The notes under the pieces: generated by a model
Database searches by the model: none
Seen by the model: only the letters and a program-made list of their open reading frames with translations
What the model was told of the DNA's origin: nothing
Position numbers and translations under genes: made by a program
From: Nannocystis pusilla
GTDB lineage: Bacteria; Myxococcota_A; Polyangia; Nannocystales; Nannocystaceae
Reading direction: 5' to 3' (one strand)
NCBI RefSeq assembly: GCF_051105105.1
Contig: NZ_CP185339.1
Length of the DNA: 64,000 bases
In this document: one piece after another, positions 1-64,000 of the stretch
How the letters are laid out: each line of letters begins with the position of its first letter
Numbering within the stretch: the first letter of the stretch is position 1

Positions 1-73
1 TGCCAGACGATCTGGAGGATGTCAACGTCGTGGAACGGGACCTCGAACTCGACCGAGACCTCGTGCAGCCGGC

Positions 74-1603
74 TCACGACAGCGCTCCGATCGGCAACGC
101 GTTCGCGCGCATCAGCGTCAGCACCGCGGCGATGTCCCGGTCCTGGCGGCGGTCCGCGTCGACCATCGGGATGACGCCGCGCACCGCCGCGTGCAGCGTG
201 CGCGCCCGCGCGTGGACGTTGTGCCCCGCGCGCAGGTCGACCGCCTGGCACATGGTGAGCAGCCCGATCGCGGCGACCGTCTCGGTCAGCTCGACGATCC
301 GCAGGCAGTCGCGCGCCGCGATCGTGCCCATGCTCACCTTGTCCTGGTTGTGGCATTCGGTGCTTCGGCTGAAGACGCTGGCCGGCATCGTCAGCTTCAA
401 CGCCTCGGCCGCCAGCGCCGAGGCCGAGATCTGCATCGCCTTGAAGCCGTGGTGCGCCGCACGATCGGGGCCCGTGCGCCCGACCAGGTTGGCCGGCAGG
501 CCCGCGTTCGTGTCCGGGTTGCAGACCAGCGCGATCTGGCGATCGACCAGGTCGGCGAGGTTGGCCACCGCCGTCTTCAGCGAGTCGAGCGCGAAGCAGG
601 CGTGACCGCCGTAGAAGTTGCCGCCGTGCAGCACCTCCCCGGTCTCCGGGTCGACCAGCGGGTTGTCGTTGGCGCCGACGATCTCGACCTCGAGCCACTG
701 CCGGACCCAGGGTAGCGCGTCGACGAGGACCCCGATGACGTGCGGGGCGCAGCGGATCGAGTAGCGGTCCTGGATGCGGGCGGGGGCTGCCGGCCGCGGG
801 AACTCGATATCCTCGCGGATCCACCCCGCCACGGCCCTCTGGCCCGGGTGCGGCTTGGCGGCGAAGATGCGGTCGTCGAAGTGAGCGGGGTTGCCGCCGA
901 GGACGTCGCTGCCCATCGCCGTCAGCGCCGCGCACAGGCGCGCCAGCCGCTGCGCGCGCGCGACCGCCAGGCAACCGAGCCCGACCATGACGCTGGTCCC
1001 GTTCATCAGCGCCAGGCTCTCCTTGGGCTGCAGCACGAGCGGCGGGATCCCGGCCTCGCGCAGCGCCTCGGCCGCGGGCGCGACCTGTCCCTTGAACCAG
1101 ACCTCGCGCTCGCCGACCAGCGCCGCCACCACGTACGACAGCGGCGTCAGATCGCCGCTGGCCCCGACCGAGCCCTCGGCGGGGATCCGCGGCAGCAGAC
1201 GGTGCCGCAGCAGATCGCACAGGCGCTCGAGCACCTCGACGCGCACACCCGACCAGCCGCGCGCCAGCGCCACCAGCCGCACCGCCACCACCGCCGCGGC
1301 CTCGACCTCGTCGAGGATCCGCCCGGTGCCGCAGCCGTGGAAGCGCATCAGGTTGATCGGCATCGCCGCCACGTGCTCGTCGGGCACGGAGGTCTCGCAC
1401 GAGTCGCCGAACCCGGTCGTGACCCCGTAGACGACCTCGCCGGCGGCCAGCCGGCGCGCCAGGTGGTCGGCGCCGCGGCCCAGCAGCGCCCGGTACTCCG
1501 GGGCGTCGTCGAGCGCCGGGAAAGCTGTCCCTTCGGCCAGCTGAACCACGTCGTCGAGGCCGATCCCGCCGGGCCCCACGATGAGGACGCGCGCGCTACT
1601 CAC
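74..1603 (-). CDS. aromatic amino acid ammonia-lyase (HAL/PAL/TAL family, MIO cofactor), probably the tyrosine/phenylalanine ammonia-lyase of an aryl-polyene/flexirubin-type pathway
   Basis: The ORF 74..1756 carries the Ala-Ser-Gly MIO motif in 'GSVGASGDLTPLSY' plus 'TGFGDSC' and 'NQDKVSMGT' family signatures. The most plausible start is the GTG at ~1603, which overlaps the upstream TGA (GTGA coupling). It is the last gene seen of the minus-strand operon and continues toward the window start. Confidence 0.85.
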   Translation of the reverse strand: MSSARVLIVGPGGIGLDDVVQLAEGTAFPALDDAPEYRALLGRGADHLARRLAAGEVVYGVTTGFGDSCETSVPDEHVAAMPINLMRFHGCGTGRILDEVEAAAVVAVRLVALARGWSGVRVEVLERLCDLLRHRLLPRIPAEGSVGASGDLTPLSYVVAALVGEREVWFKGQVAPAAEALREAGIPPLVLQPKESLALMNGTSVMVGLGCLAVARAQRLARLCAALTAMGSDVLGGNPAHFDDRIFAAKPHPGQRAVAGWIREDIEFPRPAAPARIQDRYSIRCAPHVIGVLVDALPWVRQWLEVEIVGANDNPLVDPETGEVLHGGNFYGGHACFALDSLKTAVANLADLVDRQIALVCNPDTNAGLPANLVGRTGPDRAAHHGFKAMQISASALAAEALKLTMPASVFSRSTECHNQDKVSMGTIAARDCLRIVELTETVAAIGLLTMCQAVDLRAGHNVHARARTLHAAVRGVIPMVDADRRQDRDIAAVLTLMRANALPIGALS

Positions 1604-2661
1604 TCCGCCCTCCAGAACTCGTAGAAGTTGAACCAGTTGAGCGGCGCGAGGCGGCAGTAGTGCTCGAGGCGTTCGGCGTAGCGCTGGACATGGGCGGCGG
1701 TGGCGGCCTCGCGGCGGCCTCTGGGGAGTTCTAATTGTTCGGCGAAGGGCTCGCAATAAAGATCGTAGCGGTCAGGCCCGTGGTAGAGCCCGAAAGTCAA
1801 ATAGATCGGGCACTTTAGCAGCGCCGCCAGGGTGTAGGGCCCGGTCGGGAAGCGCGCCGGAGCGCCCAGGAACTCGGCCGTGCAGGTCTTCTCGTTGACC
1901 CCGACCCGGTCGCCGAGCACCGCCACCAGCTCGCCGCGCTCGATCGCCTCCTTGGCGGCCAGGATGTAGCTGGTGTCGCGCGGGTCGATCGGGATCACGC
2001 GCACGTCGAAGTCGGCCCCGACCGTGCGCAAGAAGTCGTTGATCATCTTCGCGTTCTGCCAGTACGCGAGGATGTGGATCGGCAGCCGCTTGTCGACGCT
2101 GCTGGCCCGCATCGCCTCGAACGAGCCGAGGTGGGCCCCGAGCAGCAGCGCCCCCCGACCCTGCTCCTGCAGCGCCCGCAGGTGCTCGATGCCCGTGTGC
2201 GTGATGCGGAACCGCAACGTCTCGCCGCGGACCAGGAACACGCGGTCGAGCGCGCAGCGGGCGAACGTGTAGATGTGGCGCCAGCTGGCGATAAATCCGT
2301 GCGGCTGGCCGATCCGACGCAGGTAGTCCTGCGAGGCCCGCCGCGCCGCCCCGGCGAACAGCGCGTAGTAGAACGTGATCACCGCCAGCAGCAGCCCCGC
2401 CCCGCGGCGGCCGAACACCCGGCAGAACAGCAGCGTCGCCTTGATCCCGAGCACCGTCCCGCGCTCGGGCCGGGTCATCCACGCCCGGTCGCCCTCACCC
2501 GCGACGACCGCCGGGACCGCCGCGGCGCCGCCCCCCTCACGCTCGCTCCCCTGACCCGCGGTGGTCGCCGGCACGCCCGCCCCGCGCTCGCCCGCCGCGG
2601 CCGCGCTCGTGCTCTCCTCCGGGACATATCCCTTCGTACCTGCCTGATGAGCCATGGCCAA
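1600..2661 (-). CDS. lysophospholipid/lipid A acyltransferase (LpxL/HtrB-like, LPLAT superfamily)
   Basis: 353-aa ORF whose core ('LLLAVITFYYALF' TM, 'ILAYWQNAKMINDFL', C-terminal 'WFNFYEFWRAE') resembles lauroyl/myristoyl acyltransferases. The N-terminal 60 aa are low-complexity, so the real start may be the Met at ~2478 ('MTRPERG'). The stop overlaps the ammonia-lyase start. Confidence 0.7.
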   Translation of the reverse strand: MAMAHQAGTKGYVPEESTSAAAAGERGAGVPATTAGQGSEREGGGAAAVPAVVAGEGDRAWMTRPERGTVLGIKATLLFCRVFGRRGAGLLLAVITFYYALFAGAARRASQDYLRRIGQPHGFIASWRHIYTFARCALDRVFLVRGETLRFRITHTGIEHLRALQEQGRGALLLGAHLGSFEAMRASSVDKRLPIHILAYWQNAKMINDFLRTVGADFDVRVIPIDPRDTSYILAAKEAIERGELVAVLGDRVGVNEKTCTAEFLGAPARFPTGPYTLAALLKCPIYLTFGLYHGPDRYDLYCEPFAEQLELPRGRREAATAAHVQRYAERLEHYCRLAPLNWFNFYEFWRAE

Positions 2662-2688
2662 TCGAACCTGTCCTCTCGCGCAGCCCGC

Positions 2689-3504
2689 TCAGCGGCCGGC
2701 CGGCAGCGCCGGGCGGCGCAGGCGGCGGTAGAGGTTGATCCACGGGCGCACCATCACCCGCTGGAACGACAGCCGGGTGTGCAGCCACGAGATCTTGACG
2801 TTGTCGCCGAACACGCGGAAGTGCGACACCCCGCCCTCGTCGCGGCCGATGTAGCGGACCTTGGTGGGCAGGTTTATCACCGGCACCCCGGCCCACACCA
2901 GGCGGACCGCGATCTCGATGTCGAAGTCCATGCGGTCGCCGGTGCGCCCGAGCGCCAGCGCGGGCGCCAGCGGGTACACGCGGAAGCCGCACATCGGGTC
3001 GGTGATGACCCCGCGCCCGGCCTCGAAGTCGGTCCAGAACAGCGTGATCTTGCGGGCGATGAGCCGGCCCTTGGGCGCCGACGCGTCGTACACCGGCGCC
3101 CCGAGGATCAGCGCGTCCGGCCGCTCGCGCGCGGTGGCGAGGAATTGCGGGATGTCCTTCAGGTCATGTTGCCCGTCGGCGTCGACCTGCAGCGCGTGGG
3201 TGTAGCCGAGCTCGTGGGCGAACTGGAACCCGGTCTTGACCGCCGCCCCCTTGCCGCCGTTGTGCGGCCGTCGCCGCACGTGCGCCAGCCCCTCCGCTCC
3301 GATCGCCTCGACCGCGGCCCGGCCCTCCGGCCCCGAGCCGTCGTCGATGACCACCACGTCGGGCAGGTGCGCCTTGACCCGCAGCACCACGTCCCGCACC
3401 GTCCGCGGGTTGTCGAAGGTCGGGATCAGCGCGCACGGCCGGAACGCCGCGGCCTCGGCTTCACCTGTCCCTCGGGACATGTCCTGCCCCCCGTCCGCGC
3501 TCAT
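2689..3504 (-). CDS. family 2 glycosyltransferase (polyprenol-phosphate/dolichol-P-mannose synthase-like)
   Basis: 'VVIDDGSGPEG', 'LQVDADGQHD', 'FRVYP' GT2 hallmarks. The ORF extends to 3579, but that N-terminal extension is encoded by palindromic repeat copies. Start chosen at the Met ~3504; 3477 is an alternative. Confidence 0.7.
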   Translation of the reverse strand: MSADGGQDMSRGTGEAEAAAFRPCALIPTFDNPRTVRDVVLRVKAHLPDVVVIDDGSGPEGRAAVEAIGAEGLAHVRRRPHNGGKGAAVKTGFQFAHELGYTHALQVDADGQHDLKDIPQFLATARERPDALILGAPVYDASAPKGRLIARKITLFWTDFEAGRGVITDPMCGFRVYPLAPALALGRTGDRMDFDIEIAVRLVWAGVPVINLPTKVRYIGRDEGGVSHFRVFGDNVKISWLHTRLSFQRVMVRPWINLYRRLRRPALPAGR

Positions 3505-3599
3505 GTCCGCCTCCCGACGCGGGGCGCGCCCCGCCCGCCGACGGTCGGCTGACGACCTGTCCTCCCGGACATCTGGCAACGACCTGCCCCTTCGGCCAT
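3462..3599. repeat. three palindromic-element copies between the GT2 gene and the ligase stop, partly forming the GT2 N-terminal extension
   Basis: CACCTGTCCCTCGGGACATGTCC (3462-3484), GACCTGTCCTCCCGGACATCTGG (3554-3576), GACCTGCCCCTTCGGCCAT (3581-3599). Confidence 0.7.
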
Positions 3600-3609
3600 A
3601 CGCACCGCC

Positions 3610-5535
3610 TCAGCCTCCGCGCGCCTCGTACTCGAGCGCCCCCGCCGTGACCACCTCGCCGGCCCGCACCAGCGAGAAGCGGACCTGAGCCCCGCGGACC
3701 TCGAGCCGCAGCACCAGCGCGTCCCCCGGCGCGATCGGCCTCGTGAACTTCAGCCGCGCCGCCCGCCGCAGCGGCCCCAGCTCCGGCCGCAGCGCCGCGA
3801 CCTGCGGCACCACCAGCGCGGTCAGCTGCGCCACCCCCGGCAGCACCGGCAGCGCGTCGAAGTGCCCGCGGAAGAACGCCAGGTCGACCGGCACCCCCAC
3901 CTCGACCTCGTGCACCGCCGCGCCGCCCTCGTCGCGCCGCGTCTGCCCGCCCAGCGCGAACGCCGACGCCCCCGGCCCCGCTGTCCCCGCAGACCCGCCT
4001 CGCGAGCCATCCGGCGACGACTCCTGGGCCTCTGTCCCCGCGGACATGTCCCTCGGGCCACCTCGTCCCGGACCCGAGCTCGCTGCGTCGGCCTCTGTCC
4101 CCGCGGACATGTCTCTCGCGCCACCCGCCGCGCCCTCGTCCGCCCCGCCCTCGCCCGCGAGCCCGAGCAGCGCGTGCAGCTTGCGCCGCGTCAGCTTGCC
4201 GCTCGGCTCGCGCGGCAGCGCCGGCACCACCTTGATCCGCCGCGGCACCACCACCTGGTCGAACCACGGGAGCAGCGCCCGCCGCAGCTCGGCCACCAGC
4301 TCGCCGGCGTCGCGCCCGGCCTCGCGGGCGACCACGGCGGCCACCAGCTCGTGCCCGCGGGCGCCCGGCGACTCGACCGCCACCACCGCGGCGTCGGCCA
4401 CCGCCGGCAGCGCCAGCAGCCGCTGCTCGACCTCGGCCACCGCCACCCGCTTGCCGGCGATCTTCACCACCCCGTCGAGCCGTCCGCGCAGGTGGAACCC
4501 GCCGCGCGCGTCGACCTCGACGCGGTCCTCGCACGGGTACGGCACCGGCGCGTCGGGGGCCAGGAACGGCGAGCGCAGCAGCAGCCGGCCCTCCGCCGCC
4601 ACCTCGACCGTCACTCCCGGCAGCGGCGTCCAGGCTGGCTCCGGAGACATGTCCCTTAAAACATCCTCGTGCCGCCGCCAGCCGATCCCGCCGGTCTCCG
4701 ACGAGCCGTACACCTCGGTCACCTGCAGGCCCAGCTTCGTCAGCAGCTCGTCCGCGGTCGCCCGCGGCAGCGGCGCGCCCGACGAGAACACCCGCGACAG
4801 CGGCGGCAAGTCGCCGCGCGTCAGCACCGTCAGCCCGCGCAGGTGCGCCGGCGTGCTGACCAGCACCGTCGCCCCGACCTGCCGCGCCGCCCGGGCCACC
4901 GTCTCGGCGTGCAGCGGCGTCTCGCGGGCGAACGCCGCCCCCGCGGCCAGCGGCGCCAGGATCCCGAACAGCAGCCCGTAGAGGTGGTACGGCGGCACCG
5001 TCGCCAGCGCCACCTCCCCGGCCCGCAGGGCGAACGTGGCCGCCAGCGCCTGCGCCTCGCCGAGCAGCTGCGCGGCCGTCTTGGCGCACGGCTGATGGTC
5101 GCCGGTGCTGCCCGAGGTGTACACGACCGCCAGCCGGCGATCGGCCGCCAGCGCTTCGGGCCATGTCGGATCGGCCATGTCCCCCGAAACATGTCCTTCC
5201 AACCACTCGCGGACGTCCTGCGCGTCGGCCAGGTCGGAGTCGTGCAGCAGCGCGACCACCGACGGCCGCCCGGCCAGCTCGCGCACCGCCGCCGGCTGGG
5301 CGTTGGGCGGCAGCGCGACCGCGTGGCCGCGCAGCCACGCCGCCAGGGTCGTCACCGCCAGGTGGTAGCGGTCGCCGCACACCACCAGCACCTCGCTGCC
5401 CGGCCCCGGCGCCGGCAGGCGCGCCGCGACGGCCCTCGCGTCGCGCATGAGCTCGCCGGCCGTGCGCGCGCCGGCCTCGCCGACGGCGACGAGCGCCACG
5501 GGATCGGTGTGGACGAGCGGGACGAACGAATTCAT
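3610..5535 (-). CDS. AMP-dependent synthetase/ligase (acyl/aryl-CoA or aryl-ACP ligase) fused to a C-terminal FabA/FabZ-like hot-dog (thioester dehydratase) domain
   Basis: Start 'MNSFVPL' at 5535 overlaps the upstream stop (ATGA). The adenylation core shows 'VVYTSGSTG', 'YGSSETGG', 'GKRVAVAEVE' and 'PSGKLTRRKL'. The C-terminal ~130 aa ('FFRGHFDALPVLPGV') look hot-dog-like. The inter-domain linker holds two tandem in-frame repeat-derived insertions ('RDMSAGTEA' twice). Confidence 0.85.
   Translation of the reverse strand: MNSFVPLVHTDPVALVAVGEAGARTAGELMRDARAVAARLPAPGPGSEVLVVCGDRYHLAVTTLAAWLRGHAVALPPNAQPAAVRELAGRPSVVALLHDSDLADAQDVREWLEGHVSGDMADPTWPEALAADRRLAVVYTSGSTGDHQPCAKTAAQLLGEAQALAATFALRAGEVALATVPPYHLYGLLFGILAPLAAGAAFARETPLHAETVARAARQVGATVLVSTPAHLRGLTVLTRGDLPPLSRVFSSGAPLPRATADELLTKLGLQVTEVYGSSETGGIGWRRHEDVLRDMSPEPAWTPLPGVTVEVAAEGRLLLRSPFLAPDAPVPYPCEDRVEVDARGGFHLRGRLDGVVKIAGKRVAVAEVEQRLLALPAVADAAVVAVESPGARGHELVAAVVAREAGRDAGELVAELRRALLPWFDQVVVPRRIKVVPALPREPSGKLTRRKLHALLGLAGEGGADEGAAGGARDMSAGTEADAASSGPGRGGPRDMSAGTEAQESSPDGSRGGSAGTAGPGASAFALGGQTRRDEGGAAVHEVEVGVPVDLAFFRGHFDALPVLPGVAQLTALVVPQVAALRPELGPLRRAARLKFTRPIAPGDALVLRLEVRGAQVRFSLVRAGEVVTAGALEYEARGG
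4030..4116. repeat. tandem ~60-bp duplication containing CTGTCCCCGCGGACATGTC palindromes inside the ligase/hot-dog linker (in frame)
   Basis: Copies at 4030-4057 and 4093-4116, each translated as 'PRDMSAGTEA'. A half-copy lies at 3981-3996. Confidence 0.7.
4643..4668. repeat. palindromic element (GGAGACATGTCCCTTAAAACATCC) in frame inside the ligase adenylation domain
   Basis: Encodes 'DVLRDMSPE' and includes the rare TTA codon. Confidence 0.55.
5161..5198. repeat. palindromic elements (CCATGTCGGATCGGCCATGTCCCCCGAAACATGTCC) in frame near the ligase N-terminus
   Basis: Encodes 'EGHVSGDMADPTWP'. Confidence 0.55.
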
Positions 5536-6182
5536 GCGCGGAGCAGTCGGCGGAGCAGGCGGTCGGGCAGCGCGTCGCCGAAGCGACGGAAGGTCGCCTT
5601 GCGGACGACGTACTCGACGGTGAACATTACCCCGATCAGCAGGTAGGCCAAAAGTCCGGTGTAGAGCGTCCACCAGGCCACCGGGGCCCACAGCGCCAGG
5701 CCGGCGCTGACGGCCGCGTTGGCGACGAAGAAGCCGCACCAGATCCAGGTCCACGTCCGACAGTACGCCGGCCCGCCGGGCGGCAGATCGGGCTCCTGCA
5801 GGCGCGCGAACCGTTCGACCAGCGACACCGGCCCGCGCAGGCTGGCGGCGAAGTTGGCGAGCAGTCCCAGGTTGACCAGCACCGGCAGGGCCATGAACAG
5901 CCGCTGCTCGCCCGACAGCGCCGCCACCGCGAACAGCCCGAACAGCGACAGCGGCACCCGCAGCACCGGCCACAGGTCCTCGCGCCGGGCCTCGCGCAGG
6001 CGCAGCACGAGCCCCGGCAGCAGCGCCGCCGCCAGCACCAGCGCCAGCGTGCGCGGGCTCCAGCGCGTCATGCCGAGGTACACGACCAGCGGATAGCCGC
6101 CGATCACCATCGACCGCAGCGCCGCGGGCACCCACTTCGGGACCCCCGCGGCTCGCCGCGGCTCGCCGTTCGGGTCCGCCAT
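5532..6182 (-). CDS. integral membrane protein of the APE-like cluster (function unknown)
   Basis: Hydrophobic helices ('MVIGGYPLVVYLGM', 'LALVLAAALLPGLVL', 'FGLFAVAALSG', 'LAYLLIGVMFTV'). Its stop overlaps the ligase start. The ORF tool extends it to 6533, which would overlap the ACP gene; start taken at 'MADPNGE' ~6182 (uncertain). Confidence 0.5.
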   Translation of the reverse strand: MADPNGEPRRAAGVPKWVPAALRSMVIGGYPLVVYLGMTRWSPRTLALVLAAALLPGLVLRLREARREDLWPVLRVPLSLFGLFAVAALSGEQRLFMALPVLVNLGLLANFAASLRGPVSLVERFARLQEPDLPPGGPAYCRTWTWIWCGFFVANAAVSAGLALWAPVAWWTLYTGLLAYLLIGVMFTVEYVVRKATFRRFGDALPDRLLRRLLRA

Positions 6183-6190
6183 GTCGGGTC

Positions 6191-6478
6191 TCAGCTCGCC
6201 GCCGGCGCGCGCTGTTCGGCGACGAAGCGGGCCAGATTGGTCACGCTGGCGAAGATGTGCCGGTTCTGGGCGTCGTCGGCGCGGGTCTTGACGCCGTACT
6301 TCTTGCCGATGGCCATCGCCAGCTCGAGCACGTCGATCGAGTCGAGGCCCAGCCCCTCGACCAGCAGCGGCGCCTCTGGGTCGATGTCCTCGGGGGTCAT
6401 GTCCTGCAGCATCAGGGCCTCGATGATGAGCTCCTTGATCTCGCGGACCAGGGCTTCGGGCGGGGCGGTCTCTGTCAT
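6191..6478 (-). CDS. acyl carrier protein
   Basis: 95 aa with the phosphopantetheine-attachment motif 'GLDSIDVLEL'. First gene of the minus-strand operon. Confidence 0.85.
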   Translation of the reverse strand: MTETAPPEALVREIKELIIEALMLQDMTPEDIDPEAPLLVEGLGLDSIDVLELAMAIGKKYGVKTRADDAQNRHIFASVTNLARFVAEQRAPAAS

Positions 6479-6645
6479 GGGGTCGGCGCATCCTACGGGG
6501 ATCGCCCTGGAGACGACAAGCGGCGCCCTTCATCCTCCGTGGACGCCCGAGCCGCGCGCTGCGTCACCGACACCGCGCAAGCTCACATCTCCCCCTGGCT
6601 CTTGGTGCAGGCGACCTCGGCGGCCCTCGGTACGCTCGCCGCCGC
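6479..6645. promoter_or_regulatory. divergent promoter region between the ACP-led operon and fabG
   Basis: 167-bp gap separating divergently oriented genes. Inferred from gene arrangement only; no -10/-35 assigned. Confidence 0.3.
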
Positions 6646-7425
6646 ATGACAAGCACCCAGCAACCGCGGATCGCCATCGTCACCGGCGGCGGCAACGGCA
6701 TCGGCCGCGCCACCGCTCTCAAGTTCGCCGAGGCCGGCTACGGCGTGGCCGTGTGGGACCTGGCCGAACAGGCAGCCGAGGAGGTCGTGTCCGCGATCAC
6801 CGCCGCCGGCGGCGTCGCCATCGCCCGCAAGGTCAACGTCAGCAAGCCCGAGGACTGCGTCGCCGGGGTCGCCGCCGTGCTCGAGCGGTTCGGCCGGATC
6901 AACGTCCTCATCAACAACGCCGGCGTCGTCCGCGACGGCCAGTTGGTCAAGGTCAAGGACGGTCAGGTGGTCGGACAGATGAGCGCCGACCAGTTCCAGT
7001 TCGTCCTCGATGTCTGCCTCAAGGGCGTGTTCAACTGCACCCAGGCGGTCGTGCCGACGATGATCGCCCAGAAGTACGGGCGAATCGTCAGCACCAGCTC
7101 GGTGGTGGCATTGTACGGCAACTTCGGCCAGACCAACTACGTCGCCGCCAAGGCCGGCGTCGTCGGCATGACGCGCGTATGGGCGCGCGAGCTCGGCCGC
7201 TACGGCATCACCGCGAACGCCGTCGCCCCGGGGTTCATCGCCACGGACATGGTCAAGAGCATCCCCGAGAAGGTTTATAACGCGCTGATCGAGCACACCC
7301 CGGTCGGCCGCGCCGGGCAGCCCGACGACATCGCTCGCGCCTATCTCTTCCTGGCCGACGACAAGTCGAGCTTCATCAACGGCGCCATCTTGAGCGTCGA
7401 CGGCGGCTCGGTCATCGGCACCTGA
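6646..7425 (+). CDS. fabG: 3-oxoacyl-[ACP] reductase (SDR family, FabG-like)
   Basis: 'IAIVTGGGNGIGRA' Rossmann motif, 'NAG' and the 'YVAAKAG' catalytic YxxxK. 259 aa. Confidence 0.85.
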   Translation: MTSTQQPRIAIVTGGGNGIGRATALKFAEAGYGVAVWDLAEQAAEEVVSAITAAGGVAIARKVNVSKPEDCVAGVAAVLERFGRINVLINNAGVVRDGQLVKVKDGQVVGQMSADQFQFVLDVCLKGVFNCTQAVVPTMIAQKYGRIVSTSSVVALYGNFGQTNYVAAKAGVVGMTRVWARELGRYGITANAVAPGFIATDMVKSIPEKVYNALIEHTPVGRAGQPDDIARAYLFLADDKSSFINGAILSVDGGSVIGT

Positions 7426-7606
7426 ACCGCCGCACGCGGTTCTGATCGGGCCTCACGGGCGGCGAACGCCGTCCGTGACGGCGCGCGCGGCGCTGAACAG
7501 CATCCGCCAGGGCAGGCCCTCACCCTGCCCGCGCGGACCTCCGTCCGCGCGCGGCATTTTGCCCCTTCGTTGCAGCAGCAGCGCGAAAACCCTACTGTAA
7601 CGGGCG

Positions 7607-9386
7607 ATGCACGACGACGGCGCGCGCTGGCTACCCAAGTTTCTCGCGGACAGCGGCTACCGCCACGCGATGTATACCCATCAGTGGACCGAGGTGCTGA
7701 TCTGGCGCGACACGGAGCGGTGGCTCGGCCGCGGACCCGACCGCGACAGCGCCCTCGAAGATGCGCTGACGCAGATGTTCCCGTCGGCCGCGGCGCGTCA
7801 GCTCTTCGATCGCTTCCGCGACGGCCTCCAGGAGCCAGCCCGTCCGCAGGCGGCGCCACCCAGCGCCGCAGTATCCGCCGAAGTTATCCCCGCCCCGCCC
7901 GCCGCGCCCGAGCAGCCCGAACTACCGCGCAGCCCCATCGTCGGACGGATCCAGCTACCGACTTATCCCGCTGCTGCGGTCGCCGAGGCGCGCGAGACCC
8001 TGGAAGAGATCCTCAAGGACATCCAGGACATGCGGCCCGACTTCGCGCTGATGTCGCCGCGCTACCAGAAGGTCTACATGCTCGCGTGGATCTCCCGCGC
8101 GCGCAGCTTCGACGAGCAGTTCCAGGGCGAGCACAAGATCACCGTGCTGGTGCGGCGGATCGCCCACGAGCTGACGAACCTCAGCAAGACCTTGTGGCCC
8201 GGCTCGGTGCAGGCGCTGCAGATGAACGCGGTGCCCGCGTGCGTGGTCACCGAGCTCGGGCTCAAGACCCTGCACGCGCCGAAGACCTGGGCCGAGGCGC
8301 ACGAGTTCGTGCAGAACCATCGCGAGCGGGCGATGACCAGCGAGGTCCCGGTCGACGACTACGGCTGGGCCGACCGCCCGCGCAAGGCCCCGCCGGGCCA
8401 GCCCCGCGCCCTCCTGCGCGAGGCCCAGCGCGCCGTCGAGGCCATCGCCGGCAACGTCACCGATCCGCCGCCGCGCCACCTCACCACGCCGCCGGAGGAG
8501 CTGCCGAACGAGCAGCTCGACGCCCTCGTCAAGCACGCCCAGGCGCTGCGCGACATCCGTCGCTTCATCGCCGCCGAGGAGCCCGAGACCTGGGGCGCCG
8601 TCATGGGCCGCCTGCGCTGGCTCGCGGGGCGCCTCGGCGAGCGCCTGCCGCAGCTGCGCCGCTGGCTCGACCCCGAGTTCATCCCGCCGCCCGAGCGCGC
8701 CAAGACCGGGCCCTCGGCCGATCAGGTGCGCCAGCAACAAGCGACGGTGCGAGCCGAACGCGACGCCCTGGTCGCCGCCGACAGCTTCGACGACGAGGCC
8801 CTGCTCGCCTTCCTCGGCCGGGCCTTCGACGCCCACAACACGCCCGAGGTCGCGTCGCTGGTCCAGCCGATCCGCCCGCGCATCGACGCCCTGCGCCCCG
8901 ACCTGTTCGAGGACCGCCGCATGCGTCGCCGCCTCACCGGCCTGCAAGAACGTCATCAAGCGCGGCGAGCTCGGCGTGCTGCCGTCCGACAGCGACAGCG
9001 ACCTCGAGGAAGAGACCGACGACGTCGACGATCCGGGCGCGCACCTGGTCGCCCAGGTCCGGCCCAAGGTCGAGGGCAAGCGGGTCCTGTTCGTCAGCAA
9101 CCGCGAGGACCCCGACCTCAAGTCGAAGCTCGAGGAGTCGCTCGGCCTCGACATTACGTGGTGCGACGGCAACGCCCGCAAGGTCCAGGCCCAGTGTGAG
9201 AGCATCTCGCGCCACAGCTACGACTACGTGCTGATCGCCACCGGCTTCCAGGCCCACAACATCGACGGGATCCTCGCCCGAGCGGCCCGGGCCAGCGCCA
9301 TCCCGTACGTCCGCGTGTTCAAGGGCCGCCCCCTCGCGGTCGCCCGCGCCCTCGCCCGGACCCTCGGCGTCGCCTCCGCCGCCTGA
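7607..9386 (+). CDS. hypothetical protein, apparently frameshifted near 8940
   Basis: ORF 7607..~8950 continues in another frame as ORF 8976..9386 with no obvious intergenic signal ('...RRLTGLQERHQ' / 'KNVIKRGELGVLPSDSDSDLEEE...'). No family recognised. Confidence 0.45.
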
Positions 9387-9407
9387 GCCGCGGGCTCGCG
9401 GGCCGCA

Positions 9408-9453
9408 GGGACATGTCCTCTCGGACATATCCTTGCGCACATGTCCTTGCAGA
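9408..9453. repeat. triple GGACATGTCC-type element cluster 22 nt after the stop of the 7607..9386 gene
   Basis: GGGACATGTCCTCTCGGACATATCCTTGCGCACATGTCCTTGCAGAC. Hairpin/terminator-like position. Confidence 0.65.
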
Positions 9454-9712
9454 CACGCGAGGTCAACGTCCGCCCCCACCGGGACGCGCGACGCGGGTCC
9501 GTGCGCGCAGGCGCGCCTCGCGGCGCGAGCGGCAGGATCGCCTCGCGGTGCGCCGGCTCGACCGAGTCCGCGTGGCCGCGCCCGCTCGCCATCCTGGAGC
9601 AGATCCGTGTGGTCCCCGCCACAACACCCCGGGGCCCGCGCGTCCTCGCGCATCGCTCCCGATCGACGCCAGCGCCTGCAGGCCAGGCGTTCCGCCACGT
9701 TCTCGGCCGTCG

Positions 9713-9766
9713 TGTCAAGCTAGCTTGACACCGCTCCCGTGTCGCGTACCTTTGACATCATGTCAA
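9713..9766. promoter_or_regulatory. two palindromic operator-like sites sharing TTGACA half-sites upstream of/overlapping the start of the membrane protein-XRE operon
   Basis: Perfect 18-bp palindrome TGTCAAGCTAGCTTGACA (9713-9730) and TTGACATCATGTCAA (9752-9766), immediately 5' of the gene at 9739 whose downstream partner is an XRE-family HTH regulator. Confidence 0.45.
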
Positions 9767-10214
9767 GCAAAGCTGTCACCGCTGAGGCGTGCATGAGCGC
9801 CTCGTTCGCGGAGAAGAGCGCCTGGATCCAGCTGATCGGCGTGGCCGTCGCGCTGGGCCTCTACTTCGCGGTCGCCGGCTGGATGCTGGCGAGTGGCATC
9901 ACCATCCTCCCCGCCTTCGCCGGCGTGTTCGTGGTCGCCGTCGTGCTGCTGGTGGCGCTCCTCGTCGGCGGCCACCTCGTCGCCGCGCTCGTCGGCCGCC
10001 CCGAGGCGCCCGAACGTCCGCGACCGCGAGATCGAGGGCCGCGCCGAGAGTCGCACCGGCTGGATCCTCGCCACCGGCGTGATCGGGGCCATCGGCGCCC
10101 TCGTCGTCGCCGTCGAGCCGGTGTGGGTCGCGCACCTGTTGCTGCTGTCGCTGTACCTGTCGGAGCTCGCCCGCCTCGCGCTGCAGCTCGTCTACTACCG
10201 GCGCGGGATGTAGC
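9739..10214 (+). CDS. small membrane protein (DUF2178-like partner of an XRE regulator), frameshifted near 10015
   Basis: TM helices 'WIQLIGVAVALGLYFAVAGWML' and 'LPAFAGVFVVAVVLLVALLVGG' in the first frame; a further TM ('ILATGVIGAIGALVVAV...') continues in the frame of ORF 9893..10213, so one indel around 10010-10020. Confidence 0.5.
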
Positions 10215-10215
10215 C

Positions 10216-10443
10216 GTGGAGCCCGCGCGCGGCAGCGTGAAGAACCGGATCCGCCAGCTCCGCTTCGAGCACGGCGAGATGACGCAGCAGGAGCTGGCCG
10301 AGCGGATCGGCGTCAGTCGCCAGACCGTCAACGCGATCGAGGGCGGCAAGTACGCCCCGTCGCTCGAGGTCGCCTTCCGGATCGCCCTCGTCTTCGCCGT
10401 CCCGCTCGAGGCCGTGTTTCAGTTCGACCCCGACGCGAAGTGA
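10216..10443 (+). CDS. XRE-family helix-turn-helix transcriptional regulator
   Basis: 'MTQQELAERIGVSRQTVNAIEGGKYAPSLEVAFRIALVF' is a classic Cro/C1 HTH. GTG start right after the membrane protein stop. Confidence 0.75.
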   Translation: MEPARGSVKNRIRQLRFEHGEMTQQELAERIGVSRQTVNAIEGGKYAPSLEVAFRIALVFAVPLEAVFQFDPDAK

Positions 10444-10445
10444 CG

Positions 10446-10575
10446 GCCACGCACCTGTCCCTTCAGACAGTCTTCTCGTGGCGCCGAGATCGTCACCCCG
10501 AACGGCCCGTCGCACGCACCTGTCCCTTCGGACAGTCTTCACTGCACCGCGATCGTCACCTCGAACGGCCCGCTC
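10446..10575. repeat. ~65-bp tandem duplication containing the palindromic element CACCTGTCCCTTC(A/G)GACAG and a copy of the 3' end of the convergent GspC-like gene
   Basis: Unit 1 at 10450-10513 and unit 2 at 10514-10575 are ~85% identical. Unit 2 overlaps the real stop of the minus-strand gene. Confidence 0.6.
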
Positions 10576-11159
10576 TTGCGGGTGCCCGTGACCGTCCAGC
10601 GGTCGAGCGTGCGCAGCTGCGAGTACGCGCGCAGCAACGCCTCCATGTCCCCCACCGCTTGCCCGGCCACGGTGCGCACCAGGTCCCCATTTTAAAACCC
10701 AGCAGCGCCAGCGGCGACTCGGAGCGGATCGCGAACAGCTTGAAGCCGACCGCCTTGCCGTCTTCCATCGCCGGGAGCACGCGCGCCAGCCGGGCCATCG
10801 CCTCGGGCGCCGCCATGAACGCCTCGAGCTCGCTGCGCTTCACCACGCAGGTCCCGTCGGCGCACGTCGGCGTCAGCGTCGGCGTCGCCGCTCCTGCGAG
10901 CGTCGCGTCCGTCGCCGGCGCTGGCGGAGCGTCGCCGGCCCCATGCGGCGGAGACCGGTCGATCTCGCACGCCGCCCGATCGGCCCGAGCCTTCGCCAGC
11001 TCGCTCGTCAGCGACTCGATCCGCTGCCCCTGCTCCTTGACCAGCGCCAACGTCGCCGCCAGCTCCGCCCGCACCGCCGCCAGCTCCCTCTCCTTCGCCG
11101 GGTCGCACCCGCCCAGCAGCCCCAGCAACATCCACGCGTCGATCCGTCGCCCCGGCATC
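10556..11159 (-). CDS. GspC-like PDZ-domain protein (possible lipoprotein), frameshifted at an A/T homopolymer near 10690
   Basis: Start 'MPGRRIDAWMLLGLLGGC' (lipobox-like), a coiled region, then a PDZ-like C-terminus 'GFKLFAIRSESPLALLGF' that continues in another frame as 'NGDLVRTVAGQAVGDMEALLRAYSQLRTLDRWTVTGTRKSGPFEVTIAVQ'. The shift lies at 'ccccattttaaaaccc'. Confidence 0.5.
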
Positions 11160-11302
11160 GACGCCACTTCAGCACGTCCGCCCCGGCCGCGACAAGCGCC
11201 ACCGCCTCTGCTTCGGCCCGCGCGTCCCCGCGGCGACGAGCGCCCCGGTCTCTGCGTAGGCACGCTCCGCCCCGGCCGCGACAAGCGCTACAGTCCTTGC
11301 GC

Positions 11303-11518
11303 GTGACCCTGCCCGCCGAGCCCCGCGAGCCGCTGCTCCTGGCCCTCCGCCGCGCCGACCCGCCCGCCTTCCGCCGCGAGGTCCGGGCGGTCCTGGCAGC
11401 CCAGTGCAGCGTGAGCGCCGGCGCCCGCGCCCTCGGCGTGCGCGAGGCGACCCTGCGCGATCTGCTGGCGGGCGACGCCGAGCTGGCCCGCGGCCTCGAC
11501 CTCGACGACTGGCCCTGA
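11303..11518 (+). CDS. small HTH-like protein (speculative)
   Basis: GTG-initiated 71-aa ORF with 'VSAGARALGVREATLRDLLAG', resembling a Fis/NtrC-type HTH. Weak support. Confidence 0.25.
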   Translation: MTLPAEPREPLLLALRRADPPAFRREVRAVLAAQCSVSAGARALGVREATLRDLLAGDAELARGLDLDDWP

Positions 11519-11649
11519 GGACAGGCTGTTCACGACGCGTCCTCGCCCGACCGCGGAGCGATCGAACCGTCGCTGGGCGCGGCTCGCCGGCTCGGCACCG
11601 ACCGCCTACGGCCGCTCGCTCATGACCACAAAGACATGTTCCGAAGCAC

Positions 11650-12141
11650 ATGTCCTATACGCCATATCACCGCCGTGACAACGCCCCCGCTGCGTGCCAG
11701 ACTCGCCGCGTGCTCAAGCCCGTCGTCATCAGCGAAGCCGAGCTCGACCGCCGCCACGGCACCTTCGCCCGCCTCGCCTCGGGCGGCCGCTACGGCTGCG
11801 CCTGCGCCGTCTACGACGGCAACGTCACCGTCGAGGGCGACGCCTGGCTCGGCGACGAGCACTGGTCGCAGCTGCAGCTCGCCGCCGCCCCCGACGACAT
11901 CGGCACCATCGTCGTCACCGGCAGCCTCACGGTTCGCGGCGACCTCTGCGTGTCCGACCGCTTGATGTGCGCCGTCGTCCTCGGCGACCTCGTCGCCCGC
12001 GAGCTCGCCATCTTCGAGACCGAGTTCTACGTCGGCGGCGACCTGCGGGTCGAACGCCTGCGCGACCGCGACGAGTACCTCACCGTCGCCGGCGCGCGCT
12101 CGATCGCCGAGCCCGCCGTCGATCCCGACGACGACGAGTGA
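11650..12141 (+). CDS. hypothetical protein
   Basis: 163-aa ORF with coding-like composition; no family recognised. A palindromic element overlaps its 5' end. Confidence 0.4.
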   Translation: MSYTPYHRRDNAPAACQTRRVLKPVVISEAELDRRHGTFARLASGGRYGCACAVYDGNVTVEGDAWLGDEHWSQLQLAAAPDDIGTIVVTGSLTVRGDLCVSDRLMCAVVLGDLVARELAIFETEFYVGGDLRVERLRDRDEYLTVAGARSIAEPAVDPDDDE

Positions 12142-12151
12142 CCTGGCCCGA

Positions 12152-12203
12152 GTGACATGCCCCCGAGGACATGTCACAAACAACCTGCCCCGAAGGACAG
12201 GCG
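12152..12203. repeat. two palindromic elements between convergent genes (terminator-like)
   Basis: GTGACATGCCCCCGAGGACATGTCAC (perfect 8-bp arms, 12152-12177) and CAACCTGCCCCGAAGGACAGGCG (12183-12203). Confidence 0.65.
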
Positions 12204-12208
12204 CCAGC

Positions 12209-15077
12209 TCAACCCTTGCGCCGGCGCGCCCGGACCACGCAGCGGGCCGCGCGTTGCGGGCGGAACAGGGTCCTCGCCAGCGCCCACACCCCCTCGGCGG
12301 TCACCGCCGCCACTCGCTGCGGATAGGCGAACGCGCGCGCGCGCGGCAGCCCGTAGACCTCGGACAGCGCCAGCAGCGACGCCATCCGGCTGCGGCGCTG
12401 CTGGCCGAGCTCGAACTGGCCGACCAGCCACGCCTTGGCGCGCTCGACCTCCGCGGCCGACGGCGGCTCTCGCACCGCGCGCTCGACCTCGGCCGCGATC
12501 GCGGCCATCGCCTTCGGCAGCTTGTCCTGGCTGGTCGACGCGTGGATCGCCACGTGGCCGGCGTCGACGCCCTCCACGCTGCTCATCGACACCTCGTAGA
12601 CCAGCCCCTGGACCTCGCGCAGCGCGGTGAACAGGCGCCCGGTCTGGCCGCCGAGCACCGCGCTGAGCACGTCGAGGGTCGGCTCGCGCTCGTCGCCGAC
12701 GGCGATGCCCGGCCAGCCGAGGGCGATGTGGGCTTGCTCGCGGTCCTGGAAGATCTCGCGCTCGCGCGGCCCGGTCGGCGCCGCGAACTTCTTCGGCGCA
12801 CCTGGCCCTTCAGACAGCCTGTCCCCGAGGCCAGCCTCGCGCAGCGCCGCCTCGACCTGGGCCGCGGCCGCCGCCACGTCGATGTCGCCGGCCAGGGCCA
12901 GCACCGCCTGCCCGATCGGGTAGTCGCGGCGCCACAGCCCGCGCAGCTTGGCCGGCGTCAGCGCCCGCAGGCCGGCCGGCGTGCCGCGGCCCGGGCGGCT
13001 GAACGGGTGCTCGCCGTACAGCAGCGCGTTGAGCCCGCGGCTGGCCACCGCGCCCGGATCGTCGACCTCGGCCGCCAGATCCTGCAGCGCCACCCGCCGC
13101 TCCTCCTCGAGCCTCGTCGGCCGCGAACTTCGGCGTCAGCGCGCAGTCGAGCGCGTGCCCGAGCACCGCCGGGAAGTGGCGGCTCAGGCACTCGAAGTGC
13201 AGGCCCAGGCTGTTGCGGCCGGCGAAGCCGTCGAGCCCCGCGGCCATCCCGTCGATCGCCCGGCTCAGCGCCTCGCCGCCGGTGCGGGCGTTGCCGCGGG
13301 TGAGCAGCGCCGCGATCACCGAGTTCGCGCCGGCCAGCGCCGCCGGCTCGCGCCGCAGCCCGCCGGGCCAGATCAGCCAGCCCGCCGCCACCGGCACCGC
13401 CGGCTCGACCCGCGCCAAGAGGCGCAGCCCGCACGCCAGCGTCACCGTCTCGATGCCGTCGCTGGCCCGCCGCGGCGTCGCCCCGGCGCGCCCCGGCGTC
13501 GGCGCCGGCTTCAGCGCCTCGGCCACCGCGGCCTTGATCGACCTGGCCGTCGGGACATCCACCTCCGCGCGCGGCAGCTCGAGGCTGACGCTCGCGCGCG
13601 CCGGGTCGAGCCAGCGCCCGCAGGCCGAGCGGACCGCCTCGGGCGTCAGCGCCGCCAGGGCCGCGTAGTACTCGCGCTCGCGGGCCAGGTCGCCGAACAG
13701 CGTCGCGCAGGCCCCGAGCGCGTGCGCCTGGCCCTGCACCGTCTCGCGCCGGTACACCAGGTCGCTCTCGAGGATCGCCTTGGCCCGCGCCAGCTCCTCG
13801 GCCGACACCGGCGCGTCCGCCAGCCGCCGCACCTGGGCCAGCACCGCCGCCACCGCCGCCGCCGTCTGCTTCGCGGTCGTGCGCGCCGACACCATCACCG
13901 TCCCGCCGTGCCGCAGCGTGTCGCAGTGGGCCTGGATGTCCGAAACGACCTGTTCTTTGCGACGTGTCTCGGCGACCAGGCGCGACGACTCCCCGTTGCC
14001 GAGCACCACCGCCGCCGCGTCGATCGCCGCCGCCTCGGCCGCGCCCGCCGCCGGGGCCGGCCAGGCCAGCAGCGCGTAGGTCTCCTGGACCTCGGCGCGG
14101 CGCAGCGTCACCCCCGGCTTCGCCGCCGGCTCGCCCGCCGACGCGCGCCCCTTGGCCGCCGGCAGCGCGCCGACGATCGCCCGCGCCACCTTGCGCAGCG
14201 CCGCCACGTCGACCGCGCCGACCGCCACCAGAGTCAGCCGCTCACCCGCGTAGGCCCGCCGGTGATACCCGCGCAGCCGCGCCGCCGAGTGCCCCGCGAC
14301 CTCCTCCGCCAGGCCGAGCACCGGCCGCGCGTACGCGTGCGCCCCGTACACCCGCGACAGCGCCGCCTGCGTCACCCGCTGGCCCGGGTCGTCGTCGTAC
14401 TGCTTGATCTCCTCGATCACCACCTCGCGCTCCTGCCCCAGCGTGGCCGGGTCGAGCGTCGGGAACAGCGTCGCGGTGGCCACCAGCGCCGCCGCCTCGG
14501 CCGCGCGGGCCGCCGGCGTCGTCACGTGGACCACCGTCTCGTCGTGGCTGGTGAACGCGTTGATGTCGCCGCCGAGCGCCTCGATCGCGCCCGCGAGGTC
14601 GAACGCCTCCTCGGTCCGCCGCACCCCGGCCGCGGCCAGGCGCGCGCGGTTGCTCTTCGGGCCATGTCCCAAAACACATGGCTTGAAGAGCATGTGCTCG
14701 AGCAGGTGGGCGCAGCCGTGCTCGTCCTCCCGCTCGGCCGCCGTGCCCGAGCCGACCCACAGCTGCACCGCCGCCGGCCCGGCCCCGGCCGGGCGCGCCG
14801 GCAGGATCAGCAGGCGGGCGCCGTTGGCCAGCCGCTCGTCGACGAGCGGCGCGAATTGAGTGGCGGCGCCGGGGAGATCGAGGCCGCGGGGCGAAGGAGG
14901 CGAGACGGGCAGATCGGGCACGGTAAAAGCTCGCCGCCCGCCGGTCGCGCGCGGCGCCTCCTCATACCGCGAGTCGCCGCCGCGCGCATCCTCGCCCGCG
15001 CCCGGCGCCGCGCCGCGACCAATCCGCGGCCCCGGGCCGCCAGCGCTCGCGGAGCGCCGCCGCCGGGCCGCGGCCAC
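12209..15077 (-). CDS. M16 family zinc metallopeptidase (insulinase/pitrilysin-like, two-lobe), with an apparent frameshift near 13115
   Basis: Inverted zinc motif 'HLLEHMLFK' (HxxEH). The N-half ORF 12810..15077 and C-half ORF 12209..13093 overlap in different frames, and 'TPKFAA' joins to 'EEERRVALQDL' if one indel at ~13115 is corrected. In-frame palindromic-element insertions sit next to the active-site motif and in the inter-lobe linker. Confidence 0.8.
14659..14700. repeat. palindromic element inserted in frame right after the HxxEH...K active-site segment of the M16 peptidase
   Basis: GGGCCATGTCCCAAAACACATGGC encodes 'PCVLGHGP' between 'HLLEHMLFK' and 'KSNRAR'. Related in-frame copies are at 13935-13972 and 12799-12830 in the same gene. 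Confidence 0.6.
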
Positions 15078-15317
15078 GAACTGCGTCCCACCCCGTCCTC
15101 CGCTCGCGGACCGCCGTCACCGCCCGTCCCTGTCGATCTCGTCACGCGCCGCGCCGCGATCTCGACCGCGCTCGGCACCGTCGCCACCGACGAGCCCGCT
15201 CGGCAATCTCGCCGCCGACGCGGGCTGTCGCCGCTCCCGGCCGCTCCCTCCGCCTGCGCGCCCACGCCCGCGCCCGCGGGCCGGTCCGCCGCCCGGGTTC
15301 TGCGGTATGGTCCCGCC

Positions 15318-17186
15318 GTGCTCTCACCGACGCTCGCGTTGCGCTGCCCGCATTGCCAGCACGCGCTCTCGCTCGCCGATCTGCGCGACACCGCCGCCTG
15401 CCCCGCGTGCCGGGAGCTCCACGGCCTGCCGCCGGCCGTCGCCGACGCCCTGGCCCTCTACGAGCGGGCCATCCAGCAGGCCGTCAGCGACCTGGTCCGC
15501 GGCGCACCTGTCCCGACGGCCAGCCCCGAACCCGCCGACGAGGCCCCGCCGCCGAGCCCGCGGCTCCACGCGCGCCACCAGCCCGGCCCCTCGGCCAGGC
15601 TGCTCGCCGCTCCCGTCCCGCCGACCACCCTGCTCTCGATCGGCCCGGCCCCGCCGCCCGCCGTCCCGGCCCCCATGCGACCTGTCCTGAGGGACAGCGA
15701 CGCGACGCTCGCCGCTCCCGAGCCCGGCGACACCTTGCAAGGCCCCCGCCCCGGCCGCTGGGCCGACGCCCGGCCCGGCTCGCTGGCGGCCGAGCTGGCG
15801 GGCCTGGCCGCCCCCGGGCGCGACGCCGAGCCGGAGCCGGCCCAGCTGTCGCTGCCCGTCGATACACCTGTCCCCGCGGACAGCCTACCTGTCTCCGCGG
15901 ACACACGATTCCAACCTGCCCCATCGGACAGCCGGAACCTCGACCTCGCCGCCACGCGCTCTCCACCTGTCCCCGCGGACAGCCGGAACTCACCTGTCCT
16001 CGCGGACAGCCTTCGACCGCCACCTGTCCCTGCGGACAGCTCCCCCGCCGCGCCCGCCCCGCTCACCGCCGTCGCTCCCGGCTTCGACCCGGCCGCGCTG
16101 TCCGGCCCCTTGCCCGCCCCGCGCGAGCGGGCAGGTGACCTCGGGGCCAGCCTCGCCCGCGACCCGGCCGCGCGGACGACCGCCAGCGACACCCTCCCGG
16201 GCGCCGCGGTGAACCCCTCGAACTCCTCGCTCCTGGCGATCCTCTCCAACCGCTCCGGCGCCAGCCTCAGCGCGCCCTCCTCCACGGCGGGGCTGGCGGC
16301 TCCGCCCGGCGGTCTGGCCGAGGCGCCGCTGGTGGTCGCCGCCGTGCGCGAGCCCGCCGACCGCCCGCCGTCCCCCGCGACCCAGGAGCTCATCGCCGCC
16401 GTCCGCTCCTTCCTCCCCGATCGGCCCGACGCCGCCGGCCCCGAGCCCGAGGGACGGATCCCCGCCAGCGCCCTCGCGGTCGCCCGCCGCGCCCTCCTGG
16501 CCCGCCACGCGGACGAGCGGCGCCAGCAGCAGGTCCGCGACGGCGGCCTCGGCCTCCTGTTCGCCGCCATCGTCTGCGGCGGCCTGCTGCTGTTCGGCCT
16601 GTGGTACGTCGCCGCCCCGATCGCCGTCCTCGCCGTCCTCCTGCGTCTGCGCCGGGAGGAGCGCGGCGAGCGGTTCGGCGCCGAGGTCCAGCGCCTCGGC
16701 GACGCTCTGGGCGGCCAGCGCCTCCCCAGCTACGACGCCATCGCCGCGTGGTTCGACCGCCTGTGGCCCGCGCCCGTCAGCCCCGAGGCGATGTGGACCA
16801 GCCACCTGCACGGTGCAGTCCGCTGCGACGTGCACGGCTTCCCCGCGCTGGTCAACGTCCACCTGAACGAAAAGACAGCCGGCGGCGTCGTCTACCCGCC
16901 GCGGATCACCGCCTACCTCGCGGCCCTCTGGCCCGGCCGCGTGCCCTCCCTGCGCATCACCGCCACCGACCTCACCCCCGCCGCCCAGGCCCGGCTCGCG
17001 CGCCTGCGCAAGGCCGGCTACACCGTCGTCGCCGACGCCAACGGCGGCCTCATCATGCGCGCCAGCGAGTCGATCGCTCAGGCCGCGCGGGCCGACATCA
17101 CCCGTCTGCCCGCGCTGCAGGTCCCGATCGGCGAGCTCGCCGACCTCGCCCGCGACCTCGGGGCCGAGCCCGTCCCCGCGCCCTAG
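15318..17186 (+). CDS. zinc-ribbon membrane protein with a long Pro/Ala-rich linker (hypothetical)
   Basis: N-terminal 'CPHCQ...CPACR' zinc ribbon, a linker carrying six palindromic-element copies translated as PVPADS-like repeats, one TM 'GLGLLFAAIVCGGLLLFGLWYVAAPIAVLAVLL', and a C-terminal domain of unknown function. The start is within the large antisense ORF 12948..17186. Confidence 0.5.
   Translation: MLSPTLALRCPHCQHALSLADLRDTAACPACRELHGLPPAVADALALYERAIQQAVSDLVRGAPVPTASPEPADEAPPPSPRLHARHQPGPSARLLAAPVPPTTLLSIGPAPPPAVPAPMRPVLRDSDATLAAPEPGDTLQGPRPGRWADARPGSLAAELAGLAAPGRDAEPEPAQLSLPVDTPVPADSLPVSADTRFQPAPSDSRNLDLAATRSPPVPADSRNSPVLADSLRPPPVPADSSPAAPAPLTAVAPGFDPAALSGPLPAPRERAGDLGASLARDPAARTTASDTLPGAAVNPSNSSLLAILSNRSGASLSAPSSTAGLAAPPGGLAEAPLVVAAVREPADRPPSPATQELIAAVRSFLPDRPDAAGPEPEGRIPASALAVARRALLARHADERRQQQVRDGGLGLLFAAIVCGGLLLFGLWYVAAPIAVLAVLLRLRREERGERFGAEVQRLGDALGGQRLPSYDAIAAWFDRLWPAPVSPEAMWTSHLHGAVRCDVHGFPALVNVHLNEKTAGGVVYPPRITAYLAALWPGRVPSLRITATDLTPAAQARLARLRKAGYTVVADANGGLIMRASESIAQAARADITRLPALQVPIGELADLARDLGAEPVPAP
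15865..16040. repeat. six CACCTGTCCCCGCGGACAGC-type palindromes in the Pro-rich linker of the zinc-ribbon membrane protein
   Basis: Copies at 15865-15884, 15887-15905, 15914-15933, 15964-15984, 15991-16010 and 16021-16040, translated as PVPADS/PVSADT/PVLADS. Further copies at 15505-15525 and 15679-15698. Confidence 0.75.
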
Positions 17187-17190
17187 CGCC

Positions 17191-17616
17191 GTGTCCGTCA
17201 CGCGTGAACACGCGACCACGTCCGCCCGGTGTCCCCAGTGTGGCACCGGCGTGACCGTGCATCACACCGTCGCCCGCCGCGACGACGGCGTCCGTTGGTC
17301 CACCGCGATCCGCTGCCTCGCCTGCGGCCTCACGCTCGAGTCGGACAGCAACGCCGGCGATTCGGCCGCGCGCGCCGCCGTGCTGGCCACCAACGGCTCG
17401 TGGATCGTCCGCCTCACCGGCCTGGGCCCGCGACCGATCCGCGTCCTGCGGGCCCTCCGCGACACTCTGGGCCTCTCGCCCGCGCTCGCCCGCACGCGCC
17501 TCGGCGCCCTCGCGCAGGGCACCCGCGTCGAGATGGAGGCGCTGCTGACCAAGTTCGTCCGCGAGGGCGCCGAGGGCACCTGCGTCCGCGTCGAGCCCAC
17601 CTCCGACCCGCGCTGA
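17191..17616 (+). CDS. zinc-ribbon protein with a ribosomal L7/L12 C-terminal-domain-like region
   Basis: 'CPQCG...CLACG' zinc ribbon, then 'IRVLRALRDTLGLSPALARTRL...TRVEMEALLTKFVREGAEGTCVRVE', which resembles the L7/L12 CTD pattern (I.V...R..LGL..A...GA.V.V). Starts 4 nt after the upstream gene. Confidence 0.5.
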   Translation: MSVTREHATTSARCPQCGTGVTVHHTVARRDDGVRWSTAIRCLACGLTLESDSNAGDSAARAAVLATNGSWIVRLTGLGPRPIRVLRALRDTLGLSPALARTRLGALAQGTRVEMEALLTKFVREGAEGTCVRVEPTSDPR

Positions 17617-17903
17617 CCGGCCAGGCCGACCCTCCTCGTGCAGCGCCGCGCCGCGTGGCCAGGTTCATCCGCGAGGGCACCGCATGGAGCCCGCGCGGGA
17701 AGGCGACGCCGACCGTCCCCGTGCAGCGCCCCCCGCTGAACGGCCCGCGCGGCTCGGCGACGCGACTGTCCCTTCCCCCACCGCGAGGACCTGGTCATCA
17801 CCGCCTCCGTCCTTCGCGTCGCGTGTGGAGACCTCTCCGCCTCGCTCTCCCGCGAGCGTTGCCGCGCCGCCGAATCGCCCGCGCCTTTGGTTATGCTCGC
17901 AGC

Positions 17904-18669
17904 ATGGGTTCGTTGCGAGACAAGGTCGCGCTGATCGTCGGCGGCAATTCGGGCATCGGCAAGGCGACGGCCTTCGCCTTCGCCGACGCCGGGGCCAGGG
18001 TCGTGGTCGCCGCGCGTCGGCGGGCCGAGGGGCAGGGCGTCGTCGAGCAGCTGCGCGCCCGCGGGACCCCGGCGATCTTCGTCCCCCTCGAACGTCACCG
18101 TCGAGGACGACATCATCGCCGGCGTCGCCGCCACCGTCGCCGAGTTCGGCCGCCTCGACTGCGCCGTCAACTCCGCCGGCATCTGCGAGGACTTCGGCCC
18201 GGTCACCAACGTCGACGGCGCCGCCTTCGATCGCATGATGGCCGTCAACGTCCGCGGCACCCTCCTCGGCATGAAGCACCAGCTGAAGCAGATGGTCGCG
18301 CAGGGCGGCGGCGGCAGCATCGTCAACGTCGCCTCGATCCTCTCCCACGTCGGCACCCCCACCGGTTCGGCCTACGTCGCCACCAAGCACGCCGTCCTCG
18401 GCATCACCCGCTCGGCCGCCCTCGGCCACGCCAAGCAGGGCATCCGCGTCAACTGCGTCGCCCCCACCGCCATCACCGGCACGCCCATGGTCGACAACGC
18501 CCTGGCGAACTTCCCCGCCGTCATGGAGCCCGTCATCTCCGCCATCCCGATGGGCCGCCCCGGCCGCGCCGACGAGGTCGGCCGCACCATCGCCTGGCTC
18601 AGCAGCGACGACGCCGCCTTCATCTCCGGCCACTCGCTGGCGATCGACGGCGCCCAGCTCGCCATGTGA
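17904..18669 (+). CDS. short-chain dehydrogenase/reductase, frameshifted at a C5 run near 18085
   Basis: 'VALIVGGNSGIGKATA' Rossmann motif, then after a +1 shift 'NSAGI', 'YVATKHAV' (YxxxK), 'PTAITGTPM'. N- and C-parts are in different frames. Confidence 0.75.
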
Positions 18670-18692
18670 GCGCCGCGCCTCGTCTGCCCCGT

Positions 18693-18856
18693 CGGACATG
18701 TCCTTTCGAACATGTTTATAGAGACCGGCACGCCCGCGCGCACGGCCTCGTGAGCATCGCGCGAGATCTCGGCCCCACCTCTCAAGACATGCCCCTAAGG
18801 ACATGTGCAAGGATCACCACGCCCATGAGACATGTCCTCTCGGTCATGCCCCATCG
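18693..18856. repeat. three to four GGACATGTCC-type elements filling the gap between the convergent SDR and S41 peptidase genes
   Basis: GGACATGTCCTTTCGAACATGTTTATAG (18693-18722), AGACATGCCCCTAAGGACATGTGCAAGG (18785-18808), GAGACATGTCCTCTCGGTCATGCCCC (18826-18856). Confidence 0.65.
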
Positions 18857-18879
18857 GCCCCCGTCACCCCGGCCCGGCC

Positions 18880-20013
18880 TCACTTCGGCTGCAGCTCGCG
18901 GAGCCGCTCCTCCAGCTCCGCCTTCAGCTCCGGCTCCGTCGTCTTGGCGATCTGCTGCTCGATCAGCTTGACCTGGACCACCCGCAGCGCGTCCTCGGCC
19001 GGCACGGCGATGTCGGGTTGCACGCCCACGCCCTCCCAGTTCGTCTTGGAGATCGGGTTTATCGCCCGGCCTGTCGGCACGAACGCCCTGAAGTGGTCGC
19101 CGAGGCGGACCATGTCGCCGGGGTTCGCCCCGCCCCACGTCACCTCGCCGACGATCGTCGCCCGCTTCAGGTTCTTCAGGTTGTACGCGAACTCCTCCGC
19201 CGCCGAGCCCGTGCGCGGGCTCGTCAGCACGTAGACCTCGCGGCCCACGTAGGACCTGCCCGGCACCGGCGCCGTCCAGAACTGGCGCGTCTCGTCGGCT
19301 GGCCGGAAGTACAGGTCGTTCAGGTGGACCCGCTCGTCGAACAGGTAGCTGCACAGGTACGCCACCATCTCCGGCGATCCGCCCCCGTTGCGGCGGAGGT
19401 CGATGATCAGCGCGTCGGTCTCCGCCAGGAACGCCATCGCCGCCGACGCCGCCTCGAAGCCGCGGCCGGGGAAGGCGAACCCCCGCACTTCCAGGTAGCC
19501 GATGTTGCCGGGCAGCCGCTCGACCTTCTCGAATCCCCCGTTCATGCGGCGCGAGAATTCCTCGTAGTGGGCCAGCTCCTCGGCCGACGGCTTCCCCTCG
19601 CCCTGCTGCGGCGGCAGCGTCTCCTTGCTGAAGCGGACGTGGAAGTGTGCGTCGCGCAGCACCTCGTTGATGTCGTTCGTCAGCGTCGTCGCCAGCGCGT
19701 GGCCCGTCGTGATCTTGATGTACTCGCCGCGCTTTCGGCGGGCGCGGATCGCCCTGGCCACCTCGTTCGCCTTGTCCGGGAACACGTACTTCGCCGTCAG
19801 CTCGCGCGCCAGCGCCTCGATCGCCGCGTCGCGCTCCGCCGCCGTGATCGGCCCGTCCGGCCCTCTGGGCGGCGGCGCCTTCGGCACGGCCATCTGCGGC
19901 CCGCCGGAGGTCGGCGGCGCCGCGGCGGGACTGGCGACCGCCGCCTTCGTGCAGCCGATCGTGTGCAACGTGGATAGCGCCAACCAACCGAGGATCACTG
20001 TCGACAATCGCAT
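18880..20013 (-). CDS. S41 family peptidase (C-terminal processing/tail-specific protease-like), lipoprotein
   Basis: Lipobox 'LHTIGC'. 'DLRRNGGGS' and 'YVLTSPRTGSAAEEFAYNLKN' match the S41/IRBP-like peptidase core. Confidence 0.8.
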   Translation of the reverse strand: MRLSTVILGWLALSTLHTIGCTKAAVASPAAAPPTSGGPQMAVPKAPPPRGPDGPITAAERDAAIEALARELTAKYVFPDKANEVARAIRARRKRGEYIKITTGHALATTLTNDINEVLRDAHFHVRFSKETLPPQQGEGKPSAEELAHYEEFSRRMNGGFEKVERLPGNIGYLEVRGFAFPGRGFEAASAAMAFLAETDALIIDLRRNGGGSPEMVAYLCSYLFDERVHLNDLYFRPADETRQFWTAPVPGRSYVGREVYVLTSPRTGSAAEEFAYNLKNLKRATIVGEVTWGGANPGDMVRLGDHFRAFVPTGRAINPISKTNWEGVGVQPDIAVPAEDALRVVQVKLIEQQIAKTTEPELKAELEERLRELQPK

Positions 20014-20034
20014 CTTCGCCTCACCTCTTTGTCT

Positions 20035-20733
20035 TCACTTCGCGCCGCGCGTCCGCGCCCGCGGCCGCCCCGGCTTGCCCCGCGCCGGCTTCGCCCGCGC
20101 CGGCCGTTTCGCCGCGCGTCCGGGCTCCGCCGCCGGCGCGACCACGCTCTTCAGCAGCAGCGCCGCCATGCGCCGGACCTCGACCTCGACCTTCGCCCGC
20201 TCGCCGAGCTCCGCCACGCTCAGGCTGTACGGCAGGAACGCATTGGTCGCCTTCACCAGCGTCGACGCCGTCGCCGCCGCGTCCTCGACCTCGAACCGCC
20301 CGCACGCCACGCCCGCCGCCAGCACCCCGGCCACCAGCGCCACCTCGCGCTCCATGTGAGCTGTCCTTCGGGCCATGTACCCCGGCCGCACCGCCTCGAA
20401 CAGCTCGTCGAGGCTCTGGCGATACGCGTTGACGCTGTCGAGCCGCCGCAGCACCCGCTCGATCAGCACCGCGCGCAGCACCTCGGCCGGATCGCCGCCC
20501 CCGCCGGCCAGCGCCGCCAGCCGCGCGTACGTCTGCGCCACCACCCGGTCGATCGACGACAGCCCGACCTCTTCTTTGCTCGGGAAGTACATGTAGATCG
20601 TCCGGCGGCTGACCCCCGCCTCGCCGGCGATGTCGTCCATCGTCACGCTGCGGAAGCCGCGAGTCGTCAGCAGCCGATCGGTGGCGTCGAGGATCGCCTC
20701 GCGCGTCTCGCCGTTGCCCCTGGGCCCGTTCAC
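20035..20733 (-). CDS. TetR/AcrR family transcriptional regulator
   Basis: N-terminal HTH 'ILDATDRLLTTRGFRSVTMDDIAGEAGVSRRTIYMYF'. The ORF tool extends to 20787, but that extension covers the operator palindromes, so a GTG start at ~20733 is likelier. A palindromic element lies in-frame at 20352-20381. Confidence 0.8.
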   Translation of the reverse strand: MNGPRGNGETREAILDATDRLLTTRGFRSVTMDDIAGEAGVSRRTIYMYFPSKEEVGLSSIDRVVAQTYARLAALAGGGGDPAEVLRAVLIERVLRRLDSVNAYRQSLDELFEAVRPGYMARRTAHMEREVALVAGVLAAGVACGRFEVEDAAATASTLVKATNAFLPYSLSVAELGERAKVEVEVRRMAALLLKSVVAPAAEPGRAAKRPARAKPARGKPGRPRARTRGAK

Positions 20734-20745
20734 CGTCGACACAGC

Positions 20746-20805
20746 ATTGCACACGGCGGCGACTTTGTGCAAGCCACCATTGCACACTCGGCGGAATTTG
20801 TGCAG
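20746..20805. promoter_or_regulatory. two near-identical 27-bp palindromic operators (ATTGCACAC-N9-TTTGTGCAA), likely TetR binding sites
   Basis: ATTGCACACGGCGGCGACTTTGTGCAA (20746-20772) and ATTGCACACTCGGCGGAATTTGTGCAG (20779-20805), directly upstream of the TetR start. Confidence 0.5.
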
Positions 20806-21343
20806 CGAACTGTCACGACCCCGGCCTCATCGTCGCCCTGCCATCGGCCTCGATCGGCGCGCCACCGGCCGCCCGCCGCTTGCTCCGAACCCGCGCGGGC
20901 GAGATCACCGCGGCGATACGGTCGACGCCGCGCGATTTCGTCGCCATCCACACTTTGCGCGCGGAACGAATGGGTCGGATCGATGCCACGCTCGGCGAGC
21001 GGGAGGCCACCGGCGCTGACGCCCCGCTCGAACGGCGCGATCGAGCAGAACGTCGAGCAGGCGCAGGCCCTGGCGTGCGCGGTCGCGGCGGCCCCCGTGC
21101 TGCTGGCCGAAGTCTCGCTCGACGTGGTCTACCTCCGCGTTCGCCCGGCGGGCCGGCCGAGGCCGAGCTCGACGCGCTCAAACGAAGAGGTGCTGTTGCG
21201 CGTGCAGGCGTCGGGTTTCGCCGCGCCCTCGACCATCCGCCTCCGCGGCCGCGTCGGAGCGCGCATCGCGGCCTGCGGACGACTTCGTCGCGCTACAAGT
21301 ACCGCCGTCGATGCAGTATGACTGACATCGTCGGATACCGCCG

Positions 21344-22442
21344 ATGCGCCTGCGCCTCTCATCTGGCCTCGTCCGCGTCATCGGGGTGGTCGCCGGTGTG
21401 GTCGCGCTGGGTATGACCGTCGCACCTGAAGTCTCGGCCGCTCCCGCCCCGCCGGCTGCGCCTGGGACGCCGCCCAAGAACATCCGGGCCGCGCTCTCCG
21501 ACCTCGCCCTCGAGCCGGACGGCGGCGGTCGTCTGCGCTACCGCGGCGACGGCTTCACCGCGATCATCCATCCCGACGGCGCCTTCGAGTTCCGCGATCA
21601 CGGCGGGAGCGCCGAGCTCAATCTCTTCGGCCTCGACATGTTTCGCCGCCGCTTCCGCGAGCCCGAACCCGAGCGCCACCCGCCGATCTGGACCGGCGTC
21701 CGCGAGGCGCTGTTCTTCCCCCAGGGGCGGTTGCCGATCGCGGCGGGCTTCATCGCCCGCTTCGGCGGCCTGACCGACGGCCCGCGCAAGGACCGGCACA
21801 CGAGCGCGAAGCGACACTTCCTGGCTGCGACCGAGCGCCTGCGCACCCACCTGGCCAATCGCGCGTACCGGGAGACCTTGCAGCGAGAGCTCGCCGAGCT
21901 GGGGCCTCACCTCGTCGAGCTCTGGCGCGACGAGACGCTGGCGCTGGCCGAGCGCAAGCGGCAGATCTTCGAACGCTGGGCCGATTGCGAGGACTCGTCG
22001 ACGCGTGCCCGCAGCGATCGCGAACGTCCTTCGGCACGCGTTCGCCGACGCGGCCCGCGCCAAGATCGAGGCGTTCGTCCGCCAGATCGCGCCGCGAGGC
22101 TCGCAACAGGCATATACCCGGGCCGAGCTCGCTCACCTCAATCGCGGCCGCACCGGCGAGTCCCGCTTCCGTCCTTATGACGTTTCCAGACCGCCGCAGG
22201 AGCTCGCAAACTTCGAGGCAGTCCCCGACATCGACACGCCGCTGCTCCCGCCACAGTCGAACCCGACCGCGGCAGCCGCTCCCGTGCTGCCGGAGCCCCC
22301 GCCACGCACGAACGTGCCGCCCGCTCCGCCGCGCGTGAGCCCACCTCCCGACATCGGCCGGCCCTTCACTGCACCCGAACGAAACGTGCCCGGACGGAAG
22401 GCCAACCCGTTGCCCCTCTGCTTGCTCACCCGCAGCTGTTAG
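21344..22442 (+). CDS. secreted hypothetical protein, frameshifted near 22000
   Basis: Signal peptide 'LVRVIGVVAGVVALGMTVAPEVSAAPAP'. ORF 21344..22180 continues as ORF 22005..22442 in another frame, with a Pro-rich C-terminus. Confidence 0.4.
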
Positions 22443-22700
22443 GCGGTGAGAGGCTTCAACTTGGAAATCAACTCAGCCCCTCGCAGAGGGGTCCCCGAAT
22501 CACCGCCTCCGCGTTCTCGGGGTCGTTCATGCCGAGGCGGCGGACGACGTACAATACCCGGTCTTGCGGGCGGCCGCGCCCGAGTCCTTCGTCGCCCGGC
22601 GCGACACCTCTTACGACCTCGCCGTCATCGGCGACGACTTGCGATTCAGTACGAGGCGTCGTGCCATCGCCGAAGACGGCAAAGAGTGGACGGCCCGCGA

Positions 22701-23492
22701 TCAGGGTCGGCGGCCCCACACGCTGATCAGGGGCGAGTTGACGGCGACGAGGTCGGGGTCGGCGAGCAGGGCGCAGTACTCGTCGATTTCGGCCGCCGTG
22801 AACGAGCCGGAGGCGACCGCCTGGTTGCGTAAGGCTCGCACGGTCGCAAGCCTGAGGGCGACCTGCGGGCCGGGTCGCAGCAAGTGTGCGGTCTCCTCGG
22901 CGCCGACGTCGACCGCGCCGAGCCCGAGCAGCAGGCTCGGCAGGTGGGCGCCGAAGGTCATCCGCACGCCGATCGCCGCGAGCATGGCGAGGTATCGCGC
23001 CTCCGCGCGGTCGAAGGCGGCGGCGCCGCTCCAGCCGGGAACGCCGGAGCCCGCGCGGCCGGTGGTCTCCTCGAACAGGAAGGCGCCGCCGGGCCGCAGG
23101 GCGGCGAACATCCGCTGCAGGACGGCCGCCGGGTCGCGCATGTGGATCAGAAGGACGCGGCAATGGACGAGGTCGTAGCTGTCGGTCTCGAGCGGGTCGA
23201 CGGCGATGTCGTGCCGGCGCACCTCGACGTTGTCGGCCTTCAGGTCGGCGAGGAAGCGCGGGTCGATGTCGGTGGCGACGACCTTGCCGCCCGGACCGAC
23301 CTGTCCCGAGAGCCATCTGGCGGCGCCGCCGGCGCCGGCGCCGACTTCGAGGCAGCGCTGTCCGGGTCCGACCCCGAGGTCCTGGAGGTGCCGCCGCGTC
23401 TTGGCGTCCCAGTCGGCCTCGATGGTCCGCAGGCGGGCGAGCTCGGAGTCGTGGGCGGCGTCTGCGAGGGCGTAGTTGTTCGTGTCGGTCAT
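22701..23492 (-). CDS. class I SAM-dependent methyltransferase
   Basis: Start 'MTDTNNYALADAAHD'. Motif I 'LEVGAGAGGAARWL', then 'VVATDIDPRFL' and 'DLVHCRVLLIHM'. Confidence 0.7.
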   Translation of the reverse strand: MTDTNNYALADAAHDSELARLRTIEADWDAKTRRHLQDLGVGPGQRCLEVGAGAGGAARWLSGQVGPGGKVVATDIDPRFLADLKADNVEVRRHDIAVDPLETDSYDLVHCRVLLIHMRDPAAVLQRMFAALRPGGAFLFEETTGRAGSGVPGWSGAAAFDRAEARYLAMLAAIGVRMTFGAHLPSLLLGLGAVDVGAEETAHLLRPGPQVALRLATVRALRNQAVASGSFTAAEIDEYCALLADPDLVAVNSPLISVWGRRP

Positions 23493-23787
23493 GGCTCGCT
23501 CGAGTGTGGAAGGCAGGCGGGAGGCGCAGGTGGACGCGTGCGACCGGGAGCCGGGGGAGCTCAGCGTGTGCCTCGCGGGGGCGATCGCCAATCCGTATGT
23601 GATGTGGTCGGCGGCCGGGCCGCCGGCTGCGCCGCGATCGAGCGCCCGCACGACGCTATGTACGTAGGAGCCGGTGGCGGACGTGTGGCGCTGCCCGGAG
23701 GCGCTCGGGGCGGCAGTTGCAGGGGCCGTCGGAATGAGCAGCCCCGGTCCGAGGCGATGCCGCGAGAGCCGCCCCGCGGACATCCTC

Positions 23788-24894
23788 TCACTCGCAGGCG
23801 ACGCGCACGTCGACGACCTCGCCGGTGCGCGGCTGGCCGGCGGTGCGGTAGACGAAGCTGGCGCGCTCGAGGCCGCAGTTGCCGCGCGCGTCGCACTCGC
23901 GGCGCGTGGTGAAGCCGAGGTCGATCTCGACGATCTCGAAGCTCGCGAGCGGCAGCATCTCCCAGCCGCTCGAGCGACGGTCGGCGTCGTGGTCGGCCCA
24001 CAGCATCAGCTCGCCCCAGCGCGCGTCCGCGGCGGTGATCTTGCCGTCGTGGTCGCTGTCGAGCTCGGCGAGGGCCTGGAAGCCGTTATGCACACCTGAC
24101 CCGAAGGACAGGCGGGTGGCGGCGCCGAACAGCTCCTGGCCGCCGTCGATGCTGCCGTTGCCGTCGCGGTCGAGCGCGAGCCACGGGGTGGCGGCGGTCG
24201 GCCAATCGGCGCGGGCGCAGCTGCCGGCGCCGCCGTGGATGTCGAAGTCCGCCGCCGAGGCGGAGGTCGGGGCGAACTCGATGGCGTCGCCGAAGCTCAG
24301 CACCAGCGGGGTGTTGCAGTCCTCCCAGTTCCACACGTGGCGGCCGGTCTCCTCGTCGACCATGCAGCCCATGTCGATGTCGAACTGTTCCTCGCCGAAG
24401 CCGCACGACTGCCTGTCGCCCGGCTTGCACTCGTCGGCCTCGCCGCACTCGCCCCAGCGCGTCTCGCCGGTGTCGGGGGTCGCCTCGTAAGCGACGCAGT
24501 GCTGGGTGCCGCCGTCACAGGCGCGCGAGTCGCCCTCCTTGGCGCACGTCTCCGTCAGACAGGCGGTCCAGATGTGGCTGTACTGATCGAGCGACCACAC
24601 GCAGAACTCGAGGCCGGCGACGCCGCCGATCTGACACTCGCTGGAAAGCTGGGACTGGTCGCAAATCTCGCCCGCGCGCCCGAAGTCCGCCTTGGGCTCG
24701 GGCTCGGGCTCGCCTTCGTCCTCGCTCTTGACCTCGCCCTCGCTGTCGCCCTCGCCTTCTTCGGCGCCCTCGCTGTCGCCCTCGCCGGCCGTGGAATCGC
24801 CGTCGTTCGCGTGGTGGCCCTCGACCTTCGAGTCACAGGCCGGCAGCGCGAGGAAGAGCGAGGACAAGGTGAGGAGGCGAGTCGTGGTCGTCAT
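23788..24894 (-). CDS. acidic cysteine-rich lipoprotein with EF-hand-like Ca-binding loops
   Basis: Lipobox 'LALPAC', a Glu/Asp-rich region, and DxDxDG-type loops 'DRDGNGSIDG' and 'DSDHDGKITAAD'. One in-frame palindromic element ('RLSFGSGV'). Confidence 0.55.
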   Translation of the reverse strand: MTTTTRLLTLSSLFLALPACDSKVEGHHANDGDSTAGEGDSEGAEEGEGDSEGEVKSEDEGEPEPEPKADFGRAGEICDQSQLSSECQIGGVAGLEFCVWSLDQYSHIWTACLTETCAKEGDSRACDGGTQHCVAYEATPDTGETRWGECGEADECKPGDRQSCGFGEEQFDIDMGCMVDEETGRHVWNWEDCNTPLVLSFGDAIEFAPTSASAADFDIHGGAGSCARADWPTAATPWLALDRDGNGSIDGGQELFGAATRLSFGSGVHNGFQALAELDSDHDGKITAADARWGELMLWADHDADRRSSGWEMLPLASFEIVEIDLGFTTRRECDARGNCGLERASFVYRTAGQPRTGEVVDVRVACE

Positions 24895-25330
24895 GCGGAT
24901 GGGGCCTTAGCAGGGGCCGTGCCAAGCCGCCCGGAGGGCGTGCAGGCGACGTGGACGCCGTTTGCAGCGCGGGTCGGTGAAGCCCCTGCGGCGAGGCTGG
25001 AGCCCACCGGCGTCCTGGTCTGACGGGAGTGTCGTGCGGTCTCGCCGGGGCGAGCCGCGCCGCGTCGGCCAGCGGCCCACGGGCGTCGCCCGCCAGCGCG
25101 GCCGAGCGGATCGAACCGTGGGCGCACAACTTCGAGGGGCGCCCAGCCAAGGCGAGCGGGCACCTGCGCTGCCGACTTCGGGATCTGCGCCCCCGCCGCG
25201 GACGGAGAGTCAGGCCCTGGCTGAGAGGGCGCAGGCGCCAGCGAGCCCCTCGCTCAGGTGCGAGCGCGCCCTGCCCCGTATTAAAGCGCGGGCGCCGGAG
25301 ACCCCTGCAGCCGCGCTCAGCCTCGCCTTC

Positions 25331-26554
25331 ATGCCCGAGCCCACCGCCTCCTCGCGTCACCTGACCACGCTCCTCGTGCTCGCCTACCTCGGCTTTATCA
25401 GCCTCGGGCTGCCCGACGCGGTGCTCGGAGTGGCCTGGCCCTCGCTGCGCGCCGCCTTCTCGCTGCCCCAGGCGGCACTCGGCGCGCCGCTGGCCGCTCT
25501 CGCGGTCTCGTACTTCCTCTCGGGGCTGGCGGCCGGCAGCCTCATGCGTCGCGTGGGGATCGGCGCGCTCCTGGCAGGCAGCACCGCGATCGTCACGCTG
25601 GCGGTCGCGGGGTTCGCTTCGGCGCCGAACCTCGGCGTCTTCCTCGCCGCGGCGTGCATCGGGGGCTTCGGCTCCGGCGCCATCGATGCCGCGCTCAACG
25701 CCTACGTCGCGCACAACTTCGGCGCGCGCCACATGACCTGGCTTCATGCGGCGTACAGCCTGGGCGCGGCGCTCGGGCCTGCCCTCATGACGGCAGTCCT
25801 CGCGCGCGAGGCGGGGTGGCGCACGGGATATGCGGTCCTCGCCGGAGCGCTCGGCGTGCTCGCGGTCGCCTTCGTCCTCACCCGCCGGCGCTGGGACGAA
25901 GGCGCCGCTTCCACTGCCCCGGACGCCGCGACCTCGGCCGCGAGCGCCGAGCGAGACGCCGGGCCCCACGTGCTGCGCCGCCCTCGCATGTGGCTGCAGC
26001 TCGGGTTCTTCTTCCTGTACGCCGGCCTCGAGATGTCCGCGGGTCAATGGGCCTTCACCGTGCTCACCGAGGCGCGGAGCCTCGACGAACTGCAGGCCGG
26101 TACCCGGGTCAGCCTCTACTGGGCGAGCCTGTTGGCCGGCCGCATCGTCCTCGGCTTCGTCGTCGAACGGGTGGGCCCGGTGCTCCTCGTGCGCCTCGCC
26201 ACCGCGCTCGCCGTGCTCGGCGCGGCCGTGTTCGCCCTCCCCGGGCTGCCGCCGGGGGTGGCCTTCGCCGGCCTCGCGCTCCTCGGCTTCGCCCTGGCCC
26301 CCATGTACCCGGTCCTGATGGCCGAGACGCCGCGCCGCCTGGGGTCGCACGCCGCCCACGCCGTGGGCTTCCAGGTGAGCGCCGCGACCGCGGGCATCGC
26401 CGTCATGCCCAGCCTCGCCGGTGTGCTCGGCCAACGCCTCGGCCTCGGCGCGATCCCGTGGTTTTGGGTGGGCACCGCCGTGGCGCTCGCGCTCCTGCAC
26501 GAGACGCTGGTGGCGACCGTGGACCGGCCAGGTCACCCTCGCTCATCGCCTTGA
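25331..26554 (+). CDS. MFS transporter
   Basis: ~12 predicted TM helices from the Met at 25331 ('MPEPTASSRHLTTLLVLAYLGF...'). The ORF tool start at 24962 is an upstream in-frame extension. Confidence 0.8.
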   Translation: MPEPTASSRHLTTLLVLAYLGFISLGLPDAVLGVAWPSLRAAFSLPQAALGAPLAALAVSYFLSGLAAGSLMRRVGIGALLAGSTAIVTLAVAGFASAPNLGVFLAAACIGGFGSGAIDAALNAYVAHNFGARHMTWLHAAYSLGAALGPALMTAVLAREAGWRTGYAVLAGALGVLAVAFVLTRRRWDEGAASTAPDAATSAASAERDAGPHVLRRPRMWLQLGFFFLYAGLEMSAGQWAFTVLTEARSLDELQAGTRVSLYWASLLAGRIVLGFVVERVGPVLLVRLATALAVLGAAVFALPGLPPGVAFAGLALLGFALAPMYPVLMAETPRRLGSHAAHAVGFQVSAATAGIAVMPSLAGVLGQRLGLGAIPWFWVGTAVALALLHETLVATVDRPGHPRSSP

Positions 26555-26569
26555 CGGCGACCGCGAGGC

Positions 26570-29140
26570 TCACGGCTCGGCGCCGTGCTCCGTGCATCGG
26601 CGTGCCTGTTCGCTCGCCGCGGCGCGCCTGCGCCTCGCTCCCGGCCGCGTCACCGCCTCGAACAGCAGGACGCAGAGCGGGCCGAGCAGCGCCCACGCGA
26701 ACATCGACGCGCGCGGGGGCGTCTCGAAGCGGAACAGCCCGCGCAAGCCGGGTATCGTCAACGCCGCGACGAGGAGGACCAGGGTGCCGAACACGACCCA
26801 CCGAAGCGCGCGGTTCGGGGTTCGCAGGCTCGCCAGCCATGAGGTGGACTGCGCGCGGTGGGTCAAGATGAGGCCGAGGTCGGCGAGGATCAGCGTCGCA
26901 AACATCACGCTTTGGGCCGCCGGGAGCGACAGGCCGAAGCGGACGTGCCCGAGGTAGAGCACCGCGAGGCAGGCCGCCAGCACCGTCGCCCCCTGCGCGA
27001 GGCTGGCGAGCAGCATGCCCCGATCGAGCAGCGGCGCCTCGGCCGGTCGAGGCGGCCGCCGCATCACGTCGGGCTCCGCCGGCTCGGCCTCGAACACGAT
27101 CGAGCAGGCCGGGTCGATGACGAGCTCGAGGAACACGACATGCACCGGGTGGAACACCATCGGCAGCCCGAACAGCAGCGGCACCAGGGCGAGGCCGGCG
27201 ATCGGCACGTGGACGGCGACGATGAAGCCGAGCGCCTTGCGGAGGTTGGCGAAGATCCGCCGGCCCTCGGCGACCGCCGCGACCAGATCCGTGAAGTCGT
27301 CGCGGGTGAGGACGATCGCCGCCGCCTCGCGGGCGACGTCGGTTCCGCGTCCGCCCATGGCCACCCCGATCTGCGCCGCCTTGAGCGCAGGGGCGTCGTT
27401 GACCCCGTCGCCGGTCATCGCCACCGTCTCGCCGGCCGCCTGCAGGGCGCGCACGATCCGGAGCTTCTGCGCGGGCAGCACGCGAGCGCACACCTCGACG
27501 CCGTGCAGGCGGGCGATCAGGGCGGCATCGTCGAGCTCGGCCACCTCGCGGCCGGTGACCATCCGCTGGCTCGAGAGACCTACCTTAGCGGCGATCGCCT
27601 GCGCGGTGCCGGGGGCGTCGCCGGTCATCATGAGGACTCGCAGGCCAGCCCCGCGGCAGCGGGCGAGCGCGGCCGGGACCTCGGCGCGCGGCGGGTCATG
27701 CAAGCCGAGCAGGCCGAGCCAGGTGAACGCGTACTCGGTCAGCGATTGGCGTGGCTCGCCGTCATAGTCGGCCCGCGCGACGGCGAGGACCCGCTGGCCC
27801 GCCGAGGTCATGGCCGCCACCACGGCACTTACTTCGGCCCGCTCGGCCTCGCCGAGGTCGCACAGCTCCGCGATCGCCTCCGGCGCGCCCTTGGCGGCCA
27901 CGACCGCTCCGTCAGGTCTACGCCACGCCTGCGCGACCGCCAGCAGCGTCGGCGTCAACGGGTACTCGCGCTCGAGCCGCCAGCGGCCGTGGAGCAGCGC
28001 GTCGGCGCCGACGCGCTCGTGGCAGAACCGCCGGCAAGCGGCGTCCATCGGATCGATCGCCTCGCGTTGGCTGGCGAGCGCCGCGTACTCGGCCAGCGGG
28101 CGCAGCGAGCCGGGGACCGGCTGGTTCCGCTCGGCCTGCCAGACCTCCTGGCCGGCCCGGAGTTCGATCAGCGTCATGCGATTGACGGTCAGCGTCCCGG
28201 TCTTGTCGACGCACAGCGTCGTGGCCGCACCGAGGCTCTCGAGCGCGGGGATCCGCCGGGTCAGCACGTTGCGCTGCGACATGCGCCACGCCCCCAGCGC
28301 GAGGAAGACGGTCAGGACCAGCGGGAACTCCTCGGGCAGGAGCGAAATGGCGAGCGTGATCCCGGCCAGAAGGCCCGGTAACCACTCGCCGCGGGCGAAG
28401 CCGTAGAACAGCGCGATGAACCCGCAACACAGGCCGCCGAGCACCCCGAAGATGCGCACGAGTCGCCCGATCTCCTGTTGCACGCGCGAGGTCCCGCCGG
28501 ACAGATCGGCGAGCGAGGCGCCGATCTTGCCGATCTCGCTGCGGGCCCCGGTCGCGGTGATCCTGGCGAGTCCGTGGCCCTTGACCACGAGCGAACCGGC
28601 GAACACCAGGGTGTCCGCTGCGTGCGCCCGAACCTCCGCACCGGAGCGCTTGTCGACCGGCACCGATTCGCCGCTGAGGAGCGACTCGTCGATCGCCAGC
28701 GAGGTCGCCTCCAGCAAGACGCCGTCGGCCGGCACCCGGTCGCCCTCGTGCAACAGGGCGAGGTCGCCGCGCACGACCTCGCCGCCGGCGATCCGGCGAG
28801 CCACGCCGCCGCGCAGCACCAGCGCGCGCGGGCTCGTCATGTCCCGCAGCGCCGCGACCGCGCGCTCGGTGCGGTTCGTCTGGACGATCGTGATGGCGAG
28901 CACCACCCCGACACAGCCGAGCAGGATGAGGCTCTCGTGCAGATCGCCGAGCAGGAAGTAGATCGCGCTGCACGCGAGCAGCAGCACGAACATCGGCTCG
29001 CGCAGCGCCTCGCCGACGAGTGCCAGCAGGCCGCGCTGTTGTTCGCGGGCGAGGATGTTGGGTCCGTCGACGGCGAGGCGGCGCGCGGCCTCGGCCTCGT
29101 CGAGCCCGCTCGGCTGCTGCGTCCCTTGAGAGGTGGTCAT
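26570..29140 (-). CDS. cation-transporting P-type ATPase (Ca2+/Mg2+-type, P2/P3-like)
   Basis: 'DKTGTLT' phosphorylation site, 'TGES', 'MTGDGVNDAPALK', 'GTD'. 856 aa. Confidence 0.9.
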   Translation of the reverse strand: MTTSQGTQQPSGLDEAEAARRLAVDGPNILAREQQRGLLALVGEALREPMFVLLLACSAIYFLLGDLHESLILLGCVGVVLAITIVQTNRTERAVAALRDMTSPRALVLRGGVARRIAGGEVVRGDLALLHEGDRVPADGVLLEATSLAIDESLLSGESVPVDKRSGAEVRAHAADTLVFAGSLVVKGHGLARITATGARSEIGKIGASLADLSGGTSRVQQEIGRLVRIFGVLGGLCCGFIALFYGFARGEWLPGLLAGITLAISLLPEEFPLVLTVFLALGAWRMSQRNVLTRRIPALESLGAATTLCVDKTGTLTVNRMTLIELRAGQEVWQAERNQPVPGSLRPLAEYAALASQREAIDPMDAACRRFCHERVGADALLHGRWRLEREYPLTPTLLAVAQAWRRPDGAVVAAKGAPEAIAELCDLGEAERAEVSAVVAAMTSAGQRVLAVARADYDGEPRQSLTEYAFTWLGLLGLHDPPRAEVPAALARCRGAGLRVLMMTGDAPGTAQAIAAKVGLSSQRMVTGREVAELDDAALIARLHGVEVCARVLPAQKLRIVRALQAAGETVAMTGDGVNDAPALKAAQIGVAMGGRGTDVAREAAAIVLTRDDFTDLVAAVAEGRRIFANLRKALGFIVAVHVPIAGLALVPLLFGLPMVFHPVHVVFLELVIDPACSIVFEAEPAEPDVMRRPPRPAEAPLLDRGMLLASLAQGATVLAACLAVLYLGHVRFGLSLPAAQSVMFATLILADLGLILTHRAQSTSWLASLRTPNRALRWVVFGTLVLLVAALTIPGLRGLFRFETPPRASMFAWALLGPLCVLLFEAVTRPGARRRRAAASEQARRCTEHGAEP

Positions 29141-29706
29141 GGTCCGTTCGCCCGTACCGAAAGCTTGATGCGGCTTCGCTGCGCGAGAGGCCGCGAGAGC
29201 GCTGTTCGCTGCCGTCGTGGCGGCCGCGTCGGTGGCGGGGCGAGTACGGCGGCCGGCCGCCGCCGTACTCGCTGGACAGCAAGGGGCATGCCACGGCTGG
29301 GCGCTCGTCGTCCCCGGGGTTTCATCGTGGGCCCCGAGCGAAGCGCTTGCGCCCTGGCGCAGAAGATTCGCGCGACGCTCCGTCGTGCGCCGTCAGCCGT
29401 GGCGCGTCTCGCTCTTCGTCGTCCCTCGCCGTCCGGCGGCCCCGGCGGTCGAGCCGCCGACGTGCCGTGCCTGGGCGTGACGAACGCCCCGATCCTGCCG
29501 AGCGCTGGGCTGCTCATCGCCCCGACCTCGACTGCGTCCCCACCCCGAACCGTTCGCGCTCCCGTGAGCCCGGGCCGGAGCTCGCCCCCGCTGCAGTTCT
29601 TGCACCTGCACGCACGCGATTCGCTCGCTCTGCCGAAGATCGGCGCCGCAGCGACTCCTGATACCGCCACGAGCGTGGCACGACGCTTGCTGACGCTCGA
29701 GATGTC

Positions 29707-30231
29707 ATGTCAAGACCCATCGTCCGTCAGTTCATGTCCCCCAGCCCTGTGATCATCGACGGCGGCCTCACGCTCAGCGACGCCGCCGCGCGCATGTTCC
29801 AGATCCATGCGCGCCACCTGCCGGTGTACACGTCGGGCCACTTGGTCGGCATCCTGAGCGACCGGGACATCGCGCAGATGGCGACGTACCGCGGCCTCGA
29901 TCCCGACAAGTGCACCGCGGAGCAAGCGTGCAGCCCGAACCCGTACGTCTGCGATCCCGAGGCGCCGCTCGAGGAGGTCGCGCAGACGATGGCCGATCAC
30001 AAGTACGGCGCCGTCCTGGTGATGCGGGACGGCGCGCTGCTGGGGATCCTCACCGTCGTCGACGCGCTCCAGGCGTTGGCCGGGCAGCTGCGCTGCGAAG
30101 AGGCCCGCCGCTGCGACCCGCAGCACGACTGGACGGTGATCGCGGTGGGTCGGAGCAGCGCCATCGTCGTCAAAGAGCCGGGCACCGCGAGCCTCTCGGA
30201 GGAGGCGCGCCCCTCGGCGGACGGAGGGTGA
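29707..30231 (+). CDS. CBS-domain protein
   Basis: Two CBS-like units ('HLPVYTSGHLVGILSDRDI', 'YGAVLVMRDGALLGILTVVDA'). Confidence 0.75.
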   Translation: MSRPIVRQFMSPSPVIIDGGLTLSDAAARMFQIHARHLPVYTSGHLVGILSDRDIAQMATYRGLDPDKCTAEQACSPNPYVCDPEAPLEEVAQTMADHKYGAVLVMRDGALLGILTVVDALQALAGQLRCEEARRCDPQHDWTVIAVGRSSAIVVKEPGTASLSEEARPSADGG

Positions 30232-30320
30232 CGGCGGGGCCGCCGGCCGGGCCCCACGACCCTCGATCGGCCCCCTCGAATCGTAGCACCGCGCGCCGAG
30301 CCTGGCGGAAGCGGCCGAAC

Positions 30321-32375
30321 TCAGGTCGGCTCACCGGGCTGCGGCGGACCGATCCGGTACGGCCGCATCATCTCGTTGTCCTCGTGCTCGACAATGTGGC
30401 AGTGCCACACGAATTGTCCGGGCTGTCCGAATGTCATCTTCACCCGCGTCACCTGTCCCGGATATGCGATGACCGTGTCCTTGAAGCCCCTCTCCCATGG
30501 CTCCGCCGGCGTCGGCGACGAGCCGGGCTCGACCATCACCGTCTGAGCGGCCTCATCGACGAGGATGGCCTGACGGTCGACCACCGTGAACACGCGCTCG
30601 TGGATATGCATCGGATGAGCGTCGCCGGTGGCGTTGTAGAACTCCCACACCTCCGTGGCCCCGACGGCAGGGTTCTCGGTGACCGCCTCGTCCCAGTGCT
30701 GCGAGGTCCACCCCGCCGGCGCCATCGAGGGATCGCCCGCCACCGTGCCCAGCAACGCCTCGCTCGGAGCGCCGGGAAAGACCATCGACATCTCCTCGAG
30801 CAGCGCGAGCCTGCGCGTCACCGCCGCTGGCGGCAGGACGGGGAGAGCCGGCAATTCGAGGAACTCCGGCGGCGTCGTCGGGTCGCGCCGCTGGGCCGGG
30901 ACGACCCGGAATTGCAGCACTTGCCCCGTCGTGCCCGCGTCGGCCGGCGGAAAGTCCACCCCTGGGATCCCGCCGGCGAAGGGTTCGTCCGGCCCGATGT
31001 TGTGGAGCAGGTGCTCCCCGGCCGGCACGTCGGCGAAGTCGACGATGCAGTCCGCTCGCTCGGCCGGCCCGAGGATGACCCGATCGCCGTGATCGTCGGT
31101 GATATTCACCGGCGCCGCGAGGAACCCGCCCTCGTTGCCGATCTGCCACACCTTGATGCCTGGTATGTTGCCGAAGTCCAGGATCAGGAACCGGGACTGG
31201 CAGCCGTTGAGGAGGCGCAGGCGGTAGCGGCGCTGCTCGACGAGCTGAAACGGCCAGGTGTTGCCGTTCACCATCATGGTGTTGCCGAAGAACTCTGGGT
31301 TCCAGATCGGCGAGACATCGCTCTCGGGGATGTAGGGCCCGGTTATGCCGTCGAAGAAGGCGCGAGTGTCGGGGTAGAACAGGCTGCCGTCACTATTGAA
31401 AGAGCGATCCTGGATGGCGAGCGGGATCTCGTAATACGTGGCGTCGGGCGGGTCGTGGGGCGAAGGGGCCGGCCCCGGGAGCGCGGCCTGCTTGCCGGTG
31501 CGGTTGTCCCTCACATCGTCGTCGGGGCCGCCGCGGAGGAGATAGAAGCCCGCGAGGCCCGCGTAGACGTTGAGCCGGGTCATCCCTAGCGCATGGTCGT
31601 GATACCACTTGGTCGACGCGCGCTCCTCGTTGGGGTACTGGAAGGTCGCAGAACCCGGGCTCCACGAGGCGCCGAACTTGGCCTCCGCCTTCGCCGCGAA
31701 GAAATCGTACCACGTGCCTTCGGTGGCGTAGCCCGCGGGAATGTCGTCAGCGACGGGGAGGAACCACGCCTCGGCGTAGCCGTCGCTCTCGTCTCCCACC
31801 CCGACGGCCCCGTGGAGGTGCGTGACGATCGGGATCGGGCCGGTGTACCGGGTCGGGGTCGACGCGAAGCCCGGCCTCGTGTCGCGGGCGGAGACGCCAC
31901 CAGGAGGGTTTGCCCAGTGCAGCGTCGGATCGACCGGCAGCAGATGCGGGAGATAGTCCCCGTCGGCGCTCACCAGTTCGTTGATCCATTTCACACGCAC
32001 CGGCCGGCCCCATTCGGCCTCGATCGTCAGGGCTGGTGAATTGAAGATCGCAGGGCCCCTGCCCTGCACTGCCGCGGGGCCGTAGCTCCATACCGCCGTG
32101 GTCGGGAACCCGGGGGGCAAGATCTGCTGCGACGATGGTCGCACCGCAATCTCGTAATAATCGATGGCCTTGCCGCCCTTGGCCGCGACCCTGCCCGCAC
32201 GCGGCATCACCGGCGGAATGAGCAGCGGGACCTGGTACTTCGGAATGGTGGTGGGCTCCAGGGTCCCGCCCGGGACCGGCTGCGCGAGGGCGCTGCGCAC
32301 CCCGCCCGGGCCGGCGAAGTAGCACATGAAGCCGGTTCCCCCCACGTATTTGATGAATGAGCGTCTGTGTATCAT
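30321..32375 (-). CDS. multicopper oxidase (laccase/bilirubin oxidase/CotA-like), Tat-secreted
   Basis: Tat signal 'MIHRRSFIKYVGG'. Copper-site motifs 'HLHG', 'WYHDHALG', 'HPMHIHERVFTV', 'HCHIVEHEDNEMM'. Confidence 0.85.
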   Translation of the reverse strand: MIHRRSFIKYVGGTGFMCYFAGPGGVRSALAQPVPGGTLEPTTIPKYQVPLLIPPVMPRAGRVAAKGGKAIDYYEIAVRPSSQQILPPGFPTTAVWSYGPAAVQGRGPAIFNSPALTIEAEWGRPVRVKWINELVSADGDYLPHLLPVDPTLHWANPPGGVSARDTRPGFASTPTRYTGPIPIVTHLHGAVGVGDESDGYAEAWFLPVADDIPAGYATEGTWYDFFAAKAEAKFGASWSPGSATFQYPNEERASTKWYHDHALGMTRLNVYAGLAGFYLLRGGPDDDVRDNRTGKQAALPGPAPSPHDPPDATYYEIPLAIQDRSFNSDGSLFYPDTRAFFDGITGPYIPESDVSPIWNPEFFGNTMMVNGNTWPFQLVEQRRYRLRLLNGCQSRFLILDFGNIPGIKVWQIGNEGGFLAAPVNITDDHGDRVILGPAERADCIVDFADVPAGEHLLHNIGPDEPFAGGIPGVDFPPADAGTTGQVLQFRVVPAQRRDPTTPPEFLELPALPVLPPAAVTRRLALLEEMSMVFPGAPSEALLGTVAGDPSMAPAGWTSQHWDEAVTENPAVGATEVWEFYNATGDAHPMHIHERVFTVVDRQAILVDEAAQTVMVEPGSSPTPAEPWERGFKDTVIAYPGQVTRVKMTFGQPGQFVWHCHIVEHEDNEMMRPYRIGPPQPGEPT

Positions 32376-33010
32376 TGGGACATTGCCGCCCCCGGATGCG
32401 CGGCGCAGCGGGACGCTGCTCGCGACGCCAGGGCTCCCCGGCAGAAGTTACCGCCCTCCTCAGTGCCAGCCAGCGCTCGAGATCACCATAGCACACAGCA
32501 CCCGACAGCGCGGCGAATCGCGCGAGCCAAACTCCACGCATGCGTATCCGATAGACGCCGTCGTATTCGCGGTCCTCGGGGCTCCGGCGACGACCGGTAA
32601 GCCATGAGGCCATCGGCCGCCGCGGTCGAACCTGGTGAAACGACCGTACGCCAGCGCGACAGCGCTCCTGGCCAGTGCGCGAACGCTGCATAGCGAAGGC
32701 GAATGCGCTCTGGCCAGGGACCTGATTTAGAGGTGCCGAGCCACCGCTCCGATGGCACCGCGCCCGGCATGCACGCGATCGGGTCCGCTGTGGCGCCCGT
32801 GAGCGGTATCGGCACGAGGCAAGCGGTCTGGGGCGAGTTCACCGGTCCGTCAGCGTGCGCAAGAACGCGACGTGAGCCCGGGCCCCGCTGATTCGGCCGC
32901 CTGCCCGACGTCGGTGGAGAGTAACGAGGCCAGAAACGTCGAAGCCGCGACGAGCATGGCAACCGATCGATCGCCCAGCCGTGGCTCGTCCGCTCGAACG
33001 AGCGACGGGC

Positions 33011-34330
33011 TCATCGCTTCGGCGGTTTGTACCCCGACACGATCGTCCGCTTGCGCCCCTCGAGCTTGTCGAGCTGCGCCGCGAGCCCCTCGCGTCGGGC
33101 GTACGCGCGGGCCAGGATCAGCGCCACGTACTCGCCGAGCGAGTCGGCCGCGATCGTGGCCACCAGCGCCTGGTCGTGGCGGAAGCGGAGCACTGGCGCC
33201 GCGTTCGCCTCCGACTTCGCCCCCGTCGCCAGGAAGAACAGGTCGCCGGACGGATCGCTCCCGAGCGGGATCGCCTTCTTCGCCGGATTGAAGCCACGCA
33301 CGTCGTAGCGCCCGCGGCCGCTCGGCGGGTCGTCGGCCTCCTCCTCGTCCTCCTCGATCGTCTCCCTCATTTCGCGGACCAGCTGGCGCATGCGCGCCGG
33401 CGGCCCGAAGTCGCGCGATCCGAGCGCCGCGTGCGTCGCCAGCAATTGCTTCAATTCCTGCGGCAGCCGGGCGCTCACGTGATTCGCCAGCACCTCGATC
33501 TCGCGCGCCCGCGCCGGCCCTTTCGCCTCCACCTCGGCCGGCGTCAGCTTCCACGCGGTCATCAACGCCAGCGCCTCCGCCACAGTGTGCGGCAACTGCT
33601 TCGGCAGCCTCGCCAGCACGATCCCCGGCGCCATCGCCTTCGGGATGATCTTCGCCCGCAGCAGCAGCGCCCGCAGCCTGTCCGCCCCCCGACCCGAGAT
33701 CGTCGCGGTCGCGGCCACGAGCCGCGCCAGCGCCACCGCAGTCGCCGGCCCGCGGTTCGGCGGGTCCAGCGAGTTCCCGTCCGCCAGCACGCGGAACAGC
33801 AGCCACAGCCGCTCGTCGTTCCACTCGATCTTCATCAGCCCGTCCGCGACCGCCTCGCCGTCCGCGTACGCCAGCAAGCGGCTCACCGCCTCGCCCGCCA
33901 GCTTGAACCCGACCTGGTTGTTCGGGTTGTACTCGCCGAGCGCCTCGATCGCCGCCCGCGTCGTCTGTCGCAGCCCGCTGTCCAGCAGCGCCACCAGCAG
34001 CGGGATCGCCGGCGGCCCCAGCGTCGCCGCCGGCCGGAAGCCGTGCGGCACCCCGAGCGTCTCCGGATGGGCCGCGATCGCCCGCAGAAACGGCCCTGCG
34101 AGGCGTTTCAGCGCCTCGGCGCGGTCGGCCCCCGCGACCTCGAGGAACACGTCGAACGCCTTGAACGCCACGCTGCCGGGTCGCGGCCAGCCCTCGCGGC
34201 ACGCCGGCGCCGCGGCCAGCGCCTCCAGCTCGCCCGTCAACGACAGGGCCGCCTTCGCGTCCCCGCCCGCGGCCGCCGTCGCCAACCCCGTCAATCGCGC
34301 CTCGAGCTCCGCGTACGTCCCGGTCTGCAT
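33011..34330 (-). CDS. protein with an uncharacterised N-terminal helical domain and a C-terminal region that may be SMI1/KNR4 (SUKH)-like
   Basis: C-terminus 'YDVRGFNPAKKAIPLGSDPSGDLFFLATGAKSEANAAPVLRFRHDQALVATIAADSLGEYVALIL' is judged SUKH-like by eye only; no HMM search was run. Start 'MQTGTYAEL' at ~34330; the longer ORF to 34948 is repeat-encoded and overlaps the PAP2 promoter. Confidence 0.55.
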   Translation of the reverse strand: MQTGTYAELEARLTGLATAAAGGDAKAALSLTGELEALAAAPACREGWPRPGSVAFKAFDVFLEVAGADRAEALKRLAGPFLRAIAAHPETLGVPHGFRPAATLGPPAIPLLVALLDSGLRQTTRAAIEALGEYNPNNQVGFKLAGEAVSRLLAYADGEAVADGLMKIEWNDERLWLLFRVLADGNSLDPPNRGPATAVALARLVAATATISGRGADRLRALLLRAKIIPKAMAPGIVLARLPKQLPHTVAEALALMTAWKLTPAEVEAKGPARAREIEVLANHVSARLPQELKQLLATHAALGSRDFGPPARMRQLVREMRETIEEDEEEADDPPSGRGRYDVRGFNPAKKAIPLGSDPSGDLFFLATGAKSEANAAPVLRFRHDQALVATIAADSLGEYVALILARAYARREGLAAQLDKLEGRKRTIVSGYKPPKR

Positions 34331-34407
34331 CCTTGGAGGCCAATCTAGCCCGACCCGGACGTCCTCCGCCAGCGCAGCGCGATCGACGCATCTTCGATCC
34401 CACGAAT

Positions 34408-34784
34408 CACCTGTCCCCAAAGCCATCTGCCTCGGCGCCGCCGGCCCGCGATTGGGCATACTCGGCGGACCGAGCATGTCGCGCTGCCTGTCCCTGGCCC
34501 TGGTCCTCGCCCTCGTCGCCCCGCCCGCGGCCGCCCACCCGCTGGCGCGCGCCCCCGACTTGGGCGCCTGGCAGCCCGCATGGCTCTTTGGACATGGTTT
34601 GAAAGACATGTCCCAGGGGACACCCTCACCGACCTCCCGGACCCCGACCATCGCGCCACCCACATCCGTCCTGGCCGCGGCCCCGGCCCTCCCGCCGCCC
34701 GGTGACATGTCCTCCGGGACAGCCGCCCCCGCCGTCCCGCTCGACCCCCCGTCACCTGTCCCGGAAGACACATCCTCCGGGACC
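34408..34784. repeat. four palindromic elements in the divergent promoter region and in the PAP2 N-terminal linker
   Basis: Copies at 34408-34430 (intergenic), 34589-34618, 34701-34724 and 34752-34784 (in frame). Confidence 0.65.
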
Positions 34785-35621
34785 TCTCCGCCCCCCGTCC
34801 CCACCACCCCCGCCGCCGATCCGTCGCTCCCGCCCGCGCCGCCGGCTCTCCCGCCGCACCTCATGCGCCTGCGACCGGCCGTCGACGTCCCCGTCATCGC
34901 CCTCGGCCTCGTCATGTGGCTCGGCACCAATCTCGCGGCCCGCGACATGCGCTGGTCCGGCTGTCAGGCGTGCGACCGCAGCCACATCAACGGCCTCGAC
35001 AGGCGCGTCCTCGGCAACGAGAGCCTCGCGGCCGCCCACGCCTCCGACGCCCTGCTCTACACCGCGATCGCCGCCCCGATCGTCGCCGACCTCGCCGACA
35101 CCCTCGTCGCCGGCCGCCGCGCCCCCGGCTCCTACCGACACGCCGCCGGCGGCTGGGCCCGCAACGTCGTCGTCCTGTTCGAGGTCCTCGCCGTCAACGT
35201 CGGCCTCAACAACCTCGTCAAGTACGCCGTGCGTCGCCCGCGGCCCTACAGCTACGAGCCCGAGAGCGACCTCGGAGACGTCCAGGCCGAGGAGGCGCGC
35301 CTGTCCTTTTATTCAGGTCACACCTCGACCGCCTTCGCCATGATGAGCGCCTGGGCCACCCTCTTCACCCTGCGTCACCCGCGGGCCCGCGCCGCGGTTC
35401 CGGCCTGGCTGGTCGCCGTCGGCCTCGCCGCCACCACCGGCGTCCTGCGCGTCGAGGCCGGCAAGCACTTCTGGACCGACGTCCTGTTCGGCTCCGTCGC
35501 CGGCACCGCCATCGGCGTCCTCGTCCCGCTGCTCCACCGCAACGATCGCGGCCGACGCTTCTCCGCCGGCATGAGCCCCACCCCGCGCGGCGCCCTCGTC
35601 AGCCTCACCGGCCGCTTCTGA
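34476..35621 (+). CDS. PAP2-family phosphatase (phosphatidic acid phosphatase type 2/haloperoxidase superfamily), secreted/membrane
   Basis: Signal 'MSRCLSLALVLALVAPPAAA'. PAP2 motifs 'KYAVRRPRP', 'SFYSGHTS', 'RVEAGKHFWTDV'. The N-terminal linker holds three in-frame palindromic elements ('KDMSQGT', 'GDMSSGT', 'EDTSSGT'). Confidence 0.8.
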   Translation: MSRCLSLALVLALVAPPAAAHPLARAPDLGAWQPAWLFGHGLKDMSQGTPSPTSRTPTIAPPTSVLAAAPALPPPGDMSSGTAAPAVPLDPPSPVPEDTSSGTSPPPVPTTPAADPSLPPAPPALPPHLMRLRPAVDVPVIALGLVMWLGTNLAARDMRWSGCQACDRSHINGLDRRVLGNESLAAAHASDALLYTAIAAPIVADLADTLVAGRRAPGSYRHAAGGWARNVVVLFEVLAVNVGLNNLVKYAVRRPRPYSYEPESDLGDVQAEEARLSFYSGHTSTAFAMMSAWATLFTLRHPRARAAVPAWLVAVGLAATTGVLRVEAGKHFWTDVLFGSVAGTAIGVLVPLLHRNDRGRRFSAGMSPTPRGALVSLTGRF

Positions 35622-35730
35622 CAGCGCACTATCAGCGACCTCTGCCGCCTCAATCACCGCACCGCGCGATCGACTGCCCGCATTCGCACGCGCGGTGGGG
35701 GCATCGGCCGGCGTGCTAAGCTCCTCGTGC

Positions 35731-36768
35731 ATGCTCGGCGACCGTCGACTCCCTCTCCTGTTCGCGTCGCTCCTCGCCGAGGTCGCTGCCAGCGGGTGCG
35801 GAGCCGACGACCCCTGCACGTACGAACAAGTCACTGCGATCGGCGCCAACCGGCTCGCGCCCTACATCGAGGACGGCAACCTCACTCTGGCCGAGTGCCA
35901 GGTCCTGTGCCCCATGATGGCTTCGCCGGCGGTCCCCGACGAGCCGAGCAGCACGAGCTCGAGCACCTTGACCACCGGCGACACCACCAGCGACCCCACC
36001 TCGACCACCGGCGCCGTCGACGACGACCACGCCCCGCGAATGTCCACCGTGCTCGGTTGCGCCGCCATTCCCGCCAGCAAGAGCGACATTCGCTGCCAGT
36101 ACGAGACCGACTGCAAGGGCGGCCGGCGACCCGCCGGCCTCTGCTCCGCGGGTCGCAGCAGCGGCGACGACCCCATCGCGCGATGGTTCGCCGAGGTCGC
36201 GCACCTCGAGGCCGCCAGCGTCCCCGCCTTCGAGCGCCTCGCCGCCGAACTCCGCGAGCACGACGCCCCCGCCGAGCTGATCGCCGCAGCCCTCCGTGCA
36301 GCGGTCGACCAGGCCCGCCACGCCGACCTCCTCGGCGCGATCGCCACGCGCCTCGGCGGTCGCCCCAGCCCCGTCGAGCTCGCACCAGTGCACGGCCGTT
36401 CGCTCGTCGAGCTCGCGCTCGAGAACGCCGTCGAGGGCTGCGTCGGCGAGACCTGGGCCGCCTTGCTCGCCGCTCATCAGGCGCGAGTCGCCGAGGACCC
36501 CGAGGTCCGCGCCTGCATGATCGAGGTCGCCGCCGACGAGGCTGCCCACGCCGACCTCGCCTGGGCCATCGACGCCTGGATCGCCCCCCGCCTGACCGCC
36601 GACGAGCGGACCCGCGTCCTCACAGCCCGGTCGCAGGCCGCCCGCGACCTCCGCGCTCCGCCTCCGCGCGACCAAGCCCTCGAACGGCGCGCCGGCCTGC
36701 CCGCGCCCGACCTCGCGCGCCGCCTCTGGGAGGCCCTGGACCGCGAGCTCTGGTCCGCAGCCGCCTGA
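35731..36768 (+). CDS. lipoprotein with a C-terminal ferritin-like (DUF455/rubrerythrin-like) domain
   Basis: Lipobox 'LLAEVAASGCG' and a Thr/Ser-rich linker. 'EVAHLEAASVPAFERLAAEL...EVAADEAAHADLAW' are paired E..H ferritin-like motifs. Confidence 0.55.
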   Translation: MLGDRRLPLLFASLLAEVAASGCGADDPCTYEQVTAIGANRLAPYIEDGNLTLAECQVLCPMMASPAVPDEPSSTSSSTLTTGDTTSDPTSTTGAVDDDHAPRMSTVLGCAAIPASKSDIRCQYETDCKGGRRPAGLCSAGRSSGDDPIARWFAEVAHLEAASVPAFERLAAELREHDAPAELIAAALRAAVDQARHADLLGAIATRLGGRPSPVELAPVHGRSLVELALENAVEGCVGETWAALLAAHQARVAEDPEVRACMIEVAADEAAHADLAWAIDAWIAPRLTADERTRVLTARSQAARDLRAPPPRDQALERRAGLPAPDLARRLWEALDRELWSAAA

Positions 36769-37126
36769 ACCCGGCCGAATCGTGGCACCGCCGACGCGAG
36801 CCTCCATCGCCGGAACCATCATCGACGTCGCCCTGCCTCCTCGCGCGAGGAAGCCTCACACGATCGCCTCCGCGAGACGCACGCACGCTGAATCGTGAAT
36901 CGAGTCTGTCGGCGCCAGCCCTGACCGTCGAACAAACGTCCCTGTCGTCGCCACGCCCCGCACCCGGGCGCCGACGCGCGCTTCGAATTTTTTCCACCGC
37001 GGCTGCGACAACGGATTCATCTGCCTGTCATGCCCGCAGGAGGCCGGATCGCGCCAGCGTCGTGCTCGGCGGCGGTCTGCGCCTGCGCCACGCCGCGAGC
37101 CTGCGCGGCCACCAAGGAAATCGTCC

Positions 37127-37906
37127 ATGTCCCTCACGTTCCCGCGTCCTCACGCCTCGCTCTCGCGCCTGCTCCTCTCCGCCTCGCGCCTCGGCCCCGC
37201 GCTGCTGCTGAGCACCGCCGTGTTCGCCCCGCTGGCCTGCGACGACGCGACAGCCGCTCGCGACGACGCGTCCGCGATCGCCCTGCGCGACGGCGGCGGT
37301 TGTCCGTGCGACGGCGGCACCGATCACCTCGGCAACCCTGTGGACACCGACGTCTGCGGCTATCAGGTCTGCGGCGAAGACTTCCAGTACTACGTCTGCG
37401 GCCAGGGCGGCTGGGTCGCCCAGGGCGGCGTCTGCGGCGGCGACGACGGCTGTCACTGCCCCGGCGGCAAGGACTACCTCGGCAACACCGTGAACGCCAC
37501 CGACTGCGGCCATCAGGTCTGCGGCGAGGACTTCCATTACTACGTCTGCGGGCAAAACGGCTGGGTCTCCCAGGGCGGCGTCTGCGGCGACGGCGACGAC
37601 GACGGCGACGAATGCGACTGCCCCGACGGCACCGACAATTTCGGCAACACCGTCCATGCGACCACCTGCGGCGAGCAGATCTGCGGCGAAAACTTCGAGT
37701 ACTACGCCTGCGAGCCGAACGGCTGGGTCGCCAAGGGCGGCGTCTGCGGCGGCGACGACGGCTGCGACTGCCCCGGCGGCAAGGACCACCTCGGCAACAC
37801 CGTGCACGCGACCGAATGCGGCCATCAGGTCTGCGGCGAGAACTTCCAGTACTACGTCTGCGGCCAGGACGGCTGGGTCGCCCAGGGCGGCCCCTGCAGC
37901 GGCTAG
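37127..37906 (+). CDS. secreted protein built from four tandem ~48-aa cysteine-rich repeats (unrecognised domain)
   Basis: Lipobox/signal 'LLLSTAVFAPLAC'. Four repeats of C.CPGG.D.LGNTV.AT.CG.QVCGE.F.YYVCGQ.GWV.QGGVCGGDDG spanning 37305-37905. AGGA ribosome-binding site 9 nt upstream. Confidence 0.7.
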   Translation: MSLTFPRPHASLSRLLLSASRLGPALLLSTAVFAPLACDDATAARDDASAIALRDGGGCPCDGGTDHLGNPVDTDVCGYQVCGEDFQYYVCGQGGWVAQGGVCGGDDGCHCPGGKDYLGNTVNATDCGHQVCGEDFHYYVCGQNGWVSQGGVCGDGDDDGDECDCPDGTDNFGNTVHATTCGEQICGENFEYYACEPNGWVAKGGVCGGDDGCDCPGGKDHLGNTVHATECGHQVCGENFQYYVCGQDGWVAQGGPCSG

Positions 37907-38402
37907 ACGAGCCTTCACCCGGCCGGCGCACCGCACCGCGCCGTCGCCCTCGCCTTCTCGTCGACTACATCGATCGCCTGACCTGCCGCACCCCCGTCAT
38001 GCTGCTCGAGCACGAGCGACGAATCCCCCGGCCCGCTATCACCATTCGTCCTTCTTGCGCTTGCCCGCTGCCCATTGCATACAGCATCGCGGCACCTCTC
38101 CGTCGCGCAACTCGAGCGTCCCGGGTAACCGTCGCTATTCTGGTGTGACTTCCATGGAAGCGAACCACCGGAGCGTGGGCACCCGCCCCGATCTCCCATC
38201 ATGACAATCATGGCACCACCGAGGCCGAGCTCCCCCGAGCCCGCACAATCGTCTCCGTCAGACGCACGCCGCCCGGATCGTGAAATGGCGTCTGTTCGGC
38301 GGCCAGCCCTGGCCGTCGAACAGGCGCCCGCGCTCTCCGCCCGAGCGACCTCTGCATCGAAGCCCACGCCGGCGTGCGGGCCTCTCACGGCTGCAGCCGT
38401 GC

Positions 38403-38508
38403 CAGGGGTCCGGGGAAGCGGCGGCCGCGAATTAGAGGGGGGATGGGCGCGAGGAACGAGAGCCCATCCCCCCGGTTAACTCGCGGCCGTCGCTTCCCCG
38501 GACCCCCC
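38403..38508. repeat. ~105-bp long imperfect inverted repeat (MITE-like or large RNA hairpin) upstream of the giant repeat protein
   Basis: Left arm GGTCCGGGGAAGCGGCGGCCGCGAATTAGAGGGGGGATGGGC, 13-nt loop, right arm GCCCATCCCCCCGGTTAACTCGCGGCCGTCGCTTCCCCGGACC. About 37 of 42 arm positions pair, with a perfect 12-bp GGGGGGATGGGC core stem. Confidence 0.6.
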
Positions 38509-38742
38509 GCGAGGCGCAGTCGGCAATACGCTGACCGCCCGAGCCTCCGCGCAGAAACTCGGCCGAGCCCCTCGCACAGAAACCCCGCGCGACAGCGCCC
38601 CGACGCTCGGGCCCTCCGCCCCCAATCGCCGACCTGCCGTCGCGCCTGCACGCGCGATCTTGCCCACGGTCACCTGTCCGCCCGCAAACCACACGCCTGA
38701 GCGCCGTGGTACCTTGGGCGGCCCCGCTCGCGGCCCACGCCC

Positions 38743-41700
38743 ATGCCCGAAACCGCCGTCGCGCCCAAGCGCCAGCCCTCGCCTCACGACCTGCCTTGCC
38801 CGCTGCCGCCCGTGGCTCCTGGAGAGCCGCCCGAGCTCGGGGCATTTCGCGCCAAGCCCAGCGACGACGCCTTCTTGAAGCTGCGCCGGGCCTTCCGCGA
38901 GGCCGAGAATTGGAGCGCCCTCGCCACCTTGCTCGTCGTGCACGCTGCGGCGATCAGCGGCCCGCCGAAGGTCGCCGAGCTGTGCGTCCAGGCCTACGAG
39001 CTCTGGTACGACCGCGTCAAGGACAAGTCCCAGGCCGCCTACGCCCTCGTGCGCGCCCTCCAGGCCGAGCCGCACAACAGCCGCGCCTTCGAGCAGCTGC
39101 GCAAGGTCTACGGCGAGCTCGGCAGCCTCGACGAGCTCGCCACCCTGCTCAAGTTCCGCCTCGATCACCTGCGGCGGCACGATCGGGGGGCGGTCCCCGG
39201 CGCGCTCGTCGAGCTCGGCAAGGTCGACGAGCAGCGCTGTCAGGTCGACGAGGCCATCGCTTGCTACAGGGCCGCGCTCGAGATCAACCCGCAGGAGCGC
39301 GACGCCAGCGATCAGCTCATCCGCCTCCATCTCCAGGCCGGCGCCTGGCTGCGCGTCATCGATCTGATCAACGCCGAGCTCGCGCGCACCGACAACGTCC
39401 GCGAGCGCGACCGCTTCGCCGCCCTCCACCTCCGCCTCGCGCGGATCGAGGCCGAGCAGCTCGAGAACATCCCCTCCGCCGCGCTCCACCTGCAGGCCGC
39501 GCTCAAGGCCAACCCTGACGACGTCGCCGCCCTGCGGGCCTTCGGCGCCCTCTACCTCGGCAGCGGCAAGGCCAGCGACGAGGGCCTGCAAAAGGCCGCC
39601 GACGTGTTCTTCCGCGCCGCCAAGCTGGCGCGCAGCCAGGGCGACGACAAGATCGCCTACAGCCTGCTGCGCCGGGCCATGAGCCTGCGCCCCGACCATC
39701 ACGAGGCCGGCAACGCCCTGGCCGAGCTGTTGATGGCGCAAGAGAAGTGGATGGAGCTCGACGACCTCTACGGGGCGTGGATCGGCTACGTCACCGAGGC
39801 CGACAGCTACGGCCTGTGGCTGTCGCGCGGCGAGCTGCTCGAGACCCGCCTCGCCCGCCGCGAGGAGGCCCGCGCCTGCTACGAGCAGGCCTCGCGGCTC
39901 GAGCGGCCCGGCGGCGACGCCTGGCTGCGCCTCGAGGCCCTGCTCGTCGAGCTCGGCGACAACCACGGCCTCGTCAGCCTGTACGAGCGCTGGTCCGAGC
40001 AGGACCCCGGCGGTCTGCCGACCGACAAGCTGCTGTGGGCCGCCCGCGTCGCCCGCGAGGACCTCGGCGACGAGGAGCGGGCCGCCGTCAGCTTCTACCG
40101 CGTGCTCGAGCGCGAGCCCTTCGACCACGAGGCCTTCGAGGGCTACAAGGAGCACTGGCGGCGCAAGAACAACTGGTCGCACCTGGCCGGCCTCATCCTC
40201 TACCAGGTCGACCAGGCGCTGCAGATGGGCGGCGGCCCGGACAGCCCGCTGGCCCGCTCCGAGTTCGCCGAGCACTTCGTCGAGCTGGCCGAGATCTACG
40301 AGCGCCGCCTCGGCGACCTCGCCGGGGCCCTCGACGCCTGGAACCGGCTCGCCCTCGCCTACCCCAACGACTGGCGCCCGCGCGACCAGATCGCCCGCAT
40401 CGACAAGCGCGCGCGCATGCTCGACGCCAACCTCGCCACCCTCGAGGCCGAGCTGCAGCGCACCGTCGATCCGCAGCGCCGCTTCGAGGTGCTGCGCCGG
40501 CTGTCGCAGGCCCACCGCGAGCGCATGACCGACCCGCAGCGCACCATCGTCCTGCTGCAGGAGATGCTGGCGCTCGCGCCCGGCCACGAGGGGGCCCTGC
40601 GCGCGCTCGCCGAGATGTACGAACGAACAGGCGCTTACGACCAGGTCATCGACCTGCTGCGGCGCCAGCACGACGTCACCCGCAGCATCTCGCAGCGCGT
40701 CGTCCTGCTGCGGCGCATGGCCGAGCTGTGGCAGCACGAGCTGCACAGCCCGCGCGAGGCGCTGTGGGCCTGCGAGCAGATCCTCGGCTACAGCCCGTCC
40801 GACATGGACGCCGTCCACCGCATGCAGGGCCTGTGCGCCGAGGCTCGGCGACGCCGGCGGCGAGTACGAGGCGCTGTCGCGCGAGCTCGGCCTCGTCGGC
40901 GACCCGGCGCAGCGCACCCGCATCATCCGGCGCATGGCCGACGTCGCCGACCGCAAGCTGCAGGACCCGCAGCGCTCGGCCCAGGCGTGGACGCAGCTGC
41001 AGGCCGGCGACCCGCACAACCTCGAGGTCACCGACAAGCTCATCGCCGCCTACGAGGCGCTCGGCAACCGCGAGGAGCTCGCCAACCTGCTCGGCAAGGC
41101 CGCCAGCTCGGCCCGCACCCCGCCGATCCGCCAGCTCGACTACCTCATGCGCCTGGGCCACGTCGCCGAGTCCTCGCTCGGCGACGCCGACCTGGCCTGC
41201 TCGGCCTTCGAGCGCGCGCTGCGGATCCACCGCGACCACCGCGGCGCCACCGAGGCGCTGACCCGCCTCTACCGCAACCTCGGCAGCTGGCACGGCCTGG
41301 CCGCCTCGCTCGGCACCCTGCAGGAGATGGCCGACAGCGACGAGGAGGCGCTCGGCATCGGCTGGGAGCGCGCCGAGGTCCTCGCCGACAGGCTCGACAA
41401 CCCGGCCGCCGCCATCCGCGTGCTCGAGCAGCTCAGCTCGAACGCCGCCGTCGGCAACCGCGACGTCGCCCTCAAGCTGCTCGAGCTGTACGAGCGGGCC
41501 GGTCAGTTCGACCGCCTGATCCGCCACGCCGAGATCCTCCTGCTCTCGGCGCTCGAGACCGACGAGCGCCGCGAGCTGTTCTCGCTGATCGCCCGCACCT
41601 ACGTCGTCAGCCTCAACGCCCCGCACAAGGCCATCGCCGCCTTCCAGCGGTTCATGCGCGAGGAGCCCGACGACGGCGAGGGCCTCAAGATCCTCGGCGA

Positions 41701-44700
41701 GCTGCAGGCCCTGGCCGGCGATCATCAGGCCACCCTCGACACGCTCGGCAAGCGCCTCGAGAGCCTCACCGACGCCGCCCAGCAGGTCGTCACCCTCGAG
41801 CAGATGGCCGAGGTGTGCGAGTTCGGGCTCGGTCACGCCAAGCGGGCGCTCGCGCTGCTCGGGCGGGCCCTCGGCATCGCCCCCGGCAGCCGCGACCTCA
41901 AGCAGAAGATCGAGGCGTTCGCCGAGCGCCACGGCATGTACAAGGACCTGCTCGTCGTCTACGGCGAGCGCTTCACCGAGATGAGCGGCCGCGCCGAGAG
42001 CCGCGGCCAGATCGACCTGTGCCTCGGCGCCTCGGCCACCGCCGAGAAGAAGATCGGCGACCCCGACCTCGCCTTCGCCTGGGCGCGCAAGGCCTACTTC
42101 GTGGCCCTGCGCGCCGGCCTCGACGCCGGCCCGGTCCAGAGTCGCCTCGAGGGCCTGGCCCAGGCCCACGGCCTGTGGCCGCAGATGCTCGACGTAAGCG
42201 AGCAGGAGCTGGCCTTCCAGGAGAAGACCCCCAACTACGGCGACTACGGCACCATCGCCCTGCTGATGTCGGCCGCCGAGATCGCCCGCGAGCGCCTCGG
42301 CGACCCCGCGCGCGCGATCGGCTACCTGCAGCGCGCCTACAAGCTGCGCCCCGACGACGACGACCTCGGGCGCCAGATCGAGGCCCTCGGCGAGGCCCAC
42401 CAGATGTGGCAGGCGCTGATCGACCTGCAGGAGCTCAGGCTCGGCCGCGCCAAGACCGGCCTCGGCCGCTTCGACGCCTGCGTCGCCATCGCCAAGGTCT
42501 ACGAGCGCCACCTCAGCGACCCCAGGCGCGCCTTCCAGTGGCTGCGCCGGGCCGAGACCGACCTGCGCCCGGCCGATCCGTCGCTGGCCGAGGAGGCCGC
42601 CGGCCTGATGACCGAGCTGGCCCAGCGCCACCAGCTCTGGCCCGAGCTCGCCGACCACCACCGCGGCCTCGCCCTCGCCAAGCTGCAACGCAACGAGCGC
42701 GGCGGCCTCAATCAGCTCAAGGACTCGGCGCGCATCGACTACGAGAAGCGCCAGGACCCGCTCGCGGCCCTGCGCACCCTCCGGCTCGGCGTCGCCTACG
42801 ACCGCGACGGCACCGCGCTGATGCCCGCGATCGAGGCGATGGCCGCCAAGGTCGACGAGAAGCGCAGCCCCGACACCCCGCCGACCGGCGCGCTCACCCT
42901 GCTGTCCGTCACCCAGCAGATCATCGGCCAGACCGTCGACCCCGCGCTCAAGCTGTCGCTGCTCAAGCGCCGCGCCGAGCTGCGCGCCGGCCTCGGCGAC
43001 ACCGCCGGCGCCATCGCCGAGTGGCTGCGCGCCCTCTCGCTCCACCCCGGCAGCGAGGAGGCCCGGTTCGAGCTCGACCGCCTGGCCGAGCGCGACAACC
43101 TGTGGCACCTGCTCCTCCTCGCGCCCGCCAGCGAGCTGGCCTTCGGGACAGGCAAGGCCCAGCAGGGCAAGCTCCTGACCCAGATCGCCGAGCTCTACGA
43201 GAACTGCCTCGGCCGGCCCGAGTACGCGCTCAGGGCCCGGATCGCCGCCTGGAAGCTGCAGGGCGACCTGCCCCCCGAGACAGGTGAGCCTCGGGCCCGT
43301 CCACAGCAAGATGTGGCACCTCGCCGGCCTGACCGGCACCTACACCGCCCCGCCGCCGGCCCGCGACCCGCTGCTGTGGCCGCAGATCGTCCCGCCCGAG
43401 CTGGCCGACCGCGACCAGTGGCGCAAGCTCGGCCTCGACCCCGACACGCTGGCCCCGCGCATGCCCGTCAAGCCGCGCGCCAAGAAAGAGGAGTCGAGCG
43501 TGATGGAGCTCGACGACCTCGAGGAGGTGTCGCGCCCGACCGCCGAGATCGAGCTGTCCGAGCCTCGAGCCGCTCGAGGAGCTGCGGCGCGGCGGCGGCA
43601 AGGAGGTCGTCGCCCGCCCGGGCAAGACGGTCCGCAGCGAGACGCACACCAACATCGTCGACCTCGCCGACCTCGAGCCCGTCGAGCTGTCGGCCACCGC
43701 GGTCAAGATCCGCGCCCCGCGGCCGGCCCGCGGCGAGACCGACATCGTCGACATCGCCGAGCTCGAGCCCGTCGAGGCGTCCGGCTCCGTCAGCGTGCGC
43801 GCGGCCGGACTGCCGCGCCAGGAGTCCGGCGTGTTCGACCTCGCCGACCTCGAGCCGATCGAGGACAGCCTGGTCGGCCCGGCGCCGAGGCGCCCGAGCG
43901 CCGAGGTCTCCGGCGTGCTCGACCTCGACGAGATGCTCGAGCTCGACGACGACGCCCCGCGCCCGGTGTCGCACAAGCGCTCGCTGCCGCGGCCGGCCGC
44001 CAAGCCGCGGGGGCCGACCCCGCCGCGCCCGCCGGGCGGCAAGCCGGTCGCCAAGGCCCCGCCGCCGGCCCGCCGCCCCGCCGCCCCGCCGCCGCCCTCG
44101 CGCCCGCCCGAGCCTGTCCCCGCGGCCAGCTTGCCGCCGCCGCCCCCGGTCGCCAGCCGCGAGCTGATCGACGCCGTCACCGCCGGCCTGCCGGCCTTGC
44201 CCGAGCTCGACGCCCCGGTCCTGCCCGGCCGCCCGTCCGCCAGCTCCGCCTGGCACGAGCTGGCCCACGCCTACGCCTCGGTGGTCCCCGCCAGCAAGTC
44301 CGAGCGCGCCGGCCTGCAGCGCCTGCTCGCCCGCCTGTGGGACGAGGGCGCCGGCATGCCCGAGGCCGCTCTCGAGCGCTACGAGGAGGCCCTCGCGCTG
44401 GTGCCCGACGACGCGGTCGCCCTCTCGGGCCTCGTCCACATGTCCGAAAGGACAGCCGACCCCGAGCGCCTGATCGCCGCGCTGTCGCGCCTGCTGTCCG
44501 ACCTCACCCTGCCCGAGCACATCGTCGCCTATCACCTGCGCCTCGCTAACCTGTACGAACAGACAGGTCAGCCCGAGCGCGCCGAGGAGCAGTACCGCGG
44601 CGTGCTCGCCGTCTCGCCGAAGCACCTCGGCGCGCTGCGCAGCCTGGCCGCGCTGCACGCCAAGACCGGCCGCGAGCGCGAGGCCGCCGAGGCCTCGGCG

Positions 44701-47700
44701 CGCCTCTACGACGTTGAGGCCGACGGCCTCCCGCTGGACGAGCGGATCCCCCGCGTCCTGCAGCTCGCGCGCGACCTCGCCTACCGCGCCGACCGCTCGC
44801 TCGAGGCCATCCGCCGCCTCGAGGCGCTGGTCAAGGAGACCCCCGAGACCGCCGACGTCCACGCCGAGCTGATCGAGATCCTCCAGCGCGAGGGCCTGTG
44901 GGTCCGCGCCGTCGAGGCCCTGCGCGCCGCCGCCGAGGTCGTGCCCAACCCCGACGCGCGCGTGCGCTGCCTGGCTCGCGCCGCCACCCTCACCGAGGAG
45001 CGCCTCGGCCAGCCGGAGGCCGCGATCGCCGGCTGGTCCGAGGTCCTCGACCACAACCCCGGCGACCCCGACGCTTCGGTGCGCCTGCAGAGCCTCTACC
45101 TGCGCACCGAGCAGTACGCGAAGCTGCTGCCGATCCTCGACCGCCGCCTGGCCCAGGTCGCGCCCGGCGACCGCGACGCCCGCATCGCCCTCCTCGTCGT
45201 CAAGGCCCGCGCCCTGCAAGAGGGCCAGGGCGACGAGGCCGCCGCCCTCGAGACCCTCGAGACCCTCGCCGCCGAGGCCCCCGAGAACGACGACGTCGTG
45301 CTCGGCCTGTCCCGCCTCTACCGCAAGGGCGGGCGCATGGACGACGGCGTCGAGATGCTGCGCCGGCGCCTGGCCGAGATCGTCAGCGACATGGAGGTCC
45401 GCAGCGAGCCGCTCGACGAGGAGCCGCTGCCGTTCGACATCCCCGAGCCGGTCTCGCCGGCGCTGGCGGCCCGCCGCGTGCGCATCGCCGAGGCCCTGGC
45501 GACCGCCCTGGCCGAAGAAGCAGGTGACCCCCGCGGCGCGCTCGAGACCCTCGACGAGGCCCTCGCCGCCGCCCCGCCCGACGCCGCGCTCGGCCTGCAG
45601 CAGCGCCGCGTCGCCCTCGCGCGGACCCTGGGCGACGACCGGGCCCTCACCGTCAGCCTCGCCGCCGTCGGCGAGCCCGACGGCATCCTCGAGGCCGCCG
45701 CGATCGCCCGCGACCGCCTTCACGAGCCCGAGCTGGCCGCCCAGCTGTTCACCCGCGTCCTCGCCGAGCTGGCCCCGGGCGCCCCGCAGCGCAGCCGCCG
45801 GCTGTCGCAGGCGATCGAGGGCCTGGTCGGCCTGCGCCTGGCCGCCGGCGACCTCGACGGCGCCGACGCCCTGCTCGACGCCCAGCTGGCCCAGATCGAC
45901 GACCCCGAGATCCGGGCCCGGATCCTCACCGAGAGCGGCCGCGCCCTGCTGCGCGGCGGCCAGGAGCTCGCGCGCGCCCGCCAGCGCTTCGAGGCCGCCC
46001 TCGCCGCCGACCCCGACTACGCGCCCGCGCGCCTGGCCCTCGGCGCGGCCCTCATCGACGCCGGCCTCCACGCCGAGGCCGAGGCCATCCTCGAGGCCGC
46101 GGTCGAGGCGTTCGGCCTCACCCGCGACCAGCCGCGCCTGGTCGAGGGCCTCTTGATGCTGGCGCACCTGTTCGAACAGACCGACCGCGCCAACGAGGCC
46201 TACCGCCGCCTCTCGATGGCCCTGCGCCACGTCCCCGACGACCTCGAGATCCGCGCCGCCATGGCCCACAACCGCGCCGCCGCCGGCCGCCACCGCGACG
46301 CCGTCGCCGCCCTCGAGCCGGTCGAGCAGCGCCTCGCCGCCGGCACCCCGGTCCCGCCCGAGCGCGCTTCCGTGGTCGCCGACCTGCTGATCCTCGCCGC
46401 CGAGTGCGACGCCAAGCAGAACGCCCCCGCCGAGCGCCTCGCCGCCCGCTACGCCCGCGCCCTCGAGCTGGCCCCGCGCCACCGCAAGGCCCGCGCGGCG
46501 CTGGCCCAGCTGGCCCAAGAGTCGGGTAGATTGGTGGATGCGGCCGAGCACACCTTGGCCCTCGCCGACCTCGAGCAGGACCCCGAGGCCCGCGGCCGGG
46601 CCCTGCTCGCCGCCGGCATGCTGTTCCACGAGGCCGCCGGCGCCGCGGCCGAGACCGGCGAGGAGACCGTCGTCAGCGCCTCCGCGCAGAAGATCCTCGG
46701 CGCCGCCTTCGACGCCGTCCAGGCCGGCCTCGCCCTGATCCAGCACATCCCGCACCCGGTCCTCGACCGCCGCCAGCTCGAGGCCGCTTTCTGGACCGCC
46801 GTCTCGCGCAACGCCGGCATCGCCCTCGGCTGCCTCGACCGCCTGCTGCACCACCCCGACCTGCGCGACGCCAAGCGGGCCGGCTTCCTGCTCGAGGGCG
46901 TCAAGATCGCCCTCCAGCGCGGCGAACCCGGCGACCCCGAGCGCGCGCTCGGCTACGCCCGCGCCGCCGTCGAGCTGCGGCCCGACGCCGCCGCCCCGAT
47001 CCACGGCCTCGTCGACGCCCTGCGGGCCTGTGGCGCCGCCCGCGAGATCGAGCCGGCGGTGCGCGCCTACCTGGCGCGCGACAGCGTCCAGAAGCCGCCT
47101 GGTGACCTGAGCGAGGCCCGCGACCGCCAGCGCCTGCTGGTCCGCCTGGCCGACCTCGTGGTCCAGGCCGAGCCCCCACCTGACCCGAAGGACAGCCGAC
47201 CCGCGCAGGCGATCCGGCTGCTCGAGCGGGCCGCCGAGCTCGACCCGACCGGCCTCGGCCTGGCCCCGCGGCGCCAGCTCGCCAGGCTCTACGCCGACGA
47301 GAAGATCCAGGGCCCGCAGGTGCGCAGCAACTCCGACGCCCTGCTCCACCTCGACCCGCTCGACGAGGCCAGCCTGGCCGCGCTCGCCCGTCACTGCGCC
47401 GAGAACGGCGAGGAGGGCCGCGCCCACGCCATCCACCAGCTGCTGCGGATCGTCAGCCCCGGCCACGCCGAGGCCGGCGCCTTCCTCACCAGCCACGAGC
47501 TGCTGTCGGTGCGCAGCGGCAAGCTCGACCCCACCAGCGTCATCGACCCGGCCCCCGCCGACGCCGGCGTCGTCCCGGCCCTCACCGCCCTGTGGGAGGG
47601 CGCCGCCGAGCTGCTCGCGGAGGAGCTGCCGCGCCCGCAGTTCAGCGAGGCCGCCTGGATCGAGGCCGAGACCGACAAGGACACCCTCCTGTGGAAGGTC

Positions 47701-48366
47701 TGGACCGAGCTCGGCACGCAGATGCCGGCCCAGAGCGTGCGCCTCGCCGACGTCGAGCTGCTCCCCGACATGCGCGTCGAGGGCGGCTGGACCAGCGTCT
47801 CGTGCGTGCACCCGCCGGTGATCCTCGTCGGCCCGGCCGCCCGCGCCGAGACCACCGCCCCGCGGCTGCGCTTCGCCCTCGGGCGCGCGCTGTTCTTCAC
47901 CCGCCCCGCCGCGATCCTCGTCGCCGGCCTGCCGAAGCCGCTGTTCGCCGGCGTCCTCGCGGCCGCGCTCCAGGCGTTCCACCCGCGCCACACCCGGCGG
48001 GTGCGCGCCCGCGACGAGGCCGACCTGGCCACGCGGCTCGGCCAGACCCTCGCGCGCAAGCTGCCGATCCGGCTGGCCCGCCAGCTCAGCACCGGCTTCA
48101 AGGAGCGCGAGCAGGAGGGCTTCGACAGCCGCGACTGGCGCGCGTGGGTCCAGCGCTCCGGCGACCGCGTCGGCCTGTGCCTGTCGCGCAACCTCGGCGC
48201 CGCCCTCGACATCCTCGGCCTGCCCCAAGAGCCAGGCGAACGCAGCGCCGCCCTCAAGGCCCGCGCGGCCTCCGACGCCGACCTGCGCGACCTCCTGGTG
48301 TTCGCGGTCAGCCCCGCCTACGTCGCGGCCCGCCGCGCCCTCGGCTTCGAGGTCAAGTCCCGCTGA
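38743..48366 (+). CDS. giant (~3200 aa) helical-repeat (TPR-like) protein, read through at least three frameshifts (~40845, ~43285, ~43560)
   Basis: Contiguous ORF segments 38743..~40860, 40934..~43290, 43284..~43560 and 43795..48366, all with Ala/Leu-rich repeat character. A central acidic region has short repeats 'VDLADLEPVE'/'VDIAELEPVE'/'FDLADLEPIE'. The TPR assignment is by eye, with no HMM run. Confidence 0.5.
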
Positions 48367-48574
48367 CGCGCCCGCCCTGGTCGCCCACGAGGCCGCGAAC
48401 CCGCCCGGGCTCGCGGCCTCTTCGCATTCCCGACGCGCGCCCTCGCAGGCCCGGCCTCGACGTTGCCGCCGCGCGGCCTACGACCTCGACGTCACCGCCC
48501 CTGTCTTTTGATTCAGCTCGCCTCGCCTCGCGCCCCTTGCGGACCCGGCTGAATCGTGGACAAATCCCTCGAAC

Positions 48575-49787
48575 ATGCCCACCGCGCCGCGTCTCCGGAT
48601 CTCGCTGCAACTGAGCGTCACGGCCCTGGCCCTGCAGGCCTGCCTCGACCCCAACGCCAACACCGAGACCGAGTCGACCGCCAGCACCGGCCCCGGCACC
48701 ACCACCAGCGTCGACACCACCGGCGTCTCCGCGACCGACCCGACCACCGGCGAGCCGACCACGAGCGAGCCCGGCACCACCGCCGGGGCCGTGTGCGGCG
48801 ACGGCTTCGTCGACGCCGACGAGCAGTGCGACCTCGGCCCCGACAACGCCGACGACGGCGCCTGCACCAGCGACTGCCGCAACGCCATGTGCGGCGACGG
48901 CCTCGTCAACAAGGACGCCGAGGAGTGCGACCTCGGCCCCGACAACGCCGACGACGGCGCCTGCACCACCGCCTGCCTCCTCCCCAGGTGCGGTGACGGC
49001 GTCCTCAACGGCGGCGAGGTCTGCGACGACGGCATGAACGACGGCACCTACGGCAGCTGCCTCGCCGACTGCAGCGCCGCCGCCCCCGGCTGCGGCGACG
49101 GCCAGGTCGATCCCGACAACGAGGACTGCGAGGACGGCCCCGACTGCCTGCCCACCTGCAAGTACGCCCGCAGCTGCCTCGAGTGGCAGGAGGCCGCTCC
49201 CGAGGCCGTCAGCGGCGTCTTCAGCGTCCGCCGCGAAGGCATCATGGACCCGATCGACGTTCTGGTGCGCCCTCGATCCCGCCGTCGACGGCGGCGGCTA
49301 CACCTTCCTCAAGGTCGACGTCGCCGGCGGCATGAACCAGAGCCCGGCCACCGCCGCCATCGCCGAGGCCGCCTGCGCCGACTGGGGCATGCAGCTGTTC
49401 ATCCCGCGCAGCGCGGCGCACCTCGGCGTCGCCTACGAGGTCGCCACCGGCGACAACCTCGAGCCGGTCGGCGGCGGCACGGTGAAGAGCGGCGCCGATT
49501 ACCTGCAGATCCTGGGGATCTATCCGGTCACCGCGGGCGAGAGCTGCGTCGACGCGCCGCTCAACGGGCTCGACTGTCCCGAGTGGCGCGCCGGCGACGA
49601 CCAGGCGTGGTTCGTCAGCGACGTCGCCGTCGGCAGCGGCGAGCCCGACGAGCTCGGGGCATGCGAGGGCTGCTCGATGCTCTACCAGTGGAACCAGGAC
49701 GGCAGCGTGAAGAGCTACAAGGCCCTGCCCCAGCCGGGCGGCTACAGCTTCCGCTTCCTGTGCGACACGGGCGATAAATTGCCCTGA
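48575..49787 (+). CDS. lipoprotein with Myxococcus-type cysteine-rich repeats (CGDG...ECD.G..N.DDGAC) and a C-terminal globular domain, frameshifted near 49255
   Basis: Lipobox 'LALQAC' and a Thr-rich linker. Three 'CGDG(F/L)V...E.CDLGPDNADDGACT..C' repeats. The C-terminal domain continues in the frame of ORF 49332..49787. Confidence 0.55.
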
Positions 49788-49819
49788 CGCGCGCGGCGGG
49801 TTTATGTCATTTTTTCGCC

Positions 49820-50686
49820 ATGGCTCGCTTACCTCGCAAAATCGCGCTCCTGGCCCTCCTGGGGCTCGCGTCGGCCTGCATCATCGGCGGCGGCAACACC
49901 ACGAACACCTCCGACTCCGACACCGGCGAGTTCGTGTGCGACGACCCCAACTCGTACCTCGAAGGCGAGACCTGCTACTGCAACGACGGCTTCGAGTACT
50001 GCACCGACGACCCGAACGACCTGTCCTGCTGTCCGGTCGAGGACACCACCACGGTCTCGAGCGTCGGCACCACCACCGTCGAGCCGACCTCGACCAGCGA
50101 GCCGACCACCACCACCGGCCCGAGCACCGAGTCGACCACGCTGCCGGAGACCAGCTCGACCACGACCACCACCGAGGCGACCGCGAGCACCGCCGAGACC
50201 ACTGACACCAGCGAGGGCACCACCACCGGCGGCGTCGAGTGTCAGGGCGAGCAGCCGCCGCCCGAGCGCTGCCAGAACGGCCAGTTCTGGTGCACGATGA
50301 CCGAGGCCTGCGGCCCCGAGGGCAGCCAGGTCTACCGCTGCGACGGCGCCACCTGGGTGTTAGAGCCCAACCTCGCCAAGGACAGCTGCAGCTTCGACGG
50401 CTACGACTTCGCCTACGGCTGCGTCGACACCGGCAAGACCGTCGAGTTCATCTGCGGCGACGGCCCCGGCACCCCCTGCGAGAACAGCGACCCCGCCAGC
50501 TGCGAGGACGACACCAACCTCAACACCTGCATCTACGGCAAGCTGTCGCAGTTCGACTGCTTCGTCCAGTGCACCGAGGTCGGCGACGCCATGATGACCC
50601 TGTACGACCACGGCTTCTGCGGCGACGACATGGGCACCTCCGTCTGCCTCTGCTGCGACATGGGCGAGCCCGGCTGCCCCGTCTGA
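49820..50686 (+). CDS. cysteine-rich lipoprotein with a Thr-rich linker (hypothetical)
   Basis: Lipobox 'LGLASAC'. Poly-Thr/Ser/Glu linker and ~20 Cys in two globular parts. Confidence 0.55.
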   Translation: MARLPRKIALLALLGLASACIIGGGNTTNTSDSDTGEFVCDDPNSYLEGETCYCNDGFEYCTDDPNDLSCCPVEDTTTVSSVGTTTVEPTSTSEPTTTTGPSTESTTLPETSSTTTTTEATASTAETTDTSEGTTTGGVECQGEQPPPERCQNGQFWCTMTEACGPEGSQVYRCDGATWVLEPNLAKDSCSFDGYDFAYGCVDTGKTVEFICGDGPGTPCENSDPASCEDDTNLNTCIYGKLSQFDCFVQCTEVGDAMMTLYDHGFCGDDMGTSVCLCCDMGEPGCPV

Positions 50687-50803
50687 CCTGCCCCAAGGGC
50701 CAGGTCCGCCCGCGCGAAAGTCTGCGCGGGCAGGACTTGTCCCATCGACCAACGACCGCGTCCGCGTCAACCGCTCCGCGGCCTGCCCCATCGGCCAGGT
50801 CCC
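50684..50803. repeat. cluster of GACCTGCCCC-N4-GGCCAGGTCC-type elements downstream of the lipoprotein gene
   Basis: GACCTGCCCCAAGGGCCAGGTCC (50684-50708), CAGGACTTGTCCCATCGA (50731-50748), GCCTGCCCCATCGGCCAGGTCCC (50781-50803). Confidence 0.6.
50708..50731 (+). terminator. GC-rich hairpin downstream of the lipoprotein gene (possible intrinsic terminator, no U-tract)
   Basis: GCCCGCGCG-AAAGTCT-CGCGCGGGC perfect 9-bp stem, lying between two palindromic-element copies (50684-50708, 50781-50803). Confidence 0.3.
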
Positions 50804-50921
50804 GCCGGCCGGACGACGCGCCGCGAGCGAGCAGAGCTGGCCTCGCGCGACTCTCAGCGCCCGGATCGCCCGCCTTGCAGCCAGCATCGCGCCGCCGCCC
50901 CGGACCGGCTACCATCGCCGC

Positions 50922-51167
50922 GTGACTCGCCTCTACAACAAGCAGACCGGCGCCCTGATCGGACCTATCACCGACGACCAGCTGCGCGACCTCATCGATC
51001 TCCTCGTCGAGGAGAGCGCCGACGACCGCGACTACTACATCGACCGCGACACCCTCGATTACCTCGAGGAGAACCAGGTCGAGGCCGAGCTGCTCGCCCT
51101 GCTGCGCAAACACGTGCCCGAGGAGGGCGAGGGCATCGACATCGAGTGGCGCGACGAGCCCGCCTGA
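50922..51167 (+). CDS. small acidic hypothetical protein (81 aa)
   Basis: 'MTRLYNKQTGALIGPITDDQLRDLIDLL...EEGEGIDIEWRDEPA'. Its 3' end is re-copied several times downstream. Confidence 0.45.
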   Translation: MTRLYNKQTGALIGPITDDQLRDLIDLLVEESADDRDYYIDRDTLDYLEENQVEAELLALLRKHVPEEGEGIDIEWRDEPA

Positions 51168-51174
51168 CCCGTCC

Positions 51175-51500
51175 GCACTGTCGAGAGACGAGAGCATCGA
51201 CTGCGGGTCGCGCCGCTAGCGAGCGGCTCGCCTCGCTGGTCTGAGAAGGGCGAGCATATCGACTGCGAGCGGCGCCACCCGCCAGCGTGACCCGGCCCCG
51301 CTACCGAGCTGCTCGCCTCGACGCCCTGAGAAGGACGAGCGCATCGACTGCGAGTCGCGCGACTCGCTGGCGCGACCTGGCTGCCCCGAGGAGAGCGAGG
51401 GCATCGACATCGAGTGGCGAGGCTCGCAGCGCTTGCTCGCGGCGTCGAGCTGCTCGCCTCGCTGCCGAGGAGTGCGAGGTAGCGGCATCGAGTGGTGGAT
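51175..51500. repeat. degenerate tandem copies (~80-90 bp units) of the 3' end of the preceding small gene
   Basis: Successive units encode decaying versions of 'EEGEGIDIEWRDE': 'EKGEHIDCERRHP', 'EKDERIDCESRDS', 'EESEGIDIEWRGS'. Confidence 0.55.
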
Positions 51501-51900
51501 GACCCGCGTGACCGCTCGCAGTGTCTGGCCTCGCTGCCCGAGCACGTGTCCGACGCGCCTCCCCTTCGCCGGCATCGGCGCCGAGTCTTCCCGTGGCGCG
51601 CCCCCTCTCGACCCGTCCTCGCCGCGGAAGCGATCGCTGCGCTCCACCTTCGAGGGTCCTCGCGTCGCCCGCGTGAGGACCCGCCGCGCCTGCCGTCTTC
51701 ACGTCGCGATCGCGCGGCGGCCTGCGCCGACCTGACGGCCGCGTAACGGTCCGCGCACGGACGCGCTGCATCTCCCGCCGACGCCGCTCCGCGGGCGCGG
51801 CTTCGGCCGGATGGGTGGGCCCAGGGCGCACCTGCTCGCGGACGTCGGCTGCGGCGGCGCGAGTTGCCGGCCTTCGCTCGACTCTCGTACCCTCGCGAGC

Positions 51901-53835
51901 ATGCTCGCTTACAGCTTCGCTTGTCGTTCGCTGGGTCTCGTGATGCTCGCCTCGGCCCTCGCCTGTGGCCGCACCGACACTGCAGTGCTCACCGACACCG
52001 GCACCGGCACCACCGACACCGACGGCACCACGGCGGGTAGCACCACCGGCCCCGACCTGCCGACCACCACCGCGCCGACCACCGACACCGGCACGATCAG
52101 CGGCACCGAGACCGGCACCACCCTGGGGCCGACCACCGAGCCTGCCACCGACACCGCGATCACGAGCACCGACGGCACGGTCACCGACGGCACGGTCACC
52201 GACGGCACCCTCACTGACGGCACGACCACCACCTCGACCACGACTTCGACCACCACCACCACCGGCGAGACCGACAACACCACTGGCCCGCCGCCGATCT
52301 GCGGCGACGGTCAGGTCGATCCGGGCGAGGAGTGCGACGACGGCGACCTCGTCGATCTCAACGCCTGCTCCAACGCCTGCATCGCCGCCGTCTGCGGCGA
52401 CGGCATCGTCCAGGAGCTCGTCGGCGAGGAGTGCGACGACGGCAACGACATCGAGGGCGACGGCTGTTCGACCGGCTGTCGCCTCCCCGTGTGCGGCGAC
52501 GGCATCGTCCAGCTCACCGAGGAGTGCGACGACGGCAACCTCGACGACGGCGACGACTGCACCAACGCCTGCACCACCGCCGTGTGCGGCGACGGTGTCG
52601 TCCAGGTCGGCGTCGAGCCGTGCGACGACGGCAACGACCTCGACAGCGACGACTGTCTGGTCGGCTGCATCCTCGCCGAGTGCGGCGACGGCATCGTCCA
52701 CGACCTGCTCGAGGCCTGCGACGACGGCAACGACATCAACGACGACGCCTGCACCAACGAGTGCGCCCTCGCCACCTGCGGCGACGGCATCTTGCAGATG
52801 GACGAGGAGTGCGACGACGGCAACGCCCTCGACGACGACGCCTGCACCACCCTGTGCAAGCTCGCGGTGTGCGGCGACGGCTTCGTCCTCGCCGGCACCG
52901 AGGCCTGTGACGACGCCGGCAACAGCCCCGCGTGCGACAGCGACTGCACCCTCCCGCAGTGCGGCGACGCCCACCACAACCCTGAAAGCGGCGAGGCCTG
53001 CGACGACGGCGGCGACAGCCCCGCGTGCGACAGCGACTGCACCCTCGCGGTGTGCGGCGACAAGACCGTCAACGGCGCCGCCGGCGAGACCTGCGACGCC
53101 GGCACCGAGACCGCGACCTGCGACGACGACTGCACCGCGGTCGTCTGCGGCGACGAGGTCCTCAACGAGAGCGCCGGCGAGGCCTGCGATCACGGCGGCC
53201 GAACGTCCACCTGCGACCTCGACTGCACCTTCGCCGCCTGCAACGACGGCGTCATCAACAGCGCCGCCGGCGAGAACTGCGAGGACGGCAACCTCGCCGA
53301 GGGTGATGGTTGCAGCTCGAAGTGCAAGGCGCACAAGGTCGTGTTCGCCACCAGCCAGGGCTTCGACGGCAACCTCGGCGGCCTCGCCGGCGCCGACATG
53401 AAGTGCCAGGCCGCCGCCCAGGCCGCCGGCCTCCCCGGCACCTACCGCGCCTGGCTGAGCGACGACACCGGCACCCCCGTCACCCGCTTCACCAAGTCGG
53501 CCATCCCCTACGCCCGCCGCGACGGCGTCCTCGTCGCCAACAACTGGGCCGACCTCATCGACGGCAACATCGCCGCCGCCATCAACCTCTCCGAGCTCAA
53601 GACCCCGCCCGGCTCCGACGCCAACGTCTGCAGCGGCGTCTCCCAGCTCACCTTCACCAACACGATCACCAACGGCACCATGTTCGCCGACTTCACCGAT
53701 TGCCAGAACTGGACCAGCAACGCCCCCGGCTTCACCGGCGGCGGCCAGTGGAACAAGGCCGACGGCCTGTGGACGCAATTCGTCTGCCAGCAATCGTGCG
53801 CCTGGAAGAAGCCGATCTATTGCTTCATGCAATAG
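51901..53835 (+). CDS. lipoprotein with ~12 Myxococcus-type cysteine-rich repeats and a C-terminal DUF1554-like domain
   Basis: Signal/lipobox '[13 protein letters not shown]' and a Thr/Gly linker. Repeated 'CGDG.V...[10 protein letters not shown]...C' units. C-terminal '[43 protein letters not shown]' is judged DUF1554-like by eye. The ORF tool start 51811 is upstream in-frame. Confidence 0.7.
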
Positions 53836-54228
53836 GACCCGGCCCCCTCGATCGCGCTCTGGATTCGGCCGACCCACGAGAGCCCGCGAGTCCCCAAAAC
53901 TCGCGGGCTTCGACCTGCGTCCTTGACTACGAGAAGGGACAGCTCGAGCGAGCTGGCCGCGTCGCGGCATCCCGCGACTCTCACCCGATTTCGCCTCCGC
54001 GTCGGGAGCGCCAGGTGGCACGCAATCCAGGCCCGCCCGCTCGCTTGCGCCGAGCCCGCTTCGTCACACGCTGAGCTGGCTGGAGGGCGACACGTCCTGC
54101 CCCTACTGATCGGAGCTCCCGTCGTGCCCGCTCTCCCCGCTCGCCGCAACCTCCTGGACCGCCCGCAGCGCCTCAGCTTCCTGCCGACCCTTTGGTTCTG
54201 GATCGATCGCGAGTGACAGCGCCTCCTG

Positions 54229-54776
54229 ATGCCGCTCATCGTCATGATCGCGCTGCCGCTGACGCCGCTCCTCTTCTTCCTCATGGAGTGGTTGCAGTTA
54301 CCCATGTGGACCCTGCTCCTCGCGGGGACCGTGTGGCCGCACTGGTGTGCGGCCTCGTCGAACGGCGCATCCGTGGCGAGCTCCGTCGTCGAGCGCTCGA
54401 CGCGAATTTTCACGCGCTCGCGCCGTTACCCGCGGAGCCGCCGCGGTCGAGCGAGCTCGCGTTCATCCTGCTCGCCGGTCTCGGGGCCCTCGGAAGCACC
54501 CTCGCGGTCGCTGCGGCCTGGGGCGTGGGGCCGGCGCTCTGGACCGCGCTGGGCCTGGCGGTGATGCTCGTCAGCGTCTGGGCCGTCTCGCCTCGCAGCT
54601 CGAAGCTCGCGTCCTGGGCGGCCCGGCGCTCGCCGAGCCGTCCAGCCCGCGCACCCACCCCGCCGCCCACCGGTGAGGCGCCGAGCGGAGGCTCGCTCGG
54701 CCCGATGGTTCGAGCACTGCGGCGTCAGCACGCCTCCAGGCGCACGAACCTGCCGTCAGAGGCGTTTCCCATGTGA
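54229..54776 (+). CDS. possible small membrane protein, frame uncertain/frameshifted
   Basis: ORF 54229..54564 begins with the TM 'MPLIVMIALPLTPLLFFLMEWLQLPMWTLLLAG'. The overlapping ORF 54192..54776 carries a further TM 'LAFILLAGLGALGSTLAVAAAWGVGPALWTALGLAVMLVSVWAV'. Confidence 0.25.
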
Positions 54777-54782
54777 CGGTGC

Positions 54783-55595
54783 TCAGCCGGCTTCGTCCTG
54801 GGTGAACGAGCGGCAACAGTTCGGACGGGCCTTTCCCGTCAGCGCCCAGCCGTCCGCCATGACTGTGAACGTCACCTCGTACGGCGACGAGACGTGGCAA
54901 CCGCAGAAGTTCAATCGCTGGCAGCAGTTCATCACGTGCACAGTCGCGATCGTCTCGGCGGTGTTGCCTTGGCTGTCAGCGACGGCGACAGGCGCTTCGA
55001 TCACGAACTCTGTGTCGAGCTGATGTTCGCCCCCGAGGGCATGCGAGTCGCCCAGATCGAGTCGGAGCCGCGGCGCGGCCATACCGAGCTCCTCCGTGTA
55101 CTCGGGCACGATGCATAGTGTCCCCGGCTCTTCGCCGACGTCGGCCATGTTCGCATACGCGAACGTTCCGGCGAACGGACCGAGCGGCGTGTCCCCTGCG
55201 ACCTCAGCGTTGAACCGGGCCTCGGGCGTGCAGTGCTCGTTCTCTTCGCACATGCCGACGAAGAACTCGCACACGTAGATCTTATCGCCTGACGTGCTAT
55301 TCGTGCCGGCAGTCACATCCGAGGCGGTCGTAGAGCCCGCGCTGCTCGTCGACACGGTTTGACCGATCTCGCTGCTGCTCGGCCCGCTCGTCGAAGTCGG
55401 CCCGCTCGTCGTCGTCGTCGCGCTCGTCGTCGGCGTTCCGCTCGTTGAACTCGTCCCGCTCGTCGTGCCCGCGGAGGTCGTGCCCGCGGTCGTCCCGCCT
55501 GGGCTACCCTCAGTCGTACTGGGGTCGGGCGTCTGCGGGCAGCCAGCGAGCGCGAGCGACGTGGCGAACACCCGGAGTCGCAATCTCGCGGACAC
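54783..55595 (-). CDS. lipoprotein with a Thr/Ser-rich linker (hypothetical)
   Basis: Lipobox 'LALAGC', ~90 aa of T/S/G linker and a Cys-containing C-terminal domain. Confidence 0.5.
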   Translation of the reverse strand: MSARLRLRVFATSLALAGCPQTPDPSTTEGSPGGTTAGTTSAGTTSGTSSTSGTPTTSATTTTSGPTSTSGPSSSEIGQTVSTSSAGSTTASDVTAGTNSTSGDKIYVCEFFVGMCEENEHCTPEARFNAEVAGDTPLGPFAGTFAYANMADVGEEPGTLCIVPEYTEELGMAAPRLRLDLGDSHALGGEHQLDTEFVIEAPVAVADSQGNTAETIATVHVMNCCQRLNFCGCHVSSPYEVTFTVMADGWALTGKARPNCCRSFTQDEAG

Positions 55596-55728
55596 GAGGC
55601 CATCGTACTCCGGCCCTGGTCGAGGTGCGACGCCCGCGGGCGACCTTGCCCTCGTTACGGCCGCATACCGGCCGTAGTTGCCGGCCTGCCCGCCGCGCGT
55701 CCGCCTCTGAAGATGCTAGGCTGCCCGG

Positions 55729-57030
55729 ATGTCGCCAACCCGCCATCCGGGCCCCTGCACGCTCGCCGCGCTGGCCCTGTTCGCCTGCGGCCCGACCTCC
55801 GGCAGCGACACGACCACCGACGCGAGCACGACGACCGCCACGAGCTCCTCGGAGCCGAGCGTCGGCACGACGACGACCGGCCCACCGACGACCGGTGAGC
55901 CGACCACCAGCTCCGACGCCGACACGGCCGCCGCCACGACCGTCGGCACGACGACGACCGGCGTCGACCCGGGCACCACAAGCGACACCACCACCACCAC
56001 GACCAGCGACAGCTCGACCACCGCCGACGCCGACTGCACCGTCGTCGAGTTCGTCGAGCCCGCGCTCGAGGCCGCCGTACGCCTGGCCTACGATCTACCG
56101 CCCGGGCCGATCGCCGGCGACGCGCTGACCGGCCCGGGGGGGATCGTCGTCACCGAGTTCCACCATGGCCCGATCGCCGACCTCACCGGGCTGGAGTGTG
56201 CGACCGGGGTCGTGAGTCTGACCCTGGTGGGCCACGAGGCCTTGAACGACGTCTCGCGGATCGCGGGGCTGACCCACCTCGAGTGGCTCGAGCTCTCGGA
56301 GACCGGGGTCACCGACCTCTCGCCGCTGGCGGGGCTGACGGCCCTGAAGAATCTCTACGTCGCCAACATCCCGGCGACCGACCTCAGCCCGCTCGCCGGT
56401 CTGTCCGCCCTCGAAGTTCTGAGCCTGCGAGCCTCGCCGAGCACCGACATCTCGCCCTTGCAGCACCTCGCGGCGCTCCGGCGGCTCGACCTCGGCCATA
56501 CCCTCCCCGTCGACCTCTCCCCCCTCACCGGCCTCGTCACCCTCGAGGAGCTCGACCTCGCCAACTCCGAGGTCACCGACCTCGCGCCGCTCGCCGGCCT
56601 GCCGGCGCTCGTCCGGCTCGACCTGACCCACTCTGCGGTCACCGACCTCGGGCCGCTCGCCGGCCTGCCCAAGCTCGAGCGGCTGTTCATCGCCAACACC
56701 GACGTCGCCGACCTGTCGCCCCTGACGGGCCTGCCGATCCTCTACCTGTACGCCCCGTCGTGTGCGATCAGCGACCTGAGCCCGATCGCCAGCTTCCCGA
56801 TCCCGGAAGTGATCGACCTCAGAGACAACACGATCGTCGAGGTCGACGCCCTCGCCGGCGTCGACTGGATGGTCCCCGAGAATACGTGCGCCCTGCTCCT
56901 GCTGGAGGGCAATCCGCTGTCCGCCGCGGCCAAGCAGCAGCTCTTCGACATGTGCGACGCCACCGGTGTCAGCTTCGAGGCCGGCTTCCTCCAGTGCATC
57001 ACCGACGCCTGCATCCCCCCGCCGCCCTGA
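55729..57030 (+). CDS. leucine-rich-repeat lipoprotein (internalin-like)
   Basis: Lipobox 'LALFAC' and a Thr-rich linker. About 9 LRRs of the form 'L..L.L..T.VTDLSPLAGL'. Confidence 0.75.
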   Translation: MSPTRHPGPCTLAALALFACGPTSGSDTTTDASTTTATSSSEPSVGTTTTGPPTTGEPTTSSDADTAAATTVGTTTTGVDPGTTSDTTTTTTSDSSTTADADCTVVEFVEPALEAAVRLAYDLPPGPIAGDALTGPGGIVVTEFHHGPIADLTGLECATGVVSLTLVGHEALNDVSRIAGLTHLEWLELSETGVTDLSPLAGLTALKNLYVANIPATDLSPLAGLSALEVLSLRASPSTDISPLQHLAALRRLDLGHTLPVDLSPLTGLVTLEELDLANSEVTDLAPLAGLPALVRLDLTHSAVTDLGPLAGLPKLERLFIANTDVADLSPLTGLPILYLYAPSCAISDLSPIASFPIPEVIDLRDNTIVEVDALAGVDWMVPENTCALLLLEGNPLSAAAKQQLFDMCDATGVSFEAGFLQCITDACIPPPP

Positions 57031-57056
57031 GCTGCTGTCGAACCCGGACGATCCGC

Positions 57057-57311
57057 TCAGCCCGCGGCGCCCTGTTGCAGCGCCGCGAGCACCTGCGCCT
57101 GTCGCGGCGTCGGCTGAGGCGCCGGAAGCTGCGACCTGGCCAGCAGCTCGACGGCCCACCCGTGCGCCGTCATGCCATGGCGGTCGCGCGCGGTCGGGTC
57201 GGCGCCCGCCGCGAGCAGCAGCTCGATCACCGCCACGTCGACGTCTCGCAGGATGATCTTCCTCGCCGCCTCGTGGAGCAGCGTCCTCCCGTCCGCGTCG
57301 ACCGCCTTCAC
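57057..57311 (-). CDS. small ankyrin-repeat protein (speculative)
   Basis: 'DADGRTLLHEAARK...IELLLAAGADPTARDRHGMTAHGWA' is ankyrin-like. GTG start at ~57311 is guessed; the longer ORF to 57575 has a poor N-terminus. Confidence 0.3.
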   Translation of the reverse strand: MKAVDADGRTLLHEAARKIILRDVDVAVIELLLAAGADPTARDRHGMTAHGWAVELLARSQLPAPQPTPRQAQVLAALQQGAAG

Positions 57312-57589
57312 GTCCGCTCGATGCCTGCGCTGGCAAGAGGACCCCGATCCGCGACGCCGCGATATCCCGAAGATCTCGCACGCAGCCGCGTGGGCGCCAC
57401 GCGCCAGACGGGAGTGGGCGGCTCCGGGTCGAACCACTCCAGATCCGGCTCGCACACCACGGGCAAGCAGCGCCCGAACCGCGCACGACCGCAGATTCGC
57501 GCATCCGGCGTTCGCGCTCGAAGGCCGCCGAAAAATCGACCCTCGCCTTTGCAACACTCGCCCGCGCGGCGGCATGCCGGCGGTGAACG

Positions 57590-58170
57590 ATGACCCACTC
57601 CGGAGCGACCGCCGCCCTCGCCGACATCAAGTGGCTGCAACGCCTCGCCGTCGTCCTCGCACGAGACGCCGACGACGCCGCCGACCTCGTGCAGGACACG
57701 CTCGTGACCGCATGGTCCCACCCGCCGGCCGACGGCGGCCAGCCGCTGCGCCCGTGGCTGTCGACGGTCCTTCGCAACCGTTTCCGCATGCAGCGGCGCA
57801 CGCAGGCGCGCCGCGAGCGGCGCGAGCAGGCCGGCGCGGCGACGGGGGCGACCGTCGCCGAGCCCGACCGAGAGTTGCTGCGCCTGGAGCTGCTCCGTGC
57901 GCTCCTCGCCGAGCTCGAGCGGCTCGCGCCCGAGGACCGGAAGATCCTCGTCCGCAGGTTCTTCGAGGGGGAGAGCGCGGCCGAGATCGCCCGCGGGCTC
58001 GCCATCCCCGCGGCGACCGTCCGCTCGCGCCTCCACCGCTCGCTCCAGCGCCTGCGCGCTCGCATGGACGAGCAGTTCGGGGGGCGTTCGGCCTGGTGTG
58101 CCCTGGTCCTGCCCGCGCCTCACGGCGCGTCGCCCCCATCCGCGAGCCCGAGCAGCTCCATGAGCATCAC
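57590..58170 (+). CDS. ECF (sigma-70 family) RNA polymerase sigma factor domain
   Basis: Region 2 'DAADLVQDTLVTAW' and region 4 'ILVRRFFEGESAAEIARGLAIPAATVRSRLHRSLQRLR'. No stop before the downstream membrane/periplasmic domains (same frame). Confidence 0.75.
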
Positions 58171-61082
58171 TTCGAAAGTCATCCTCGGGACGAGCCTCGG
58201 CATCGTCGGTGTAGTCGGCTGGCTCGCACTCGCGAAGCCATCCCCGGGGGGCCCTCCTTCCGCGGGGCCTACTGCCTCGCAAACGGTCCTGCAGTCTTCA
58301 GTCCAGGTACCGGCGAGGACGCCGCTCGATCCGCGCCTTGCAAATCGGGCGGCCATCTCCGGCTACGTGCGCGATCCCGAGGGGCGACCGGTCCCGGCCG
58401 CGACGGTGTGCGCGGCGTCGTCGTCGGAGGCGCTCGGCGCGACCGAGCGGCGCGCGAGGCCTTGCACGATCGCGGCGGCGGACGGCTCCTATCGCCTGGA
58501 AGGCCTGCTGGCAGCGCCGCAGCGGGTCACCGCGAGCGCGCCGCATTTCATCCCGCAGCCGCACCGGAGCGGCTCCGGGGCCCTGGCGCGCGAGCTGGTG
58601 CCGCTGCGCCTCGGGCAGGAACAGCGCGGCATCGACATCACGCTGCGGCCCGGCGGGGTCAAGCTCGTCGGGATCGTGCGCGACCTCGGCGGCGGAGAGG
58701 TCGGTGGGGCGATCGTCGAAGCGGGCGACGCGGCCGGGCGCTCGGGCGCGGACGGGAGCTTCTCGCTGTGGGTCCGCCCGGGCGAGGTGCGGGTGACGGC
58801 GACGGCGGAGGGCTATGCGGACACGCAATCCTCCGGACGCGCTCCGGGATTGACGCTCGAGATCCTCATGACACCGGAGTCGGTGCTTCTCGGCCGGGTG
58901 GTGCGCGCCGACGACGGGTCGCCGGTCGCGGGCGCCGAGGTGAGCGCGACTGGCGGCGGCGGCTGGGGTCGCCGGGGACCGGCGTTCACCGACGCGTCCG
59001 GGAACTTCAGGATCGACGCGCTGCCGCCCGGTGCTTACAAGGCGCTGGCGCTGCAGGACGAGGGTCATGGCGCTGCGGAGGCGCTGGTGGTGCTCGGCCT
59101 CGGTGAAACATCCGAGCCGGTGGAGGTTCGCATGCACCCGGCTTTCCTGGTCGAAGGGACAGTCGTGGTCGCCGGCGGGGGCACGTGCGACCGCGGCTCC
59201 GTCATCCTCTCGGACCCTCAAGGCCAGCGTCATGCGAACATCGCACCCGACGGCCAGGTGCGGCTCCCGGGGCTGCTGCCCGGGAGTTACAAGGTGGACG
59301 TACGGTGCGAAGGGTTGGTGTCGGCGCCGAGCTACCCGCCCCTGGCGATCGCCGACCGCAGCCTCCGCGAGCTACGGTGGGAGGTCCGTCCAGGCCGGAC
59401 GATCCGCGGTAGGGTCGTCGCCACGACCAGGGAGCCCGCCACTGCGATGATGGTGACGGTCAGCCCGCAGGTCGACCCGAGCCGTTCGAATGCGCAGTCG
59501 ACCAGCGGACGCGCACAGACCGACAGCGACGGACGCTTCGAAGTCTCGGGCCTGCTGCCGGGGCGCTATGCATTGCGCGTGTTCGCCGGAGATCCACCGC
59601 AGCTCCTCCCAGGGCCCGAAGTCGAGGTTCGTGAGGGGCAGGACCTCGGCGGCCTCCGCATCGAGCTTCCGGCGGCCGGCGAGCTCCGTGGCGAGGTCCG
59701 CAACGTCCACGGCCGCGCCATCCCCGGCGCGAGAGTCTTGCTTCGCGGACCGAACTACGCGCAGACGACCAGCCTCGACGACGGGAGCTTCCGCCTCTCC
59801 GGCCTCGCTGCCGGCGCGTACCAGGCGAGCGTGAGCAAGAGCTACCAGCCGATGCGCATGCACGACGCCAAGGGCGGCGAAGAGCCGCGCGTGGAGGTCG
59901 AGACCGGCGAGACCGCTGTCCTGGACCTCGTCGTCGAGGCCCCGGACGGGAGGATCTCTGGACGGGTCGTGGATGGCGACGAGGCAGCGCTCGGCAACGT
60001 CTTCGTCGAGGTCTTGCACGAGCCCGAGAAGCGGCTCGCCAGGGGCCGCCTTGCGCGACATGCGGTGGAGCATGGACCGCGGCCTGCGGCCGCGAATGAC
60101 CGACCCCGACGGAAGATTCGAGTTTGGCGACCTGCCTGAAGGGACATACACGCTCGTGGCTCACCGCCGTGGCGGCGGCGAGGGGATCCTAGGGCGCGTG
60201 GCGCTGGGCAGCGAGGTCATCGTCAAGCTGACCGCGCCGGGCTCGCTGGTCGGGCGGGTGCGCTTGCCCGGCGGCGGCGGACCGGAGCGCTTCTCGGTCG
60301 AGCTCCGCGATGTGGCGACCGGCTACCAGGTACGCGACAGCTTCTTCCGTACGGACGGAAGGTTCGCGTTCCCGCAGGTGCCTGCAGGAAAGTTCGTGGT
60401 CGCGGTCGAGGCGCCCGAAGGCGCGGGCAAGGCCGAGGTCGCGCTGGCGACGGGCGAGCGCGGACAGGTCGAGGTCGCGCTCGCGGGTCGCGTGACCGTC
60501 CGCGGCCGCGTGCTCGACCTCGACACCGGCGAGCCGGTGCCGGGCATGCGCGTGAAGTTCGGCGCGGAAGGGCAAGAGGCGTTCATCAGCTCGGCGGACC
60601 ACGTCGACGAGCGCGAGGTGTCCGACGCGGAGGGCCGGTTCGAGGTCGCCGACGTGCCTGTCGGCCATGCGACGGTGATCGTCACTGCCGGGAGCTTCGG
60701 CGCGACGAGCGACCACGAGACCATCTGGACGCGTGCGGTGATCGCGAACGATCGCGTGGTCGAGCTGGCGCCGCTCCAGGTGCCGCGGCGCCGGCTTCGG
60801 CCCGACGACGAGGCCGGCGAGCTCGGCATGACGATGCGACGAGACGATCCCACCGAGGGCGCGGAAGCGCGGCGGCCGACAGTCGCGTTCGTGCAGCCAG
60901 GCGGCCCGGCGGCGCGCGCCGGGCTGCGGGTCGGCGACGCGATCGTCGCAATCGACGGCCATGACGTCACCGGCGACCACGTGCATCGCTTCGCCTCCCT
61001 GACACGTGTGCCGGTGGGGACCGAGCTCCGCCTCGAGCTCGCGCGTGGAGCCAGCGTCACGCTCATCGCCGCACGACGATGA
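58163..61082 (+). CDS. membrane-anchored protein with multiple carboxypeptidase-regulatory-like (CarboxypepD_reg) beta-sandwich repeats and a C-terminal PDZ domain; in frame with, and possibly fused to, the upstream ECF sigma factor; frameshift ~60000-60095
   Basis: TM 'VILGTSLGIVGVVGWLAL'. Repeats 'DGSYRLEGL', 'SGNFRIDALPPGAY', 'DGRFEVSGLLPGRYALRV', 'DGSFRLSGLAAGAYQASV', 'DGRFEFGDLPEGTYTLVA'. PDZ 'GLRVGDAIVAIDGHDV'. The last ~360 aa are in the frame of ORF 59973..61082. Confidence 0.6.
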
Positions 61083-61268
61083 CTCGTCGGTCCGGCTCGA
61101 CGAGTCGACCCTCGGAGGGGCGCGTATCGGTCTTCACGGACGACCTCGAACTCGCGGAAGGAGGGCGGAGGATCGCACGGCCCTGCCAGGGCGGCAACGG
61201 CGGCTCGCCGCTTTCGCGGGCGTAAGACCGACGCAACGTCGCTCAGCGTCGCTGACCAATATGCGGAG

Positions 61269-61637
61269 TCACGGCTCGCCGCTCAGCTTCGGAGGTGCAG
61301 GTGCTCGACCTCGACGGCGAAGCCGTCGTCCCGTAGACGCGCGGCGATCTCGTTGGCGAATACGACACTGCGATGGATGCCGCTCTTGCAGCCGAACGCG
61401 ACCGAGCAGGGCTCCCCCTTTCGCGCCAGAAGCACGTGCGCGCTCGTAATAGCGCTGCAGGATCTTCTTGTTCTCCGCAGGTCCGAGCACGGCGCTGATC
61501 ACCGCGCGATCCGTCCCGACCGCGTCCTTCGGGAGCTGGTCCTGCGGGTTGTGGATCCGACTTCGCAGGTCGATGCGCATACCCGCCTCCGGGTAAGGCG
61601 GACCATATTTGAAGCCGAACGAGATGACCTTGACCAT
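61269..61637 (-). CDS. RapZ (YhbJ) C-terminal-domain-like protein, standalone, frameshifted at a G5 run near 61425
   Basis: 'MVKVISFGFKYGPP...DLRSRIHNP' and, in the shifted frame, 'CSVAFGCKSGIHRSVVFANEIAARLRDDGFAVEVEHL' match the RapZ C-terminal region. No P-loop N-domain is present. Confidence 0.45.
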   Translation of the reverse strand: MVKVISFGFKYGPPYPEAGMRIDLRSRIHNPQDQLPKDAVGTDRAVISAVLGPAENKKILQRYYERARASGAKGGALLGRVRLQERHPSQCRIRQRDRRASTGRRLRRRGRAPAPPKLSGEP

Positions 61638-61819
61638 CAGCCCTCCCTGCCGCTTCAAAATAGCAAGGATCCACCGGATCGCGCACACGTCTCGACCGAA
61701 CCGGGCCGTGTCCTGCTCCTGAGTCGTCGTCCCTCCGGCGCCCTGCGATGTCGCTCCATCGGCCTCCGCGGTCGACGCCTTCCAGATCGCTCGAGAAACG
61801 CGACGACGGCGCGACGGCT

Positions 61820-63532
61820 TCACTCGCCGCGAGGTTCGAGGTCGGGGTCGATCAGCGCGCGCACGTAGGCGTGGTAGTGCGTGGCGATCGCCGCCTCGAA
61901 CCTGGCCTGAAGTTCAGGCGACATGCCGAACGGCCCGTCGGCCCAGAAGCTGAAGTCGGCGATGAAGTCGTCCTCGGAGCGGTCGTAGACGCGCCAGTCG
62001 ATCGCGGGGAACGGCGGGAGGCTGTCGGACAGCGGGAACTCGAGCCACGCGCGCAAGCTGGTGCTCCCGGCGCTCGGCTCGTCGTCCTCGTCGTCCGTGT
62101 CGCGCGGGTTGGTGTACGCAACGTCGAGGCCGTTGCGGCCCAGCAGCTCGCGCCAGAACCGGGCGACGATCCGGAACAGCGCCGCGTCGCCGTCGATCGG
62201 CATCACGTGGCCGTTCCACGGGTCGCTCATCAGGATCGTCTCGAACTCGCCGCCGGGCGGGCACAGCGCGATCCGGTCCTCCTGGAACGTCCCGGGCTCG
62301 GGACGATGGCACGGGCAGAACAGCACGGTCCAGCCGTCGAGCTCGAGCGCCGCGAGCAGCTGGTCGTCGACGCTCTCGCGCAGCGCGTCGGTCTCGGCCT
62401 CGTCGAGCAGGCGGACGCGCGCCGCGGCCGCGGCGAGGCGCTCCTCGCTCAGCCTCGCCCGCGGCGACGGAGCCGGCGGCGGACCGGGCGGGCCCTCGGC
62501 GACCCACGTCGCCAGCAGGCCCAGTGGTTGCGACGCCCTGAGAAACCCGTGGCACAGAAACACGTCGTCGACCTCGACGTCCTCGCGGGCGAGGTACTCC
62601 TGCGCCGCGGCCCGCCACGTTTCGACGGCCGCGCGCGCGACCGATTCGTCGGTCGGCGCGGCGTCCAGGTAGTCCTCCACCGCGAGCGAGCTTACGTACA
62701 CCTCGCGCTCGTGGATGTCGACCAGCTCGCCGCCCGCGTGCGTGGCGACGCGCACCAGCCAGCGCAACAGGCCGTATTGGGGCGCCTCGTCGTCGTGCCG
62801 GACCGACATCAGGTGCAGCGCGTGGCGCGTATCGCCGGCGACCACCTCGACGAGCGGACGCTCAGCGCCGGCGCCGAGCAGCTCGATCCCGCGGGTGAGC
62901 AGCCACCCGGCTCGTCCGCCGACGGTCTCGGGGATCAGCGCCTGCAGCAGCGCGCCTGCGGTCGTCTCGGGATAGCCCGGGCGCGGAGCGGCGAGCGCCG
63001 AGCGCAGCGCCGCCTCGGCCCGTGCGCGCCAGTCCGGCGCGACCGGGAGCTCGATTTGCGATGTACGACGGCATGCGGACCACGCCGCGCGCCCGCAGCT
63101 CGACGTCGCCGGCGCTCCAGCGCATCGCTACGTGCATGTGGCCCTCGCTGTTGCAGAGGTACGGCACCGACCAGTCGACCTGCAGCGCTCGCGCCCCGTC
63201 GGCGACGCGCAGGCCGTCGAGCATCCGGCCCTTCAGCGCCGCGCCGACGCTACCTGGCCAATCGGACAGCTCCGCGAGCTCGTCGCGGACGAGCGCCGCG
63301 AGCTCGGCCCGCAGCGCCGGCTCGGCCGCGTCGCCCACCTCGGCGAGCGCGACGATCGCCAGCTCGGGGCCGCGAGGGAGGCACTGCGTGCGCCGCAATT
63401 CCTCGGCGAGCGCCTCGCGGTCGAGCCTCGGCACGCTCGTCGGCGGCCACGCGACGGGCAGGTCCCGCGGCAGCGCGGCCGCCCGCGACAGCGCCTCGAT
63501 CAGGGCCTCGGACCATTCGACGGAGCTCATCG
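61820..63532 (-). CDS. hypothetical protein (~570 aa), frameshifted near 63040
   Basis: ORF 62862..63911 (start 'MSSVEWSEAL' ~63532) continues in the frame of ORF 61820..62845 ('...LVEVVAGDTRHALHLMSVRH...'). No family recognised. Confidence 0.4.
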
Positions 63533-64000
63533 GATCCACCGTAGCGCATCCGTGGGCCGGGTCCCACGGCCTCATGGACGATGCGCTCGCGGACCGCGGC
63601 GCCTTTCGTGACAGACGCCGTCGAGGCGCCTCGACGGCTCGCCGTCTCGGCCCCGGCTCTCTCGCGGCCGCGGCAGCCGCCCCAGCCAGGTCCGCAGGGG
63701 GTACCGGCCCGACGAGCACGCATCGTCCCGGCGTGGGCCCCGTGTCGAGGTCGACCTGCCGATCGGGCGCTCTGTAGAGCCGCTCGCGGCCGACTCCGTG
63801 TCTCAGCATCAAGCCGCGCCGCCCCATCGGGCCCCGACGAACGCCGCCGGCCGACACAGTACCGGCCCAGACGGGAGGACTCGCGGCCATGTCGCCCGAA
63901 GCGCTTTGCACCCGCCGGTCGTCATGACGAGGCAGCGGCGGTGACGGGCCCGAAGCCGCCTTTGGGGGCGACCGGGGCCGAAATTGGTGTGCGAACGGGC

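Follow-up and report, generated by a model that had tools for sequence, protein, structure and literature searches.

The window, a 64-kb stretch of the genome of the soil myxobacterium Nannocystis pusilla with a base composition of 70–77% G+C, encodes a HAL/PAL-type lyase, a GT2 protein, an AMP-ligase/hot-dog fusion, an M16 peptidase, a TetR protein, a PAP2 protein and a giant TPR protein, among others. Between these genes and inside them lies a repeat unit, [A/C]TGTCC-N4-GGACA[G/T], which is a 16-bp interrupted palindrome with a 5' AC flank (Table 1). The left arm is CTGTCC or ATGTCC and the right arm is GGACAG or GGACAT. A preliminary description of this DNA had proposed about 40 copies of a palindrome with loops of 4–7 nt and a regular GTG on the right-hand side. 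The palindrome and its abundance were confirmed, but the number was too low, the spacer is always 4 nt, and the right-hand GTG is not regular; the corrected consensus is CAC-CTGTCC-YNNS-GGACAG. All four of the spots named there as examples (9408–9453, 12152–12203, 18693–18856 and 50684–50803) hold copies. Its assignments of the AMP-ligase/hot-dog fusion, GT2, M16 peptidase, TetR and PAP2 genes also stand, while the EF-hand and SUKH-like proteins had weak, sub-threshold Pfam matches only (E about 1e-3 and about 4e-3, respectively) and the "zinc-ribbon" ORF had no Pfam match.

Table 1. Copies of the palindromic unit in the window, with their position relative to genes
Position	Strand	Copies	Context
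1525..1540	+	CTGTCC CTTC GGCCAG	Inside HAL/PAL-type lyase gene (74–1603, minus); read LAEGTA
2612..2683	+	Chain of degenerate units	GT2 stop/acyltransferase start junction; putative ATG start inside arm (GGCCATGG)
3152..3167	+	ATGTCC TTCA GGTCAT	In conserved DxDGQHD..DIP motif of GT2; substitution origin
3465..3599	+	Three or four copies (3465, 3479, 3557, 3584)	AMP-ligase/GT2 junction
4032..4124	+	Two 34-nt double units (CTGTCC CCGC GGAC-ATGTCC CTCG GGCCAC), 63 nt apart	RDMSAGTEA twice
4649..4664	+	Single copy	Inside AMP-binding domain (VLRDMSPEP); old 18-nt insertion
5163..5206	+	Chain of three units (GHVSGDMADPTWP)	Variable loop of AMP-binding domain
9399..9456	+	14-nt-period chain	Downstream of plus-strand gene
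10448..10572	+	Two copies of 65-nt tandem unit, each CAC CTGTCC CTTC [A/G]GACAG	Between convergent genes
11622..11665	+	Chain of three units	An ATGTCC arm supplies the ATG of ORF 11650–12141
12143..12200	+	Three copies	Between convergent genes 11650–12141 (plus) and M16 (minus)
12802..12834	+	Two adjacent copies (AGLGDRLSEGPG)	C-terminal half of M16 peptidase
14661..14682	+	Single copy	Directly after HxxEH...MLFK of M16; read PCVLGH
15508..16039	+	Eight copies	Codon phase 1; PVPADS-type repeats in Pro-rich stretch of ORF 15318–17186
18684..18847	+	Four copies	Convergent intergenic region, 18235–18669 (plus)/S41 peptidase (minus)
20361..20376	+	Single copy	TetR gene (20035–20772, minus), C-terminal domain
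24096..24111	+	CAC CTGACC CGAA GGACAG	Inside EF-hand protein gene (LSFGSG)
34411..34771	+	Five or six copies	Upstream of PAP2 gene or in its N-terminal extension (KDMSQGT, GDMSSGT, PVPEDT)
43136..47195	+	Copies at 43136, 43268, 44114, 44440, 47180	Inside giant TPR gene
50688..50798	+	Degenerate copies (CTGCCC ... GGCCAG)	Repeated segment downstream of 49820–50686

The unit is far more frequent than chance predicts. CTGTCC-N3-7-GGACAG has 6 matches in the 64 kb (0.07 expected) and GGACAKGTCC has 4 sites (0.17 expected). The degenerate unit [AC]TGNCC-N4-GGNCA[GT] has 34 matches at the 4-nt spacer, where Markov simulations give 0.5–0.8 and the overall chance expectation is ~0.5–0.9, and 0–2 matches at each of the other spacers from 0 to 12. 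Consensus sites at N4 number 13, 23 and 32 with 0, 1 and 2 mismatches, compared with 0, 0–1 and 2–8 at control spacings, which indicates that there are ~60 real copies in the window. The density is ~1 copy per kb, an over-representation of 40–85-fold, and ~80% of the ACCTGTCC words have an inverted partner at exactly 4 nt. Units of the ATGTCC type join into chains with a 14-nt period. The central position of the arms varies freely – 21 of the 34 copies have a central mismatch, and none has a compensatory C-G or G-C centre. With arms of 6 bp that are often mismatched, the family escaped a scan for perfect-stem hairpins, which required 7 bp or more. Variants containing CACCTGC resemble the type IIS sites of AarI and BspMI; the main variant, CACCTGTCC, lacks that site.

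Placement was determined with independent gene calls from the fetched loci. The density of copies is 3–5 times higher between genes (1.3–4.6 per kb) than inside them (0.46–1.0 per kb), and among intergenic regions it falls from 8.3 per kb in convergent to 4.0 in co-directional and 1.6 in divergent ones. By density this is the mostly extragenic, convergent or co-directional placement of REPs, yet ~40–60% of the copies are inside genes. In the window, a codon-usage model trained on 85 long ORFs gave a strong same-frame coding signal on both flanks of 21 of 68 copies. Copies are translated in each of the three phases and from either strand, and the one palindromic sequence gives unrelated peptides. 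The distances between copy starts in the array at 15508–16039 are 174, 186, 21, 27, 51, 27 and 30 nt, each divisible by 3, and all eight copies share one codon phase; locus L031 has a similar in-frame array with spacings of 27, 21, 27, 21 and 48 nt. These results bear out the earlier claim that copies occur in intergenic DNA and, with the frame kept, in coding sequence; within genes they are found chiefly in linkers, loops and N-terminal extensions.

The double units at 4032..4124 lie in the linker between the AMP-binding_C and hot-dog domains, and the break between the two overlapping M16 ORFs falls at 12802..12834. In the giant TPR gene, the copies at 43136, 44114, 44440 and 47180 are kept without indels in locus L129, and that at 43268 is in a gapped stretch of the alignment. 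Two further sites there, 44551 and 40615, are probably merely TPR consensus. A protein search with the giant TPR ORF, a low-complexity query with an uncertain gene model, found no orthologues from other species.

The unit is not symmetric in its surroundings. Among 270 copies the AC/GT flank is present at exactly one end in 167, at both in 23 and at neither in 80; the calculated expectation under independence is ~129, 42 and 99. The oriented position matrix has a 5' AC, often CAC or GAC, and GTAG and CGTC are absent from it. In 122 of the 167 copies the strand with the AC tag coincides with the C-rich one, and the direction of the tag reverses when the skew changes sign (63:21 in loci of negative skew, 25:58 in those of positive skew). 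Stem mismatches of the G-T type are biased toward the G-rich strand (74:30) and not toward the sense strand (30:49). Orientation also correlates with the coding strand (84:35), an effect that overlaps with that of GC skew: among the 76 copies for which the coding strand is C-rich, 62 follow it, and for those where it is G-rich the split is 21:22. Orientation tracks local GC skew, which is only a proxy for replication direction.

In-frame copies have more than one apparent history. The AMP-ligase linker has 0–4 "DMS" units depending on the species, with a short linker in distant homologues; the site at 4649 is an insertion of 18 nt not present in a distant homologue; and the M16 copy sits in a 19-residue insertion relative to solved structures (PDB alignment). 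Codon alignments of the HAL and GT2 copies, on the other hand, have substitutions in conserved sequence and no indel. At 1525 the Nannocystis codons are CTG GCC GAA GGG ACA GCT, three of them rare A/T-ending codons, and distant relatives have CTC GCC GAG GGC CGC GCC at equal length. The site at 3152 has no length change, and its spacer is TTCA, CCCA, CCGA and CCGA in four genomes. The proposal that in-frame copies are lineage-specific insertions therefore holds for the first three cases but not for HAL and GT2. At gene junctions, the ~85 nt with the copies of 3465..3599 are found in N. pusilla and are lacking in N. exedens and N. radixulma, and in loci L122 and L123 the AMP-ligase and GT2 genes abut or overlap; the stretch 2612..2683 is invariant in four Nannocystis species, with neighbouring sequence rich in indels. 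Target-site duplications, which had been suggested as a check, are not visible at any of the variable or polymorphic sites, and no clean single-copy transposition between close strains was found.

At the orthologous coding site in the AMP-ligase the palindrome persists across ~55–60% protein identity. The site at 4649 is missing from L126, a locus of a further myxobacterial relative, and is a perfect palindrome in two distant Nannocystaceae loci (ATGTCC CGGA GGACAT in L124, CTGTCC CCGG GGACAG in L125). The peptide shifts between HVPEDMS, PVPGDRS and DVLRDMS while the DNA palindrome stays. Ordinary protein conservation would have kept the peptide in distant relatives without the palindrome, and at this site the opposite was found.

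Across 40 comparisons of orthologous copies, which are few and not phylogenetically independent, divergence was 5.2% in the arms, 9.3% in the flanks and 22.5% in the spacers (p = 5e-6); codon third positions diverge by 4–12%. Spacers change ~2.4 times faster than flanks and do so in multi-base jumps, with a bimodal distribution of 22 unchanged, 5 with one difference and 13 with two or three. For example, a spacer in 5163..5206 that reads CCCG in the window is CTTA in a strain ~96% identical there, and one in 34411..34771 is CAGG in the window and GAAA in L129. The changes are substitutions, and no reverse-complement "loop flips" were seen between orthologous spacers.

Alignments were gapped in 57% of copy-by-species comparisons, as opposed to 14% of random windows. 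Changes in copy number are mostly tandem expansions of units of 14, 27, 63 and 65–85 nt. N. pusilla Na p29 has ~22 units at the position of 9399..9456, L121 has four of the 65-nt units at that of 10448..10572, and L129 has three or four extra units of 63–85 nt, with one copy in each, at that of 50688..50798. Arrays and tandem units thus differ between strains, as the preliminary description had suggested copy number might. Loci L127 and L128 gave no orthologous copies because their P-type ATPase neighbourhood is not syntenic.

A taxon scan of one genome per species (185,579 species) matched at least 120 loci. About 34 of 120 loci among the matches listed are from Nannocystis or Nannocystaceae, and the other matches are singletons. 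The distant Nannocystaceae loci L124 and L125 have 3–5 copies per 22 kb, and in L126 the motif is at chance level. Nannocystis has the highest concentration of the motif, more distant Nannocystaceae have less of it, and the further myxobacterial relative lacks it. Viral contigs had single chance matches only and no carrier element. A literature search for palindromic repeats of Nannocystis or myxobacteria found no description, in keeping with the earlier remark that such elements were not known for a high-GC myxobacterial-type genome; the family is lineage-restricted and appears to be undescribed for the Nannocystis group. The palindromes almost certainly form a real, lineage-specific repeat family at the DNA level, neither a peptide motif nor a product of chance.

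The alternatives differ in the level at which the unit would act. Selection on a peptide (DMS or PVPADS), or a side effect of high-GC codon usage, could account for the conservation of "DMS" at the AMP-ligase site between relatives and for some TPR matches (LYEQTG) that are the repeat consensus. This reading is effectively refuted by the independence of phase and strand and by the spacing controls, in which other spacings and Markov simulations gave ~1 match against the 34 observed; in addition, about half of the copies are non-coding, the AMP-ligase peptide changes under a constant palindrome, and the motif forces rare codons. An RNA-level element, in which transcribed hairpins would end transcription, protect 3' ends or tune translation at junctions and domain boundaries, fits the enrichment downstream of genes and between convergent genes, the cistron-junction copies that overlap start codons (2654, 11650), and the conserved arms with varying loops. 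The RNA folds of perfect copies have energies of -8.6 to -10.5 kcal/mol; as DNA, such copies form 6-bp hairpins of about -5 kcal/mol (z about -3). The preliminary description had expected very stable RNA hairpins with UUCG or GNRA tetraloops, but there is no preferred tetraloop, the loop being the most variable part, and the stability is unsupported because most copies (the 21 of 34 with an uncompensated central mismatch) fold no better than shuffled sequences, as RNA or as DNA. The wobble-type mismatches are on the G-rich and not the sense strand, no T-run follows the hairpins, Rfam gave no match at the gathering score, and an RNA function does not predict orientation with GC skew, so an RNA role is quite unlikely. 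A classical MITE- or RPE-type element, made of terminal-inverted-repeat insertions moved by a DDE transposase with target-site duplications, is very improbable. It agrees with the lineage-specific insertions in linkers and loops and with the presence/absence differences between species. Like the Rickettsia RPEs, the Nannocystis palindromes reside in frame in still-functional genes, where they occupy surface or linker parts, and are also found between genes. RPEs, however, are 100–150 bp long, add 30–50 residues and number in the tens to hundreds within a reduced, AT-rich genome, whereas the Nannocystis palindrome is 16 nt (18–22 with flanks), has an interior of just 4 nt, comes in inserts of 18–63 nt, adds 6–11 residues, and would number on the order of 10,000 copies in a 12-Mb GC-rich genome, sometimes without insertion. 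The analogy to RPEs made in the preliminary description is therefore a loose one, apt for the in-frame residence but not for the size. The strain differences are tandem expansions and not new dispersed copies, viral contigs had chance matches only, and some copies arose by substitution.

A different kind of DNA-level explanation is a HIP1-like site, a predicted duplex target for a dimeric protein (an orphan methyltransferase, a nucleoid protein or an uptake/recombination factor), with an abundance held by selection or by conversion/uptake drive and copies arising mainly by substitution and small indels where these are cheapest. HIP1 (GCGATCGC) of cyanobacteria is conserved in and between ORFs (PMC5861425); it is likewise a hyper-abundant palindrome (~1 per kb, 15–300-fold over-represented) in coding and non-coding DNA and in all frames, with sites conserved beyond peptide need and a function probably at the DNA level (PMC5861425, PMC4390886). 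The Nannocystis palindrome shares the excess in coding and non-coding DNA and the conservation beyond the peptide, and its excess and density are both within the HIP1 range. The strict 4-bp spacer, the independently varying central bases of the half-sites, a spacer free to vary as non-contacted bases would be, the substitution origin of the HAL and GT2 copies with their rare codons, positions conserved across deep divergence while the half-site type switches from C..G to A..T, and the poor hairpins formed by most copies all argue for such a site. HIP1 is, however, an uninterrupted 8-mer linked to orphan methyltransferases, without orientation or arrays, while the Nannocystis motif is interrupted (6+4+6), is tagged at one end, shows a strand bias, and has a hypervariable spacer and strong ties to insertions and tandem units. 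A symmetric duplex site leaves unexplained the AC tag, the orientation with GC skew and the strand bias of G-T mismatches, as well as the multi-base jumps of a spacer that changes faster than neighbouring non-coding sequence, the strong tie to insertions, arrays and tandem units, and the REP-like avoidance of divergent intergenic regions; the reading is possible but somewhat unlikely. DNA uptake sequences (DUS of Neisseria, USS of Pasteurellaceae) are genus-specific, occur at ~1 per kb, and arise by substitution at tolerant positions in coding DNA. These are non-palindromic 9–12-mers for which inverted pairing is optional, often downstream of genes. The Nannocystis unit resembles them in density, genus specificity, tolerant coding positions, substitution origin and inverted pairs, and differs in that the great majority of its words are paired, at one fixed distance. 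A dedicated Nannocystaceae enzyme that cuts the 4-nt spacer of an extruded or single-stranded site and rewrites it, as an active genome-wide "punctuation" distinct from RAYT transposition and from methylation-linked HIP1, is rather doubtful; its activity would alter spacers several bases at a time, keep the arms fresh and spread the unit by short-patch conversion to similar sequences, conserved codons among them. Such a system might have a replication-polar function, given that the sites are oriented with GC skew and spaced at close to the length of an Okazaki fragment.

The best reading is that the palindrome is neither a peptide motif nor chiefly one of RNA, and that its copies are REP-like very short interspersed palindromes specific to Nannocystis and its family, which act at the DNA level and may be recognised, made and refreshed by a trans-acting protein (a probability of roughly 45% for this mechanism). 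The over-representation with fixed geometry, the restriction to Nannocystis, the skew-tied orientation, the one-sided AC tag, the strand bias of the G-T mismatches, the conserved arms beside jumping spacers, the excess of gapped alignments, the arrays that vary between strains, the intergenic densities, the DNA hairpins of perfect copies and the lineage-specific gains at gene junctions, protein linkers and loops all favour it. REP/BIME/REPIN sequences with RAYT (Y1 HUH) in Proteobacteria are likewise short imperfect palindromes in very many copies, vertically inherited and lineage-specific, with stem mismatches, an asymmetric tag at one end, a position downstream of genes that favours convergent and co-directional ORFs over divergent ones, and occasional intragenic copies. 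REPs are mostly downstream of genes, and intragenic ones that code for extra residues are known in Opitutus and Thauera (PMC3733652); the earlier statement that in-frame palindromes are known from Rickettsia is correct, though Rickettsia is not alone (PMC3733652). Against the REP-like reading, the unit of 16–22 nt is shorter than described REPs (20–40 nt), its tag is AC/CAC and not GTAG or CGTC, its density is ~ten times higher, ~40–60% of its copies are intragenic, and most are centrally mismatched and fold poorly. At least two intragenic copies came from substitutions in conserved codons with no insertion, which a cut-and-paste or copy-and-paste element does not produce. No inverted doublets (REPINs) were seen; clusters are direct chains with the 14-nt period or in-frame direct repeats of 21, 27 and 63 nt. 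No Y1 transposase domain was found among the ~100 called genes of five annotated Nannocystis loci, which is a small sample. Under the REP-like reading, a sequence- or structure-specific enzyme, for which a Y1/HUH RAYT-type transposase is the obvious candidate, would make and refresh copies at the replication fork, where DNA is single-stranded for a short time. Slippage during replication and short-patch conversion from one copy to another may contribute, and intragenic copies would survive only where a multiple of three bases is harmless in a tolerant loop or linker.

Hyper-abundant short palindromes, REPs and HIP1 included, rank with the most poorly understood elements of bacterial genomes. 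The Nannocystis family is an independent case in a distant phylum, Myxococcota, and in genomes that are some of the largest and richest in GC of any known bacteria. Traits usually found apart are joined in it – the placement and asymmetry of REPs, the density and substitution origin of HIP1, the in-frame residence of RPEs, and a spacer that jumps while the arms are held. This combination makes the question of a selfish element versus a selected DNA signal testable in a culturable organism with several complete genomes. The copies also lengthen N-terminal extensions, cause ORFs to be fused or split and make linkers variable, and so affect gene calling and the comparative analysis of biosynthetic and regulatory genes in Nannocystis.

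The base composition of the window is 70–77% G+C, and the GC skew is negative nearly everywhere. Its AMP-ligase/hot-dog ORF matches an N. pusilla protein at 100% identity. Both patterns proposed in the preliminary description are in strong excess: CTGTCC-N3-7-GGACAG has 6 matches against 0.07 expected, and GGACAKGTCC has 4 sites against 0.17 expected. Listing all TGTCC and GGACA words in the window gave the true unit, [A/C]TGTCC followed by four bases and GGACA[G/T]. With the central arm base left free, there are 34 matches in the window at the 4-nt spacer; every other spacer from 0 to 12 has 0–2 matches, and Markov simulations have 0.5–0.8. The N4 sites with 0, 1 and 2 mismatches to the consensus number 13, 23 and 32 – control spacings have 0, 0–1 and 2–8 – so about 60 of the 68 window sites are real, roughly one per kilobase. 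Copies are present at all of the loci and genes that had been named, and the gene identities mostly stand, except that EF-hand and SUKH have only weak, sub-threshold Pfam matches. At the descriptive level the result is secure: the palindrome is a DNA repeat, hyper-abundant and specific to a lineage, neither a peptide motif nor a product of chance.

Each arm is 6 bp long. The outer arm pair is C-G or A-T in excess of expectation, with 158 Watson-Crick pairs against 125 expected from the marginals (p = 2e-4). At the fourth arm position the two bases often do not pair (T-A 13 times; T-C, C-A, G-A, C-C, T-T and A-A together 21 times), and compensatory C-G or G-C never occurs there among the 34 window copies. 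The spacer is variable, its sole preference being Y at the first base. Perfect copies form hairpins with a 6-bp stem, whose folding energy is −5 to −5.8 kcal/mol for DNA and −8.6 to −10.5 kcal/mol for RNA (z about −3); copies that are mismatched at the center or degenerate in an arm fold no better than shuffles. Rfam contained no match to the palindrome. Units of the ATGTCC type overlap head to tail, reading GGAC and then ATGTCC, in chains that repeat every 14 nt.

One side of the unit is preceded by AC, often as CAC or GAC. Of the 270 Nannocystis copies counted, the AC flank is on one side only in 167, on both sides in 23 and on neither side in 80, where independence would give about 129, 42 and 99 by our arithmetic. 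This excess of one-sided flanks indicates that the unit has a direction. In 122 of the 167 oriented copies the AC tag is on the strand that is locally C-rich: forward and reverse copies number 63 and 21 in loci of negative skew, and 25 and 58 in loci of positive skew. Across megabase blocks of the 11.3-Mb N. exedens contig, orientation goes with skew; this pattern, as read from only seven loci, is compatible with replichores. Orientation also tracks the coding strand (84:35), an effect not separable from that of skew. Stem mismatches that would be G-T wobbles favor the G-rich strand by 74:30 and lie on the sense strand in a ratio of only 30:49, a bias consistent with asymmetric mutation or with hairpins formed by one of the two DNA strands.

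Position relative to genes was counted from independent gene calls of five Nannocystis loci (104 kb). Strict copies number 38 inside genes (0.46 per kb), 3 in the first 60 nt of genes and 21 between genes (1.33 per kb); with at most one mismatch and background subtracted, the counts are about 62, 22 and 70. Intergenic density is 8.3 per kb between convergent genes, 4.0 between co-directional genes and 1.6 between divergent genes, the same order as published for REP elements (PMC3733652). Inside genes, 21 of the 68 window copies have a strong coding signal with the same open frame on both sides. The claim that copies reside in frame holds, since an array of eight occupies a single codon phase with spacings that are all multiples of three, and a comparable array in another Nannocystis genome has spacings of 27, 21, 27, 21 and 48 nt. 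Copies are translated from either strand and in each of the three phases, giving [L/M]SxGT in phase 0, PVPxDS or xVLxDM in phase 1 and xCPxGH in phase 2. Use of the phases is approximately 12:8:2 (our own tally, with 21 copies classed as intragenic), and in our reading of the codons the ranking mirrors the cost of translation, phase 2 demanding Cys and two rare codons.

The palindrome at 4649 is intact in relatives with only ~55–60% protein identity: one has ATGTCC CGGA GGACAT, the other CTGTCC CCGG GGACAG. The outer pair has changed at both of its bases, and the peptide goes from HVPEDMS to PVPGDRS to DVLRDMS. This is the opposite of the outcome that the preliminary description had set against its own proposal, a peptide kept in distant relatives with the DNA palindrome absent. 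In 40 cleanly aligned copy-by-genome comparisons, 5.2% of arm positions, 9.3% of flank positions and 22.5% of spacer positions differ (spacer versus flank p = 5e-6), the size of the spacer effect being uncertain because the comparisons are few and share phylogeny. Codon third positions in these alignments differ by 4–12%. Spacer changes are bimodal: 22 spacers are unchanged, 5 have one difference and 13 have two or three, where the binomial expectation is 14, 17, 7 and 1.4. Spacers jump even between strains ~4% diverged at third positions, as at 5177 and 34608. Copies are tied to structural change: alignments are gapped in 57% of copy comparisons and in 14% of random windows.

Copies arise both by insertion and by substitution. 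The AMP-ligase/hot-dog fusion is ancient and widespread, with a short linker in distant relatives; the N. radixulma linker has no motif, and that of the N. pusilla, N. exedens, N. punicea and N. bainbridge group has 2–4 'RDMSAGT' double units. The M16 copy after HxxEH..MLFK falls among 19 residues that solved M16 structures do not have. At the AMP-ligase/GT2 junction N. pusilla has ~85 nt extra with three or four copies, and the two genes abut in N. exedens and N. radixulma. The HAL-type lyase copy has the same length as its relatives and is built with rare codons (CTG GCC GAA GGG ACA GCT in Nannocystis, CTC GCC GAG GGC CGC GCC in relatives), and the GT2 copy in the DxDGQHD..DIP motif likewise formed without a change of length. 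No target-site duplications were found at the copies.

One genome for each of 185,579 species was scanned with ACCTGTCC-N4-GGACAG, which matched at least 120 loci. Among the matches listed, about 34 loci are from Nannocystis or Nannocystaceae, often with several matches, and the rest are single matches dispersed across the tree. The 34 contain 143 copies in 269 kb; the 86 others listed have essentially the seed match alone. With at most one mismatch, the orthologous 22-kb loci of N. pusilla Na p29, N. exedens and N. radixulma have 22–24 copies each. Two more distant Nannocystaceae loci (55–61% protein identity) have 3 and 5, and in a myxobacterial locus yet more remote the number is that expected by chance. 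Viral contigs gave single chance matches only.

A REP-like, protein-processed DNA element is the mechanism tentatively favored here (probability about 0.45), because of the one-sided tag and strand bias, the REP-like intergenic placement, the link of copies with insertions and arrays, and the jumpy spacers. The palindrome lacks two defining REP features, the GTAG/CGTC tag and inverted doublets, and is therefore not classed as a REP, only as working like one. A duplex motif similar to HIP1, kept by selection or conversion drive, is a serious, less probable rival. Four features are better accounted for by this rival: the spacer is strict, the half-sites are independent, most copies fold poorly, and there are copies made by substitution.

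A primary role in RNA fits worse and is improbable; the wobble-type mismatches, a minority of which are on the sense strand, argue against selection on mRNA pairing. The fit of a classical MITE is also worse, and insertion of such an element is very improbable as the source. An origin in peptide or composition, for a sequence read in every phase, is hardly credible. Intragenic short palindromes are already known beyond Rickettsia (PMC3733652), as are hyper-abundant palindromes in cyanobacteria (PMC5861425, PMC4390886). A literature search found no account of such repeats in Nannocystis or other myxobacteria, and to our knowledge this combination of traits has not yet been described.

Palindrome copies and other features (window coordinates unless a locus is named)
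Position	Strand	Feature	Observation
4649		Copy	Within 18-nt insertion relative to most distant homologue
5177		Copy	Spacer CCCG to CTTA
34608		Copy	Spacer CAGG to GAAA
9409-9455		Chain of three units	Roughly 22-unit 14-nt array in Na p29
10448-10572		65-nt unit, twice	Four times in Na p29
15508-16039		Eight-copy array	
50686-50803		Segment with units	Three or four extra units in another strain
12209-15077	minus	M16 peptidase, two overlapping ORFs	Break coincides with element pair 12802-12834
L121 (Na p29) 1-2069		M16 peptidase	Also split, at a different place
L122 337-3048		M16 peptidase	Single 903-residue gene in N. exedens and N. radixulma
L124 (distant relative) 11830-11866		Further family copy, GGACATGTCTGGAGGTACATGTGTC	Encodes AMP-ligase C-terminus ...SDMSGGTCV*
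9712-9766		20-bp perfect palindrome (GTGTCAAGCTAGCTTGACAC) and TTGACA-T-C-A-TGTCAA	Precede the HTH gene; look like operators
10216-10443	plus	Small Cro/C1-type HTH gene	
26570-29140	minus	Cation-translocating P-type ATPase	
29240-29272		Perfect palindrome, 14-bp stem (GCGAGTACGGCGGC CGGCC GCCGCCGTACTCGC)	Unrelated to the family; ~100 nt upstream of the ATPase gene; could be operator or attenuator
37312-37903, 48788-49018, 52326-53289		Long tandem repeats in coding sequence (150 nt and 93-99 nt)	Encode Cys-rich modules (CGDG...C motifs) in several neighboring secreted-looking proteins
38743-48366	plus	Giant TPR region	Overlapping open frames 38743-43287, 40934-44167, 43504-48366
53881-53909		11-bp-stem hairpin (AGCCCGCGAGT CCCCAAA ACTCGCGGGCT)	Terminator-like, outside the family; ~45 nt past stop of 51940-53835

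The split M16 gene may reflect a frameshift or a sequencing error, or it may be a pseudogene. The copy in L124 is at the very 3' end of the AMP-ligase gene, a position without a copy in the Nannocystis orthologue. Relatives of the giant TPR protein are single proteins of about 2,650 residues, and the gene model in the window is uncertain, with frameshifts or several genes possible. Homologues of the Cys-rich repeat proteins in L127 and L129 (the latter from another strain with the giant TPR region) have weak DUF4215 matches. The P-type ATPase has relatives of 81–88% identity in two loci (L127 and L128) that do not share the rest of the neighborhood, and the next Nannocystis homologues are only 69–72% identical; the gene is apparently either relocated or a paralogue.
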